A stretch of 63,731 nucleotides of DNA, counting the filler, from Kipferlia bialata (lineage: Eukaryota): NCBI GenBank assembly GCA_003568945.1. It is 7 parts of 6 records of this genome, joined end to end, with 100 filler letters (N's around TTAATTAATTAA, not from the genome) between each part and the next. Parts side by side here need not be neighbours in the genome. Positions count along the whole stretch, not along the records: positions 23,961 to 28,339 come from BDIP01001171.1; 6 more parts are not named here. One strand, written 5' to 3'. This document shows positions 1 through 63,731 of this stretch, one piece after another. The position numbers and the translations under genes were made by a program. The number at the start of each line of letters is the position of its first letter. Position 1 is the first letter of the stretch. The notes under the pieces are model-generated. The model made no database searches and had not been told where the DNA came from. It saw only the letters and a list, made by a program, of their open reading frames with translations.

Positions 1-48
<48 letters not shown>
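1..48. repeat. (AG)n microsatellite, representative of many (GA)n, (TA)n, (CA)n and poly-G/C tracts in the window
   Basis: Perfect AG dinucleotide run at the window start. Confidence 0.95.
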
Positions 49-51
<3 letters not shown>

Positions 52-102
52 CTGGTGCCAATGGGCTAAGATGAGAGAAGGAAGTAGGAGAAACAGACAC
101 TA

Positions 103-2176
103 CCAGCACAAATCCACTGGTGCTAAGGGGATAGTGTGTGAGAGAGAAAACTGGTATACTGATAACTGTCTATATATGTATGTAGGTATATGTATATATA
201 CTAATACATACAGCACATGCGATACCTCTATTGAGAATGAGCTACCACCCTCCCATGCGGGATCAGCGTCAATACAGAGATGGTTTGAAAAGGACTCTAT
301 ATCTCGAATATAAGGGCAAATATACAAATGCAATAATTGCAAGTGTGTAAATACATAAATATGCATATTCATACCTGCAGTCTAAACTCCCCCTTCCCCT
401 GTAACTTGGGTCTGTCAATGGGATGGACCGAGCATTGGTCGCGTGAGACAGTTGGGTCACCCTCACAGGCTATGTAAGAGTATGGGGCTAGAGAGAGAGA
501 GAGAAACAGAGAGAGAGAGAGCATTGGTCGGGAGAGTTAGTTGGGTCACCCTCATCGGAGATACATGGGAGAGAGAGAGAGAGAGAGATCTATAGAGAGA
601 GAGATAGCGTATGGTCCAAATAGATAGTGGTGCTGGGCGGCACTCCGAGGCTTGTTGACATTTCCATCTGAAAGAGAATAGGGAGACAGATATATATATA
701 TATGAATATATACATATGTATGTATAAATATATACCCGTGCTCTCGGGAAGGGATAGCACGAAGAGTCTATAACCCGTCGTATCAGAGCAGAGGACCTAG
801 TGGTGAGGGTGCAAACAAAGAACTGCACGAGTATATACTTCACTATTTACTACTGCATGTGTATGTATGGATATATGCGCAGGGCTTGAGCAATCTATTC
901 AGAGTAAGGCAGTAGTAGGTTATTATGGATATATGTATATATATATGTCTGCAAATTTGTATACATACCTCTGTGGGTGACAAGTACAGTATGTTGTGTG
1001 CCCACTCCATCTGAATGTCTGTCTCGGAGGGGAGGGGGAACCTCTGTACTCTAAAGGGGAGGCATGCCTATACATAAGACCGTACGTGTGTGAAAGAGAA
1101 AGGGAACAGGAAAGGATGGGAGGGGACCATTGTACCCTAGAAGAGACATAAGTGTATGTGAGAGAGAGACATACTATACCAGACTGTTGCAGGAGGCAGA
1201 GTGCCCTAGCTGATCACTATCAGACGGGAGAAGGCGCCACCCCTTGTCTGTAGTAAGACAGTGCATAGATACCACCAATATGTAAATAGGCTTGTAGCTG
1301 TAGTGCACCCTCCCTCCATTGAATGACACTGAATAATAGAACTAAGAGAGAGAGAGAGAGAGAGAAAGACACTTGCACTGCACCACTGCAGTCAGACCCA
1401 GTGTAGATAAGCAAACGCAGGTACATACATATAGTATAAGTATAGTAAGTTTACCACATACCCTCTGACACCTGTACTGCACATTCACAGTCATACTCAT
1501 GCAGACTAGTACTGCACCGCAAGGAGGAGGAGGCAGCTAAGGGTAAGAGAGAGAGAGAGACTAGCAAAGAGAGAGAGAGAGAGAGAGAGCAGCCATGTAC
1601 TACACCGCAAGGAGGAGGAGGCAGCTGATAGTTTAGAAGAGAGAGGTAGATAGAGAGACCACAGAGGGAGAGAGAGAGCAGACATGTGCTGCACTGCAGG
1701 GAGGAGGAGGCAGTTAAGGATAAGAGAGAGAGAGAGGAACAGAGTAGAGACAAATAGAGAGTGCAGGGGGGGGGGGGGGGGAGGTACTGACACGTCTAGG
1801 AGAAGGACAAAGCTGAGGCTAAGGGGAACAGACAACCAGAGAGACAGAGAATAAACGGAAAGGACATAGAGTGAAAAGAGAGAGAGTGAAAACAATGGTG
1901 ACAAATTGAAACGAGTAAGACAATAGAAGCAATGATTTATGTGACGGGGGAGGAGGAGGGGGGGGGGGACGGTGCATAGACACCCATGAGGATGTTTATA
2001 GGAAGGGCATCAATGAGAGGTATAGTCCACATATCCCAGTATTGTAAGTGTCTGATATGCCATTGACCACCTTCATACATCCACTGCCTGCCTGACCCCT
2101 CTTCCACAGCAGAGACTAGTGAACTAATAGTGTCATAATGCCCTTCCCATAGTGGCGCTGGGATGCGTGTGGTCAT
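103..2176 (-). CDS. Multi-exon hypothetical protein, 3' end runs off the contig; exon structure only partly resolved
   Basis: ATG at 2176 opens a protein-like ORF (MTTRIPAPLWEGHYDTISSLVSAVEEGSGRQWMYEGGQWHIRHLQYWDMWTIPLIDALPINILM), head-to-head with the SprT gene. Downstream AG/GT-bounded segments join in frame: MEWAHNILYLSPTE (969-1010), VLCSDTTGYRLFVLSLPEST (737-797), CEGDPTVSRDQCSVHPIDRPKLQGKGEFRLQ (375-469). The link between the 2176 ORF and these exons is not established. Confidence 0.45.
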
Positions 2177-2494
2177 GGCTATGGGTCTGAATGAAAAAGT
2201 AATACGCTGTGAAGGCTAATTATTCATAGCAAACCCTTCTTTTTGCTTAGCATGATTGAGAACATCTACTGGTCGTAATAGTGGTCATTACGCCGAGAAT
2301 TGGACCTGTCCAGTTTCTGCGGGTGTATGTGAGAGATTCTCTCGTATTTACACTAGCGATGGTGCGTATTAGGACTCATTAGTGTTACTAATCAAGAATA
2401 TCCGGTTTTTGGAATCGGAAACTCTTAGGTTAGAGCACTTAGAGTCCTCTTTCTATTGCGCCAGAACACTAGCAGGTGTCCATAGGTAATTCCC

Positions 2495-5400
2495 ATGCCC
2501 GGCAAAGAGGGGCAGGGGCAAAGGGATAGAGGTAGAGAGGGAAGGAGAGGGAGAGTGAAGGAAGAGCATGAGCGTGTGAAGCTGGAGGGCGGAGGGGTGA
2601 AGCAAGAAGGAGGGAGAGCAAGACAGAGGGAGAGAGACACTCATAACAGTGGGGGCAGGAGAGAGAGGGAGAGACAGACAGGGTGCAGTGCTGGCGCCTC
2701 CAGTAGCAGTGGAGATGGGGAGAGAGGGTGTAGCAGTGAGTGCGGTATCGACAACCCTCTCTCTCCCTTCGTAGACCTGCAGGAGCTGTTCCAGTTCTGC
2801 AACGAACAGTACTTCAGGGGCATGCTGAGTGCGGTCAAGGTGGAGTGGAGCAGCAAGAGGTATCATATATATATATATATATAGTATATTGTAGTTCTAC
2901 TCCTAATCATAAGAGTAAGATATGTGACAGTGTCTATACTGGTGAGGTCAAGGTGGAGTGGAGCAGCAAGAGGCATATGATGATACATTCACTATATACC
3001 ATAGATTCATTCACTCTGTATACACAAAGTCTCCAGACCAATCAATATCACTACCAGACCTCTAACTCTCTAGGTGCACTGCTAGTGCCGGGTTGTGCAT
3101 ATGTGATCCACCCATCACACCTGGGGGCCCAGGTACTGTCTCTCTCTTTCTCTCCCTCTCTCCTTTCTCTCCCTCTTCTCTCTCCTGTACATTAGCACTG
3201 ACGCTGAGTGCCACCTCTACTACACAATCACCACCACCATTTATACAGTCCTAGCAACTTGCCAGTCGTCATCATACCTAACAACAGATAGTACTATTCA
3301 CTACATACTACTAGTGTCCACTGACTCCCCTCCTTCACCGTACTTCCCAACTCTCCTCCTGACCCTATAGTCAACATCACCATCCGTATCTCTGAGCCAC
3401 TCCACAAGTACAGGCCCCAGTCAGACCTCATAGAGACACTCCTGCATGAGGTAGAGTGTACCCACCCTACCTCTCCTATTCTCCAAACTTCCTCCCCCAG
3501 ATGATCCATGCCTATCTATTCTCTCTCTCTCTCTCTCTCTCTCACACCGTACGTCTGTTCACCCCAGATGATCCATGCCTACCTGTTCACCCGCTCTCTG
3601 TCTACACCCTTATCTCTCTCTCTCCCCCTACACCCTTATCTCCAGATGATCCATGCCTACCTGTTCGTCCAGGGTGACTACAGGCACAGTCACGGGCCAA
3701 GGTATGTGTGTATCAGTAGTATAGATACTGATACTGATACTGATACTGTGTATCTATACACCCTATACAATGTACCCTTTTACACACTGACATCGACATG
3801 TTCAAGATATAGTATTCTGCATCAGATATACTGGTATCGACTCCCAGACATAGAAACATTCATTCTCTCTACTGTGTCACTCATCTCTCTCTCCCCATAT
3901 GTATACGTATATGTACATATATACATGAAAATTTATATATGTATGTGTTTACCCAAGGTTATACGCCGAGATGGACAGGGTCACTCATATCTCTCTCCCC
4001 CCATGTGTACACATATATATATGTGTGTGTATAAGTGTTTACCCAAGGTTCTATGCCGAGATGGACCGTGTCAACAGAGAGAGTGGAGGGGCCATGCCCA
4101 GCGGCACACATCACCACGACTTCGAGGAGTAAGTGCATATATGCAACATCACTTCTACCACACACGCACATTCTCACGGTCGTCGCTCTGTATATTCCAG
4201 TGTACACACTCACCCCGTCTACTCAGTAAACGGAGTGATATCTAGTATATATAGTAAATTACTCACTATGTAGGGAGGTCAATCACTACCAGAGCCACAT
4301 CTTCATGTGCCCAGGGTGCAGACACCAGTATGCACGTGCCATGAACAGGTAATGGTGCAGTGATACTATGATAGTATAGGATAGTATATATATATTATAC
4401 TATCCTACTGTATTCTCTCCTATACTGCACGGGCCATGAACAGGTGCTTGTTAATGTGACATACTATCCTACTGTATTCCATCCTATACTGTCACATACT
4501 CGAATAGTGTTCTATCCTATACTGCAATGCCATGAACGGGTACATATACACGTTGTGAAGAACAACCAAGAGAAGTACTACTATTCTATACCCTACAATA
4601 CTATACTGTCCCTGACGCATAGATGGCCCGACATGTGCCCGACCTGTCTGTGTGAGGTGGTCAAGATAGCAGAGCCCGTGCCTTCTAAGGTGCATACAGA
4701 GTCTATATACCTGGTAATTGTTGTATATACACTGAAGTTGATACGTATTGAGGTGGTCAAGACAGCAGAGCCCGTGCCTTCTAAGGTGCATATAGACTCA
4801 TGTACACTATGAGCTCTCTGTGTCAATTATCTAATCTGTGTTGCAGGGAGTTTCATTGTCAATAGAAGCTCATCTCTCACCCCAGGGACAGAAGGTGAAG
4901 GCGTATGCCACTCCCCTTCCCACTAGGGTAGGTGCTGTTATAGTATATAGAATATTCATTATACAGCATAGAGAAATACATACATAGTATTCTCTCCAAA
5001 GTTTGGAGTCCAAACTCAAAGAACTGAATACATATACATGCATATTCACATTCAAATACATAATCATCTGATATCTATCTCCCTGTATACACAGAATATC
5101 TTCTTGACCGCTCTTAACACTAGGAGCAGTCTGTACAGTCTATCTTGGTCACCCTAACACTAGGAGCAGCTGTACAAGACAGGAGTCCAGGTGCAGAGAC
5201 ACCGGCACGAGAACGACACTGCTGCAGCCAAGGCCCCCAAGACACCGAGGTTGACGCCTACTCCCCTACATACCCCCAAGTACGCTGCCAACGTGCCCTT
5301 GGTTCCAACACTGGACACAATTCCGGTTCGTAAGCCAGCTGTCAGTCCTGTCCACGTCTGGAAGGATTTTTTGAGCCCAAGGGTACAGCTTGTCCTTCGG

Positions 5401-7093
5401 CACACACAGAGGGAGAGAGAGAGGGAGAGAGAGGCGTCCCAAGCAAAGAGTGGAGACATGGGTTGGCTTTCACCTGACCCCCCGTCATACCAGTTTCCCC
5501 TAGCCCAGTACCCTCCTGTAGGCAACACAGGACCTTACCCCACGGTAGGTGGTCCCCACCATACTGTGGCTAATCCCTATGCTACCACCAACGTGTACCC
5601 AGGTGGCCTGGCAGGAGGAATACAATCTTATGGCTACCCCTATATGGCTGGGGCAGCAGGTGGGTTGGCCTGGCCAGGAATTGGAGTAGGTACTGGCTTC
5701 CCCCAGGGTACTGTGCCAGGATGCATAGGGGGGATGGGAGGCGTTGGGGAACAAGGTGCAACGGGTCTCCAGGGAACCATCGACGGGCTGCAGAACCTTC
5801 TCACACAGCTACAAGCTGTGCAAGCTGCATCTGGCATAGATACCCAACCACCACAGCCTATAGTGAACCCACCGGATACACCTGCAGCACCTTACGGGTA
5901 TAACAACTATGCAGTCCAGCCAGTGAATGCTATACGGGGAGCTGGTGGGAGGACAGTGGGAGTCGGGGGTATTGGGAGGACGGTGGGTGGAGCGAACAAG
6001 GGACCACGTGAGAGGGAGAGAGAACTAGAGAGAGAGAGAGCCAGACGGAAGCGGATACTGGCGAAGGTTCGTGATGCATCGGCAGTAGCTGCTGGGGAAG
6101 CAGAGAGACGTGCTCCTGTCCATATCCCTGCACCAGTTCCTGTGAGAGACACAACTAGACCAGCAGCCATCCAGCCTAGGGTTAGACCTGGGCCCAATTC
6201 ACATGGGGAAAGGACTAGAGGTGGTGCACCTGGGGGTGGAGACGGTGGCCGGACTGAGCAGAGAGAGAGGGGGCAGAGGCGGCCAAGGGCACGGTCTACT
6301 CCGTCCTGCGGTGAGAGGGAGAGAGAGAGGTATGCTGACATCAAGGTGGAGAAGAAGGAGGAGGTCTTCCCTAGGTACAGACCTGGGCACCCTAGGGGCA
6401 GGGCAGTATGGGGAACAAGGAGTGTCCCCATAGAGGAAGACGCTCCAGTGTTGGATTTCACGGGTGTGGCCTCACTGAGTATGAATATATATATATACTT
6501 AGTCTTTGTTCCTACACCAGTTGCAATATACTGCTTAAGATGTCAGGGTTCTAGTGTGCTAACATCAGGATCAAGCCAACAGGCAGTCAAGCAGGAGGTG
6601 AAGGCTGAGCCCATTGATGTGTTGACTGAGGTCCTAGACTTCTCAGGTACTTCTAGATACATAGTATAGTACTACAATGGAATTTCTTGAATCACAGTTT
6701 TGGCCTAGTATTCTCCTTGAGTATTATACTAGGGAGACACTTAAAGTGTAATCACTAATACGACCTACAGCTATACGACAAAAGCAATCTCCTTGTGTAG
6801 TATAGTACTGATTGCCAGAGTCTGTGACCCTCCCCACCCCCTTTGCCTCCCCGTATGCAAAACGCAATGCATGTGGGAAGAGTGGCACACGTAGCAAGAA
6901 GGCAAAGAGAGCCAGGGATCCTCAACGACCTGCTTCCACTGGCAGACAGACAGAGAGGAGAAGGGAGAGAGAGAGAGATATATCAGGCTCATTGAGGAGG
7001 AACAGACAGATGCAGACTCCTGTCAAGAGAGAGACCGACCCGAGACCTGAAGACAGAGAGAGAGAGAGAGAGCCTAAGAAGGACAGAGGTTGA
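2495..7093 (+). CDS. SPRTN: SprT-domain zinc metalloprotease (Spartan/DVC1-like DNA-protein crosslink protease), 11 exons, ~825 aa
   Basis: Hand-spliced exons 2495-2859, 3074-3132, 3371-3450, 3646-3701, 4048-4128, 4274-4348, 4623-4689, 4886-4927, 5164-6463, 6569-6646, 6819-7093 are all GT-AG and phase-consistent. They give DLQELFQFCNEQYFRGMLSAVKVEWSSKRCTASAGLC...IRISEPLHKYRPQSDLIETLLHEMIHAYLF...HSHGPRFYAEMDRVN...HHDFEEEVNHYQSHIFMCPGCRHQYARAMNRWPDMCPTC. This contains the SprT HExxH motif, the HG motif and a Zn-binding subdomain, followed by a long low-complexity tail. Confidence 0.9.
3491..3701 (+). repeat. Triple tandem copy of 3' splice site + exon start (CAG|ATGATCCATGCCTAYCTRTTC); only the third copy is a full exon
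   Basis: Copies start at 3501, 3568 and 3646. The first two end after about 21 nt in intronic CT-rich sequence. Confidence 0.95.
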
Positions 7094-8211
7094 GGCTCTA
7101 CTCCTTGGGCCGGCAGCTACCATATGAAGACCATGACCATTTGCAGTCCGGTACCGCTGTGCATATATATAGATCGTCTCTAATGGCTGTTATTTGGATT
7201 GTGTGGTCTATGAGCTTGACTGAATCATTTCTCCATTACACGACATGGATTGTAGAGTGAATATGGGTGACACGGTGACACCGTCACGGTGTCAATCTCT
7301 AGCACAATATGGGCCGTGACAGTGAGGTGACCTCACTGAGGTCCTATCATAGAACCTGAGGCAAATTCACTTTGATTCCACAACAGCCACTATATACCAG
7401 GGAGTCTCTATGCATATCGAGGGATAGTGTCGTGGTCGATATTTCTTAGTTGTTCATCTTCAGTACAGTATCATATAGAGTATCAGTGCGTGCTCGATTT
7501 GGTGTTTGGCCACTGTCCACTCTCTTTGCACTGAAGGAAACTCCACAAACCATGGCCTGAGGGTGGAATGGGATGAACACAGTAATGAACAGTATATTTG
7601 CACATATGTATGTATGTATTCCCAGGAAAAGGTTCTCTCAGAGAATGGGGTACGTTGTGTAGGGCTGGTATTCGAGGTGTGAGATAGTAAGACGAAGCCT
7701 GTCCCGACCAGTATCCAGTAAGAGAATAGCAATTGAATGCACATATCCAAGCCGTCTTGGCCGAATGCAACCAGAGGTAGCTTGAGTAACACAACAGAGA
7801 CATAGTATATGAGAAGTACGACGTACGGCACACTAGGCGGCTCCCCCTACATGGGGCTACATCGTAGACATCCCACAAAAACCAGTACCTGTGTGTGACT
7901 GCAGTACCTACGTCTGTCGATACTTAAACACACCCTTGACACCCGTTGTATCTCTCCATCTGTCTGGGTGCTCTTATATACACATACATAGTGAAGAGAG
8001 AGGCAGGAGTGTTCTTCCAATTGTCATGTTGGGAGAGTAGCCCGTTTGGGCCGCAGTTACACGACACATATATATATCTGTGTGTACACTTATGTATAGG
8101 AACAGGGGACGTGCTCATTGAATGAGTCAATGTCTCCATATTCATATTAATCACTCGAATCCTTCCATATCAAAAGTCTCCTAATCTATTTCACGCCTGG
8201 AAGACCACCAG

Positions 8212-8715
8212 ATGAGTGGGTGTGTCACAGCACTGACGAGCTCCCTGGCTATGTGTACTACAAGACCAACAGGGAGGCCTACTGGTGCCAGACCACAGGC
8301 CCATGGGTCATGCACCCATCAATCTCGGCACTGCGCAAGGCACTGCAGGTTGATGTGGGTGAGGGCAAGGAGTCGGACTACGTCTTCGGCCGCGGGTCCC
8401 AGGCCGTGACCGCCGAGTGTACGGTGTACGGTGTACGGTGCCCATGCCCTCGAGAAAGGTAACAAGCCGTCAAGGAGCGCACTGGCTGTACGCCGGCAAC
8501 GGCTCTGTTGGAGCGGGTCCAGACCGGCCCACATGAGACAACACTCTGCTTTGGGGTTGCTTCCCACTACCTACACTACCAGCCCCCTATTTGGTCCGAT
8601 CCAGAAGGTCCGAGGCCCCATCGGCAGAAAGCCCATCCCACAGCTCCTGCTCTTCAAGTCGAAGAAGGAGACCGTCCCCATTGAGCGACTCCTCATTGCC
8701 ATCGCTGACCTGTAG
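8212..8715 (+). other. Coding-like segment in two overlapping frames (frameshifted gene fragment or two exons of an unresolved gene)
   Basis: ORFs 8220-8462 and 8431-8715 have C/G-ending codon usage and no microsatellite filler. They switch frame at a (GTGTACG)x3 repeat at 8417-8437. No upstream ATG exon was found. Confidence 0.35.
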
Positions 8716-9437
8716 GTTAGAGGACAGTAGAAGGAGAAGCTAGGCGAAGTGGATACATACAGATGTAGTCTATGTATGCTACATATACTACACACACATG
8801 TACCTTAGCCTCTACATATGCATATGGTATACTATAGAGCACGGTACATAGCAGAGCACATTGGCTAACACGGTACAGGGTAGCTCATATAACATACCTA
8901 TGAGACCATTGTTTGTTTGTTTTGGATGACTGGCGGGCAGGTACGACTAGGAACTCGCTACGTATCCATGTAGATTACCGTTCCCAATGGTACCTACCCC
9001 CAGCGAAGAGAGAGAGGGGGTTGGTGCCCCTGATAACTGAGCTCTACAGTCTGTTACAGTGACACCATCTATATACACTTTGTAGTTACAGTGTAAGGCT
9101 ATCTATATAGTATGTATAGTGTGAAACAATGACACTCTCTATACAGCACTGTATATAGCAGTTGCAGTGTTACACACTTTACAGTGGTGAACGTATGTGT
9201 CTTCAGTCTTGTCACGAGTTAGGATAATTACCCTCTGGCCCGTTTGTCACTACGAGAGCAATTGCCATGATGGATACTCGTTGTAACAGAAACAATAGAT
9301 CTTAAGACACACTGGTGAAAAGTAAGACGTCCAAACATCGAATACTCATCCCTAATTATAGATTCTATTGATAAACCTATACTAATACTACCGGAACACA
9401 CTCAAACACTACCCAGGAGGGTGTGATAGCAATACAC

Positions 9438-11871
9438 CTACAGCATAGCAACATCGCCCTTAGCCTCTGGCGACTCCTTCTGCTCTACATCCTTCTCCCT
9501 CTCTCCCTCTACCCCCTTCTCACCCTTCTCTCCCTCCACTGTCTTGGTGTGTACAGAGGCCACGGAGTCCTTCTCTCCCTCTCTCTCTCCCTCCCCCTCT
9601 GTCTCCTTCTCCTCTGGCACGGTGGCCTCTCTCTCTCTCTCTCTCTCCCCCTCCCCATCTGACTCCTTGGCGACATCCTTGGCTATGTCCTTAGGGCCAT
9701 CCTTAGGGGCCTTGGAGGAACTGCTCTCGGGGTCCTGGGGGTGAGGGAGATGGTATAGGGATACCTAAAAGTAGTATACGACACTAAGAAGTCTAACTAA
9801 AGGGCGATAAATGGGTGTAAGAGAGGATGTATGTGAGAGAGAACAGAAACACTCGCTGGAGCCTCAGGGGTCATATTCAGTGATAAAGAGATGTATAGAG
9901 AGCAAGATAGCGGGACCGGGTGGGAGAGAAGACACATATCATCACATAGTATCATACCGACAGGGAGCACGGCAACTATTGAGACAATAAGGGGTGTAGA
10001 GAGAGAGAGAGGAGCAATGGTACCAGTACCTGTATCATGCCGAATGGCATTGGAGGGGGTGGGTACCCACGGCCAAAGACACGGGTGATCTCCTTGAGGG
10101 TGATCTCGGCTGGGGTTAGACTCATATAGATAGAGAAAGAGAGACTGAGGGCGAAGTATATATACATACTCATACATGGAAGGAACTCACATGCTGAGAG
10201 GGAGAGAGAAGCATACAGTGACTGAATGCAAGGCAAAATATAGATTAATATGCAGAGAGAGAGAGAGAGAGAGTACTCACATGCTGAGAGGTAGTTGTTG
10301 GAGTTCTCCTTGCTGTCTGTGCTCTCAGACTCCTCTCTGTCACCCTCTCTCTCCCTCTCCCGAGACTGTCTCTCCCTGTCGGCACGGCTGGAGGGTAAGG
10401 ACATAATATCACAGTACATATCGTTACACATATACATAGGACAGGGTCAGATAGAGAGAATATAATACATACCATATATATTACGACTTAGATTGATATA
10501 AATGCTACTCATTGATATTTGGTCAATGGATACATATTCATACACCGTACCTGAGCCTGCCTCTGGCCCACAGGGGTGAGTCGGAGGACGAGGAGCCTGG
10601 CGTGAGAGAGATATGGTATATTAAAATGTGGTAATATGTACAATATGTACATAAAGTATATGCATTCAATATATACATGGTGAGTCGGAGGACGAGGAGC
10701 CTGGGGTAATGGAAGGTATAGGTAGTTATGCTACCAGAGGGATACGGAGAGAGGCGCTACCTTCTGTGACTGGCGATCTGTTCTTGCCCTTGTTCTTCCT
10801 GTCTCTCTTGGAGAGGGACCTCCTAGAGACACGGGGGGTCTGGGGTGAGTGGCAACATGAATACCCGTTGATCGAGAGAGATAGAGAGAGAGTAGCAATA
10901 TACGAGGTGGCTGAATGACTGAGTTGCAGAATAGAGATATGAATGAATAACTATAGGACCCACCTGTCTAACGTTCTTCTGCGGACTACCCATGTCGTGA
11001 TCATCACCAGTGTTCCTGAGGGTGAGTAATGACAATATTTATAGAATACTATACGGACTGTGATATGTCTATCTATATATACATATACAGTCACCACAGA
11101 TCTTGGACGAGTATGCATAGCTGAGTGTTATTTTCCTTAAGTATACATATACCAATGTGCAGAGGAATCCCATCACCGAAGTTTAAAGTATCTTTAGAAA
11201 GAGACGTAATAATTACTTTCAATACTACTGTGTAAATGTATTAGTATACATACCTCCTGCTTCTGATCATGCGCTCTGCCTCCTTCTCCTGTCTCTTCTC
11301 ATCCCTAGGGGGTCAGAAGGAGAGAGAGAGAGGGAGCACACCACAACCAAATATATACATAAAAATGCTCATAATATAATGAACACAATTATGATATGTG
11401 TGTGTGACTGACTCACTGTACCTCAGGAGAACCTATAAGAAGGGCATTCATATATATATATATATACAATTAGCACACACTTGAGAGCCTGCAGGAAGGG
11501 TGACTGCAGTGGCTGGCCAGACACAGACTGGGCCAATGGGTGGGAGCCATCCATAAGGGCCTGGGTATTAGGTATATGCATATATATAAAGAGAGAGAGA
11601 GAGAGAGAGAGAGACTGGGCCAGGGGGTGGGACCCATCCATAAGAGCCTGGGGGTGGGGGGATACATACAATTATTTATACACATATTAGAAATGGTTTG
11701 TGGGTGACACATACTGAAGGGGGAGAGAGAGAGAGAGTAGAGTGGACAGAGAGACTGTACCTTGGCAATCTGTCTTGCATCCTCCCCTCCCTCCACTATC
11801 CCTTGGTACTCCACCCTCTGCACAGGGGTCAGGATGTACTCCTCGGGGATGAACTGGTCTGGAATAAGGGG
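9438..11871 (-). CDS. 3' portion of a multi-exon hypothetical protein (charged, low complexity), 5' truncated by contig end
   Basis: Nine phase-consistent GT-AG exons: PLIPDQFIPEEYILTPVQRVEYQGIVEGGEDARQIAK / ALMDGSHPLAQSVSGQPLQSPFLQALK / DEKRQEKEAERMIRSR / ... / EITLKEITRVFGRGYPPPPMPFGMIQ / DPESSSSKAPKDG...AKGDVAML, with TAG at 9438-9440. Confidence 0.72.
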
Positions 11872-11881
11872 CTAGAGAGAG

Positions 11882-11981
11882 NNNNNNNNNNNNNNNNNNN
11901 NNNNNNNNNNNNNNNNNNNNNNNNNTTAATTAATTAANNNNNNNNNNNNNNNNNNNNNNNNNNNNNNNNNNNNNNNNNNNN
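11882..11981. other. Synthetic contig linker (44 N + TTAATTAATTAA + 44 N)
   Basis: An identical 100-nt spacer with a six-frame stop cassette recurs six times. Sequence on either side is not physically adjacent. Confidence 0.97.
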
Positions 11982-12029
11982 AATCGACTGCAGATCGATA
12001 GGTCACGAGTTCAACTCTCGTTGGTTCCT
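11982..12029 (+). tRNA. tRNA-Cys (anticodon GCA), 5' part cut off by contig start
   Basis: Anticodon arm ATCGA-CT-GCA-GA-TCGAT (GCA at 11990-11992), variable loop AGGTC, T arm ACGAG-TTCAACT-CTCGT, 3' acceptor strand TGGTTCC, and discriminator T (U73 is the Cys identity element). Confidence 0.9.
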
Positions 12030-12030
12030 C

Positions 12031-12035
12031 TTTTT
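12031..12035 (+). terminator. Probable RNA polymerase III oligo(T) terminator of the tRNA-Cys
   Basis: TTTTT lies 2 nt after the discriminator base. Confidence 0.6.
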
Positions 12036-12161
12036 CTCGCATTCCTACTTTTTGCCCTCGTGTCAGATTAATGTGAATGTTCAATCAAAGAATCAATTTC
12101 AGAATCAATTACTTATTAATCAGTTCCGTATCAGGCGATCCTCGTCACAGCTTGCCTCTAG

Positions 12162-13308
12162 GGGCACAGTAGAGAGAGAGGAGAGGAGGAGGAAGGAGGT
12201 GGGTGCATATAGCGGGATCCATGAGTCACTGTCGTGTGTATACATCTGCGTCTCTTGTGGCTGGTAGTGGTGAGTATATGCGCGTGTATACAGTGCTTCT
12301 CCCCGCTCTCCTCACCCTCAGGTCAGAGTGCTCAACAGTCTGCTACACTCAGTGCCACTCAGGCCTGGATACAGGTATGGGGTGTAGGATGGATGAGTAG
12401 TGGTAGCAGTGATGTGTGTGAAGAGACGTTACTTACACGATGTAATGGACTGTCATTGACTGGTCGGTATGTATATTAGCGTCTCACTCCAGGGACGATA
12501 GGCAGAGAGACCTGGAGGAGGCCAGGGGACAGGTATGGGCATATACGCATTATTATCATTGTGTTTAGCCATCCATCGTCGATTGGCTGACCCCATACAT
12601 CCACTCACACCATGTCCATATTTACCCTCACTGATGAGTATCCCCAGGACACTGAGCTATATGCATATACATATACACATACATATATATATATATACAT
12701 ACCATCCTTAGTGACTGACCCCTAGGACACTGTGCGCAGTGTGAGGCCTCTGTCTAGAGTCAAGACACCCCAGGAGGTAGGGGGGTGTATATGCAGTAAT
12801 TATGTCATAATGAATTGTACATATTCTCATAGTATATATACGTAATGGTAGATGTGGTCAAGACACCCCAGGAGGTAGGGGGTGTATGGTGGAAAGAGAG
12901 GCTTTATCATTGGACATGTGTATATGTACATTTATTTGGTGGTTGTAATGTATATATACTACAGTCTGTGGACACATTGATGTGTTTGTCTGGAGAATTG
13001 ATAATATGTCTTGATCTACTGTTTCCGTGTGGTATGCAGTATTTTTATATCTGATTTCGTCTGACCCCCAGGTGTACAGGCGAGAGATTGGTGCATACAG
13101 GGACCAGAATGCACCACAGCACCAGGTATATATCTCTGCATACTCTCATATATGTATATTACTGTATACATATCCATCTAACCACCTGTCTCACCCCTCA
13201 GCCCCCACCCCCTAGTAGGGAGAGAGCCGCCTCGAGGGAGAGAGCGTCGTCTAGGGAGAGGGGCAGCTCTAGAGCATCCTCCAGAGAGAGTCAGAGGGTG
13301 GTAAGGTC

Positions 13309-13339
<31 letters not shown>

Positions 13340-14091
13340 CTCAGCAGGGACAATGATGGAGTGACTGGGTGGAAGACTGATAGGTATGACACACACTCTA
13401 GACTGGTGTGAGTGCCCTATAATATGAGTGTCCCGATGACCCCCCTTACCCACAGGTGCAACACTGCAGATGAGCTAGAGAGAGAGGCCCTGAGAGCAGC
13501 ATACACCCTGGCTGCCAGGCACTCTGGTATGTAATGCTCGATTATCAGTGTGTTATTATTCCCTAGAGCAGGACTTAGATATGTATATATTGATATAGAT
13601 GTATAGATGTCTCTCCAGGGTATCGCTATCTCACTCTCTGTCTTCCTGTACGTATGTCTGTATTTGTGTGTGTGTATCTATCCTCACCCCCCAAGGCAAG
13701 AGGTCTGGGTCCCACGATGCTGATGAACGCATTCTCAAGCCAAGTACACCCTCAGTGCAGGGTATATACAAGGTACGCGAGTGTATATACCATACATATG
13801 ATGGGTCGCAGTTGTTGGTGTTCGGAATATCATTCAAATCTGACCAGCAGGAGACCCCTACTCTTTCAGCGAGGGAGAGAGAGAGAGAGAGGCACAGGGA
13901 GAGAGAGAGAGAGATGAGGGTGGAGAGAGAGACCACCCAGAGACCAGTAGACGAGGTACCCGCATATGCATATAGTCTTCAAAAGAACTCATTTCCTCCC
14001 GTCCGCCTGAGTACATACATCTCACTGTCAGGTCAGAAATGGTAGGTGGACCCCAACTAGGAGTAGGGTTGGTTATGACGCCAAGAGCTAG
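12162..14091 (+). CDS. Multi-exon hypothetical R/S/E-rich protein; start codon unresolved
   Basis: About 10 phase-consistent exons: GTVEREERRRKE / VRVLNSLLHSVPLRPGYR / DDRQRDLEEARGQ / DTVRSVRPLSRVKTPQE / VYRREIGAYRDQNAPQHQ / PPPPSRERAASRE... / CNTADELEREALRAAYTLAARHS / ... / VRNGRWTPTRSRVGYDAKS, with TAG at 14089-14091. Confidence 0.65.
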
Positions 14092-15277
14092 ACTCTCAGT
14101 GGAGAGGGGGTTGAGAGACTCACTCCGGATGGGAAGGGAGCTGGGGTTTCTAGAGAGATGGACGGAGCGAGTTGGTACTTGCTTGACTCCACTACATACC
14201 CTCTAGATGTATCATCAGGTGTAATGGACTGTAGTCTGAAATGGTCCAAAGCGGACTCCTTACATAGCATACTGGTTGCATGAGCCACTCTCTCATATAT
14301 CTATATCTATATCTTCTCAACATAACCTAGTGATAAGAGCACACTTGTGTGCGTTGTGTCTTCCGTTCTACTGTGAGTATATCGAAGTCATCACAAGGAT
14401 AGTATTCCTATAATTGTGCTGTTCCATTGACAATACTGTATGTAGGTCTATTGTCTATATTTCCAATGAGAAGTGACATAACTCAGAGTGATACCCTCAC
14501 CAAGAGGGGATCATTTGGGCATGAGAGATTGTTGATACCATTCTTCGGTTGATGACTAATCACCAGTTCACCAATTGTCCTACTGCTAACAGCACAGTAA
14601 CTAAAGTGTAGCTGTCAGTATTGTACTGTGGTTCCTAGAGATCTATATTCATCGGCCAGTAGTGGGAAGCTTCGGTTCGAATGGCTACACGGCTGACTAT
14701 GCACGATGAATGAAGACACACACTGAGGCTTTTCAGTGTATTACTCGGCAACATAACATAACCCACGGATTCATATTATGAATTTCATAATCAGACGACT
14801 ATGAGATATATTGACAAGTTTGCAGGTGATCTTTGTGGGTACTAGTGTCCCTGGATCAGTCACAGCAGTCACTGCTGCAGTGTTCACCCGTTGTAGCAGC
14901 AGTAGATTGTAGTCCGATACCTATCGTGTATATAGGTGGCTATGAATTAGGGTTTTACTGAGTGAACTTCAGTTAAAGTATTCTCAGTTGAGAATAGTGT
15001 ATGCCAGACTCAAACTCGACTCGATGACTACCCTACATGTATCATATGACATATGTTGAGAACACCACGTTAATATGAACACACGATGTGCTTTGGGTAT
15101 CTCAATACCTTCACCACTGTAATGTATACGTACATGCCGATAGATGGCCTCAGATACCAACCCTGACTAAACAGAATTCACACTAGTGCTACTAACCTTG
15201 ATGTACATATACTAACCCAGTGCGAGGTATGAATGTGTATGCCCTCTCTCTTGGAGTGACCACTCAAGCATAGCAGT

Positions 15278-16774
15278 ATGGGAGGTGGGGAATTAATGTG
15301 GTACTGGTGTTGGTCATCTAGCATACACAATCTGCTAGGGCTACAGTATACCCACTTAGATTCGGTCCCTCCCATTACACACGCCCCCGCTACCCATACA
15401 CCCATATGCCTACTGACCCCAGGCAGTTCATCTAGTGAGCACAGCACACACCACGAGTCAAAGCACAAGCACAAGCATCACAAGGTGAGGGGTACTGTTG
15501 ATGGATAGTCTCTGTTTCACTCCCCTCTCTCCATTCCCATTACACTATGGGATACATGGAACAACACCCTATGGCTATGAGCTCTCTCTCTCTCTCTCTA
15601 ACTTCCTCTCTCCCCTCCACCTCACTCTCACCCTCTAGGAGAAGGAGAAGCACAAGAAGCATCACAAGGTGAGCTACTACCAGTCTCTCATCTCTTATCC
15701 CCTCTCCCCCCTCTCTCTCCCCTCTTCCCTCTACCTCCAGGGCCACAAGCACCATGCCCCTACCCCTGATGCAGGTATGGGTTACACCTCAGATGCATGT
15801 GTATACATAGTATATGTTAATGTGATGCATCTCTAGCTACTCTATTTGGACACCGCGTAGATTTGAGGGATGTTGTTTGTCATACCATTCGTCCCCATAG
15901 ACTCTGTCAGTAGGACATACTAGTGTAGACGCCCTGTATGTTGTGTCTATATATTACACACAGTATCTAGCTCTGACCCCCTAGGCATAGGCAGCCGTGA
16001 CACGCCCCAGAGTGAGATGGAGAATGAGTACGTCAACCCCATACACCGAAGCAGTAGACACTACTCATACACACATATCTCCAATGATTCATTTCTCACC
16101 ACTATCTCTTTCCACACCCCTCTCGGATACCTCACCTCAGGGCCTTCAGAGAGGCCTACCAGACTGACTCCCTAGGCAACCAGTCCAGGGCCATGGCCGA
16201 TGAGCTGCAGTCAGTGTAAGTGGTGGATATAGTGGTGTATACTCTGTGTATCTGGTGATGTCTCTCTAACCCAGTGCCATGTCTCCCATGGGACCTGCCC
16301 CCCACCCCCACCCTGCCCCAGTCACACACAGGAAGGGTGCATCAAGGCTGGTGATGGAGGAGGTATGGGCATGGGAATATGCGTCAATACCAACATCACC
16401 CTTGCATTCCTATACACTTGCATTGGAATACCCACTCACACACTACCTCACCCCCAGAATGCCTGGCGCACACCAGGTGGTAGTCAGGGAGAGGTATGGT
16501 GATGCATATATATAAATGGATAGTGTTGATACATATAGATACATATAGATACATACATAAATAGTGATAGCCAGGTGGCAGTCAGGGAGAGGTATGGGGT
16601 AGTGCCACTAATAGAGGTATATAGTACATGTCTATATATGTTTGTGTGTTGTCTCCAAGGAGGGGTACACACTCACCCTGACACCAGGACTCCTTATGAT
16701 ACATATATTTATATATAGATACATGTAATCTGACCCCCCAGGAGGTTGATGAGCTGTCACCATGTGAGATGTAG
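15278..16774 (+). CDS. Small (135 aa) His/Lys-rich protein with N-terminal myristoylation-type motif, 9 exons
   Basis: Exons 15278-15284, 15423-15484, 15639-15668, 15741-15774, 15985-16027, 16141-16215, 16275-16362, 16458-16493, 16742-16774 give MGGSSSSEHSTHHESKHKHKHHKEKEKHKKHHKGHKHHAPTPDAG...EVDELSPCEM*. All junctions are GT-AG and in phase. Confidence 0.72.
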
Positions 16775-17206
16775 GGAGGATAGTGCTAGAGAGAGGGAGT
16801 CAGAGAGAGAGAGTACGACTCTGACCTGTACGTAGAGGGCGTCAGAGTGTATGTGTGTGTGTTTGTGTGTATGTAATAGATTCATTGTGTGCTGATCGCT
16901 GCTTTGGCTCTGCAACAGGAACCTCTACATCTACTATGACATTACACCATAGCGATACAGTATATAGGTGCCATCCATTATTGTGCTACACGACTCAGTC
17001 TGACAAATTCACCATACATCCACCTATACATACACATTTATATCTAGAGTGCACCCACCCACGGGCCATACACTATCATCCAAACAACAAGTCAAACCTC
17101 TCGCCTACTCTCTTTCTCTCCCTTCTCCTCATCTCTCGTTAGTCTTTCTCTCCCTCCTTCACAGATTCTTCCGTATCTCTCTCTCTCTCTCTCTCTCCCT
17201 CCCTGT

Positions 17207-19764
17207 CTAGTAGAGCACGTCTGGCAGGTTGCTGCTGGACTTGCCGAGACCTATGGGGTCAGTACACACTCATATATATATATATACCATCTATATACCC
17301 CTGTCCACCCACCTGTGTCCTTGACCCGCTGGCTGTAGGTGGATCTCTTCCTAGGAGTCAGAGGGAGAGAGAGAGAGAGAGAGAGAGACATATGGAACAG
17401 AGTATAGCATAACACGACGTGACTACGCATACATCTACACCCCACACCCACCTAGCCTGTGAGGGTGACATGTGTCCGTTGGGAGGAGGCCGGGGCTTCC
17501 TGCCGCTGGGGCTCTCTGCCATCCTAGATGTCCTGAGGTAGGGGCTCTCACTGAACCTACCATCCGGTACAGGGGACATGGGGGGGGCTGGGGGTGAGGC
17601 ACATACTAGGGAGAGCCGAAGATGGATTAGGGAGAGAGGGGGAGAGAGAGCAAGGCACTCTCCAGAATACACAATACCTCCAGTATACACACAGTATCCC
17701 ATGTCCCTACCTCCTGTGACGCTCTCGAGTGGTCTAGGGGGTCCCTTGTGGGAGGGCATGGGCCTTCTGATGTGCTGCTTCCGCCTGGGTGACAGCATCT
17801 CTACCGCATGCACAGCCCTGATGGTAAGGGGGGGGGGGGTATGTATAGGTAAGAATACACCAACACATAGGTATAGTAATGTGTGCACCCCCACCTGACT
17901 CCCTCGAGACTGGCCACGTCCCCAGACACACAGTATGTCAGCACAGACCTGGGGGTGAATGGATAGAAGGGTGGGGGCATGTCCAACAGCAACATAATAG
18001 CCATATCATCCACTCACTCTAGCAGGTGCCCTCTGTCTGTGGCGCTGAGTGTGCTGAGGTCAACGTCCAGACCAGCACTCAGACTGGAGAGCCTGGCCAG
18101 GTGCAATGCAGACAGCCTGGGGTGGGTGTGTATACACTGCATATATACATATATATACTGATACACTATATGGTAACATAGCATCTGGGCAGACAGCCTG
18201 GGGTGGGTGCATGTACACTAGATATATACATATATATACAAATATATACATATATACACTATATGGTGACATGGCATCTGGGCAGACAGCCTGGGGTGAG
18301 TATAGATACACTGTATACATATGTACTACACATATGTAGGATGGATGGGTCAGATGGATGGTAGACAGCCTGGGGTGGGTGGGGATGAGACGGGATATAT
18401 ACACAGCCTATCTATATACTACACCCTACACCCACTATGCATTCACATACATCCACCTGGTGACGTCTGCCTCAGTATCAGTATCATTATCAGTACATAC
18501 TGCATATCATATATATCATACAATGTATACACCCAAACATACACCCACCTCGTCAGGTCATCCCGGGTGCAATCATGGCACCCCCACTGACACTGTATAT
18601 CATATATAGTACCATATGTATATATACACAGATACACACACATATATACCTTGTCAGGTCAGCCTCGGGTGCTATCATGGCACCGGCTGGGGCAGAGGCC
18701 AGAGAGGTCAGGAAGCGGTTGAGGGTCCTGAGGGGTCAGCATCAGTATCTATATATATAAGTATTTATATATTAGTATCTATCTATCTATCTATATCTAT
18801 ATCTATCTATATCTATCTATATCTATCTATATCTATCTATATATATATGGTTGAGGGTCCTGGGGTCAGCATCAATGTGAGGCATGATGCACATATCTAT
18901 GCAAACAGTGTATGCACTAGTATATGACAAGACATGTGTATATACTCATCTATCTATGTTACAGAGTAGTACATGAGTCTACACATCCACCCCACCTGTG
19001 TCTGAATGCATGATGTCCAACCTATCTCACTATATACACACCAATCAATATACACTTATGGATATATCAACTGCATCCACCCCACCTGTGTCTGAATGCC
19101 AGCATGATGCCGCGTCTGCTCTGCCAGGCACGGATGTCCAGGCACAGGAACCTGGGGGTAGGTGGGTGACTAGAATTGATGTATATATACACAACATGTA
19201 CCCCAGCCATCTCACACCCACTGACACCACTGCCCCATTGACAATGGTCTCTCTCTCTCTCTCTCTCTCACCATGTCAACCCACCTAGCGAGTCTCACGG
19301 CCACAGACACCCCTGCCTCCTTGACCCTAGTCCAGCTGTAGTCAGACACCAGCCTCAGGGCAGTGGGTACTGGGTCCTCAAGGCCAAGGCGGCCTGGGGG
19401 TGGGGGGGTGCATGTAAGGGAGGGTGTGATACACACACCAATAACACTTTCTGTCTGCACTATACATCTACAATCCATACCTGCCACCGTCCTAGCCCTG
19501 TTGATGGAGTGGCACATGCTCCAGTTGTCAAGGGCCTGGCGGGACCTGGGGGTGAGGGGTTGTGGATATATGTAGAGACAGAAATAGAGAGATACAGAGA
19601 GGAGCGGGACCTGGGATGAGTATACAGCCGTGTATATTGCATAGAGTACAGGTATGCCTCATGATCCCTGGTCCACCCCCCTCTATATCTATACTGCACT
19701 ACCTCAGCCTCTGGTCCTCCTTCTGCAGTGCCCTCAGGGCCAGTCTCAGCCTGGGGTGGGGTAG

Positions 19765-19795
<31 letters not shown>

Positions 19796-20531
19796 GTATC
19801 ATAGATACATATACCGCATGGCCAGTCTCAGCCTGGGGTGGGGTAGTATATATATATATATATATATATGTACCATAGATATATATACCCCTAGGGCAGT
19901 CTCAGCCTGAGGGGAGGTAGTATGAATTATTACACGAATAGGTTCACCCGCACCTCCTTGGCTCGAGACTGAGTGCTGTCCCCCTGACCAGCTGTCTGAG
20001 CGCAGACTGGGACTGGTCAAGGTCAGACACAGTGTCGACTAGGCCTGGGGGGTCAATATATATAGATATACACACACATAAGAATATATATATGTAATAT
20101 TGATATATGACACAGTGTCAACAAGGCCTGGGGGGTGAGTACTAAACAGAGAGAGAGAGACACAGTATACACGATATATATATCAATATGTATACATACA
20201 CAAAGAGTATATCAATATTGATATAGGACACAGTGTCAACTAGGCCTGGGGGGTGAGGGTGGGATGATATATATATATATATATGTATAAGAATACACTA
20301 TATATTAATAAAGAATGCATAACTATAGATATATGACACAGTGTCAACTAGGCCTGGGGGGTGAGGGTGGGGTATAGGTATATACATACACATATGGATT
20401 TAACCATACCCTGCACCCTCTTTCCCTGCATGCTTGTCCCCTGCATGTGTGACTGTACACTCTTCTCAGTCACCAGACCAGCCAGGGACCGGCGGTACAG
20501 CTGCATCTCGGCCAGCAGGGACTGGGGTCAA

Positions 20532-20562
<31 letters not shown>

Positions 20563-23500
20563 AATTAATATATACTATACATGTAGATATATAAAATACA
20601 CACATACATTTATACAGCTGCATCTCGGCTAGCAGGGACTGGGGTCAGCGAGACATGTGTATCCATGGGTACGTACATGCGTATATATACTTATGGAGAT
20701 AGATATTCGGTATCAGTTTATATATACTCATTCATACGCATCAACCCTCTATACCTTGACCCTTGCGTTCTTTGCATATCTCTTTGCTCTCTCCTGGGCC
20801 AGCCCTGCCCTCATGCGCTGAGGGTGAGGGGTGAGGGTGAGGGGTTATACACATAGAGAGTATATACACGGGATGTCATACTTATATTGTCTCACTGATA
20901 CTGACGGTGTCACTCACACCCGCACTCACTTCGATACTATACACAGTACATACACCAACCTGCATCTGCACCGACTCCTCACTATTAGTGTCTGTCTCCA
21001 AACCTGTCTCGGCAGAGGCAGAGGCAGAGGCAGAGGGCTCCTGGGGGTGAGGCTGAGTGTATATACTCAATATATATATGTATACTATATGTCTATACTC
21101 CATGTACACACATACTGTAGCGCTGCACTATACCTGCATCTGAGTCAGCCTCATCTGGAGCACGTCTCTGTCCTGGCCAACGGCCTAGGGGTAAGGGATC
21201 GACAAGGATGTGTGCATGTCATACATAGGCATATATGCAGCGGGTACATGTACTGGCCCACGGCCGAGGGTCAGGGGGGGATCGTGAATGGATGAACATA
21301 ACCATACTAACCAACATTATAGCACCCATACCCTTAGTGCCTCGTGTCACATACACATATAGATCGATACACAATCACATACACACTGTACATATATGTG
21401 TACATCCACACCATACCTTGAGAGCCTCGTTTGTGTCACTCAGCGCCCTCTCGCTGTGCACAAAGGCAGACTGGGTGGCCTTAAGGGCATCCCTCAGACG
21501 CTGGGGGTGGGTATAGTGATATATCATATATAGTGATATATCATCTGTATATATACTCATAGACGCTGGGAGTGGGTGTGGGTGCAGTAATAGATATATA
21601 GAGTGATGGATATAGAGACGCTGGGGGTGGGTATAGTGATGGAGACATATTCATAATACATACTACCCATGGTCACACACACCAGTCACTCTGACTCCAG
21701 GGCCTCTATCAGTAGTATCCGTAACAGTATCATATATACACACATCTCCCCTCTATACCTGTGACTCCGACTCCAGGGCCTCTATCACAGCCTCCCTATG
21801 CACCAGAATGGCACTCAGCCGGGTGCACCTGGGGTTGGGGTTGGGGGGGATGAGATATATGCGTATATATATACGTATTATGATGACACTGTGCAATGTG
21901 GATGTACCTGGCCTTGTACACAGCCATCCCCTCTCATCTCTAGTCAAACGTGTATATATACATATACACCATTGGATACATGTTCCATCATTCAGACACC
22001 ATGTACCTGGCCTTGTACACAGCAAGGTCCTCATCTGTGGAGTCTCTGTCCCTGGACTTGCCTAGCAGTGAGGGGGATACATGGGATCAGGATAATGCAT
22101 GCATGGGTAGATGGGTTCAGGTGGAGACTCAGTTCCTGTGGCTATTGGAGTTGAAGAAAGAACAAAACGGTATAGGGGCCCATCAGATAAACTGTATCAT
22201 AGCAGAGCACATCTTGCGTACCTCCCCCCACTGTGTTGTACTCCCTGACATCCCCCTTTCCCTGCTTGGCGTTGTACAGGGCCTGGGGGTGAGGGTATGA
22301 TATGGTTTATACATGAGGGTGTGGGGCAGAGGGTGCATAGTATCTATTGGAACGAATGTGCTGATAAAGGAAACACCTGTCCGACCTTGTTCTCTCCTAG
22401 TTACATATAATCTATACCCCCACCTGTCTGAGCTTGTTCTCTCTCTCTGTGGCCAGCGTCACCCTCCCCTTGAACACAGCTGTCATCTCCGTCAGTCTCT
22501 TCTCAAGCAGCTCAACCCTAGGGGTCAGGGGGAGTGATACACACATGCACCCACACGGGTCACAGTATCTGGATAAATATATATATATATTATAGACTCA
22601 GGAGTCTGGTACCTCTTCTCAGCGAGCAGTGCCCTCCGCTCACTCTCCTCCTCCCTGTGCCTCTCTGTCTCCAGCTGGGAGTGGGCATCCCTCCCTGAGG
22701 TTGTGTCCCGGTCACGCAGAGGCCGGGCCTGGGGGGTTAGACGATATATATATATATATATATATATATGCATGGACAGGCACACTACACATATATTGTA
22801 TAGAGAGAGTATATGTAATGCCCCCATACATACCATGTTGAGTGTACAGTATACATACCATGTAGTGTGTGAGGTGTACCTTCATGGCAGCGGCTGCGCC
22901 AAAGGCCTGGGCCTCCTCAGACACATGCGCCAGATGGGCCTAGGGGGTGGGGGGGGGGGGGGGGGCAGGTATATGTATATGAATATGCATGGCATTGCAG
23001 ATCATCATTCACTTGGTGGGTCTGCGGTGAGCGTGTAGATCAAGTAAGGTGGGTAGCTATTTAAGCCTGCATACCTAATCTACCGGTCTGTCTGCTGTGT
23101 CCAGAGGGGGTATGTAGACATGTATATATTCATCAGTACATGTATATATGTACATATATACACATCTATACATAAATATATATACCTCCTCTACCGCTCT
23201 GTCTGCTGTGTCCAGAGGATCCACAGGCCTAGGGGGGATGTTAAGGAGACCTGGGGTGAGTGGGGTCAGTATCATGTACCTATTAAGAACTATGATACTG
23301 TCACTGATAGGGGGATGTATACTGACACTGATGTTGATTCCTATACCCCCCTCCCCCATTATTCTGTCTGTCTGTATACTGTGATATATAACACCTGTAT
23401 ACACTGTTCATATACATATATCCCATTTCCACATACCCTCCTCCTCCATGATCCTGTCTGTCTGTTCCTCGGACAGGGGCACTCCATCCCCATCAAACAG

Positions 23501-23860
23501 AGACTGGGGTGAGGGGATAGGATTAATGCATGTGGTATGGATATGTATATGCATATATGTATATATATGTATATGCATGACTGAGATGTACCAATGAAGG
23601 ACAGGGAGTGCTGGGGAATACAGTGACAGCAGAGTGAATATGCCGAGTGACTGTGTGCCTACATACATACTCATACACACTGATATACCCCTACCTGTGG
23701 TATGTCTGATGCCATGGACACCGCCTCATCTACTAGGTGTCTGGGGGGTGAGGGGGGGAGGGGGAGTGCTACTATATACCCATCCATCCATATACATACA
23801 CACAGCACCTGATGTCCTCCCCCAGTCTGTCTGTGTCTGTGTCACATCTCTCTCTCTCTC
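17207..23860 (-). CDS. Long coiled-coil protein, ~24 short exons, 5' truncated
   Basis: Continuous phase-consistent splice path, e.g. ERRALLAEKRVELLEKRLTEMTAVFKGRVTLATERENKLRQ, LESESQRLRDALKATQSAFVHSERALSDTNEALK, RMRAGLAQERAKRYAKNARVKSLLAEMQLYRRSLAGLV. It ends GLGKSSSNLPDVLY with TAG at 17207-17209. Confidence 0.8.
20025..20362 (-). repeat. Four tandem copies of acceptor + exon start (CCAG|GCCTWGTYGACACTGTGTC)
   Basis: Acceptors at plus-strand ~20045 (true exon), ~20128, ~20246 and ~20354, separated by differing (TA)n-rich spacers. Confidence 0.93.
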
Positions 23861-23960
23861 NNNNNNNNNNNNNNNNNNNNNNNNNNNNNNNNNNNNNNNN
23901 NNNNTTAATTAATTAANNNNNNNNNNNNNNNNNNNNNNNNNNNNNNNNNNNNNNNNNNNN
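23861..23960. other. Synthetic contig linker
   Basis: 44 N + TTAATTAATTAA + 44 N. Confidence 0.97.
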
Positions 23961-26900
23961 TCCAGGCCAGGGAAGCAGAAGCTCCGGATGGACACTATGC
24001 ACTGCTCGCAAGATGCGTCAATCTCATCTGAGAGAATACCTACTGGTCTTCCAGCAACAGAGACAGTCGTGTACTCTAGGAACTGGCGAGAGGGACGGGA
24101 AGGAATTGCTGGACCAGTGGGAGTCAGCGTGTTCTCCCTTCCACGTGGCCTTCTCTTAAAGAGACGACCAAAGAGAGATGGTAACTGTCCAGGCCTTCTC
24201 TTCAACTTTGGCTCAGGGACAGGCCCTACCCCCTCATATATGTCACTCTCTCTCTCCCTGAGTATGACTCCCTCTCTCAGGCACCGCACTGCAGCAGTGA
24301 CAGAGGCTGTGTGCAAAAGTGTCCAGGGCGGGGTGGCTGAACCCCTAGGGCATGGTAGAGAATCTCGTAGTCTACTGAGGTACAGACTCACACCCGCATT
24401 CCTGCCATCAACCGACATCTCTTGTCCAAGCGGAAGCCTCTCTGCTGCCTCCCTCGCCAGACACACTAGAATAGGCCCTGGGAAGCAATTAGATGAGCCA
24501 CCTGCTATTAGACCATCAATACTGGTTCCTATTATACATATCATATACAATAACCTACCTGGTAAGAGCCCACCATTCCCATAGTGAAGCTTCTGTCCAT
24601 AAGGCTTGGTGGCATAGCCCAATATCAGTCGCAGAGCCTCACTTTCTCTACTCTCTACACTGTCTGTACTCCCCTTGCGTTGAGTTAAGTGGTAAGATAA
24701 AGAACCCTCAAGGTACCCAGAGACTATGCCTTGTATGTGTGTCTCTAGGGTATCCTCCCCCCTGACCATACCCTCCAGTAGTGGGTGCAGGAACCCTGAT
24801 ACCCCACCAGTGAGAGAGAGCACACACTGTCTACCTATCTCTGGGGTGTATGTGTATGGTGACCCCTCCTCCCCCGTCGTGTCTAGCCCTAGGTATCCTG
24901 CCACTAGAGTGTGTGGGTCATATCCAGCAATGTAAGACATCCTGCTAAACCGAGAGAAGACCTGCTCTCCGGTTGGAGCTACTTTCCAACTATCAGTGCT
25001 GTCCATACGCTGAAGACAGTGAGTATATCCACGGGCAAGGTCATAGTCTACGTAGTCAGCAGCTGAGGCTAGGTTGGTGGTACCCGTTACTATGACGTGG
25101 GTGCTATCCCCGCCGAAGTCTCCGATGTGCTGACCACATGGCAAGATGTAGGAGAGGGTAGGATTAGCATCAAGTGCCCATTCCTTATGGTGAGTATAAT
25201 AGTGTAACATGTATATATATATACATGTATATATATTAGTCTCCGATGTGCTGCCCGCACGGCAAGATATACGCCAGTGTCGGATTAGCATCGTGTGCCC
25301 ATTCCTGATTAGTTAAAACATATAAGTGTTCTATAATACATATATTCACTGAGTATGGTAAGACGTAGGAGAGTGTAGGATTAGCACCGGGAGCTATCTC
25401 CTAGTCACTAGGAGACTCCTAGTGTGAGTATATCAAAAGAATGCATGTACATATATCACTAAGATGCATGCGAGAGATGGATTAACACCACTGCTGCGAC
25501 TCAGGGAGTGGCCCTCACTGAAGTACATCACGCAATAAGGGTTTAGTGTGTGAATGTCCGTGAGGATCAATATATCTATAGCTTCTTTACAGTATACAGT
25601 CTAATATACTCTGTTGGCCTCAGCTTGCGTATAGTAAGAACACACACACACCCATATATATATATATACGCCATTGATCTAACATAAGAGTCTCCTCCTT
25701 TATCTCCATATCTCTAAACAAGTTAAGCACCATACCTTACGGTGATTGGGCATCAGCAGACTACCAGTATAATGATTATTGTATATATGTATACATATGT
25801 GCGCGACTGTGTACTTTTGAGTCATTCTCCACCCATATTATGGACAATACCTTACGGTGATTGGGCATCAGCAGACTACCAGCATCCACCAACAGAATAT
25901 ACAGTATATATAGTCACGCTTGAAGCGCTTGATACGCTGCGGTGTATACATGTCACTCATGTAGTATCTTTAGAGTAGATAAACAGTACCTTGCGGTGAT
26001 TGGGCATCAGCAGACTACCAGCATCCACCAACAGAACATACAGTATAGGCAGTCTGGGAGGCTTGGGAACCGCAGTCGGTGCTTGCACACTAGGGTAAGA
26101 CGTACAAAACTGACCAGGCAGAGAGAGAGAGAGTAGCCTACTAGGGTAAGATGTACAAACCAGAGCAATAGATAATACGTCTATACTAAATACAATGTGA
26201 TACATAGCTTTCTGTGTTCACACTTCTTAAAGCTAGGGCTTTAAGATACTTCAAGTAACTAGGTATCATTACCTCCAGCTGTATGATCGCTCGGGTCCCG
26301 AGTAGTTCCTAAAGTACCTGGAAAGTGAGAGAGCTTCAATATATCTAGATACGCGTAGCCTCTGCTGTCTTAGATGATCTAACAGGAGAGCGATTCCTTA
26401 GCCAGAGATACCAAGTAGATATCAAAGCAAAGAGATACATATACATGAGTGTGTACGTACATGTCAACCTCATTGACTAGACCATTGTAGTGTAGTGGCG
26501 TCGGATCTGTCTCCATAGACACTAGAGAAGGTTCAGGCAGCGTGTGCGGAATACCCAAGCGAGTGGCTATCTCGGATACACCATAGAGAAATTGCGAGAT
26601 ACGGTTCTTCTCATCATTATCCAGACCATCACCCACGCTCATTCTAGCGATGCACCACTCTCTGAGAGCCTCATACACTCCACCCCGCACTATGGAGCTG
26701 ACAATGGTGTCTACGTGGTCAGTCCCACTGCAGGAACAGTCTAGGTAGAGAGACACGCCCTTCACAATTGACCCATCAGGGAGAGAGATACCCCCCCTAG
26801 GAAGACGATGGGCTAGCTCCTGTAGCAGTGTCCTCTTCCCATCACTCCTATGGCTCTGCAGAAACCCTCTCTTGTATCTCTCACTGAACTTCATCAGAGC

Positions 26901-27775
26901 AGATAGTCTGGCATCCATGAATAAAGGGTCTAGGAATATGCCTCTAATGACGGGGCACAGGATGCTCTCTCTGGTGAGGGGGACAGCTCTGACGAAGAGA
27001 GAGGCGGAGGGGAGGGGGAGGGAGGGGTGGCACTCGGTGATGTCACTGCTCTGCACCCCTTTTAGAAGGGGTGGGAGGGCACGACACCTGGCTAGGTACT
27101 CAATGTGCCTCTGGTCAAGTTCTGCCTCATAGCTGACCTCTCCCTCCTCTCCCTCTCCCTCTCCCTCTCTCTCTCCCTCTCTCTCCAGGTGTGCATGTAC
27201 CCTTGGTATGCGGCAGGGTTGGGCACTCACTACACCCTCACTGTCCACATATAGTGCCACATAGGTACCCTGTAGGAGATAGAACTCGGCTTGGGCCTCC
27301 AGGGCCTGGTGTTAGAATCAATCAATCAATGTATACATATATATACATATATGAATATATTAGTACCCAGAGATAGAACAGGGCCTGAGAGGGAGCTGGA
27401 ATGAATATACAAGAATACAACTATTACTAATAGTAGAAGAATAGAGAATCGTATGACTCCTGAGGCACATATGAATGAGCCCCCCCCCCCGTGCACTCCG
27501 CGTGGGGGGCCTCTCCGCTTTACTCATGTATCGGGGAGCAGGAATATGTACACATACACATATGTATGTACTTGTATTGCTCCCTCGTGGTGGACCCCCC
27601 CCCACGGTACATCCCTCTCTCTATATATATGCTCGTGATTTATGATGCATGTCACATGCAGCATGTATATGACCTGTACCCCTACCTCGTGGTGTTCCAC
27701 CCCGGGGTATCTCTCTGCTAGACATGTGTCTACAGCTGCTCTGGCTCTCTGCAGGGCATCATCGTCAGTGGGCAT
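23961..27775 (-). CDS. Protein with degenerate P-loop NTPase motifs (possible Crinkler/RHS-type NTPase-nuclease), 5 exons, 3' truncated
   Basis: Exons 27686-27775 (MPTDDDALQRARAAVDTCLAERYPGVEHHE), 26461-27305, 26273-26317, 25990-26089 and 23961-25183 are phase-consistent. They contain Walker A-like GFLQSHRSDGKRTLLQELAHRL and Walker B-like ILYVLLVDAGSL. The frame is open to the contig edge at ...SFCFPGL(D/E). The gene call is strong; the family call is tentative. Confidence 0.72.
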
Positions 27776-28339
27776 GGTATGTAGGGAGACTGATTGTTAG
27801 CGTAGTGATACAAGTGTAGGGCATCGGGAGAGTGCATGCTACCTAGTGTTGGAGCATACCCTTTCCAATAGCATATACATAGACACAATTACATACATAG
27901 TATACTCAACAGCTTCAATGGCTCTATCTAGTGCATCTGGAGAGTGCATTGACTGTGGCAGACTGACTATCAGTACAATACTTGAAGTAATATACTTCAC
28001 TATATGTATATACATACTATATTACTTCAATGTTCAGGGTATCGGGAGAGTGCATACTGGCTCATGTTAGAGGTATAATCAAACCCATCAGAGAACACAG
28101 AACTACTTCAACATTTTCAGGCCATACTTCAATGTGTATACAACACGTGTACAATATATACATACATGCATATACAACCCAACAACGGACCTTTAGTACT
28201 ATACTATGTTCTCGTATACAATATATATTATAGGATAGTATAGCATACTGCATTCAGGTGTATATGGATACTTTGTAAGGACGGGGAGCCGAGAGAGAGA
28301 GGCGGGGGGGGGGGGGGGGGGGGGGGGAAAAGGGCTTTA

Positions 28340-28439
28340 NNNNNNNNNNNNNNNNNNNNNNNNNNNNNNNNNNNNNNNNNNNNTTAATTAATTAANNNNN
28401 NNNNNNNNNNNNNNNNNNNNNNNNNNNNNNNNNNNNNNN
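28340..28439. other. Synthetic contig linker
   Basis: 44 N + TTAATTAATTAA + 44 N. Confidence 0.97.
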
Positions 28440-28493
28440 GTTTTGGCTTTTTTTTCCCCCTCCCCCCCCCCCCCCCCCCCTCTGACCCCTTAG

Positions 28494-31400
28494 ATATGGC
28501 CACTCTCTGTGTCAGGTGGATGGCCACATCCTCCTCTTCGGTGGACTTGGTGGCAGGGGCAGGCTGGGGGACCTGTGGGAGCTGGTGGGGGGACAGACAG
28601 ACACGCCAAGGTATATAGTGTGGTATAGTATAGTATATAGTGTAGTATATAGTGTAGTATATACCTGTGGGAGCTGGTGGGGGGACAGACTGACACACCA
28701 AGGTACATATTATGGATTCTATATTTTTTGTGGAGACACTTAGGTATTATGGTACAGTGTAGTGTATATGGTATAGTGTAACTACATATATGCTGATGCC
28801 CAGGTGGCAGGAGCTGCACCCCCGTGCCCAGCACCCCCTGCCCGTCCATGCCCTGACACCCCTACCCTGCCCCAGGACAGAGCACGTGGCAGTGCACGTC
28901 ACAAAGTGGGTATTCTATGCATTGTTTTCCAAATATGTAGGATTGTGTATGCATTCGTGTTCTATATGTATCTTTAACTCTTCCCTCACCCCCTCAGGCG
29001 TCACTCGATGGTGCTGGTGGGTGGCTCCAGTGGGTCTGGTCCCTTGAACGATGTCTGGGAGTACAACGTGCAGGACAACGAGTGGTACGGCTTGATATAC
29101 TCATACAGCTACCCACTACCCTCTTCCCCTCACCCCCAGGGTACTGCAGCCCAGTGACGTGGCCTCCCCCCAGCCGAGACATGCCTGTGCGTCAGTCTCC
29201 CTCACACAGAGGGGGCTGGTGCTGTTTGGGGGCACGGCCACAGACAGGAGGTGGGTGTGTGTGTGTGTTTTGGGCTATGCGTAACCGCGTGGTATTAGTA
29301 GTAGTTGGTCATTGTTAGTGTATGCCCTCATCCCCAGGTACAATGACCTGTGGCTGTTCATGCTGGCAGACACACCAGAAGGAGAGAGGGAGAGAGCTGC
29401 TGTCCCGACCTCCCCAGAGACTGATGCCCCTGCCGCTGCTGCACCCCCTCAGTACCAGTCAGGGCTGACTAAGCACAGCATTAGCACACCCATGCACATC
29501 TCTAGGGGCAGGGAGAGAGAGAGAGAGAGGGCCATGGCAGAGGCCGCCCAGGAGAGAGAGAGGGAGAGGGAGAGGGAGGCTGCCAGAGAGGCCGAGGCGG
29601 AGGCTGCTAGACAGGCGTCTCCTGCTGTTGAGAGTAGAGTATCTGAGGAAGAGAGTGAGGTGCCTGAGGAGGAGGTTAGTGCTGAGGCCCCAGTGGCTCC
29701 TGAGGTGTCACCGGTGAGAGAGACACCAGCTTCCCCCGTGCTATCCACCTCCCCCTCCCCCTCCCCTGCCGCCTCACCCTGTACTGTTAGTGTGAGTGTG
29801 GGGATGCAGTCACAGAAGACAGGGGGAGAGGGAGAGGGAGAGGGAGAGGGTGTGGAAACAGAGACTGAGACTGAGGCAGAGACCCGCTCCCTGGCCAGCC
29901 TCCCCTCTACCAGCCGCATTGCCCCCCCCTCCCCCTTTGTCCTCTCAGCCTCCACCAGGGAGAGAGAGGCATCCTACGTCACCGTTGACAGTGAGGTATG
30001 GACAGGTGTCCTGGCGAGGCTGGAGGCACTCGAGAACAGGGAGAGGGAGAGAGAGGCTGAGGCTGAGGCAGCCGCAGAGCGTGAGAGGGAGAGAGAGGCC
30101 GAGAGGGAGCGCCAGTACCAGGTGACCGGGTTGAAGTTCGATGAGGTGCACTCCAGAGTGGCTGAGGTGTCAGAGGCACTCATGGCTGCAGAGGGTGCAG
30201 TATCTGCTACAGTGCCCACCCCTGCCCCTGCTGTCTCTGAGGATATGGATAGGGAGCTTGATGCAATCAGGGAGGAGATTGAGACTGTCAAGGGCGACAC
30301 TGCGGCCCTCTCTCTGGTCCTAGGTGGTCTGTCTACCAAGGCTGAGGTGGAGACGGTGAGAGAGGGCATGGAGGGTGTGAGGGAGACCCTCTCCTCTCTG
30401 GAGGAGCGTCAGTCAAACACGGAGGAGAGAGGCACAGAAAGAGATGGTACCATTGCCTCTCTCTCTGATAGGGTGTCTGAGTTGGGTGAGGGTGTTAGTG
30501 TGACCACCATCACTGCTGACAAGGTGGATGCAGTGCAGAGGGAGGTGGACGCCCTCAGCACCAGGGTGAGTGAGGGTATGGAGTCTCTCACTAGGGAGAC
30601 AGAAGGGGTCAAGGATATGGTGGAGACGGTGGAGAGGGAGAGAGAGGCAGAGGCAGAGAGAGACAGTGGTGAGGATGTCAGGGAGGAAGTCTCTGCCCTC
30701 AGTGGAAGGCTGGGCACACTGGCTGCCCTGGCAGCTGGGGTCGTGGAGGAGGTACGGGAGTGCGGTATAGTATCTCTTCCCATCTCTTTCTACCCTACCT
30801 GACTCATCAAGGACTTCTAGTAAGATATATTGTGTATATAGATACCCCTTCTCACCCCCCAGATGGAAGGTGTCAAGGCATCACACCAGCAGCACCTGAC
30901 ATCCAGTGCCGCAGAGGCAGAGGAGGCTAAGGTACGTGCCTGGCATTGTGGAGAGTTACGTTAGAGAGTACCCCACTCTTTCATCATATGTCCTTACCCC
31001 CTAGGAGAGAGAGGATGCCCGTGACCGTGCTGTGGTGACCATCAGCCAGGCCCTTGCCTCTGTCATGCAGGTACCAGTGTCAGTGTCATATATACATATA
31101 TACACATATATACCCATATACACATATATATGACTGATACTGATATACAGGGGAACCAGGCCCAGGATGCCAGGATCACAGAGACACAGCAGGGCATGGA
31201 GGACGCGGTCAAGAAGGTGTGTGGCTGTATGCACTGTACAGTGTCAAATGGTATACCCTCTGACCTGTAGTGTCTCACCCCTCAGATCGATACCCACCTG
31301 GAGGAGATTGCCGGGGAGGGCTCCTTCAGAGACAGGCTACATGCGGTGGTGGTGGATGTGCTGCAGGTATGATGTTCATACCCCCATATCCGTGTCTCCC

Positions 31401-33780
31401 TACTGTTGTATGCTGTTCATACCCCACTCTCACCCCAGGTCAAGTCCACCGTCACCAAGATCAAGCACACCACAGATGGCCGGTAAGCATATGTGTATAT
31501 ATCTCTATATAGGTTGGATATTTACATCTAGACACCATCTAGTCGTTCCTCTTCTAACCCACCAGCCTGGACACTCTGGAGGAGAAGGTGGCCACAGTAG
31601 CTGCCGCAGCAGCCGCAGCATCTGAGGCAGCAGTTGAGGAACCAGCACCCTCCACCCCCACTGCACCTGTTGCCGTGGACAGTGCAGTGTCAGATGCTCT
31701 CTCTCTCTCTCTCTCTGCCCTATCAGAGAGGGTGGAAACACTGGAGTCAGGGGTGGAGGCACACACGCAGTCGCTGCAGTCTCTGTCTGACGCTCTGGAT
31801 ACCATGGGAGAGAGAGAGACAGAGACAAAAACTGAGGGAGAGAGTGCCGAGGCAGAGCGTGTGTCTGCCGTGGAGGCTGCCTGTGCCTCTCTCTCTGCCG
31901 AGGTGGAGGGGGTGCGTGCCAGTGTCACAGAGGCCAAGGAGGCCAGGGAGAAGCTGGCTAAGGTAGGGCATACATATACATATTACCATTTGTGTACAAT
32001 ATGACTGAGGCCAGGGCCGGGAGCTAAGGTTGACACTCTTCGTGTGTATATGTTTTGTAGTACGTGTCTCCCCTCACCCTCCAGGCCCAGTCCGACCTGT
32101 CCTCCAAGGTGTCCTCTGTCAGTGGTGATGTCAACAGCCTCAAGTCACGCTTTGTCACAGTCTCTGCCGCATCTCACAGCGCCAAGGCCAAGATGAGCAG
32201 GTACTGCATCGTATATGTGTATATACAACCCTCCCTCCCCCTTCATGTGCTGACCTACAGGTCTGAGAGTGACCTCCGTCGTGTGCAGGAGACTGTCAAG
32301 AGACTGGAGAAGGAGAGAGACACGCAGCGGGAGAGGCAGAAGGAGGTTGAGGTGGCCACCCCTGATCAGGGTCTGCCCCCCACTGCTCCTGTCACAACCA
32401 GTCCAACAGTGTCACAGGAGGCTGCTGCTAAGGTATAGGAGGGGGAGAGAGCATGTATGTCGTTATATACGATGTATACTCTATATACTCTATACATTGT
32501 ATAGTCTAACACCCAAGGTTACGCAGCAGATCCAGGCAGTGCAGAGTGGCCTAGCCTCCGTCACGTCCAGGGTGGGTGCCATGTCCAGCAGACTCAGTGA
32601 GGCAGAGGGGGACACGGCATCTGTCAGGATAGAGCAGGACAGGACAAACGACAGGTATGTCTATGTCTATCAGTATCAGTATCTATCTACTATGATACTG
32701 ATACTGATATACCAACGACAGGGTGCGGTCCATGGCGAGGGATGTGCTGACAGTGACAGAGAGTGTCTCCAGGCTCAAGGGAGAGGTGGCCACCCTGGCT
32801 GACTGGAGGGTCGAGCACGAGGCAGACCACGAGCTCATGGACGGAAGTGAGTGGGAGGATCCATATATACACTGTACACTCTACATATGCGCTATGGGTA
32901 CTGTTGTATATACTGACCCCCAGGCTGTGGCGAGTACACTGGCGATGAGGAGGACTATGGGCGTGTCATGTCCAAGGGCCTCACCACCCACGAGCAGATA
33001 TCGGCACACATATCGGTGGGGGGGATCCCTAACAGGTATGGAGAGCAAGGCATATCTATATATGATGTATATATATATGCATGTACGCACTCTCTCTGAC
33101 CCCCCAGGACCCTTGAGGAGTGTGTGACAGACGAGGAGTGTCTCTCTGACGAGACCCTCAACTCACACCCGGAGCACTCTGCCCCCGAGGCAGATATTGA
33201 GGGTGTAGAGGGAGAGAGAGAGGGAGAGGGCATGGAGGGAGATGTCTCTGACCTCAAGGCAGAGGTGGAGCCTGCCAGCAGTGACGCTCTACCCGTGACT
33301 CCGATTGACAGTCACCCCCACCAGACAGGGAGTGAGGGGGAGACTGTCGATGGCAGTGACTACGAGGGAAGCTCCGACTTGAGTGATGTCTCGCTCAGGA
33401 GATACGAGCCAAAGGTGGGCAGTTGGTTCTTATGCCGCAATTGTATCTCTATTCTCTATTCTCTCTATGTCTCATTCCAGGCCCCTGCCACTGCGTCCCA
33501 GCCCGTGTCGAAGGGCATGCCCTCCCTGTCTCTGACCAAGTCATCATCTAGACCCAAGCTGCTCCCCCTGCTCAACCTCAACAGGTATGGGTATATATAT
33601 GTATACACATGCATACCTGGACATACCTATTCATACATAACCTAGAATAGAGTAACTCTATATCAAGTCTAGAATGATACTACTACTTCCCTATGTCTCA
33701 CCCCAGTGCCGAGGCCGAGGAGAAGGAGGAGCCTGTGCTCATAGCCAGTGACAGTGACAGTAGGTGGGGCACACACACAC

Positions 33781-33815
<35 letters not shown>

Positions 33816-34409
33816 CTATCTGTCATCGTCTCACTCTCAGTGACGGGTACTCCTACTCCTACTCAGGGGACGAGGGAGAGGAGGGAGAGATGGAGGAGGA
33901 GATGGAGGCGTCAGTTGAGGGAGAGAGAGAGACCCATGCCCAGGTGCAGGAGGAGAGAGAGGAGAGAGAGGAGTTCTCCCTGAGGGACCTAGCCTCCTCT
34001 GGCCTTGACAAGGACGGGGACACTATACAGGGCGAGGAGGAGGACTTCATCCCCTTGGCCTGGGACGAGGAGGATCTGATACCCGATGAGGGTGTGGGTA
34101 TGTCTCGCACCAGTGCTGGGATAGTGTATGGGGAGGACGCAGGGTCTGAGAGCGAGGACACCCTCACCAACAGCATCGGATCGTCGTCTGGGTCACCCTC
34201 AAGGGGGGGAGAGAGGTAGGCGCAATATGTATATGTAGTGATAGTACAGTGAGTGTGTCTATATGCCACCCTTCTTACCACCCAGGTCCATGCCGCAGCG
34301 TCTCCCTGCTGCCTCCCCCAAGCTCAGGGGCGGCAGACACCCCCTCTCTGTGTCCCACCTCGTCGAGTCCACAGAGAGCCTCCTGGGACCAAACTCACAG
34401 GCCCTTAAG
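28494..34409 (+). CDS. Kelch-repeat protein with long coiled-coil and acidic C-terminal region; both ends truncated
   Basis: Spliced kelch repeats: RYGHSLCQVDGHILLFGGLGGRGRLGDLWEL, PCPRTEHVAVHVTKRHSMVLVGGSSGSGPLNDVWEYNVQDNEW, PQPRHACASVSLTQRGLVLFGGTATDRRYNDLWLF. These are followed by the large exon from 29338 and further heptad-rich exons. Confidence 0.87.
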
Positions 34410-34423
34410 GTAGGAGGACTTCC

Positions 34424-34473
<50 letters not shown>

Positions 34474-34573
34474 NNNNNNNNNNNNNNNNNNNNNNNNNNN
34501 NNNNNNNNNNNNNNNNNTTAATTAATTAANNNNNNNNNNNNNNNNNNNNNNNNNNNNNNNNNNNNNNNNNNNN
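34474..34573. other. Synthetic contig linker
   Basis: 44 N + TTAATTAATTAA + 44 N. Confidence 0.97.
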
Positions 34574-34627
<54 letters not shown>

Positions 34628-34631
34628 GGGG

Positions 34632-34986
34632 GGCACACAATGCGTTGGAGGAGGGGCATGGGGCGGCTAATGTCAGCTGTGTATTTATATATATAGATAG
34701 ATAGAGAGAGATAGAGAGAGAGAGAGGACTGGGCACACAATGCGCTGGAGGAGGGGCATGGGGAGGCTAAGGGTAAGCCGTGTCTAGTGTGGTCTTCATA
34801 CAATGTACTATTCTCATAAGTAATACGTACCTTGCCAAGTGCTGTGCATGCTTCACAATGTCCACCTGACTGTGCACATCACCCAGCATGGTCACACGGC
34901 AGGACTGCTTCCTAGGGTTAGGAAATACGATTATCTGTCAGAGAGAGAGAGAGAGATGGTCACACGGCAGGACTGCTTCCTGGAGT

Positions 34987-35022
<36 letters not shown>

Positions 35023-38000
35023 AGAAGGTATTTATGGGCTGCAAAACAAATTCCGTAGGATAACTAGGAATTGCACTATAGTGAGAGACAGAAGAGAGAC
35101 GACCATAATTAATTTCAAATTCGATGTAGAAACAGGCCACACATACCTAGTCACAGCGACTGCCAGGTCTGTGTTATCCCCCTCTCCATATATATATAAA
35201 TACACACATATATGTATATATAGGCATATATATATACCTAGTCACAGCTGTGGCAAGGTCTGTGTTGTCACCAAAGACATTGGCCGTGGAGGTGTCACCT
35301 GATATTAGAGCCAATATACACATGCATACTCCGTATATAACTAAGCAATGTATATATATATATATATACCAAAACATATCTGTTATTAGCATCTAAAGAT
35401 ATTGGCCGTGGAGGTGTCACCTGATGCATTAGTGGAAATGACTTGACAGACACAGTACTCTCCACAGTTAAAAGTAGTGAATACATACTCTAACAATAGC
35501 TGTAGATATCCAAACATGCATCTATCTACATATATAGATATATGTGTATGTATATACCTTGTCTTGGTCCCAGTAGGGCCAGGTATGGCACCTCGTCCCC
35601 GTCTATCCTGATGGACACGGCAGAGCCCTCGGCCAGGGAGTGGCCGCTCAGCATGACCTGGGGTTACACACTGTATATACACACACACATGTATATATNN
35701 NNNNNNNNNNNNNNNNNNNNNNNNNNNNNNNNNNNNNNNNNNNNNNNNNNNNNNNNNNNNNNNNNNNNNNNNNNTTAGACACAACAGAGCCCTCGGCAAG
35801 GGAGTGACCGCTCAGCATGACCTGGGGTTCAGACACTACACAATAGAGGGAATAGATATGAATACACTTTTGTAATGTATATATCGTAAGTAGTATATAT
35901 ATAGTGTAGATAACGAACATGCAATTCAGTGTCCACTCAGCATACAACTGGGTAACGACAAATATATATAAGAAGGAGAATGTAGTAGTAGTACCTGATC
36001 ATTCACCACATAGACCCATGCCCTGCACTCCTGTCTGCCTCTCCTACGCCTTCTGTCCCCTAGAGGTGAGAAGGATTCAAATACTAGAGATAGCACACAC
36101 TATTAGTACTATTCTGTAAACAGGCTTAGGAAACAGATAATAATTAGTTATTAAGAATTATAATTAGGAAACAGGACTCCGACACCGGAGTGTGGAGGCC
36201 ATAATCAATACAATGCAATTCAAAACACATCGTACTCACTATATGAAGATAACCATTAATAATATATGTACCTTGTATGGCAGCCCCTGCCTCACACACT
36301 GCAGTGTGGATACATCTGTAGAGGAACCGGTCGATGAACCTTACACTGGCGTAAGCAATATATCGCGTAAAATGACTTGAAGTGCATGTATGTCGGGTAG
36401 AAGACTTAGGGGTCCGTACCTCCCGCCGTATGCCTTAGTAGCATCGAGTAGCGCTGTGGTGGCCTCCCCCAGATTGGCCAGAGACCTCTTTGATAGGAGA
36501 CAGGAGCCGACAGTCATGGAACGGAGAGGGGAGATCTGGAGGTTATAGGGATATACATGTATATACGCATAACTGATGAAACTAACATATATATGTTAAT
36601 ACCATACGTATAAAACTGATAGTCATGGAACGCAGTGGGGAGATCTGGAGATATTAGGATATACTGAGATATCACAACAGTGACAGGAAGAGAAGTGTTA
36701 ACATTATTATATGTACTAATAGGATAATAATATAATATGTACTAATAGAATAATAATACTATATGTACTAATAGAATAACCATGGATACCTGTGCGACTG
36801 GTCTGATTGCATTTGGAGGGACTGGGGTGATGTAGAAGGGACCGGACCCAGGCACGGAGGGGGTAGGCCTGGGGTGAGACTCTAATAGTAACATTCCATA
36901 TAAATGTATACATATATATATGGTACACTTGTATATGTAGAAGGGACCTCAGACCTCAAAGGGGGGAGTGTCAGGAGTCATCAGTAACAAACAGACGACT
37001 TCATGTATGTGTTCTCCTCCTGCATAGAGTGATGATAATATGTACATACCTAACCGTGGCCTTGGCTGCTGTGCCAGCAGCTGGCCTTCTCTTGACATCG
37101 GGGACAGCCATGGTGATAGGGCCCCTTCTCCTGCGGGCAGGCCTCTTGACACCATTAACTCCATTTACATCGCTACTTGCCACAGTGGAACTTGTCACAG
37201 TAGAAGTGGCAGATGGTGTAGGTACAATAGGGGCAGTAGATGGAGCCATCACAACGTCGGACCCTGAAGGCTGGGGTACTAGTGATCCTGCTGAAGTGCT
37301 AGGAGCAGTCTTCCCGGTGGAAGTAGCTCTAACTGGAGGTACAGGGGGTACCATAGCCTTTCTCTCTGGAGCCTTGGGCTTGGGCTTAGGCTTGTATGTC
37401 CTAGTCACTACGGGTGCGTCAGCAAAGACACTAGATGGGTTGGGCCCCAGGATCTCCACCTCTGGTACAACCGTAGGTACTGTAGCAGTAGAAGAAACTG
37501 GAGCAGCTCTAGTAGTAGCGGGTCTAGCAATGGTAGTGGCAGTAGGTGTAACTACAGGCACCACAGGCACACTAGTGGATACAACAGGAGGCACAGGGGG
37601 TGGTGTCTTGAGAGGCGGGGAGGGAGTGGTAAAGGAGAGGGCCTCGCTCTCCCCCTTGGATAGAGGGGGTGAGAGAGACATGGGTGCAGGGTGGGAGATG
37701 GTGTCAAGGACAACAGGAGCTGTAGAGGGAGCTGTAGACACACTTGGCGCAGTGGATACTGAAGGGACTACAGGTATAGTGGGTATGACAGGGGGCACAG
37801 GGGCAACCACCACTGGCGTCCTGATCACAGGCTGAGCTGTTCTCTCTCTCTCTCTCTCCTTGGTGGATGATGGGGCAGTATGGAGTCTTGCACTAGTAGC
37901 ACTAGGCCTATTGCTACTGTTGTGCGACCTCTCGCTGGACACAGAAGATACAGCAGCAGATACAGCAGTCTTCTTAGCCACAGCTGGAGATACCACAGAT

Positions 38001-41000
38001 GCAGATAAGGATGCAGATGCCTTCTGTGACACAGCCCCTGAGGCTACACTAGTCTCCCTAGACCCCTTAGTGTCGTTAGCGCCCTTAGAGGCACGTACAC
38101 TCTTGCTAGCCTTGTCTCTCTTTGGATATAGCATGGATATGAGATCCTCTGCAGCTGGCTTCGGGGTCTTGGGACTAACCACAGGGACATGTATAGGTAC
38201 AGGGACAGGAACAAGTGGAGGTGCGGGTGCTACCGGTGCTAGAGGTGCTGCATCCGCCTTAACAGTCTCCCTCTCAGCAACCACTGGCACTGACTCTACA
38301 TTCTCCTTAGCAGGTGTGGTAGTGGTAGTGGCGGCAATTACTGTCTCCGCCTCCACAGCCACTCTCTCTCCCTCATGCTTCTCTTCTGCCCTCGGTACAC
38401 TGGCAGGTCTCTGACCCACCGGTACCATAGCAATATCCCCTTCTGCCCTTGGCTCCTCGCGAACAGGAGTCTCCCCCACCCTCTTCAGCTCATCCATCAT
38501 CCTGCCCATCCTCTCATGCCTCCTGTGCCGTGGAGAGAGAGACATCTCAGGGGACACGCACACATCGTCTGTCGCACTTCCTACACTGCCAACATCCACT
38601 TCCCCCCTCTCTCTCTCCTTGGGGGGAGGTATCTCTCTCTCCCTCCCTGCCTCTAGGTGACCCTCTCTGGGTGGCATGGACACGTCCCTCTCCACTACTA
38701 CTCTTTCTGGACTAGGACCCCTGCGAGTCATCTCAGTATCTCCATCCTCCTTCTCTCTCTCCATACCCCTTCCCACGGGGCTCTCTCTGGGTTGGCGGGA
38801 TTCAGGGGATCTCTCCCTCTCTCCCTCTCTCTCCCTCTCTCTTGGCACGGGTTCCAAATGTCCCTCCCGTCCCTCTCTCTCTCTTCTCTCCGGCTCCCCA
38901 CCCTCAACGACCCTCTCTCCCTCCCTATACCTCTCCCTTTCAGCAGGATACCCAGGACTCACTCGACGGGGACTAGGAGAGTGTGGTCTCTCTCTACCTC
39001 TCTCCCTCTCATCTCTGTACTCGGGTGAGTACCGGGGAACCCTCTCTCTCTCCCTGTCTCTCTCTGGAGAGAGACCCCTACTAGGGGAACGAGGGGCATA
39101 CACAACCTCCGTCTCTCTCCTAGGCGAGTACGACGGCTCTCTCGGTCTCTCTCCCCTTGGGGAGTAGGGCCTCTCTCTCTCCCTATCAGTATTGGATGCA
39201 GTGGTGTAGACAGGAGAGTACTCTCTCTCTCTCTCCCGTGCATACTCTGTCCTTGGTCCCTCCGGGGAGTATCTAGGGGGCTGGTAGTCATACTCTCTAT
39301 CCCTCCCCACCTCTCTCTCTCGTGGGTATGCATACTCAGGTGTCAGAGGACCTCTCTCTACAGCTGGCTGCACCTTCGCAGGCTCAATCTCCCTCACAGT
39401 CTCCTTCCACCTAGTATCAGTATATATATATATATATATATAGTATTACACTGATAGATATATAGTACATATACCAGTACCTCGTGCCCCCAGGACTGGT
39501 CGTGTACACGTCGTAGTATACATACTCATATGCAATCTCTCTCTCAGGACTAACTGGATACACGGGCATATCTCTCCGCCTATCCCCGGCGTTAGGGAGC
39601 AGCCTCTCTCTCGATCTAGACATAGACCTAGGTCTGCTGCGAGAGAGAGAGGGAGAGAGGGACGGTCTATCTGGATCTGGACAGGGAGTGGCAGAGGCAG
39701 AGGGTTCTCTCTCTCTGCATCTGTCCTCATATGCATGCCGCCTTCTCCTCTCTGCCTCTCTCAGTCTGTCTAGCACCACCTCTCTCTCAAGCTCAGCCTT
39801 CTCAGCCGCTATTACCTGGTGATAACATAGATGGTAATGGTACATGTGTGTACATCCAAACAAGTGTGTCAAGTGATAGTACTGTATCCAGGAACAATAA
39901 TACTCAAAACTACACATATGCAACACACGTCTATACCTGCAACTCGAATGCGTCTCTGTCTATGGGGGGCAGGGGAAGGTTGACATAAGGATAGTATGGA
40001 TATACTATACTACTCATTAACATATATACTATCTATATGCTATACCTGTAGCTCCAGGGCGTCTCTGTCTATGGGCGGTAGGGGCAGGACAAGGTCATCG
40101 ATGGGTCTGGAGGGTAAGAGGAAGATGTATGTATATATATATATACATATATATACTGCTAATACTAACGCCTGAGTGATCAGAGTATTGTAGTGTCTCT
40201 AATAACACTCACCCAAATACTATACATATAGGTACACATACCTGCCCTGACACTCCAGCTCCTTCCCAGTGTCGGGCCTCTTCTCTGGAAAGGTGCTCTC
40301 GGGGTTCATGAGCTCCTTGTCATATACCTGGTATCAATATAGTAACTATTATACCTTAATAACAGACTAATATAATAATAAGAGTAGCAACAGACAAGAG
40401 TGAATGAGCTCCTTGTCGTACACCTGTGATAAGCATATCAATAACAAGAGATAACATACAGTACATATACTATCCTATCTACAAGTCCCTATACCTGGGC
40501 CTCTTCTCCCCTTGCCGCCACCCGCCTGTCAATGTTTCTGTTCAGTACATATACATAAATAGAGTGTCCATACACATATAGTATATACACTCTATACCTG
40601 GGCCTCCTCCCCCCTTGCGGCCACCCTCCTGTCTATGTTACTGATCAGTGACGCAACTGAGGGCACGGGGTGGTGGGTCACATTGCGCATGTCATCCCTA
40701 TTGTGAATAATCGCATGACAATTCTCCATATATATAGGCAGAAATCAATGATGATAGTCGCCTAGTCCAATTACTTAAATGGTGCAACACCGCGTAGAAC
40801 ATTACAATCGTGTAGAGTGTTACCTGTCGAAATGGGGTGGACTTGGGCTGAAGAGGACGTTGGAGTCGTCAGAGTCTATCTGGGGTCAGCATAGCCCATT
40901 ACACTAGGCTAACATCGATTGAGAAACCACCGCACAAATACACCTGAGCAATACCTCTCCATCATTGACCACGGATGTAGAGTGAAGTAGTACAACTACA

Positions 41001-43935
41001 ATAACATATATACCTGTGGAGTAGGGGCTCTCTCTGTCTTCTTGTCCACTGCCCCCAGCCACGGATGTGGGTCTGTGAGTCTGGGCAGGGGATTGCACCC
41101 TGCCTCCACCCTGACAGGGAAGGAGGAGAGCATACGGGTGAAGACATTGGTCTAGGGTTAGATATATATGAATATATATATATATAGAGAGAGAGAGAGA
41201 GCACCCTGACAGGGAAGGAGGAGAGCGGGTAAAGACATTGGTCTAGGGTTAGTACATATTGCCATCCAACTCACAAAATCCAGTAACCGTCTCTGAATGA
41301 AAATATGTACTCGTCAATAGTGTAACTAGTGGGAGTGGGGGCGAAACCCTCTCGCACTCCCCATATATATATACCTACTCCTCATCCCTTGCAAACTCCA
41401 GCAGCATCTCCTCTGGTAAAACATATGTATTCATATACCGTGTATATATGTATAAACAAATATACAAAAATATATATTAATACAAATGTACATACATTAT
41501 ATATATGTGTGTATATACACTATACCTTCTCCTCATCCCGTGCAAACTCTAGCAGCATCTCCTCTGGAAAGGCCAGGGCCTGGGCACGAGTGATACTCAG
41601 AGAGTTGCTAAGGGGTTAGATGTATGCTTGTCACATACTGTACAATTGTCACAGTTGTCAAAATTATACCTTAGAATTGTCTGGATGAACACGTTTAGGA
41701 ACGTCAGGTCCAGGTCAGGTGTCGATATGTGGGGGAAGAGGCCCTTTTGGAACACCTAGGGGTGAGAATAAGGGTATTCACAAGACATGATGGATAATCA
41801 ATTAATATTGAGAGAGCAAAGGAAGGAAGGCTAAGGTGTGAGAATAGGGAGCGAAAGGGTAAAGTAGTGGTGTTTACAAAGGCGAATGAGAGTCAACTTT
41901 CAACATATACACTACATAGGTATAGTACACTATGCAGTACATATACATACAGGCAGGAAGGGTGTCAGTACATTTACACTATATGTATACATAAATATAT
42001 ACTGTATACACTATATTATATATATACTTCTATATTACACCAGTACCTGCATGATGGGCAGCAGTGACCCAAGTACAGCCAGGAAGGGTGTGAGTACACT
42101 GGCAGGGAGGACGCCATCCTCTGTGCCTAAGAATGAGAATAGGGGTGTAGAGGGGAGAGAACGAGACAGAGAGAGAGAGAGCAATATGCTTACCTCCATT
42201 CTCGCATAGGGTTAGCACTGCTGATAGGAGAGATGCCGTCCAACATGGCATGCCTAGGACCTTGTTGGTCAAGACCCTGAAATAAGGGTCTAGATAGGGT
42301 CAAAAATGGATGTAAGAGACTGAGAGAGTCCATTATATTCACCGGTTGCAATTAAGGGTGTGGTGGCCAGCTCTAGCTATTATTTGGTTTAGGGGTTGGT
42401 ATCGCAATAGACAGAAATCATCAGAGAGTAGCAATGTCTACACTCACCATCTGTACTTGAGTGTCAGTGATGCAAACTGGCTGTAGTCCTCTTACTTGAG
42501 ATATAACCTATATATATATACACACACATATATAGATAGATATATACATCATCCTACATATATCCACTGATATATGGATGGGTACGTACCATCTATACTT
42601 GAGTGTGAGCGATGCAAACTGGCTGTAGTCCTCGATGGATGGGTGGAACAGAAGGTCTCTGTTCAGCTGCTGACGCACAGGGGCAGGGACAGTCTGATGT
42701 TAATAATTGAATATATATATATATATACGTATACTCCTATGTAAATATACATGAATACATAGGAAGGTCTCTGCTATCGAGCTGCTGACGCAGAGGGGCA
42801 TAGTCTGATATTAGAGGATGAATACACTATATTCATGAATACAACACAGTATGTAAACTATAGAGTAAGGTCTCCACTATCAAGCTGCTGACGGACAGGG
42901 ACAGGGACACTCTAAGGTTAATGATATGTCGGATGAATATATATGTATATATGTATATATATTATAATATTATATGTATATATCGAGTAAGGTCTCTATC
43001 CAGCTGCTGACGCACAGTCTGGACTTAGACAGCAACGAACATATATTGTGTGTAGCTTATACATGTATATATACTCCGTACGTTGACTAGGTGTCTAGTC
43101 TGGCACAGTCACAGGATATACTATGTATAGAGTGTACAGATACTATATAGAGTATGAAAATATATACATATATATATATACATATGTCCACTGCAATAAT
43201 ACACTCAAGACCATACCTCCACCAGGTGTCTGATGCCCATTCTGGCACAATCACTAACTAATACTTGTATATACTAATCTATAATACATAATACTTCAAG
43301 ATCTTGTATATATACTCCATACCTCCACCAGGTGCCTGATGCCCATTCTGGCAGAATCATATACTAAAAACATGTATATATTAATCTATAATATATACTA
43401 CTTCAAGATCTTGTAAATATATATACTTATTATATATACTAATTTTATATACTCCATACCTCCACCAGGTGCCTGATGCCCATTCTGGAACATGACAGTG
43501 TGGGCTGGGGTGTCAGAATACAAATATCAAATATATCCACAGGAGTATTCGGATTGATCGAGTAATGAACCATCTTCTTGGACTAAAGGACTCTTTTGTG
43601 TGTGTGTTCGTATAAATGTGTATACATATACACATAGGGGTATATATATATACCTGGTAAGGAGTGATGTCAATCTTCTCCGTCTCACTCTTTCTATGAT
43701 TCAAACCCTATATACGTATGTGTAATGTAGGGAAATAGATATTTACATTCATACCTGGTATGGAGTGATATAAATATGAATGTGCATATGAGCATATGTA
43801 ATAGTATACTTGTCTATGATTATCAGTACGTATATATATGTACCTGATATGGAGTGATGTCAATCTTCTCCGTCCCACTCTTCTTGGCGTCATTGTCAGA
43901 CTCGACATCGGGCATGCCATCCTGAAATAAGGGTC

Positions 43936-43979
<44 letters not shown>

Positions 43980-44088
43980 TTGTCAGACTCGACATCGGGC
44001 ATGCCATCCTAAAATGAGGGTGTAGAGAGAGAGAGAGAGAGAGATGCTTATCATACAATCAGGCATGCCATCCTGCAGTAAGGGTCTA

Positions 44089-44139
<51 letters not shown>

Positions 44140-44181
44140 GTTTAACATACAATCAGGCATGCCATCCTGAAATATGGGTGC

Positions 44182-44225
<44 letters not shown>

Positions 44226-45852
44226 TTATCATACAATCAGGCATGCCATCCTGAAATAAGGGTCTAGAGAGAGAGGGGGGGGGGGGGATACTTGACACAT
44301 GGACTCACAATAGGAAATAGATACACAAGTACCGAATGAATACAACAATATAATAGTACGTCAATAATATATATCCTACCTCCTCCTCGTCGTCTGGCTA
44401 CACAAAGAAGTCGGAGGACATATACTAAAGTATATATGAGGATAACACGAATATACTAATGTCAATCAATACACATAATAGAATATATCTATCCTACCTC
44501 CTCCTCGTCGTCTGGCACCACAAAGAAGTCGGAGGACAGAAAGTGCATGGAGAGCCTGGCATTAGTAATCAGTATACAAAGTATATACTATAAGTAGTAA
44601 AGTAATATACAATTGAGCCAACAATTGGTACCCGACTTCAGTATGGCCAGTGCTACCATATATATATATATATACATATATATACGGTATTTATCTCCTA
44701 CACATATCTATATCTACCAATACAAATATCTATATATATACCCCACCTGAGTATGGCCAGTGCCACTATGGGTGCCGCTACCCTCGCATGTATATACTCT
44801 CTCCCAATAATTATGTTTATTATTACAGCATGTATATGTATATTCAATACTATACCTGAGTATGGCCAGTGCCACTATGGGCGCTACTTCTACAATATGT
44901 ACACACACTCTCTCTATATATGAATACTATTACATACTATTGTATACATACACATATATATACCTGAGTATGGCCAGTGCCACTATGGGTGCCGCTGCCA
45001 CAGGCTCAGACTGCACCAGGTACAGGTAGTTGACCTCTATAGTGAGAGAGAGATGATGTGTTATGAATGTATTCATAAACGTAAGAGTATGTGTACTAGT
45101 ATCAAGCTATACTATGCGGACAGAACTCTACAGAACTACACAAAGAGTTACTATAACATCTTTCTACACTCCCATTTTTATACATCTATAAGAACACAAA
45201 CGTATACGTACCTGGTGCATATGCTATTCATATATACTCACATACCACTTGCATAATACATGTAACTAGTATATATATGAATAGTACCTGGAGCTCCTGC
45301 CAGACTGACACAGAACTCAGGGGCCACAGTCTGTGGGGTGAGAGACATATGTCAGAGTATGAATATATATATACTATGATATAATACATACTAGAACAAA
45401 AGATGTGTATTATGAATAAGAACAGAACTCAGGGGCCACAGTCTGTGGGGAGTATACACACTCACATGCAGGTACTGTATTGATACCAGTCACATACAAT
45501 AATGTATCCAATGGACATATAAATCAATGTAAAGTATTGATAGAAAAATACTCACCTGCTTGTACTGTATGGATGTCAGTACTCCATGGGTCTTCCCTGG
45601 CCATCTCCTGATGTAAGGGTGAAGAGAGAGAATTAGGGTCTTGGCAGAGAGAGAGAGAGGGACATAGTGTCCTTGCAATAACACACCTTAGCATTAAAGG
45701 GAGTAGGCTCCTCTCGCATGCCCCACTGGACTCTGGGTCATACTACTCTCTCTCTCTCCCAGTATAGACATATGTATACACATATGTATATATATACCTC
45801 AGCATCAGGGGTAGTAGGCTCCTCTCACATGCCCCACTGGAGTCTGGATCTG
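34632..45852 (-). CDS. Very large multi-exon (>25) hypothetical protein: hydrophobic/helical N-terminal part, RE/RS/YSP-rich and Pro/Thr/Val-rich middle, globular-looking C-terminal part; both ends truncated
   Basis: Phase-consistent path from DPDSSGACERSLLPLMLR (45798-45852) through TVPAPVRQQLNRDLLFHPSIEDYSQFASLTLKYRW and VFQKGLFPHISTPDLDLTFLNVFIQTIL. It continues through exon 39481-39815 and the large exon ~37050-39410 (798-aa ORF), then ECRAWVYVVNDQVMLSGHSLAEGSAVSIRIDGDEVPYLALLG and onward. No family recognised. Confidence 0.8.
35699..35774. other. Internal scaffold gap (76 N, no stop cassette)
   Basis: A plain N run inside an intron, between a true exon start (35657) and a copy of the same exon start (~35780-35821). 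Confidence 0.9.
43654..44262 (-). repeat. Exon 43844-43921 flanked by four extra acceptor/exon-start copies and two extra exon-end/donor copies
   Basis: AG|GATGGCATGCC acceptors at plus-strand ~43922 (true), 44009, 44073, 44167 and 44251, separated by (GA)n tracts. Donor copies ATCACTCCWTAYCAG|GT at ~43775 and ~43654. Confidence 0.93.
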
Positions 45853-45854
45853 CT

Positions 45855-45898
45855 AGGGCAAGGGCACATACAGACAGGGGGACACTGCAGGAACTATA

Positions 45899-45945
<47 letters not shown>

Positions 45946-46151
45946 GATGATGATGACAGGGCAAGGGCACATACAGACAGGGGGACACTGCAAGAGCTGT
46001 GATAAGGGGTGAAGATATATGTAAATATATATGTAAATATTTATGTATACATATATGTATATATAGTAGGACAGGGCAAGGGCACACACAGAGAGAGGGA
46101 CACTGCAGGAACCATGGTAAGAGAATGAGAGTATGAGAGAGAGAAAGAAGA

Positions 46152-46186
<35 letters not shown>

Positions 46187-46290
46187 AGATGCTGTTAGGG
46201 CAAGGGCACACACGGAGAGGGGGGTTGGGGGAGAGAGAGAGAGAGAGGACGGCAGTACAAGGGCACAAACCAACAGGGGGACAGAACAAG
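45855..46290. repeat. Intronic degenerate tandem array (GGGCAAGGGCACA...GGGGACACTGCA units interleaved with (GA)n/(TA)n)
   Basis: About five units at ~45856, 45959, 46074, 46198 and 46258, copying the intron 3' end just upstream of exon 45798-45852. Confidence 0.8.
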
Positions 46291-46429
46291 ACCTATATTA
46301 TACGAGAGTGAGAGAGAGACAGAGTAGAGAAGGAGAGTGCCATATATGTATGTATATCACTGATATAATACTATTGTTAGTGTAGTCTAGTATTGGTCTT
46401 CAGAACCCACATAGTAAACACTACGTGGA

Positions 46430-46529
46430 NNNNNNNNNNNNNNNNNNNNNNNNNNNNNNNNNNNNNNNNNNNNTTAATTAATTAANNNNNNNNNNNNNNN
46501 NNNNNNNNNNNNNNNNNNNNNNNNNNNNN
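46430..46529. other. Synthetic contig linker
   Basis: 44 N + TTAATTAATTAA + 44 N. Confidence 0.97.
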
Positions 46530-46548
46530 TAGTGACCCTCACCTCCAG

Positions 46549-49500
46549 GAGGTGGTAGCCCAGTCACCCCTGTGAGGGATATATACATATATCTGTATCT
46601 ATACTCATAATGCCACTAACCACCAGGCGTACCAGCAATAGTCACCCCGGTCAATGAGAGAGACATCCAGACTGACTCTGGTGTTGACTGGGTGCCTGAC
46701 CCCAGGGAGAGCACCCTGGTGCAGCGCACCCCTCCCAACTCTGGGGTATGTCAAGTCTGTTACTATATGTGAATGCTACTATCATTCATACTATATGTAT
46801 ATACACTATACCTATACATGCGTGTCATGAGCACCTCAGTACACCACACACCCAATTTTGGGGTACTTTTGTAACGTCATATTGCTATAAGTGTATACTG
46901 CTGGTACATAGACCCTCTGTATACACATGATCGTCCTTGATTGAGATACCCAGGACATACGTATACACCTAGCTATATATATATACACAGCAATGTATCT
47001 TCCTGCTAACTGGCAGACCCAAAAGCTCATCAAGAAGTACGAGACTGATCGTGTTCACGGGGAGACCCGTATCCCACTCCCTACCTCCATCGCACCCAAC
47101 AGAGACCGCATGGAGGGATCATTTGCGGTATGTCATATATAGTGTACACTATTGTATACATACTATACGATATGTTGACAGTAGTGATGAAGGGGACTGG
47201 CAGTGAGAGGGTCTCTTCCCTCCTAGTACACTATCGACAACGTATACCAACTATCTGCAGCCTCTCTCTCTCCAGCCAATTGTCGACAGTCACCTGGTTT
47301 TTACTTGATTGTGTCTTGCACTAGAGATTGTTGGGTATACGACGATAGTATAAGAGTATATCACTGTCTCCTCCCGATTGCCGACACCCAGCATCGATAT
47401 AGTATATCAAGAGTATACAGTGTATGTACATAACCGGTATTCATGACTGACAACTAGAGTGCCGTTGCAGTACACCAAGTTGCATTGTATATATGTGTGT
47501 CTTTGGTATATAATATTAATGTATACCTCACTGACACCCAGCGTGTAGCACCAGTGCCAGGCAGTTCTGTGTACGGGAACATCTACACCCCAGCAGGTAC
47601 TTCTTCTCTCTCTCTCCATATGCCCCCTACACTGATGCTGTCTTGGTATACTGCATTGACATTGACTATTAATTCACTCCTTCATACACGATGTACCCAT
47701 ACATACACACATGTAAACTATATATGGTGTGGGTAAGTACATCTGATACATGTATATATATCTATTTCAAGTAGCGGTTACGTACTCAACTCTCACTAAC
47801 TGCGCCAGCCACGCTCATCATACTCCCTATATACCGTAGTACATATGTCTATGTGTGTGCATACCTGACCCCAGCTATGATCAGGAGGACCAGGCTCGGG
47901 TCTTGCTTCAGGGCACAGATGGAGGACAGAGGTGCGGCTCGGTCTCTCTCACTACCGTATACACTATTAGTACAGTGTTATACAATGGTGCGTCTATCTA
48001 TCTCTCTATCTGTAACGACAAGACTGTGGGTACAATGGTGGTATGTGGTTGTGTCTGCTGCCATTGGTGTGTACTGGCATATGCAGTGTATGTCTTCGAA
48101 TAATACTGAGTATGTTGTTCTTTCTCTTTCTTGGATGCTCTCAGTCTCTCTCTCTCTCTTAGCGTATGAGCATATATATATATGCTATTACTGTGTACAC
48201 ATGTCTCCCCTCACTATCAGACGATGAGGGTGCATGGACCCTCCAGTTCAATATGAAGTCTATATAGTCTCTATATATAGTCTATATATACACATAAATG
48301 TAAACGGCATCTCACAACCAGACATTGAGGTTGCTGAGGGTGCAGGGTCCCTACACGACTTCGGCGCTGACTACCCCGGTGTGGATGATGATACAGAGGC
48401 TGAGGTATGTGTTGTATATGAGGTTAGAGTGAATGTATAGTAGACATTGTATACTTATGGAGTGACGTATGCCACAGAGGTGTGTATATACATACAGACA
48501 GGATGAGGATATTATGTATATATACACAGGAGGTATCTACCCCTTTGTGGTACTCAGGTATATACATGTATTCCTGCCCTACATTGCAGGATATAGTATA
48601 TGATGTTGTACCCGATGTTGTCTGACCGCAGTGGCACCGAGGGATATATATGTTTATATATATTATACATTCATAGGACATGATATAGGCTGACCCCAGT
48701 TTAACCTCCCTGACAGAGAGGACAGGGACAGTGAGGGGGACATTGAGGGGGAGAGAGAGGGGGAGAGTGACAGTGGCAGCTCTGACTTCGACTCTGATCA
48801 GGTATTGTATACACTCCTGCACAGTGTATATATACTATATGAACATATACGATGGGGACTATGATCAGCTGTACAACTCTGCTTGGTATATGTATGGTAA
48901 TGTATGTATGTGTGGGTGCTACAGTTGATGTACATGAGTCCTCCGGTAGTGGCGGTCTAGCACACTGTACTGACTCGACACATGCATACTACTCCTCATA
49001 TACACCATGTGCTCAATGACTACTATATGTGTCACCTCACTGTACCCAACGCCTGACATATGGCTACACAGCATATATCTCGTCAGGCTCTCTTTACACC
49101 CTTTACTCACCATCAAGACAAGACTGTAGTGGGGGATATATGCGTCCCATATCGTTCTATGTAAATATCTGGTGGCACTTCTGACTCCCAGGAGAAGACT
49201 ATGGTGGTTGAGGACACCGAGACTGTGATAGAGGTAGAGGAGGGAGAGAGGGCCACTGTGGTGGAGGCTGAGGTGCCAGACGACATTGTCATTGTGTCAG
49301 GGCACCACACACACCACACCAACCACACCCACCAGACTGGTGTCTCTGTGGAGGACAGTGAGGCTGAGAAGGAGGAGGGCGTTGGTGTCGATGGGGATGT
49401 GGTGTATAGTGAGGACGACTCTGAGACTGAGGAGGAGTCTGAGGCTGACACTGTGGGCCAGACAGAGGTATGTACATGTCATGTGTAGTGTGTTGCATGA

Positions 49501-62188: not shown

Positions 62189-63510
62189 GTACACACACAC
62201 ACATATATATATACATATATATACCTAGCGACAGCTCCAGTGACCGTGTGTGCAGCGTGATGCTCTGCTTGACCCACCCACTCATCTGGGCCACCCTGCC
62301 CTGCACGTCCTGGGAGGGTTAGGGGTATATACAGTATATATATACGTATTACACACATACACACATATACATACCCTGTGCAGCCTGTGCACACTCTCGA
62401 CATCTGGCTCGCCAGGGTCTCTGGTGGTATCGGTGTACCTGGGGGTCAAGAGGAGTCAAGGAGGCTCACCAACCACACAGAATGAGAGGTATAGTCAATA
62501 TACACAGAGATTGCCACATATACATACCGTCTCTTCTTCTCCTCCAGCTGGTGCAGCTGCTATATACATACACATATACATCACTATGTAAGTACACTCA
62601 TATAATAAGCTGTCATCATACAGTGTCTTCTTCTCCAGCTGGTGGAGCTACCAAACAATAAAACTGTATACTCACATCACATTCTCCTCACTAAAAATTA
62701 TATTACACTATATAGCCTCTGCGTACCGTCTCTTCTTCTCCTCCAGCTGGTGGAGCTATATATATATAATCATACATATATATCCTATTCATTATATCTC
62801 TCTATGTATATACACTATGTATAGCCTCTACGTACCGTCTCTTCTTCTCCTCCAGCTGGTGCAGCTGCTCGTCTAGCTTCTTGGTCCTGGGGTGGGTAAA
62901 GGGGTCTATCCATACAACTAGTATATACTAGTATATCTGCAGCATACATGTATACCCGTGCATACCAGCTTCGTGGTCCTGGGGTGAGGGGAGGGGTCAA
63001 TGTACACTACACATATGCCCTATCATTACACCAATACGTCAGTCCAGAGCCTATCCGCAGAATATACACAACAACATACCTCCTCTCATAGCTCTGTGCC
63101 CTTATGTCAATCTCACTCTCCAGCTCCACTATGCGCCTCTTGGCGTCCTTGATGCCTGGAGGGTTAGATATAATCTATAATCGATATTTATCAAGTGTGA
63201 GTAAATAGATATCAGAGAGATACATTCCTGACAGACTAAATATATGGTCAGAGGGATATATATATATATTGAATAGGTGTCTCTTGGCGTCCTTCAGTCT
63301 TTAGTATTACAACACTCGGGAGAGAGAGACAGCTATTGATGTCATACATGCACTTATACCTATCTCCAGCTGGTTGCACTTTGTCTATATAGACATCCAA
63401 ATATATACACATATATACATATATGTGTACTACTATACCTATCTCCAGCTGGTTGCACTTTGTCTGCATCTCTGCAAAGGTGGTGGGCTCAGACCCATAG
63501 GAGGGGATGA
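58976..63510 (-). CDS. Coiled-coil protein, 15 exons seen, 5' end beyond the window
   Basis: Phase-consistent path: TKCNQLEIGIKDAKRRIVELESEIDIRAQSYERRTKKLDEQLHQLEEKKRR...YQTIVKESDWLRTEVQRLTELNTSLAQQEH...IIKVVNECLASIKEDM...KVAERLMHEEHLFSMLSDVLK...FRGDEE, with TGA at 58976-58978. Confidence 0.82.
60077..60578 (-). repeat. Exon ~60249-60317 flanked by three extra acceptor/exon-start copies and two extra exon-end/donor copies
   Basis: Plus-strand CCCTCTTCTCAG / CTCAGTGGCAACCTGGGGG copies at ~60393, 60480 and 60561. TACCTCCAGGTCT copies at ~60076 and 60167. Confidence 0.88.
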
Positions 63511-63517
63511 CTGGGGG

Positions 63518-63559
<42 letters not shown>

Positions 63560-63689
63560 GGTGGTGGAATCAGACCAATATATTGGAGTGCCTGGGGTGT
63601 AAGAGAGTGAAGGAACGGTAAACTCAGTAAGAAGAATATTGTGACAGAGTGAAAGGGGGAGAGACTGAATGGTGTGTGTGAGAGAGAGA

Positions 63690-63731
<42 letters not shown>

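Follow-up and report, generated by a model that had tools for sequence, protein, structure and literature searches.

Partial copies of exon ends lie in over a third of the examined Kipferlia bialata introns and differ from the working exons mainly at silent sites

Minisatellites that cross an exon-intron boundary are described, in the available part of one source, for human F7 IVS7 (37 bp), CBS IVS13, 6-16, LMNB2 (100 bp) and PDGF (81 bp) (PMC1557585). Like the copies reported here, they repeat the donor site and the exon end downstream, and F7, LMNB2 and PDGF are spliced at the first donor; the units of LMNB2 and PDGF are similar in size to the steps found in Kipferlia bialata. On the same partial account these are single loci in which whole units are repeated, whereas K. 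bialata has 61 such junctions in 64 kb, with 1-4 copies each, at donors as well as at acceptors; their intron parts do not align, and their exon parts show coding-type divergence. An earlier note on this DNA knew of no description of such copies at this density; single cases (F7, CBS, LMNB2, PDGF) had been published.

The human polymorphism CBS c.844_845ins68 duplicates 52 nt of intron end and 16 nt of exon start and leaves the message intact, as splicing removes one copy (PMC7490669, available part). Like the K. bialata acceptor copies, it is a one-step duplication in which the downstream acceptor is used. As presented there, it is one polymorphism, ~96% identical including the intron, whereas K. 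bialata has dozens of copies in which similarity does not extend beyond the exon part and splice motif. In the Rogers model of intron gain, as given in the available text of Hellsten et al. 2011 (PMC3265369), tandem genomic duplication of an exon-internal AG/GT produces a new intron. There too, splicing takes the outer copies of the duplicated signals and removes the duplicated segment, but the model makes new introns, whereas in K. bialata existing junctions are duplicated and old introns grow. Rogers-type gain was rejected for our introns: at least 7 repeated nt at the intron ends occur in 3 of 131, against 1.6 expected.

Tandem exon duplication, with its mutually exclusive exons, places exon copies beside the parent exon, and their divergence is silent-biased. 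It differs from the present case: K. bialata copies hold at most 72% of an exon, never both splice sites, and contain stops and frameshifts. Gao and Lynch reportedly treated internal gene duplication in 2009, and Reed and Maniatis are said to have treated duplicated splice sites in 1986.

K. bialata is a free-living relative of Giardia. The window, that is, the whole stretch of DNA analysed, consists of seven contigs (63,731 nt with filler), and all counts refer to it. Repeats were initially searched with 12-mer seeds at distances of up to 600 nt; copies with an exon part of at least 10 nt and a score of at least 30 were then sought in 131 modelled introns (262 junctions). This stricter set holds 83 copies, with repeated differences counted once, and is separate from a looser first-pass set of 86 rows, 4 of which were weak, unanchored and dropped. 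The 83 copies, with exon parts of 11-67 nt, lie in 49 of the 131 introns and at 61 of the 262 junctions; 41 are on the acceptor side. As a background, junctions of other genes gave 0.03% matches per test (3930 trials). The repeat unit is the exon end together with its splice site, since GT/GC/AG is intact and in register in 79 of 83 copies. Arrays hold 1-4 copies per junction, with up to five versions of one junction.

Positions listed in the earlier note were recovered within 1-10 nt by the 12-mer seeds and the stricter scans. Its strict side rule, with donor copies downstream and acceptor copies upstream, also stands: in 262 tests of each kind, the exon half facing the intron matched it 56 times and the far half never. 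The rule calls for no junction-seeking process, because any tandem duplication across one junction leaves the same layout. At most 72% of an exon is copied (median 42%; 0 of 58 families above 80%), an acceptor-like site was found upstream of 0 of 34 donor copies, and no copy has both splice sites. This lack of duplications covering both sites is consistent with purging. In 12,447 nt of long exons we found 1 weak repeat, with a 96-nt offset; selection or mechanism could each explain this.

Five further acceptor copies have only 5-9 exact exon nt (18197, 18290, 18369, 21620 and 21565), and the 12-mer search shows more copies beyond the modelled genes, so that an estimate of 80-100 copies was fair. 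Their presence across all seven contigs was overstated: from contig 1 to 7 the 83 copies are distributed 12/16/4/1/30/0/20. Likewise, "genome-wide" is an extrapolation from seven contigs, two of them nearly copy-free. Copy load differs strongly among genes, with 1/20, 0/13 and 2/14 introns against 15/25 and 10/14 (p = 4e-6).

A SprT/Spartan protease gene, KIPB_005134, contributes its first 9 exons (2495..6405, plus strand), and its model equals the annotated protein P0001 at 689 of 689 modelled residues. Seven copies occupy 6 of its 8 introns: donor copies at 2942-2976 (working donor 2859), 4426-4445 and 4749-4791, and acceptor copies at 3497-3521, 3564-3588, 3946-3983 and 5115-5137. A further donor copy, noted earlier near 4525, is visible yet scores under the cut-off. 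The intron 3451..3645 divides the HExxH zinc motif (HE / MIH), and its acceptor copies 3501 and 3568 precede the working one at 3646. Acceptor 3501, if used, leads to a stop at residue 227; acceptor 3568 puts 26 extra codons inside the motif. No relatives of this gene were found in metagenome contigs.

The second annotated gene, D (KIPB_005139; 26 exons, 17200..23740, minus strand), matches protein P0003 at 644 of 644 residues and has 14 scored copies in 10 of 25 introns. These include an acceptor trio at 20109-20136, 20227-20254 and 20335-20362 (sites 20127/20245/20353 against the working 20044), an acceptor pair at 19814-19844 and 19889-19918, and donor copies at 18547, 18990, 19210, 21681, 21902, 23071 and 23343. 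Short acceptor copies lie at 18197/18290/18369, against 18116, and at 21565/21620.

As two of three homolog searches had no match, our own open-frame models stand for genes B, C, E, F, G, H, K and L. Model K has 4 stops near its 3' end, L2 has one stop and the frame of L3 is uncertain; these stretches are copy-free. Gene E (34831..45893, minus strand, 26 exons) carries 30 copies in 15 of 25 introns, and its outer sites give 1530 codons without a stop. Its 576-nt intron (43922..44497) has a donor copy at 44374-44420 and four acceptor copies at 43976-44020, 44058-44084, 44152-44178 and 44236-44262 (sites 44008/44072/44166/44250 against 43921). The outer three share a breakpoint and one silent change, and are thus re-duplications of one copy. 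The 766-nt intron (42694..43459) contains donor copies at 43211-43249 and 43317-43351 and acceptor copies at 42763-42813, 42867-42922 and 42989-43017, two of them with a 3-nt in-frame insertion; the 408-nt intron (44556..44963) contains donor copies at 44640-44659, 44745-44782 and 44851-44884 (sites 44636/44746/44855 against 44964). Upstream of the model and outside the count of 83, the first modelled exon has a copy series at 45958, 46073 and 46197 (45955..46223).

The coiled-coil gene G (58975..63510, minus strand, 15 exons) has 20 copies in 10 of 14 introns. Its 397-nt intron (62439..62835) holds donor copies at 62722-62757, 62626-62649 (truncated) and 62522-62561, with sites 62726/62618/62527 against 62836, and its 193-nt intron (62887..63079) an acceptor copy at 62967-62986. 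Gene H (24772..26317, minus strand, 3 modelled exons) has one 806-nt intron with four copies: donor at 25733-25770 and 25845-25908, acceptor at 25238-25309 and 25355-25386. Gene B (9438..11858, minus strand, 9 exons) has a donor copy at 10185-10204 and acceptor copies at 10679-10707 and 11606-11652. In gene F, on the minus strand (1462..1725), exon 1536-1462 has acceptor copies at 1589-1626 and 1678-1725, the latter having lost its AG, and an older donor-side copy lies at 1368-1407. Three plus-strand regions are poor in copies or free of them. Gene C (12322..16763) has only donor copies 12857-12880 and 16571-16597, in 2 of 14 modelled introns; the Kelch-repeat gene K (28494..34409) has one donor copy, 28663-28708, among 20 introns; the contig-6 gene or genes (46627..57980) have 0 copies in 13 modelled introns. 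The 12-mer search found no exon-like seeded repeat pair in the unmodelled part of contig 6 (47597-49191).

The most informative feature of the copies, absent from the first reading and new here, is a 4.6-fold excess of silent differences. Copy and working exon differ at 55 of 336 four-fold sites and at 42 of 1186 zero-fold sites, a ratio of 4.62. The ceiling for a copy made from its own exon is 2 (p = 3e-5; family bootstrap 2.95-7.4); other trims give 4.4-5.8. In 450 simulations of one lineage, passed through alignment and trimming, the medians were 1.9-2.0 and the maximum 3.6. The excess persists for each exon base, reaches 5.2 outside CpG-prone sites and 5.3 for transversions alone, which rules out CpG or base composition as its source. 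The ratio stays at 4.0-5.1 with any one of six genes left out; gene A alone (1/14 vs 2/83) and gene G alone (5/76 vs 8/277) have low ratios. Altogether 88 of 143 differences in the stricter set are silent; the looser first pass gave a weaker signal, with 114 of 217 silent against 39-45% expected (p = 0.017 to 3e-5). Differences between copies lean silent too (17/91 vs 19/309, in pairs that are not independent). In the 67-nt acceptor copy of gene H, 11 nucleotide differences fall in 9 codons, and 7 of the 9 codon changes are silent. This silent bias makes other alleles of the gene the likely source of the copies. The copies have since decayed and are now non-coding: we count 2 stops, 7 frameshift against 2 in-frame indels, and 4 lost splice dinucleotides.

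Three other patterns were tried and rejected. Copies do not age from the inside outwards (nearest copies 51/263 and 32/924, farther ones 10/79 and 12/264), their divergence does not grow towards the breakpoint but is flat to 30 nt, and second-order selection via copy-to-exon conversion would give, by argument only, a steady-state ratio of about 1.

The main competitor is plain tandem duplication on the same chromatid, by slippage or from the sister, with neutral decay, as F7 and CBS are read: silent drift would occur in the working exon, microsatellite introns would scramble fast and selection would remove both-site duplications. It covers the geometry, step size and decay without any extra assumption. 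It also fits the alignable spacers found in 9 of 81 steps, the shared breakpoints of copies 44058/44152/44236, and the fact that no second allele is seen in this strain, either in the 1-kb comparison with X1 and X2 described below or among protein clusters, where both annotated proteins (KIPB_005134, KIPB_005139) are single-member 90% clusters. However, it caps the silent ratio at 2, and the observed 4.6 was reached in 0 of 450 simulations; the working exon would have to mutate ~3.6x faster than a copy 100 nt away. Base composition offers no rescue, as silent differences have no clear GC direction (52 vs 38; non-silent ones are similar, 44 vs 28). The tandem duplication of junctions invoked in the earlier note leaves both the silent excess and the unalignable spacers unexplained, and we regard it as unlikely, though by no means negligible.

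The step between copies has a median of 99 nt (IQR 89-111). Introns gain ~102 nt per copy, and copy steps make up 8434 of 25760 nt of modelled intron DNA, a third. Identity is about 0.9 in the exon part; past the donor it drops to background after about 7-10 nt, and beyond 10-20 nt of intron it is near background. Only 5 of 59 spacers align with their expected partner globally, and 9 of 81 locally (1.6 expected): spacers are indeed far more diverged than exon parts, as first observed by eye. Even among the nearest copies with an identical exon part (n = 17), the spacer z exceeds 2 in only 2. Flanks align a little better between two copies than between copy and exon (4/25 against 6/78, p = 0.07), a difference so small that fast intron turnover alone could explain unalignable spacers. 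Breakpoints adjoin dinucleotide runs in 24% of cases against a background of 9%, and first spacers are shorter than 42 nt in 1 of 61 cases, against 48% for uniform breakpoints.

Another possible origin is the insertion of new low-complexity filler, made by Pol theta-type synthesis or brought in by a mobile element; the accompanying target-site duplication would include a splice site by chance. In its favour, spacers do not align with their partners, adjoin dinucleotide runs and are AT-richer than copy-free short introns (0.72 vs 0.60), for which our best explanation gives no reason; PolQ is listed for K. bialata in the available part of PMC8516963. Against it, 59 spacers compared in 1699 pairs do not group into a sequence family (median best score 20, against 16 in copy-free introns, with top matches of low complexity), show no general signal of terminal inverted repeats (mean 3.3 vs 2.9 of 12) and have ordinary intron lengths. 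Copies identical at birth would, moreover, give no silent excess above 2. This origin seems quite improbable.

Three lines of evidence agree with the earlier proposal that the first donor and last acceptor are used: RNA at two introns, homology, and the open frames obtained via the outer sites. One RNA contig (X2) shows this choice at 2 of 2 informative introns. One joint skips 397 nt, so that intron 62439..62835 is excised whole from its first donor; the other skips 193 nt, with the last acceptor chosen at 62887..63079, even though the acceptor copy 62967-62986 outscores the working site (11.5 vs 9.0). A third joint (skip 204) is not counted: it landed on an identical copy, its true exon lying outside the stretch. 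Human SPRTN aligns co-linearly across the copy-bearing SprT introns, and homology requires the last acceptor, 3646. Inner sites are about as strong as the working one in 40 of 78 cases, and 12 are stronger. Strong decoys are passed over at donors and acceptors alike, and no 5'-to-3' first-come rule accounts for the choice of acceptor; exon definition, in which sites are paired across the exon, likely lets the spliceosome pick the outer sites.

The copies could also be functional, as alternative splice sites or mini-exons under protein-level selection. The silent bias, the 79 of 83 copies that keep GT/GC/AG, the strength of the inner sites and one possible copy turned exon (15639-15668) speak for this. 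Yet use of an inner site is in frame in 25 of 79 cases, the chance level, and yields an in-frame, stop-free message in 8; stops and a majority of frameshifting indels have accumulated, the donor copies have no upstream acceptor-like site, and the RNA contig skips the copies at both introns, although rare isoforms would be invisible in it. We therefore rate a function as slightly less probable still than filler.

Physically, the arrays look like real DNA and not concatenated haplotypes, given the bridging contigs of run X1 and the short identical stretches shared with the working junction. In a 1-kb test stretch (62360-63420), 4 of 6 copy junctions are spanned without a mismatch by independently assembled X1 contigs that extend at least 31 nt to either side; at the remaining two, the reach is 30 nt. 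The contigs over gene G cover 62532-62751, 62723-62860 and 62840-63384, with a hole at 62396-62503, and one of 220 nt reads copy-spacer-copy-spacer-copy. X1 also contains 0.99 of 240 sampled words from 2700-5200, a region with seven or eight copies; for the SprT region, DNA support is this word share and splice support is homology. No RNA record was listed for 2700-5200, which says nothing about expression. The identical nt shared with the working junction number fewer than 55 in all 83 copies and fewer than 31 in 64 of them. Among the X1 and X2 pieces listed for 62360-63420 at 80% likeness, no second allele or other letters were found, in contigs that drop variants; nor was a DNA joint indicating a copy-number variant seen in X1 over ~1 kb, in contigs of one strain. 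An assembly artefact that concatenated diverged haplotypes or strains, with a spacing near the 100-nt read length, is the least probable reading of all: it would yield just this silent bias and spacer divergence, the published assembly was built with SPAdes from short reads of a diploid (PMC5874029), X1 may be the source reads, copy 35778-35829 lies across a 76-N gap and no single record spans the whole test stretch, but a spacer-to-mid-exon junction exists in neither haplotype and is bridged by X1 all the same, and the five-segment contig, the word share, the short identities, the up to five versions of a junction and the single haplotype over exons in the 1-kb test all stand against it.

We return to other alleles as the source. 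On present evidence, it is somewhat more probable than not that the copies, spliced-out duplications of ~100 nt that each span a single splice junction, had their exon parts templated from a diverged allele in aborted homologous repair, likely followed by end joining. On this reading, silent sites would differ between alleles by some 10-15%, and the microsatellite-rich introns of the alleles would have become unalignable, leaving exons of 50-100 nt as the only islands of homology. After a break in or near an intron, one exon would invade the other allele, and synthesis would cross the intron of that allele and enter the next exon by 10-65 nt; the new strand would fail to re-anneal and be joined to the other broken end. 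Selection would retain only those products whose single spare site is no closer than about 65 nt to the working one. In a variant with the same signature, a plain duplication would later have its exon part refreshed by exon-limited conversion from other alleles.

The repair enzymes of the lineage have been surveyed. According to the available part of PMC8516963, Rad51A is absent from every fornicate examined and Dmc1 paralogs are present, Ku-type end joining is missing in metamonads, and the supplement lists K. bialata gene models for Dmc1, PolQ and XPF. Dmc1 stabilises mismatched joints (PMC6719624, available part). In Drosophila, SDSA is commonly aborted and then completed by Pol theta end joining, with partial templated synthesis before joining as in the proposed chemistry; that case is gap repair from a sister chromatid in a reporter, and the available text does not describe it as a source of allele-derived junction copies (PMC2895639). 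As no donor allele is seen in the strain, past heterozygosity has to be assumed. Some copies may derive from the sister chromatid instead, given that 24 of 83 have no difference at all (16.8 expected) and that the 7 first steps with alignable spacers lean silent in the same way (5/27 vs 2/98).

There is about an even chance that a standing process, active across the genome, makes the introns of K. bialata grow: when very diverged alleles take part in repair, some 100 nt of the other allele, with exon end, splice site and intron, would be left behind in tandem. Copy steps may be a main reason why this genome is large for a fornicate, and intron growth by copies bears on the published reading of K. 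bialata introns as simply ancestral. For annotation, copies also mislead gene predictors, one of which turned some into false mini-exons. The lineage retains only 87 of 174 studied spliceosomal proteins, according to the available part of PMC6679479. With near-equal or stronger decoys on the intron side, exon definition could be tested at thousands of natural sites; if the process is real, these sites would amount to a natural library of tests of splice-site competition and would show exon definition at work in a protist that has short introns and a reduced spliceosome. Should other alleles be the source of the copies, the copies would document exchange between diverged homologs in a lineage that has neither Rad51A nor Ku, and would allow past diversity to be estimated from a single strain. 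Tens of thousands of introns would then preserve past alleles like fossils, and one largely homozygous genome would suffice to read them.

When every junction was compared by alignment with the intron beside it, 83 copies of exon ends with their splice sites emerged, 42 on the donor and 41 on the acceptor side. They occupy 49 of the 131 modelled introns of the window, the null rate per test being 0.03%. The intron is matched by the facing half of the exon in 56/262 tests and by the far half in 0/262. Run here within the window, the comparison of exon ends with flanking introns proposed in the earlier note thus confirms its exon-end echoes with strict sides: the copies are a real feature. Their exon part measures 11-67 nt, and the splice dinucleotide is intact in 79 of 83. 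Successive versions of a junction lie a median step of 99 nt apart (IQR 89-111); introns lengthen by 102 nt per copy, and steps constitute 33% of modelled intron DNA. Copy density is unequal among genes (p=4e-6). The claimed presence on all seven contigs did not hold: contig 4 has one copy, and junction-versus-intron alignment of modelled introns found none on contig 6. There, long introns at 46746-49191 (+ strand) contain, by eye, several internal acceptor-like motifs and no detectable exon copy; these may be old copies that have decayed, or exons missed by the models. Intron-only tandem repeats are rare, occurring at 36705-36779 and 4397-4526 with 26-nt and about 64-nt offsets.

The underlying 13 gene pieces come from a self-trained exon predictor followed by manual curation, with the first donor and last acceptor used throughout in every gene model. 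The first exon of gene A, a SprT/Spartan protease gene, has a 100% match to a single protein, Kipferlia bialata KIPB_005134, and an exon on contig 2 corresponds to KIPB_005139 (gene D). Both models equal the annotated proteins, at 689/689 and 644/644 modelled residues, respectively, and copy-rich gene E spans 26 exons and 1530 stop-free codons. The SprT domain aligns co-linearly with human SPRTN (6mdw, E=7e-30) across copy-bearing introns, including the one interrupting the HExxH motif. A short coding-like region at 8212-8711 (+) separates the SprT gene from gene B. The 5.2-kb exon 50588-55826 is open except for a single in-frame TAG at 53381-53383 (+), which may mean read-through, a broken gene or two genes. 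CpG occurs at 0.34 of expectation in introns and coding DNA alike across all modelled genes, which hints at CpG methylation, past or present, in a metamonad.

The K. bialata assembly is described as short-read SPAdes, with 124,912 introns and a probably diploid nucleus (PMC5874029); its main text contains none of "duplicat", "tandem", "allele" or "heterozyg". Identical nucleotides common to a copy and its working junction never reach 55 and number fewer than 31 in 64/83 cases. A de Bruijn assembler would therefore need reads across the new junction to loop through them. Contigs of a DNA run (X1) contain 0.99 of 240 words sampled from 2700-5200. Over 62360-63420 they have no differing letters; 4/6 new junctions are bridged, with 31 nt or more to either side, and the other two reach 30; one contig traverses three successive copies. 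The tandem copies of the earlier note are thereby supported, but no single X1 record covers the whole stretch and X1 may be the source reads. Given these two points and support that comes from assembled contigs, an assembly artefact keeps a very small probability, set against the bridged junctions and limited identity. The sole internal N gap (35699-35774) separates acceptor copy 35778-35829 from its exon, which makes this one tandem pair tentative.

A copy derived from its own exon is free to change at every site, and that exon changes at silent ones only. Under this one-lineage pattern, the frequency of differences at 4-fold sites can therefore be no more than double that at 0-fold sites; simulation gave median ratios of 1.9-2.0, with a maximum of 3.6 in 450 runs. 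The observed differences, 55/336 at 4-fold versus 42/1186 at 0-fold sites, yield a ratio of 4.62 (p=3e-5), for which bootstrapping over 61 families gives 2.95-7.4. Among 143 unique differences, 88 are silent and 87 fall at third positions. The excess persists without CpG-prone sites, with transversions only and with any one of six genes left out. A looser first pass with untrimmed alignment ends gave a weaker signal (114/217 silent), and genes A and G taken singly have low ratios on small counts. Within the window the excess is statistically firm. The copies are now dead, their decay including 2 stops and 7 frameshifts. Since the excess surpasses the ceiling of 2 although the copies are dead, much of the copy-exon divergence dates from a time when both versions were coding. 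Exon-part identity is about 0.9, dropping to background within ~10 nt of the donor and fading over 10-20 nt at the acceptor side. Spacers, the intron sequence between versions, are alignable in 9/81, in agreement with the silent-site signal.

The earlier note inferred a genome-wide process that tandemly duplicates splice junctions. The layout is no sign of targeting, because any duplication crossing one junction leaves the same one. The largest share of an exon copied is 72%, and none of the copies carries both splice sites of an exon. An acceptor-like site lies upstream of the donor copy in 0/34; such sites are also rare in copy-free introns (1/50). Spacers below 42 nt number 1/61 versus 48% expected. 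Selection against spare sites near the working one fits the missing short spacers and two-site products; breaks close to the intron's far end would fit equally well. Spacers of 59 copy families are AT-richer (0.72) than copy-free short introns (0.60).

For the origin of the copies, we lean towards repair between alleles, a testable proposal. Exons would be the sole homology islands, and a broken end would invade via one of them, be extended through the intron of the other allele into part of the next exon, and then be end-joined, not re-annealed. Two diverged alleles joined out of register would leave two functional exon-end versions side by side, with unrelated-looking introns. Assuming ~0.03 neutral change since capture, we estimate that the alleles would have been ~0.10-0.15 apart at silent sites. 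Conversion from other alleles at a later stage, limited to exons, would give an identical signature and is counted as a variant of this proposal. According to PMC8516963, fornicates have Dmc1 paralogs but no Rad51A, metamonads lack Ku, and Dmc1, PolQ and XPF models are tabulated for K. bialata. Dmc1 is reported to tolerate mismatches (PMC6719624), and closure of aborted SDSA by Pol theta is described as common in flies (PMC2895639). Breakpoints adjoin dinucleotide runs in 24%, versus a background of 9%; some arrays are plain re-duplications. The main weakness of the allele-repair reading is the lack of a second allele in this strain: none was found in X1 or RNA-run (X2) contigs over 62360-63420, or in protein matches for genes A and D.

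One spliced X2 contig lacks a 397-nt intron whose removal starts at the first donor and skips three copies, of which two have GT and one outscores the working site. It also lacks a 193-nt intron, for which the last acceptor is used and a copy that scores higher is skipped. The anticipated choice of first donor and last acceptor among decoys is thus seen at 2/2 informative introns of one RNA contig, where rare isoforms would not show. Inner-site use would be in frame in 25/79 cases and stop-free in 8. First-come scanning, demonstrated for F7 donors (PMC1557585), would account for donor choice, not acceptor choice; across-exon pairing of sites would account for both. In the predictor weights, acceptors of the whole window have a branch-like motif just ~7-10 nt ahead of the AG; a C-rich run, not a long pyrimidine tract, comes after the motif.

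Human junction-spanning repeats are described as single cases in F7, CBS IVS13, 6-16, LMNB2 and PDGF (PMC1557585) and in CBS 844ins68 (PMC7490669). K. bialata copies work the same way; unlike the human repeats, they lack whole-unit similarity. Introns can also arise by duplication (PMC3265369). A 67-nt intron at 32655-32721 (+) resembles this, its last 8 nt repeating the upstream exon end; as a class, such introns are not above chance (2 observed versus 0.6 expected at a repeat of at least 8 nt). Neighbouring exons at 15423-15484 and 15639-15668 (+) have 17 nt in common across their donors, and each codes for a KHHK-type end; a donor copy may have gained an acceptor here and turned into a real exon. 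The copy density and the skipped decoys are direct observations. A literature search, with most subscription journals outside its scope, found no description of such density, no report of the pattern in K. bialata and no allele signature for junction copies. Single junction duplications were already known; the silent excess in the copies is the new signal.

Follow-up and report, generated by a model that had tools for sequence, protein, structure and literature searches.

Why should an intron hold copies of the exon ends beside it, altered in their nucleotides while conserving the protein? The question is raised by a gene of Kipferlia bialata (assembly GCA_003568945.1, record BDIP01001171.1), one intron of which contains two copies of the start of the downstream exon and two of the end of the upstream exon. 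We analysed it within a window of 63,731 nt, the whole stretch of DNA studied, to which alone all counts below refer and which was read as eight stretches parted by N runs; six N runs carry a TTAATTAATTAA linker. The features of the locus are the following, P0001 being the K. bialata protein KIPB_010390 and X2 a putative RNA run:

23961..27775, minus strand: host gene, possibly a divergent P-loop ATPase-like gene, running off the contig
27775-27686, 27305-26461, 26317-26273, 26089-25990, 25183-24559 and 24501-23961, minus strand: predicted six-exon chain of the host gene, open in phase
25990..26089, minus strand: upstream exon, ending in ...LMPNHRK, with donor GTACTG
25184..25989, minus strand: predicted 806-nt intron containing all four copies
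25118..25183, minus strand: T, the 22 codons with which the working exon (25183-24559) opens, in a phase-consistent chain and colinear with P0001
25184..25238, minus strand: 55-nt TA-rich filler that begins with TAA, has no GT at its start and ends in T's acceptor ACTCACCATAAG
25239..25304, minus strand: E, exon-start copy with 11 nt differences, giving 7 silent and 2 replaced codons
25305..25355, minus strand: 51-nt filler ending in E's acceptor ACTAATCAG
25356..25400, minus strand: F, 15-codon copy reading EIAPGANPTLSYVLP, with a TGACTAG acceptor at 25401-25407
25851..25908, minus strand: donor-side copy, the first of two, repeating 58 nt from the end of the upstream exon with 2 differences and its own GT
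25736..25770, minus strand: donor-side copy, the second of two, repeating 35 nt from the end of the upstream exon with 2 differences and its own GT
25514..25556, strand unassigned: likely dispersed-repeat fragment within the focal intron (depth ~10,000 at 25554, loose ends)
25190..26034, plus strand: opposite-strand GT-AG intron, found spliced in one X2 contig

The minus-strand host gene is evidently real, because its six exons form a chain that stays open and in phase, and because, of the 40 listed variants (of 104) that distinguish a second DNA copy, 27 fall at third positions of the gene; its second exon may contain one further intron, which is spliced out in the paralog model. This second copy (depth 477) is present in DNA run X1 together with the window sequence (depth 461), and, among the 40 of 104 variants listed, all 12 replacements that lie in coding sequence common to both match P0001, the one protein retrieved with exon 24704-25183 as query (82% identity) and probably a paralog or a very diverged allele. 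Pfam gave nothing at cut-off for the window exons, P0001 or P0002 (KIPB_000945), a distant K. bialata family member of the host gene, so the "NTPase-like" label of the first-pass annotation is a lead only. What speaks for it is that P0002 contains the words NGKTT and LVDE, which we take to be Walker A- and B-like (DGKRT and LVDA in the window gene), and that Atlas features place P0002 at 0.96 with ATPase_2 clusters (TM 0.42-0.56; P0001, TM at most 0.47); a P-loop ATPase resembling ATPase_2 (PF01637) is thus a lead for the identity of the gene. An Rfam search of 23961-28339, the repeat fragment at 25514-25556 included, returned 0 matches, and a 14-mer look-up found no second copy of that fragment in the window.

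The splice from 25990 to 25183 is predicted from the phase-consistent chain and the colinear paralog model; sense splicing is inferred here, since the sole splice joint in run X2, 25190-26034, lies on the plus strand. X2 was taken as RNA by guess and has a depth of 3-6, so that absent cover over the copies carries no weight: its contigs are missing over 25259-25966, where the run is shallow and antisense-looking, and no sense splice from 25990 to 25183 was seen in it. One X2 contig covers 25118..25183, that is T, without mismatch (0 other letters, depth 3.3, probably antisense). The plus-strand joint is likely that of an antisense transcript, because no long ORF crosses it on the plus strand, because X2 contigs retain the 57-nt intron 24502-24558, which is absent from the paralog model, and because they read 37 nt beyond the acceptor at 26089. 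A gene on the plus strand, an idea prompted by this joint, was rejected, as every frame of the joined plus strand contains stops, 27 of the 40 listed variants fit minus-frame third positions and the 12 replacements agree with P0001. Read on the other strand, the sense branch word ACTCAC becomes the donor GTGAGT, and CTCACCCCCAG, a word common among sense acceptors, yields a strong donor context; sense branch sites can therefore double as antisense donors. The antisense joint happens to preserve the minus-strand frame. In this one case the antisense splice took the outer acceptor and bypassed the one at 25895; the two agree throughout their last 29 nt.

On the minus strand E translates as EWAHDANPTLAYILPCGQHIGD and T as EWALDANPTLSYILPCGQHIGD. 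Their 11 nt differences are spread over 9 codons, 9 of the 11 lie in third positions, and the two replacements are L4H and S11A. E carries its own acceptor and is followed by TAA and then TA-rich filler, and the first-pass description of its sequence is confirmed; the third, more diverged copy that it reported is also present, although its start had been placed one base off. In local alignment E scores 44 and F 26, where 1000 intron shuffles peaked at 15. The silent share of the E-T differences is 0.82, where a neutral copy beside a constrained exon would be expected to give 0.36 (p=0.003). When E is compared with both T and F, its private changes number 5 silent and 1 replacing, and those of T are 2 silent; at codons 8, 10, 11, 12 and 15 F equals T and E alone deviates. 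A neutral E would not gather 5 silent changes in 6, which indicates that the E line evolved as coding DNA apart from that of T. A linear cis history from F to E to T fits poorly, because T would have to revert the changes found in E only. Residues P4 and G5 are present in F and in the paralog and are the older state, which F has retained, and at W2, D5, I20 and D22 E agrees with T against the paralog. T, E and F are thus three distinct versions. The silent differences between E and T (9 of ~15 sites) cluster in codons 8-17, and their silent divergence exceeds the rough 0.2 found between the gene and its paralog (39/356 nt; 18/118 aa).

An assembly artefact, in which alleles or paralogs were stitched together in tandem, is hardly credible as the origin of this stack. 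The assembly is fragmented and the sample does contain a diverged second copy; against this, a 784-nt read-derived X1 DNA contig (24760-25543), at full single-copy depth (461), crosses T, E and F with 0 other letters and 0 gaps, which argues that the stack is no mis-join, and the stack holds three versions, none of them equal to the second copy. X1 may be the source data of the assembly itself; the contig is nevertheless read-derived. An exact match to another locus together with mis-joining, which the first-pass annotation had set against its own reading, was not found in the data examined.

The same annotation, which committed itself to no mechanism, had raised a paralog as a possible source. 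Equal depth (477 vs 461), gene models that end at the same residue and the alignment of the first 74 nt of the focal intron make exchange with KIPB_010390 plausible, and F has P4 and G5 in common with it. The paralog, however, reads ERAPGANQVLSSILPCGQHLGR at the exon start and differs from E at 9 of 22 residues and from F at 5 of 15 (F vs T, 4 of 15), where T differs from E at only 2 of 22 and from the paralog at 8 of 22. Because E matches T at 20 of 22 residues and the paralog at 13, KIPB_010390, the one close paralog found, is not the donor of E; copies occur, moreover, in genes for which no paralog at all was found. Copying of E and F from this extant paralog is therefore very improbable. 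The second DNA copy has only 154 letters between 25115 and 25916, and its alignment breaks off no more than a few bases from the first donor-side copy; at this place the paralog probably has an intron of ~160 nt, free of the T-E-F stack. The paralog model is colinear across the focal junction, where the paralog DNA also has extra letters. The window gene and KIPB_010390 end at the same residue, both at contig ends, which suggests identical downstream sequence, as in an allele pair or after recent conversion.

To place the focal copies in a wider frame we surveyed the whole window. A repeat scan gave 117 local hits, from which 56 families and 76 pairs were set by hand, with frames from our own gene finder, which is blind to mismatches; 69 pairs in 54 families with at least 12 aligned nt were scored, and 7 shorter pairs (2 whole families) were dropped. 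Copy F was excluded from the window-wide count and included in the analysis of private changes. Among the 54 nearest copies, 57 of 281 four-fold sites differ against 41 of 1026 zero-fold sites, a ratio of 5.1 (bootstrap 3.1-8.2), which three phases corrected after a chain check left unchanged. That the silent bias extends beyond one locus, as had been proposed, is borne out by the 53 other families, whose ratio is 4.6 (2.9-7.9) without the focal pair; in 36 phase-checked families it is 5.0 (2.6-10.1), and 4.3 (2.2-9.4) without the focal pair. Silent and replaced codons, counted like the private changes, unit measures, flanks and drift on the earlier phases, number 66 and 44 in frame, and 12/102 and 13/100 in the shifted frames, where the signal is lost. 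E (67 nt) is indeed the longest of the nearest copies; it is the most diverged by count (11), whereas per site it is exceeded by the copies at 63510 (10/33), 45556 (6/25) and 35238 (7/35). Another strongly silent-biased copy, at 45686-45850 on the minus strand, has 8 differences in 53 nt and 1 of 17 residues replaced.

The units have a median period of 100 nt (10-90%: 80-141), a median copy length of 29 nt (range 14-67) and a median filler of 75 nt (minimum 44). Over their first 13 nt the intron flanks mismatch at 40% for acceptors (61% random) and 52% for donors (66% random); the flanks of copy pairs are closer than random over 4-25 nt, yet much diverged, as for homologous introns. Over 40 nt, 12 of 54 fillers exceed the null 95th percentile, and the matches of the 54 fillers to the window are simple repeats or belong to the local stack, with no common element among them. 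A five-copy acceptor stack at 43890-44290 (minus strand) has (CT)n fillers that can still be aligned. In a 15-exon gene at 58483-63731, the chain that uses outer sites only is open in 15 of 15 exons, and 13 scored plus two unscored exon ends, about half of the gene's exon ends, have copies. The repeat scan detected no exon-end copies in the intron-rich genes of 46530-58382; this region includes, at 50588-55999 (plus strand), one or more very long exons with internal coding repeats spaced 67-107 codons and longer, which by composition would be coiled-coil-like. An ab initio gene finder calls such copies as false exons.

Candidates left unscored lie at 433, 18557, 26089, 27817, 28571, 34634, 41948, 62521-62829 and 62875. 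At 27817-28072, three related 21-37-nt stretches, echo-like and non-coding, stand upstream of the predicted start codon with spacings of 112 and 218 nt. A 28-nt stretch at 34634-34770 (minus strand, at a contig end) is duplicated with both AG and GT and is possibly a whole mini-exon copy. The copy at 28571-28709 is donor-side and belongs to 28494-30751 (plus strand), where exons with repeated "LFGG" words, presumably kelch-like, are followed by a long low-complexity exon.

In the simplest account of such units, a plain tandem duplication would have arisen in cis, after which its inner copy decayed neutrally and fast slippage wiped out the similarity between the fillers. The head-to-tail arrangement, the related intron flanks and the identical exon parts in 16 of 54 pairs are in its favour. 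Where the exon is fully constrained, however, a neutral copy next to it would give a four-fold to zero-fold ratio of at most 2, a value at or below which 0 of 5000 bootstrap replicates fell, and about 25% of copy-private changes should be silent. In 13 multi-copy families we observed 21 silent and 20 replacing copy-private changes (21/41; p=3e-4 against 0.25), a conservative count in that majority polarisation mislabels the ancestral states of F; changes private to the working exon were 6 silent and 1 replacing. On these private changes, both copies evidently evolved as coding sequence before they were joined, and plain duplication in cis is highly improbable. AT drift was rejected as the cause of the silent bias, third positions showing no strong skew (S>W 36, W>S 28).

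Could the copies be under selection now, through unusual splicing into mRNA or as templates from which the exon end is repaired locally? GT or AG is retained in 66 of 69 copies, in many of which the consensus is stronger than at the outer site, and the silent bias continues in the farther copies (pN/pS 0.26), as such use would predict. Against it, E has an acceptor only, ends in TAA without GT and has no in-register GT-AG pairing with T. Of 53 unit periods, 17 are divisible by 3, where chance gives 17.7, and 4 of the 54 nearest copies contain in-frame stops, so the copies are no in-frame extensions; the ORF is kept in 9 of 53. The X2 contig over T, probably antisense and at low depth as noted, likewise shows no other letters. 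We therefore regard present use as improbable; most likely the copies are relics that now serve no function. A long shot too is the variant in which Kipferlia would keep exchanging exon and intron ends between highly diverged homologues, with the displaced ends conserving the protein because they are still in use, as repair templates or by an unknown splice route, as a genome-wide back-up layer.

We propose instead, with somewhat better than even confidence, that joins of diverged alleles or homologues, offset by ~100 nt, duplicated the splice junction, the outer copy being the one that works and the inner a frozen former exon end. A break would occur near an exon end; one end would then be extended across the splice junction by copying ~80-140 nt from a diverged homologue, or offset breaks in the homologues would be joined directly, the first route amounting to aborted synthesis-dependent repair with alternative end joining. 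End joining would yield the old exon end, ~45-120 nt of the homologue's intron end and the new exon end, in that order. An event would survive only if it duplicated one splice site together with sufficient intron (at least ~44 nt), because the spliceosome would use the outer site, probably by exon definition; the inner copy would decay neutrally, and repeated events would build stacks such as T-E-F. A reduced spliceosome, with 87 of 174 proteins, has been described (PMC6679479). Metamonads are described in PMC8516963 as devoid of canonical NHEJ, Ku and DNA-PK, and Fornicata as having lost Rad51A and possessing two Dmc1, and interhomolog end joining and aborted gap repair at meiotic breaks are described from the mouse germ line (bioRxiv 2020.06.23.168138). 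Several points speak against it: the model of offset joins needs a silent divergence between homologues near 0.2; between E and T that divergence is patchy and higher than between gene and paralog; no more than 12 of 54 fillers stand out from random pairs; and stacks show no clear order by age, the nearest copy being the closer in 8 and the farther in 5 of 13, which is not significant. An unsequenced or lost paralog as source, which is possible, would fall under the same reading. Searches for a donor allele or homologue matching a copy together with its filler found none, nor did a homolog search among proteins of 88-280 aa; for 38192-38701, in a gene rich in copies, a second haplotype was sought among proteins of 299-2000 aa with 0 of 4972 candidates, a weak result in that the region's own model is likewise unlisted.

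Almost as good a fit is offered by tandem duplication on the same chromatid, after which gene conversion would have written the sequence of diverged alleles over the working end and its flank, the inner copy being left frozen. Such overwriting would produce the same silent bias and the same copy-private silent changes; the units at 19750, 43921 and 59102 are near-complete tandem repeats, filler included, as it would predict, and divergence is overdispersed, with no third-position difference in 23 of 54 pairs where 12 are expected. The same overdispersion (chi2 94 on 53 df) ruled out a single hybridisation event with one level of divergence. Duplication with conversion would, however, require two events per site at up to ~half of a gene's exon ends, the filler would have to be replaced too, without an aligned anchor on its far side, and diverged alleles would still be needed. 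We consider it rather unlikely, though a serious contender, and continue with offset joins as the preferred reading.

How do these copies compare with known systems? In a potato RdRp gene an intron was reportedly gained by tandem duplication. Tandem genomic duplication as a route of intron gain, intron transfer between paralogs and intron gain at double-strand break repair are set out in PMC3443670. Like the duplication-born introns described there, the Kipferlia units are short head-to-tail intragenic duplications spliced out of the protein; the former, however, duplicate an exonic AGGT and make a new intron, whereas the latter start from a pre-existing splice junction and an old intron grows, each unit consisting of one pre-existing splice site plus intron. 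Unlike the products of duplication in cis, the copies also carry a signature of coding selection. Intron transfer and gain at breaks (PMC3443670) move intron DNA as proposed here, but as single intron gains. Tandem or mutually exclusive exons, as described in PMC9013439, similarly place protein-conserving copies in the flanking intron; those exons are whole, have both splice sites and can be expressed, whereas Kipferlia copies have one splice site, stop part-way and in some cases contain stop codons, and E has no acceptor and donor in register. Interhomolog repair in the mouse (bioRxiv 2020.06.23.168138) joins two homologues through offset breaks or aborted synthesis, with tandem duplications possible, as we propose; the mouse events are rare and occur at hotspots (~2e-5 per haploid genome, Atm-null), whereas in Kipferlia 64 kb contain dozens of junctions with fixed 100-nt units. 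Introners and mobile introns resemble the present case in that many introns of one protist are shaped by one repeated process, but the fillers here have no common element in the window and what is duplicated is an exon piece of 14-67 nt. In a search of literature outside subscription journals we found no report, for this or another protist, of one-sided exon-end copies with a silent bias, and in the main text of the K. bialata genome paper (PMC5874029) the strings "duplicat" and "heterozyg" are absent. The feature thus appears to work like a repair-born tandem duplication, to differ from mutually exclusive exons, duplication-born introns and introners, and to be undescribed.

If the reading of offset joins is true, one genome would archive dated former alleles at many splice junctions, and the allele diversity and sex or parasex of fornicates would be legible from a single assembly. 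Introns would grow and swap ends without intron gain, erasing intron homology, and such swapping would bear on the age, old or new, of the 124,912 introns given for K. bialata in PMC5874029. The numerous natural pairs of competing, nearly identical splice sites, ~100 nt apart, would also offer a direct test of how a reduced spliceosome chooses its splice sites.

What the first reader, a model, noticed from the sequence alone, without database searches (positions are those of the whole stretch)
39937..40639. Echo copies differ from the true exon almost only at synonymous sites
Seen (minus strand): echo 40495-40536 reads AAC ATT GAC AGG CGG GTG GCG GCA AGG GGA GAA GAG GCC CAG; true exon end 40598-40639 reads AAC ATA GAC AGG AGG GTG GCC GCA AGG GGG GAG GAG GCC CAG. 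All 5 differences are silent (NIDRRVAARGEEAQ in both). Echo 39937-39978 vs exon 40046-40087 has 5 silent codon changes (including CTA/TTG) and one L/F change. A neutrally decaying intronic copy should mostly show replacement changes. Inference, alternatives: (a) copies still contribute to mRNA, by alternative or recursive splicing or by repeat-mediated excision or template switching in which either copy ends up coding; (b) copies were captured from strongly diverged alleles by unequal recombination; (c) the assembly mixes haplotypes. Option (a) would be a new kind of gene processing; (b) would be an intronic archive of alleles.
Basis: partly seen in the sequence, partly recalled or inferred. 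Interest (0 to 1): 0.92.

Follow-up and report, generated by a model that had tools for sequence, protein, structure and literature searches.

The report
Silent-variant exon echoes in Kipferlia introns
In the free-living protist Kipferlia bialata, half of the introns examined here hold a roughly 30-base copy of the neighbouring exon end that differs from the real exon mostly at silent codon positions and is left out of the assembled RNA in the one gene checked, likely because the copies were captured from other alleles during DNA repair, which would make these introns a record of past alleles.

Summary
The DNA is Kipferlia bialata. In 8 modelled genes, 44 of 87 introns hold copies ('echoes') of an exon end plus its splice site: 75 pairs, against 2 decoy hits in 13,558 tests. 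Each echo adds about 100 nt. Pooled pN/pS is 0.22 (0.20 for nearest echoes, 95% 0.13-0.32). A simulated neutral cis copy gives 0.51 (lowest 0.29 in 150 runs), and wrong frames give about 2.1. Haplotype mixing is rejected: exon and echo lie in single full-depth DNA contigs. Present coding use is not supported: the RNA contig uses the true exons, and 0 of 8 echoes checked are covered. Replacement changes look neutral (4 stops, no bias to conservative changes, no gradient towards the splice site). The intronic halves of most units do not align. Best reading (0.6): echoes were born with silent differences, copied from diverged alleles by out-of-register, exon-anchored recombination, and now decay. 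The donor alleles were not seen. I found no description in print.

The parts
40598..40697 (-). True exon (DDMRNVTHHPVPSVASLISNIDRRVAARGEEAQ), donor used
   Evidence: RNA contig piece with 0 other letters; open chain
40547..40597 (-). Spacer, 51 nt, starts with the used donor GTATAG
   Evidence: not alignable to the flank of the echo (p=0.19)
40495..40546 (-). Donor-side echo, 52 nt, 5 silent and 2 replacement differences, keeps its GT
   Evidence: no RNA cover
40424..40494 (-). Complete inner GT..AG intron-like segment, 71 nt, between the two echoes
40404..40423 (-).
   Evidence: no RNA cover
40328..40403 (-). Spacer, 76 nt, ends in the used acceptor
40242..40327 (-). True exon (VYDKELMNPESTF...)
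   Evidence: record offsets and bin depths of the RNA contig
40046..40106 (-). True exon (PIDDLVLPLPPIDRDALELQ), donor used
   Evidence: RNA joint skipping 230 nt with CT..AC ends
39980..40045 (-). Spacer, 66 nt
   Evidence: not alignable to the flank of the echo (p=0.35)
39937..39979 (-). Donor-side echo, 43 nt, 7 silent and 1 replacement difference, keeps its GT
   Evidence: no RNA cover
39816..39936 (-). Rest of the intron, 121 nt, GT..AG
34831..45893 (-). Host gene G6, 26 modelled exons, 1517 aa open, function not identified; 30 echo pairs in or just upstream of it
   Evidence: RNA backs exons 42693-36800 only
25238..25304 (-). Most diverged echo (of the exon starting 25183): 67 nt, 9 silent and 2 replacement
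46258..46292 (-). Outermost of three acceptor echoes of the exon at 45893; includes AGT>TCT (Ser/Ser)
3958..3983 (+). Acceptor echo in the SprT gene; includes CGT>AGG (Arg/Arg)
2495..7093 (+). SprT-like gene KIPB_005134, 6 echo pairs, frame from the deposited protein
58976..63510 (-). Gene G5 (coiled-coil-like), 19 echo pairs, 8 of them identical to the exon part
18018..23503 (-). Gene G7, 12 echo pairs, two with stop codons in the echo

Best explanation
These introns hold non-coding copies of exon ends that differ from the exon mostly at silent sites, likely because each copy was taken from a diverged allele by out-of-register recombination and has decayed neutrally since. Shown: each unit is about 30 nt of exon end with its splice site plus about 70 nt of intron; in the gene checked the main RNA uses the first donor and last acceptor, so the echoes are spliced out. 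Inferred: allelic introns are too different to pair, so repair of a break in an intron would be anchored on the exon; synthesis on the homolog would run 15-60 nt into the exon and rejoin behind the old intron stump, or later conversion from a homolog's exon would refresh an old echo. Inferred: donors differ by about 0.14 per silent site on average, in two classes near 0.07 and 0.32. Reliance on Dmc1 without Rad51A or NHEJ would favour such mismatch-tolerant repair.
For: Pooled pN/pS 0.22, nearest echoes 0.20 (0.13-0.32), wrong frames 2.0-2.1; simulated cis-copy null 0.51, lowest 0.29 of 150. Frames backed by RNA or the deposited protein alone give 0.20, 14 pairs. 4 of 17 double-hit codons are silent, including AGT/TCT and CGT/AGG. 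Replacement changes look unselected: BLOSUM -0.52 vs -0.55 neutral, 4 stops vs 2.0 expected, pN not lower near the splice site. pS and pN are uncorrelated across pairs (rho 0.12); silent counts are overdispersed. Intron halves are no more alike than random introns in 59 of 74 pairs. Echo codons are as usual as exon codons, 44 vs 42. 0 of 8 echoes have RNA cover. Rad51A and NHEJ loss: PMC8516963, passages. Diploid k-mer profile: PMC5874029, passages.
Against: No donor allele was seen: over 6.1 kb the DNA run shows no second haplotype at 85% likeness, so this strain looks homozygous there. Silent divergence up to 0.55 is very high for alleles. In 10 of 14 pairs with an identical exon part the intron halves do not align, which needs extra assumptions (exon-only conversion or very fast intron turnover). 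Changes private to the nearest echo are 6 silent to 7 replacement, too few to place the excess on the echo lineage. Donor and acceptor echoes in one intron are not associated (p=0.21) and their silent divergence is uncorrelated, so one-step capture of a whole allelic intron is not the rule. Extending each alignment by 3 or 6 nt raises the ratio to 0.46 and 0.63; this is expected from non-homologous tails but shows that boundaries matter. A fixed 13-nt window gives 0.24.
Confidence: 0.6

Rival explanations
1. Echoes are cis duplicates kept coding-compatible by second-order selection: recurrent collapse between the repeats, or conversion from echo to exon, makes echo letters coding in descendants.
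For: Exon halves stay alike while intron halves do not. 69 of 75 echoes keep GT or AG. Repair in fornicates is thought to rest on HR (PMC8516963, passages).
Against: Collapse predicts the lowest pN next to the splice site; pN is highest there (0.054 vs 0.023-0.036 at 7-33 nt), and stops occur near donor ends. By my reasoning, not simulated, cis-only conversion gives pN/pS of 0.5-1, and an exchange rate high enough for selection would erase silent differences of 0.3-0.5 unless the population is itself hyperdiverse.
Confidence: 0.13
2. Echoes still reach protein in a minority of transcripts, by in-register skipping from one copy to the other or by rare splicing.
For: pN/pS about 0.2; splice sites kept; in a very large population even about 1% use could be seen by selection (inference).
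Against: The RNA contig uses true exons and 0 of 8 echoes are covered. Only 12 of 75 pairs offer an in-frame GT..AG route, and their ratio is higher (0.32 vs 0.21); neither focal pair has one. As an extra cassette the 40495 echo would be 43 nt, out of frame. Stops and radical changes occur at neutral rates.
Confidence: 0.1
3. Echoes are snapshots of the exon's own past: simple cis duplicates that change about 3.6 times more slowly than silent exon sites.
For: The outer echo is more diverged than the nearest in 9 of 14 multi-echo ends. All 5 variants shared between echoes are silent. Some units are plain tandem repeats with alignable intron halves (15 of 74).
Against: No reason for slower change in an echo whose flanks are unalignable. 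GC direction at silent sites is only 41:30, so no strong exon-specific drive. 9 vs 5 is not significant. Equal rates give 0.51.
Confidence: 0.1
4. The assembly joins two haplotypes or strains.
For: Unit length near 100 nt resembles a short-read length; one echo (35821) lies across an N gap; X1 may be the source of the window, so it is not an independent sample.
Against: Separately assembled contigs span both focal pairs with 0 differences at depth 428 and 453, against 418-447 for neighbours; no half-depth or alternative contig is listed.
Confidence: 0.03

Closest known systems
Human F7 intron 7 minisatellite with silent 5' pseudo-sites (PMC1557585, abstract)
   Same: Repeats spanning an exon-intron boundary leave intact pseudo-donors downstream; the most upstream donor is used.
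   Different: One locus, 37-bp repeats with identical pseudo-sites. Here 44 of 87 introns, both donor and acceptor sides, about 100-nt units with unrelated intron halves and a codon-aware bias.
Intron gain by tandem genomic duplication (PMC3265369, abstract; PMC4974935, search listing)
   Same: Short intragenic duplication that involves splice signals and leaves the protein unchanged.
   Different: There the duplicated AGGT-type site creates a new intron (detail recalled). Here an existing intron grows; only 12 of 75 pairs have an in-frame GT..AG route, and the RNA shows no new intron in the gene checked.
Heterogeneous gene duplications that join two alleles (PMC6121789, PMC4592963; search listings)
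   Same: Two different alleles end up in tandem on one chromosome.
   Different: Those are whole, expressed, adaptive gene copies. Here the copies are 13-67 nt, non-coding, and occur at many exon ends.
Recursive splicing at AG|GT ratchet points (recalled, no call)
   Same: Donor echoes usually end in AG followed by GT.
   Different: It would not put echo letters in mRNA and cannot select on amino acids; not tested with reads.
Mutually exclusive duplicated exons (recalled, no call)
   Same: Tandem exon copies with low dN/dS.
   Different: Echoes are partial, anchored at one homologous splice site, sometimes contain stops, and are absent from the RNA contig.

Membership tests
Alternatively used duplicated exon | Copy appears in spliced mRNA | tested here: not met
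   0 of 8 echoes covered by RNA contigs; rare isoforms not visible
Alternatively used duplicated exon | Copy has both splice sites and keeps frame | tested here: not met
   Focal echo 40495 would be a 43-nt cassette; the only in-frame AG in either focal echo leaves 6 nt; 4 stops among echoes. The 18-nt piece at 19815-19832 is a possible exception.
Alternatively used duplicated exon | Purifying selection on amino acids now | tested here: inconclusive
   pN/pS 0.22, but replacement changes are neutral-like
Intron gain by tandem duplication | New GT..AG intron between the two copies | tested here: not met
   In-frame route in 12 of 75 pairs, none for the focal pairs; RNA uses outer sites
Boundary-spanning tandem repeat (F7 type) | Intact pseudo splice sites ignored in favour of the outermost site | tested here: met
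   69 of 75 keep GT/AG; echo sites not significantly weaker (p=0.17, 0.20); outer sites used
Boundary-spanning tandem repeat (F7 type) | Whole unit, intron half included, is repeated | tested here: not met
   Intron halves align better than random in only 15 of 74 pairs
Heterogeneous (two-allele) duplication | Copies lie in cis | tested here: met
   Single contigs at full depth
Heterogeneous (two-allele) duplication | Each copy matches an allele found in the population | not testable with these tools
   Only one sample listed; metagenome scans blank
Heterogeneous (two-allele) duplication | Differences between copies look like coding polymorphism | tested here: met
   Silent excess over the cis null; silent double hits
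Recursive splicing | Intermediates spliced at the AG|GT point | not testable with these tools
   Only contigs, no raw reads

The most novel reading that the evidence does not exclude
Kipferlia keeps a second, interchangeable version of thousands of exon ends inside its introns: in-register skipping between the copies, in RNA or in DNA, puts echo letters into protein often enough for selection to hold them. That would be a new kind of gene processing.
Probability: 0.15. Interest if true: 0.93.

Novelty: new variant of a known kind. Interest (0 to 1): 0.74.

Why it matters
K. bialata is the intron-rich outlier among fornicates (124,912 introns, PMC5874029). If the window is typical, tens of thousands of its introns grew by capture of exon ends, about 100 nt at a time: a visible, countable route of intron growth and turnover. 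If the copies come from alleles, one genome records past allelic diversity and genetic exchange in a lineage whose sex life is an open question, and it shows what repair without Rad51A and NHEJ does to a genome. It also gives many natural tests of how a reduced spliceosome ignores intact decoy sites in short introns. In practice, echoes mislead gene finders: my own model took several as exons.

Tried and rejected
No whole genome is held, so all counts are for this window. Only two runs, one sample, contigs only, are listed; no holder is on record as RNA, and X2 is a guessed RNA run, although its spliced contig behaves as mRNA. Only 36800-42925 was laid, so RNA and DNA evidence covers 8 of 75 echoes. 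Metagenome scans for other strains found nothing. Homolog searches for the host gene found nothing, and Pfam gave no family for it, so its function is open. The first gene-finder run diverged and was discarded. Polarising by multi-echo ends gave 22 silent to 21 replacement private changes (p=5e-4); I do not rest on it, because serial copying makes exon-lineage changes look private to outer echoes. One-step capture of a whole allelic intron was suggested by the focal intron but is not supported window-wide. Spacers match nothing else in the window beyond simple repeats and neighbouring units, so no mobile element was found. Earlier findings of the scan: none. Left out of the counts: echoes under 13 nt or score 11, or broken by an indel (seen by eye at 18549, 19906, 18859, and before the exons at 18116 and 21500), and repeats in genes whose frame I did not fix (430-616, 1501-1766, 27817-28072, 28571-28715, 34582-34783). 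The long-exon genes at 29360-34219 and 49201-56238 were not searched for echoes. Three weak pairs without a splice dinucleotide were kept.

Full report
Source. An exon at 2690-2857 matches KIPB_005134 of Kipferlia bialata at 100%, and the whole deposited SprT-like protein maps on 11 exons at 2495-7093. The window is several contigs joined by N-linkers. I take the other contigs to be the same organism because they share intron style; for 37900-43850 the same sample holds both DNA and spliced contigs. No whole genome is held.

The observation. Both pairs are as described. The frame is independent of the mismatches: the RNA contig's exons form one open chain that reads NIDRRVAARGEEAQ and PIDDLVLPLPPIDRDALELQ. 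The first repeat is 52 nt, not 42, and the extra 10 nt carry two replacement changes. Against the right null (exon changes only silently, echo freely, ratio 0.5) the two pairs alone give p=0.12 and 0.03.

The pattern is window-wide. I modelled 8 genes (95 exons, 87 introns; open frames, GT..AG at all inner junctions). An ungapped search anchored at exon ends, not requiring a splice site in the copy, found 75 echoes at 56 exon ends, in 44 of 87 introns. Exon ends tested against introns of other genes gave 2 hits in 13,558. Echoes lie on donor (37) and acceptor (38) sides; median 29 nt; median unit 103 nt. Median intron length is 135, 231, 298 and 389 nt with 0, 1, 2 and 3 echoes. 69 of 75 keep GT or AG, and their sites are not significantly weaker than the used ones. 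After masking echoes only 7 of 87 introns hold another repeat, and some of those are missed short echoes.

The silent bias. Of 167 differences, 104 are at third positions. Pathway counting gives pS 0.179, pN 0.039, ratio 0.22; shifted frames give 2.0-2.1; one echo per exon end gives 0.20 (bootstrap 0.13-0.32); the 14 pairs whose frame rests on RNA or the deposited protein give 0.20, or 0.27 without the focal two. Simulation through the same detection step gives 0.51 for a cis copy (lowest 0.29 of 150, at a slightly lower mismatch rate, 0.057 vs 0.073) and 0.96 for a frozen exon. A fixed 13-nt window gives 0.24; forcing 3 or 6 extra nt gives 0.46 and 0.63. G7 and G5 show little bias by count (8:11 and 13:14), so the effect varies by gene.

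Not an artefact. DNA contigs 39452-40115 and 40162-41156 each hold exon, spacer and echo with 0 differences, at depth 428 and 453, like their neighbours; no alternative allele is listed over 6.1 kb at 85% likeness. X1 may be the source of the window, and contigs drop rare variants, but a haplotype mix should have shown branches or half depth.

Not used in the main mRNA. One 3020-nt contig follows the true exons with 0 other letters in the pieces listed, and skips both focal echoes. Depth per bin matches exon-only cover to within about 1 in all 13 bins computed; the 7 bins that hold the 8 echoes lack the extra depth. Rare isoforms remain possible. The sequence also argues against present selection: 56 amino-acid changes are no more conservative than random, 4 are stops (2.0 expected), pN is not lower near the splice site, and pairs with an in-frame GT..AG route are not more constrained.

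What fits. A silent excess with neutral-looking replacement changes means the copies were born silently diverged and then decayed. Silent counts are overdispersed, better fitted by two classes (0.07 and 0.32), and unrelated to pN. Silent double changes such as AGT/TCT and CGT/AGG point to a coding history. The intron halves are no more alike than random introns in 59 of 74 pairs, including 10 of 14 with identical exon parts; a plain tandem duplication does not predict this. I infer that homologous exchange here is anchored on exons and sometimes resolves out of register, leaving an old intron stump, a stretch of allelic exon end and the donor's intron; later conversion from allelic exons may refresh old echoes. 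Copies from the sister chromatid would give the minority of plain tandem units. Only outcomes that keep the reading frame survive. Fornicates lack Rad51A and NHEJ and keep Dmc1 (PMC8516963, passages); Dmc1 stabilises mismatched triplets (PMC6719624, abstract); K. bialata looks diploid by k-mers (PMC5874029, passages). These make the route plausible; none of it is shown for this locus.

Against it. No donor allele is present in the one sample, silent divergence reaches 0.55, and changes private to the nearest echo (6 silent, 7 replacement) are too few to decide. The focal intron looks like a nested exon-intron-exon patch, but donor and acceptor echoes are not associated across introns. I give allele capture 0.6, second-order selection 0.13, minor coding use 0.1, frozen snapshots 0.1, artefact 0.03.

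Compared with what is known. It works like the F7 intron-7 pseudo-sites in splice choice (PMC1557585, abstract) and like two-allele duplications in origin (search listings). It fails the tests for an alternative exon and for intron gain by duplication. The passages I saw of the genome paper and of a spliceosome study (PMC6679479) do not mention such repeats, and six searches listed no paper whose title or abstract start describes them. I read no supplements, and most subscription journals are not searched, so absence from print is not established. I rate it a new variant of a known kind: ordinary parts, but a scale and a codon-aware signature that a specialist would not expect. Interest 0.74.

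Noticed in passing
window 19815-19832 (-): 18-nt acceptor echo followed by GT, in frame with the next exon; could be a real micro-exon (RLRLAMR). No RNA was laid here.
   Followed up: no
window 40537-40546 (-): The two replacement changes at the far end of the focal echo make a branch-like CTGAAC plus AG; a cassette from it would be 43 nt and out of frame.
   Followed up: partly
window 2972-2974 (+): Donor echo in the SprT gene has GC in place of GT.
   Followed up: no
window 59489-59998 (-): Echoes 59711 and 59663 are identical to their exons (30 and 32 nt) and enclose a 47-nt GT..AG segment, shorter than any plain intron modelled (59 nt).
   Followed up: partly
window 23075, 21683, 41375, 44380 (-): All four stop codons found in echoes are in donor-side echoes, three of them in the last two codons before the echo's GT.
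   Followed up: partly
window 42334-42410 and 42138-42185: Short elements shared with many other contigs (very high summed depth); one contains aaccctaaacc, telomere-like by recall.
   Followed up: no
window 35699-35774: A 76-N gap inside an intron of the host gene lies between echo 35821 and its exon; this pair may be affected by scaffolding.
   Followed up: no
window 430-616, 1501-1766, 27817-28072, 28571-28715, 34582-34783: More repeats of about 90-110 nt period in genes whose frame I did not fix.
   Followed up: no
window 51617-54057 (+): Long coding repeats (800-1000 nt spacing, 74-80% alike) inside a very long coiled-coil exon.
   Followed up: no
window 11882-11981 and five similar places: N-run, TTAATTAATTAA, N-run linkers join separate contigs; neighbours across them are not neighbours in the genome.
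   Followed up: yes
all modelled introns: Branch-like CTRAC/CTYAC lies only a few bases before the acceptor, often followed by CCCCAG.
   Followed up: partly
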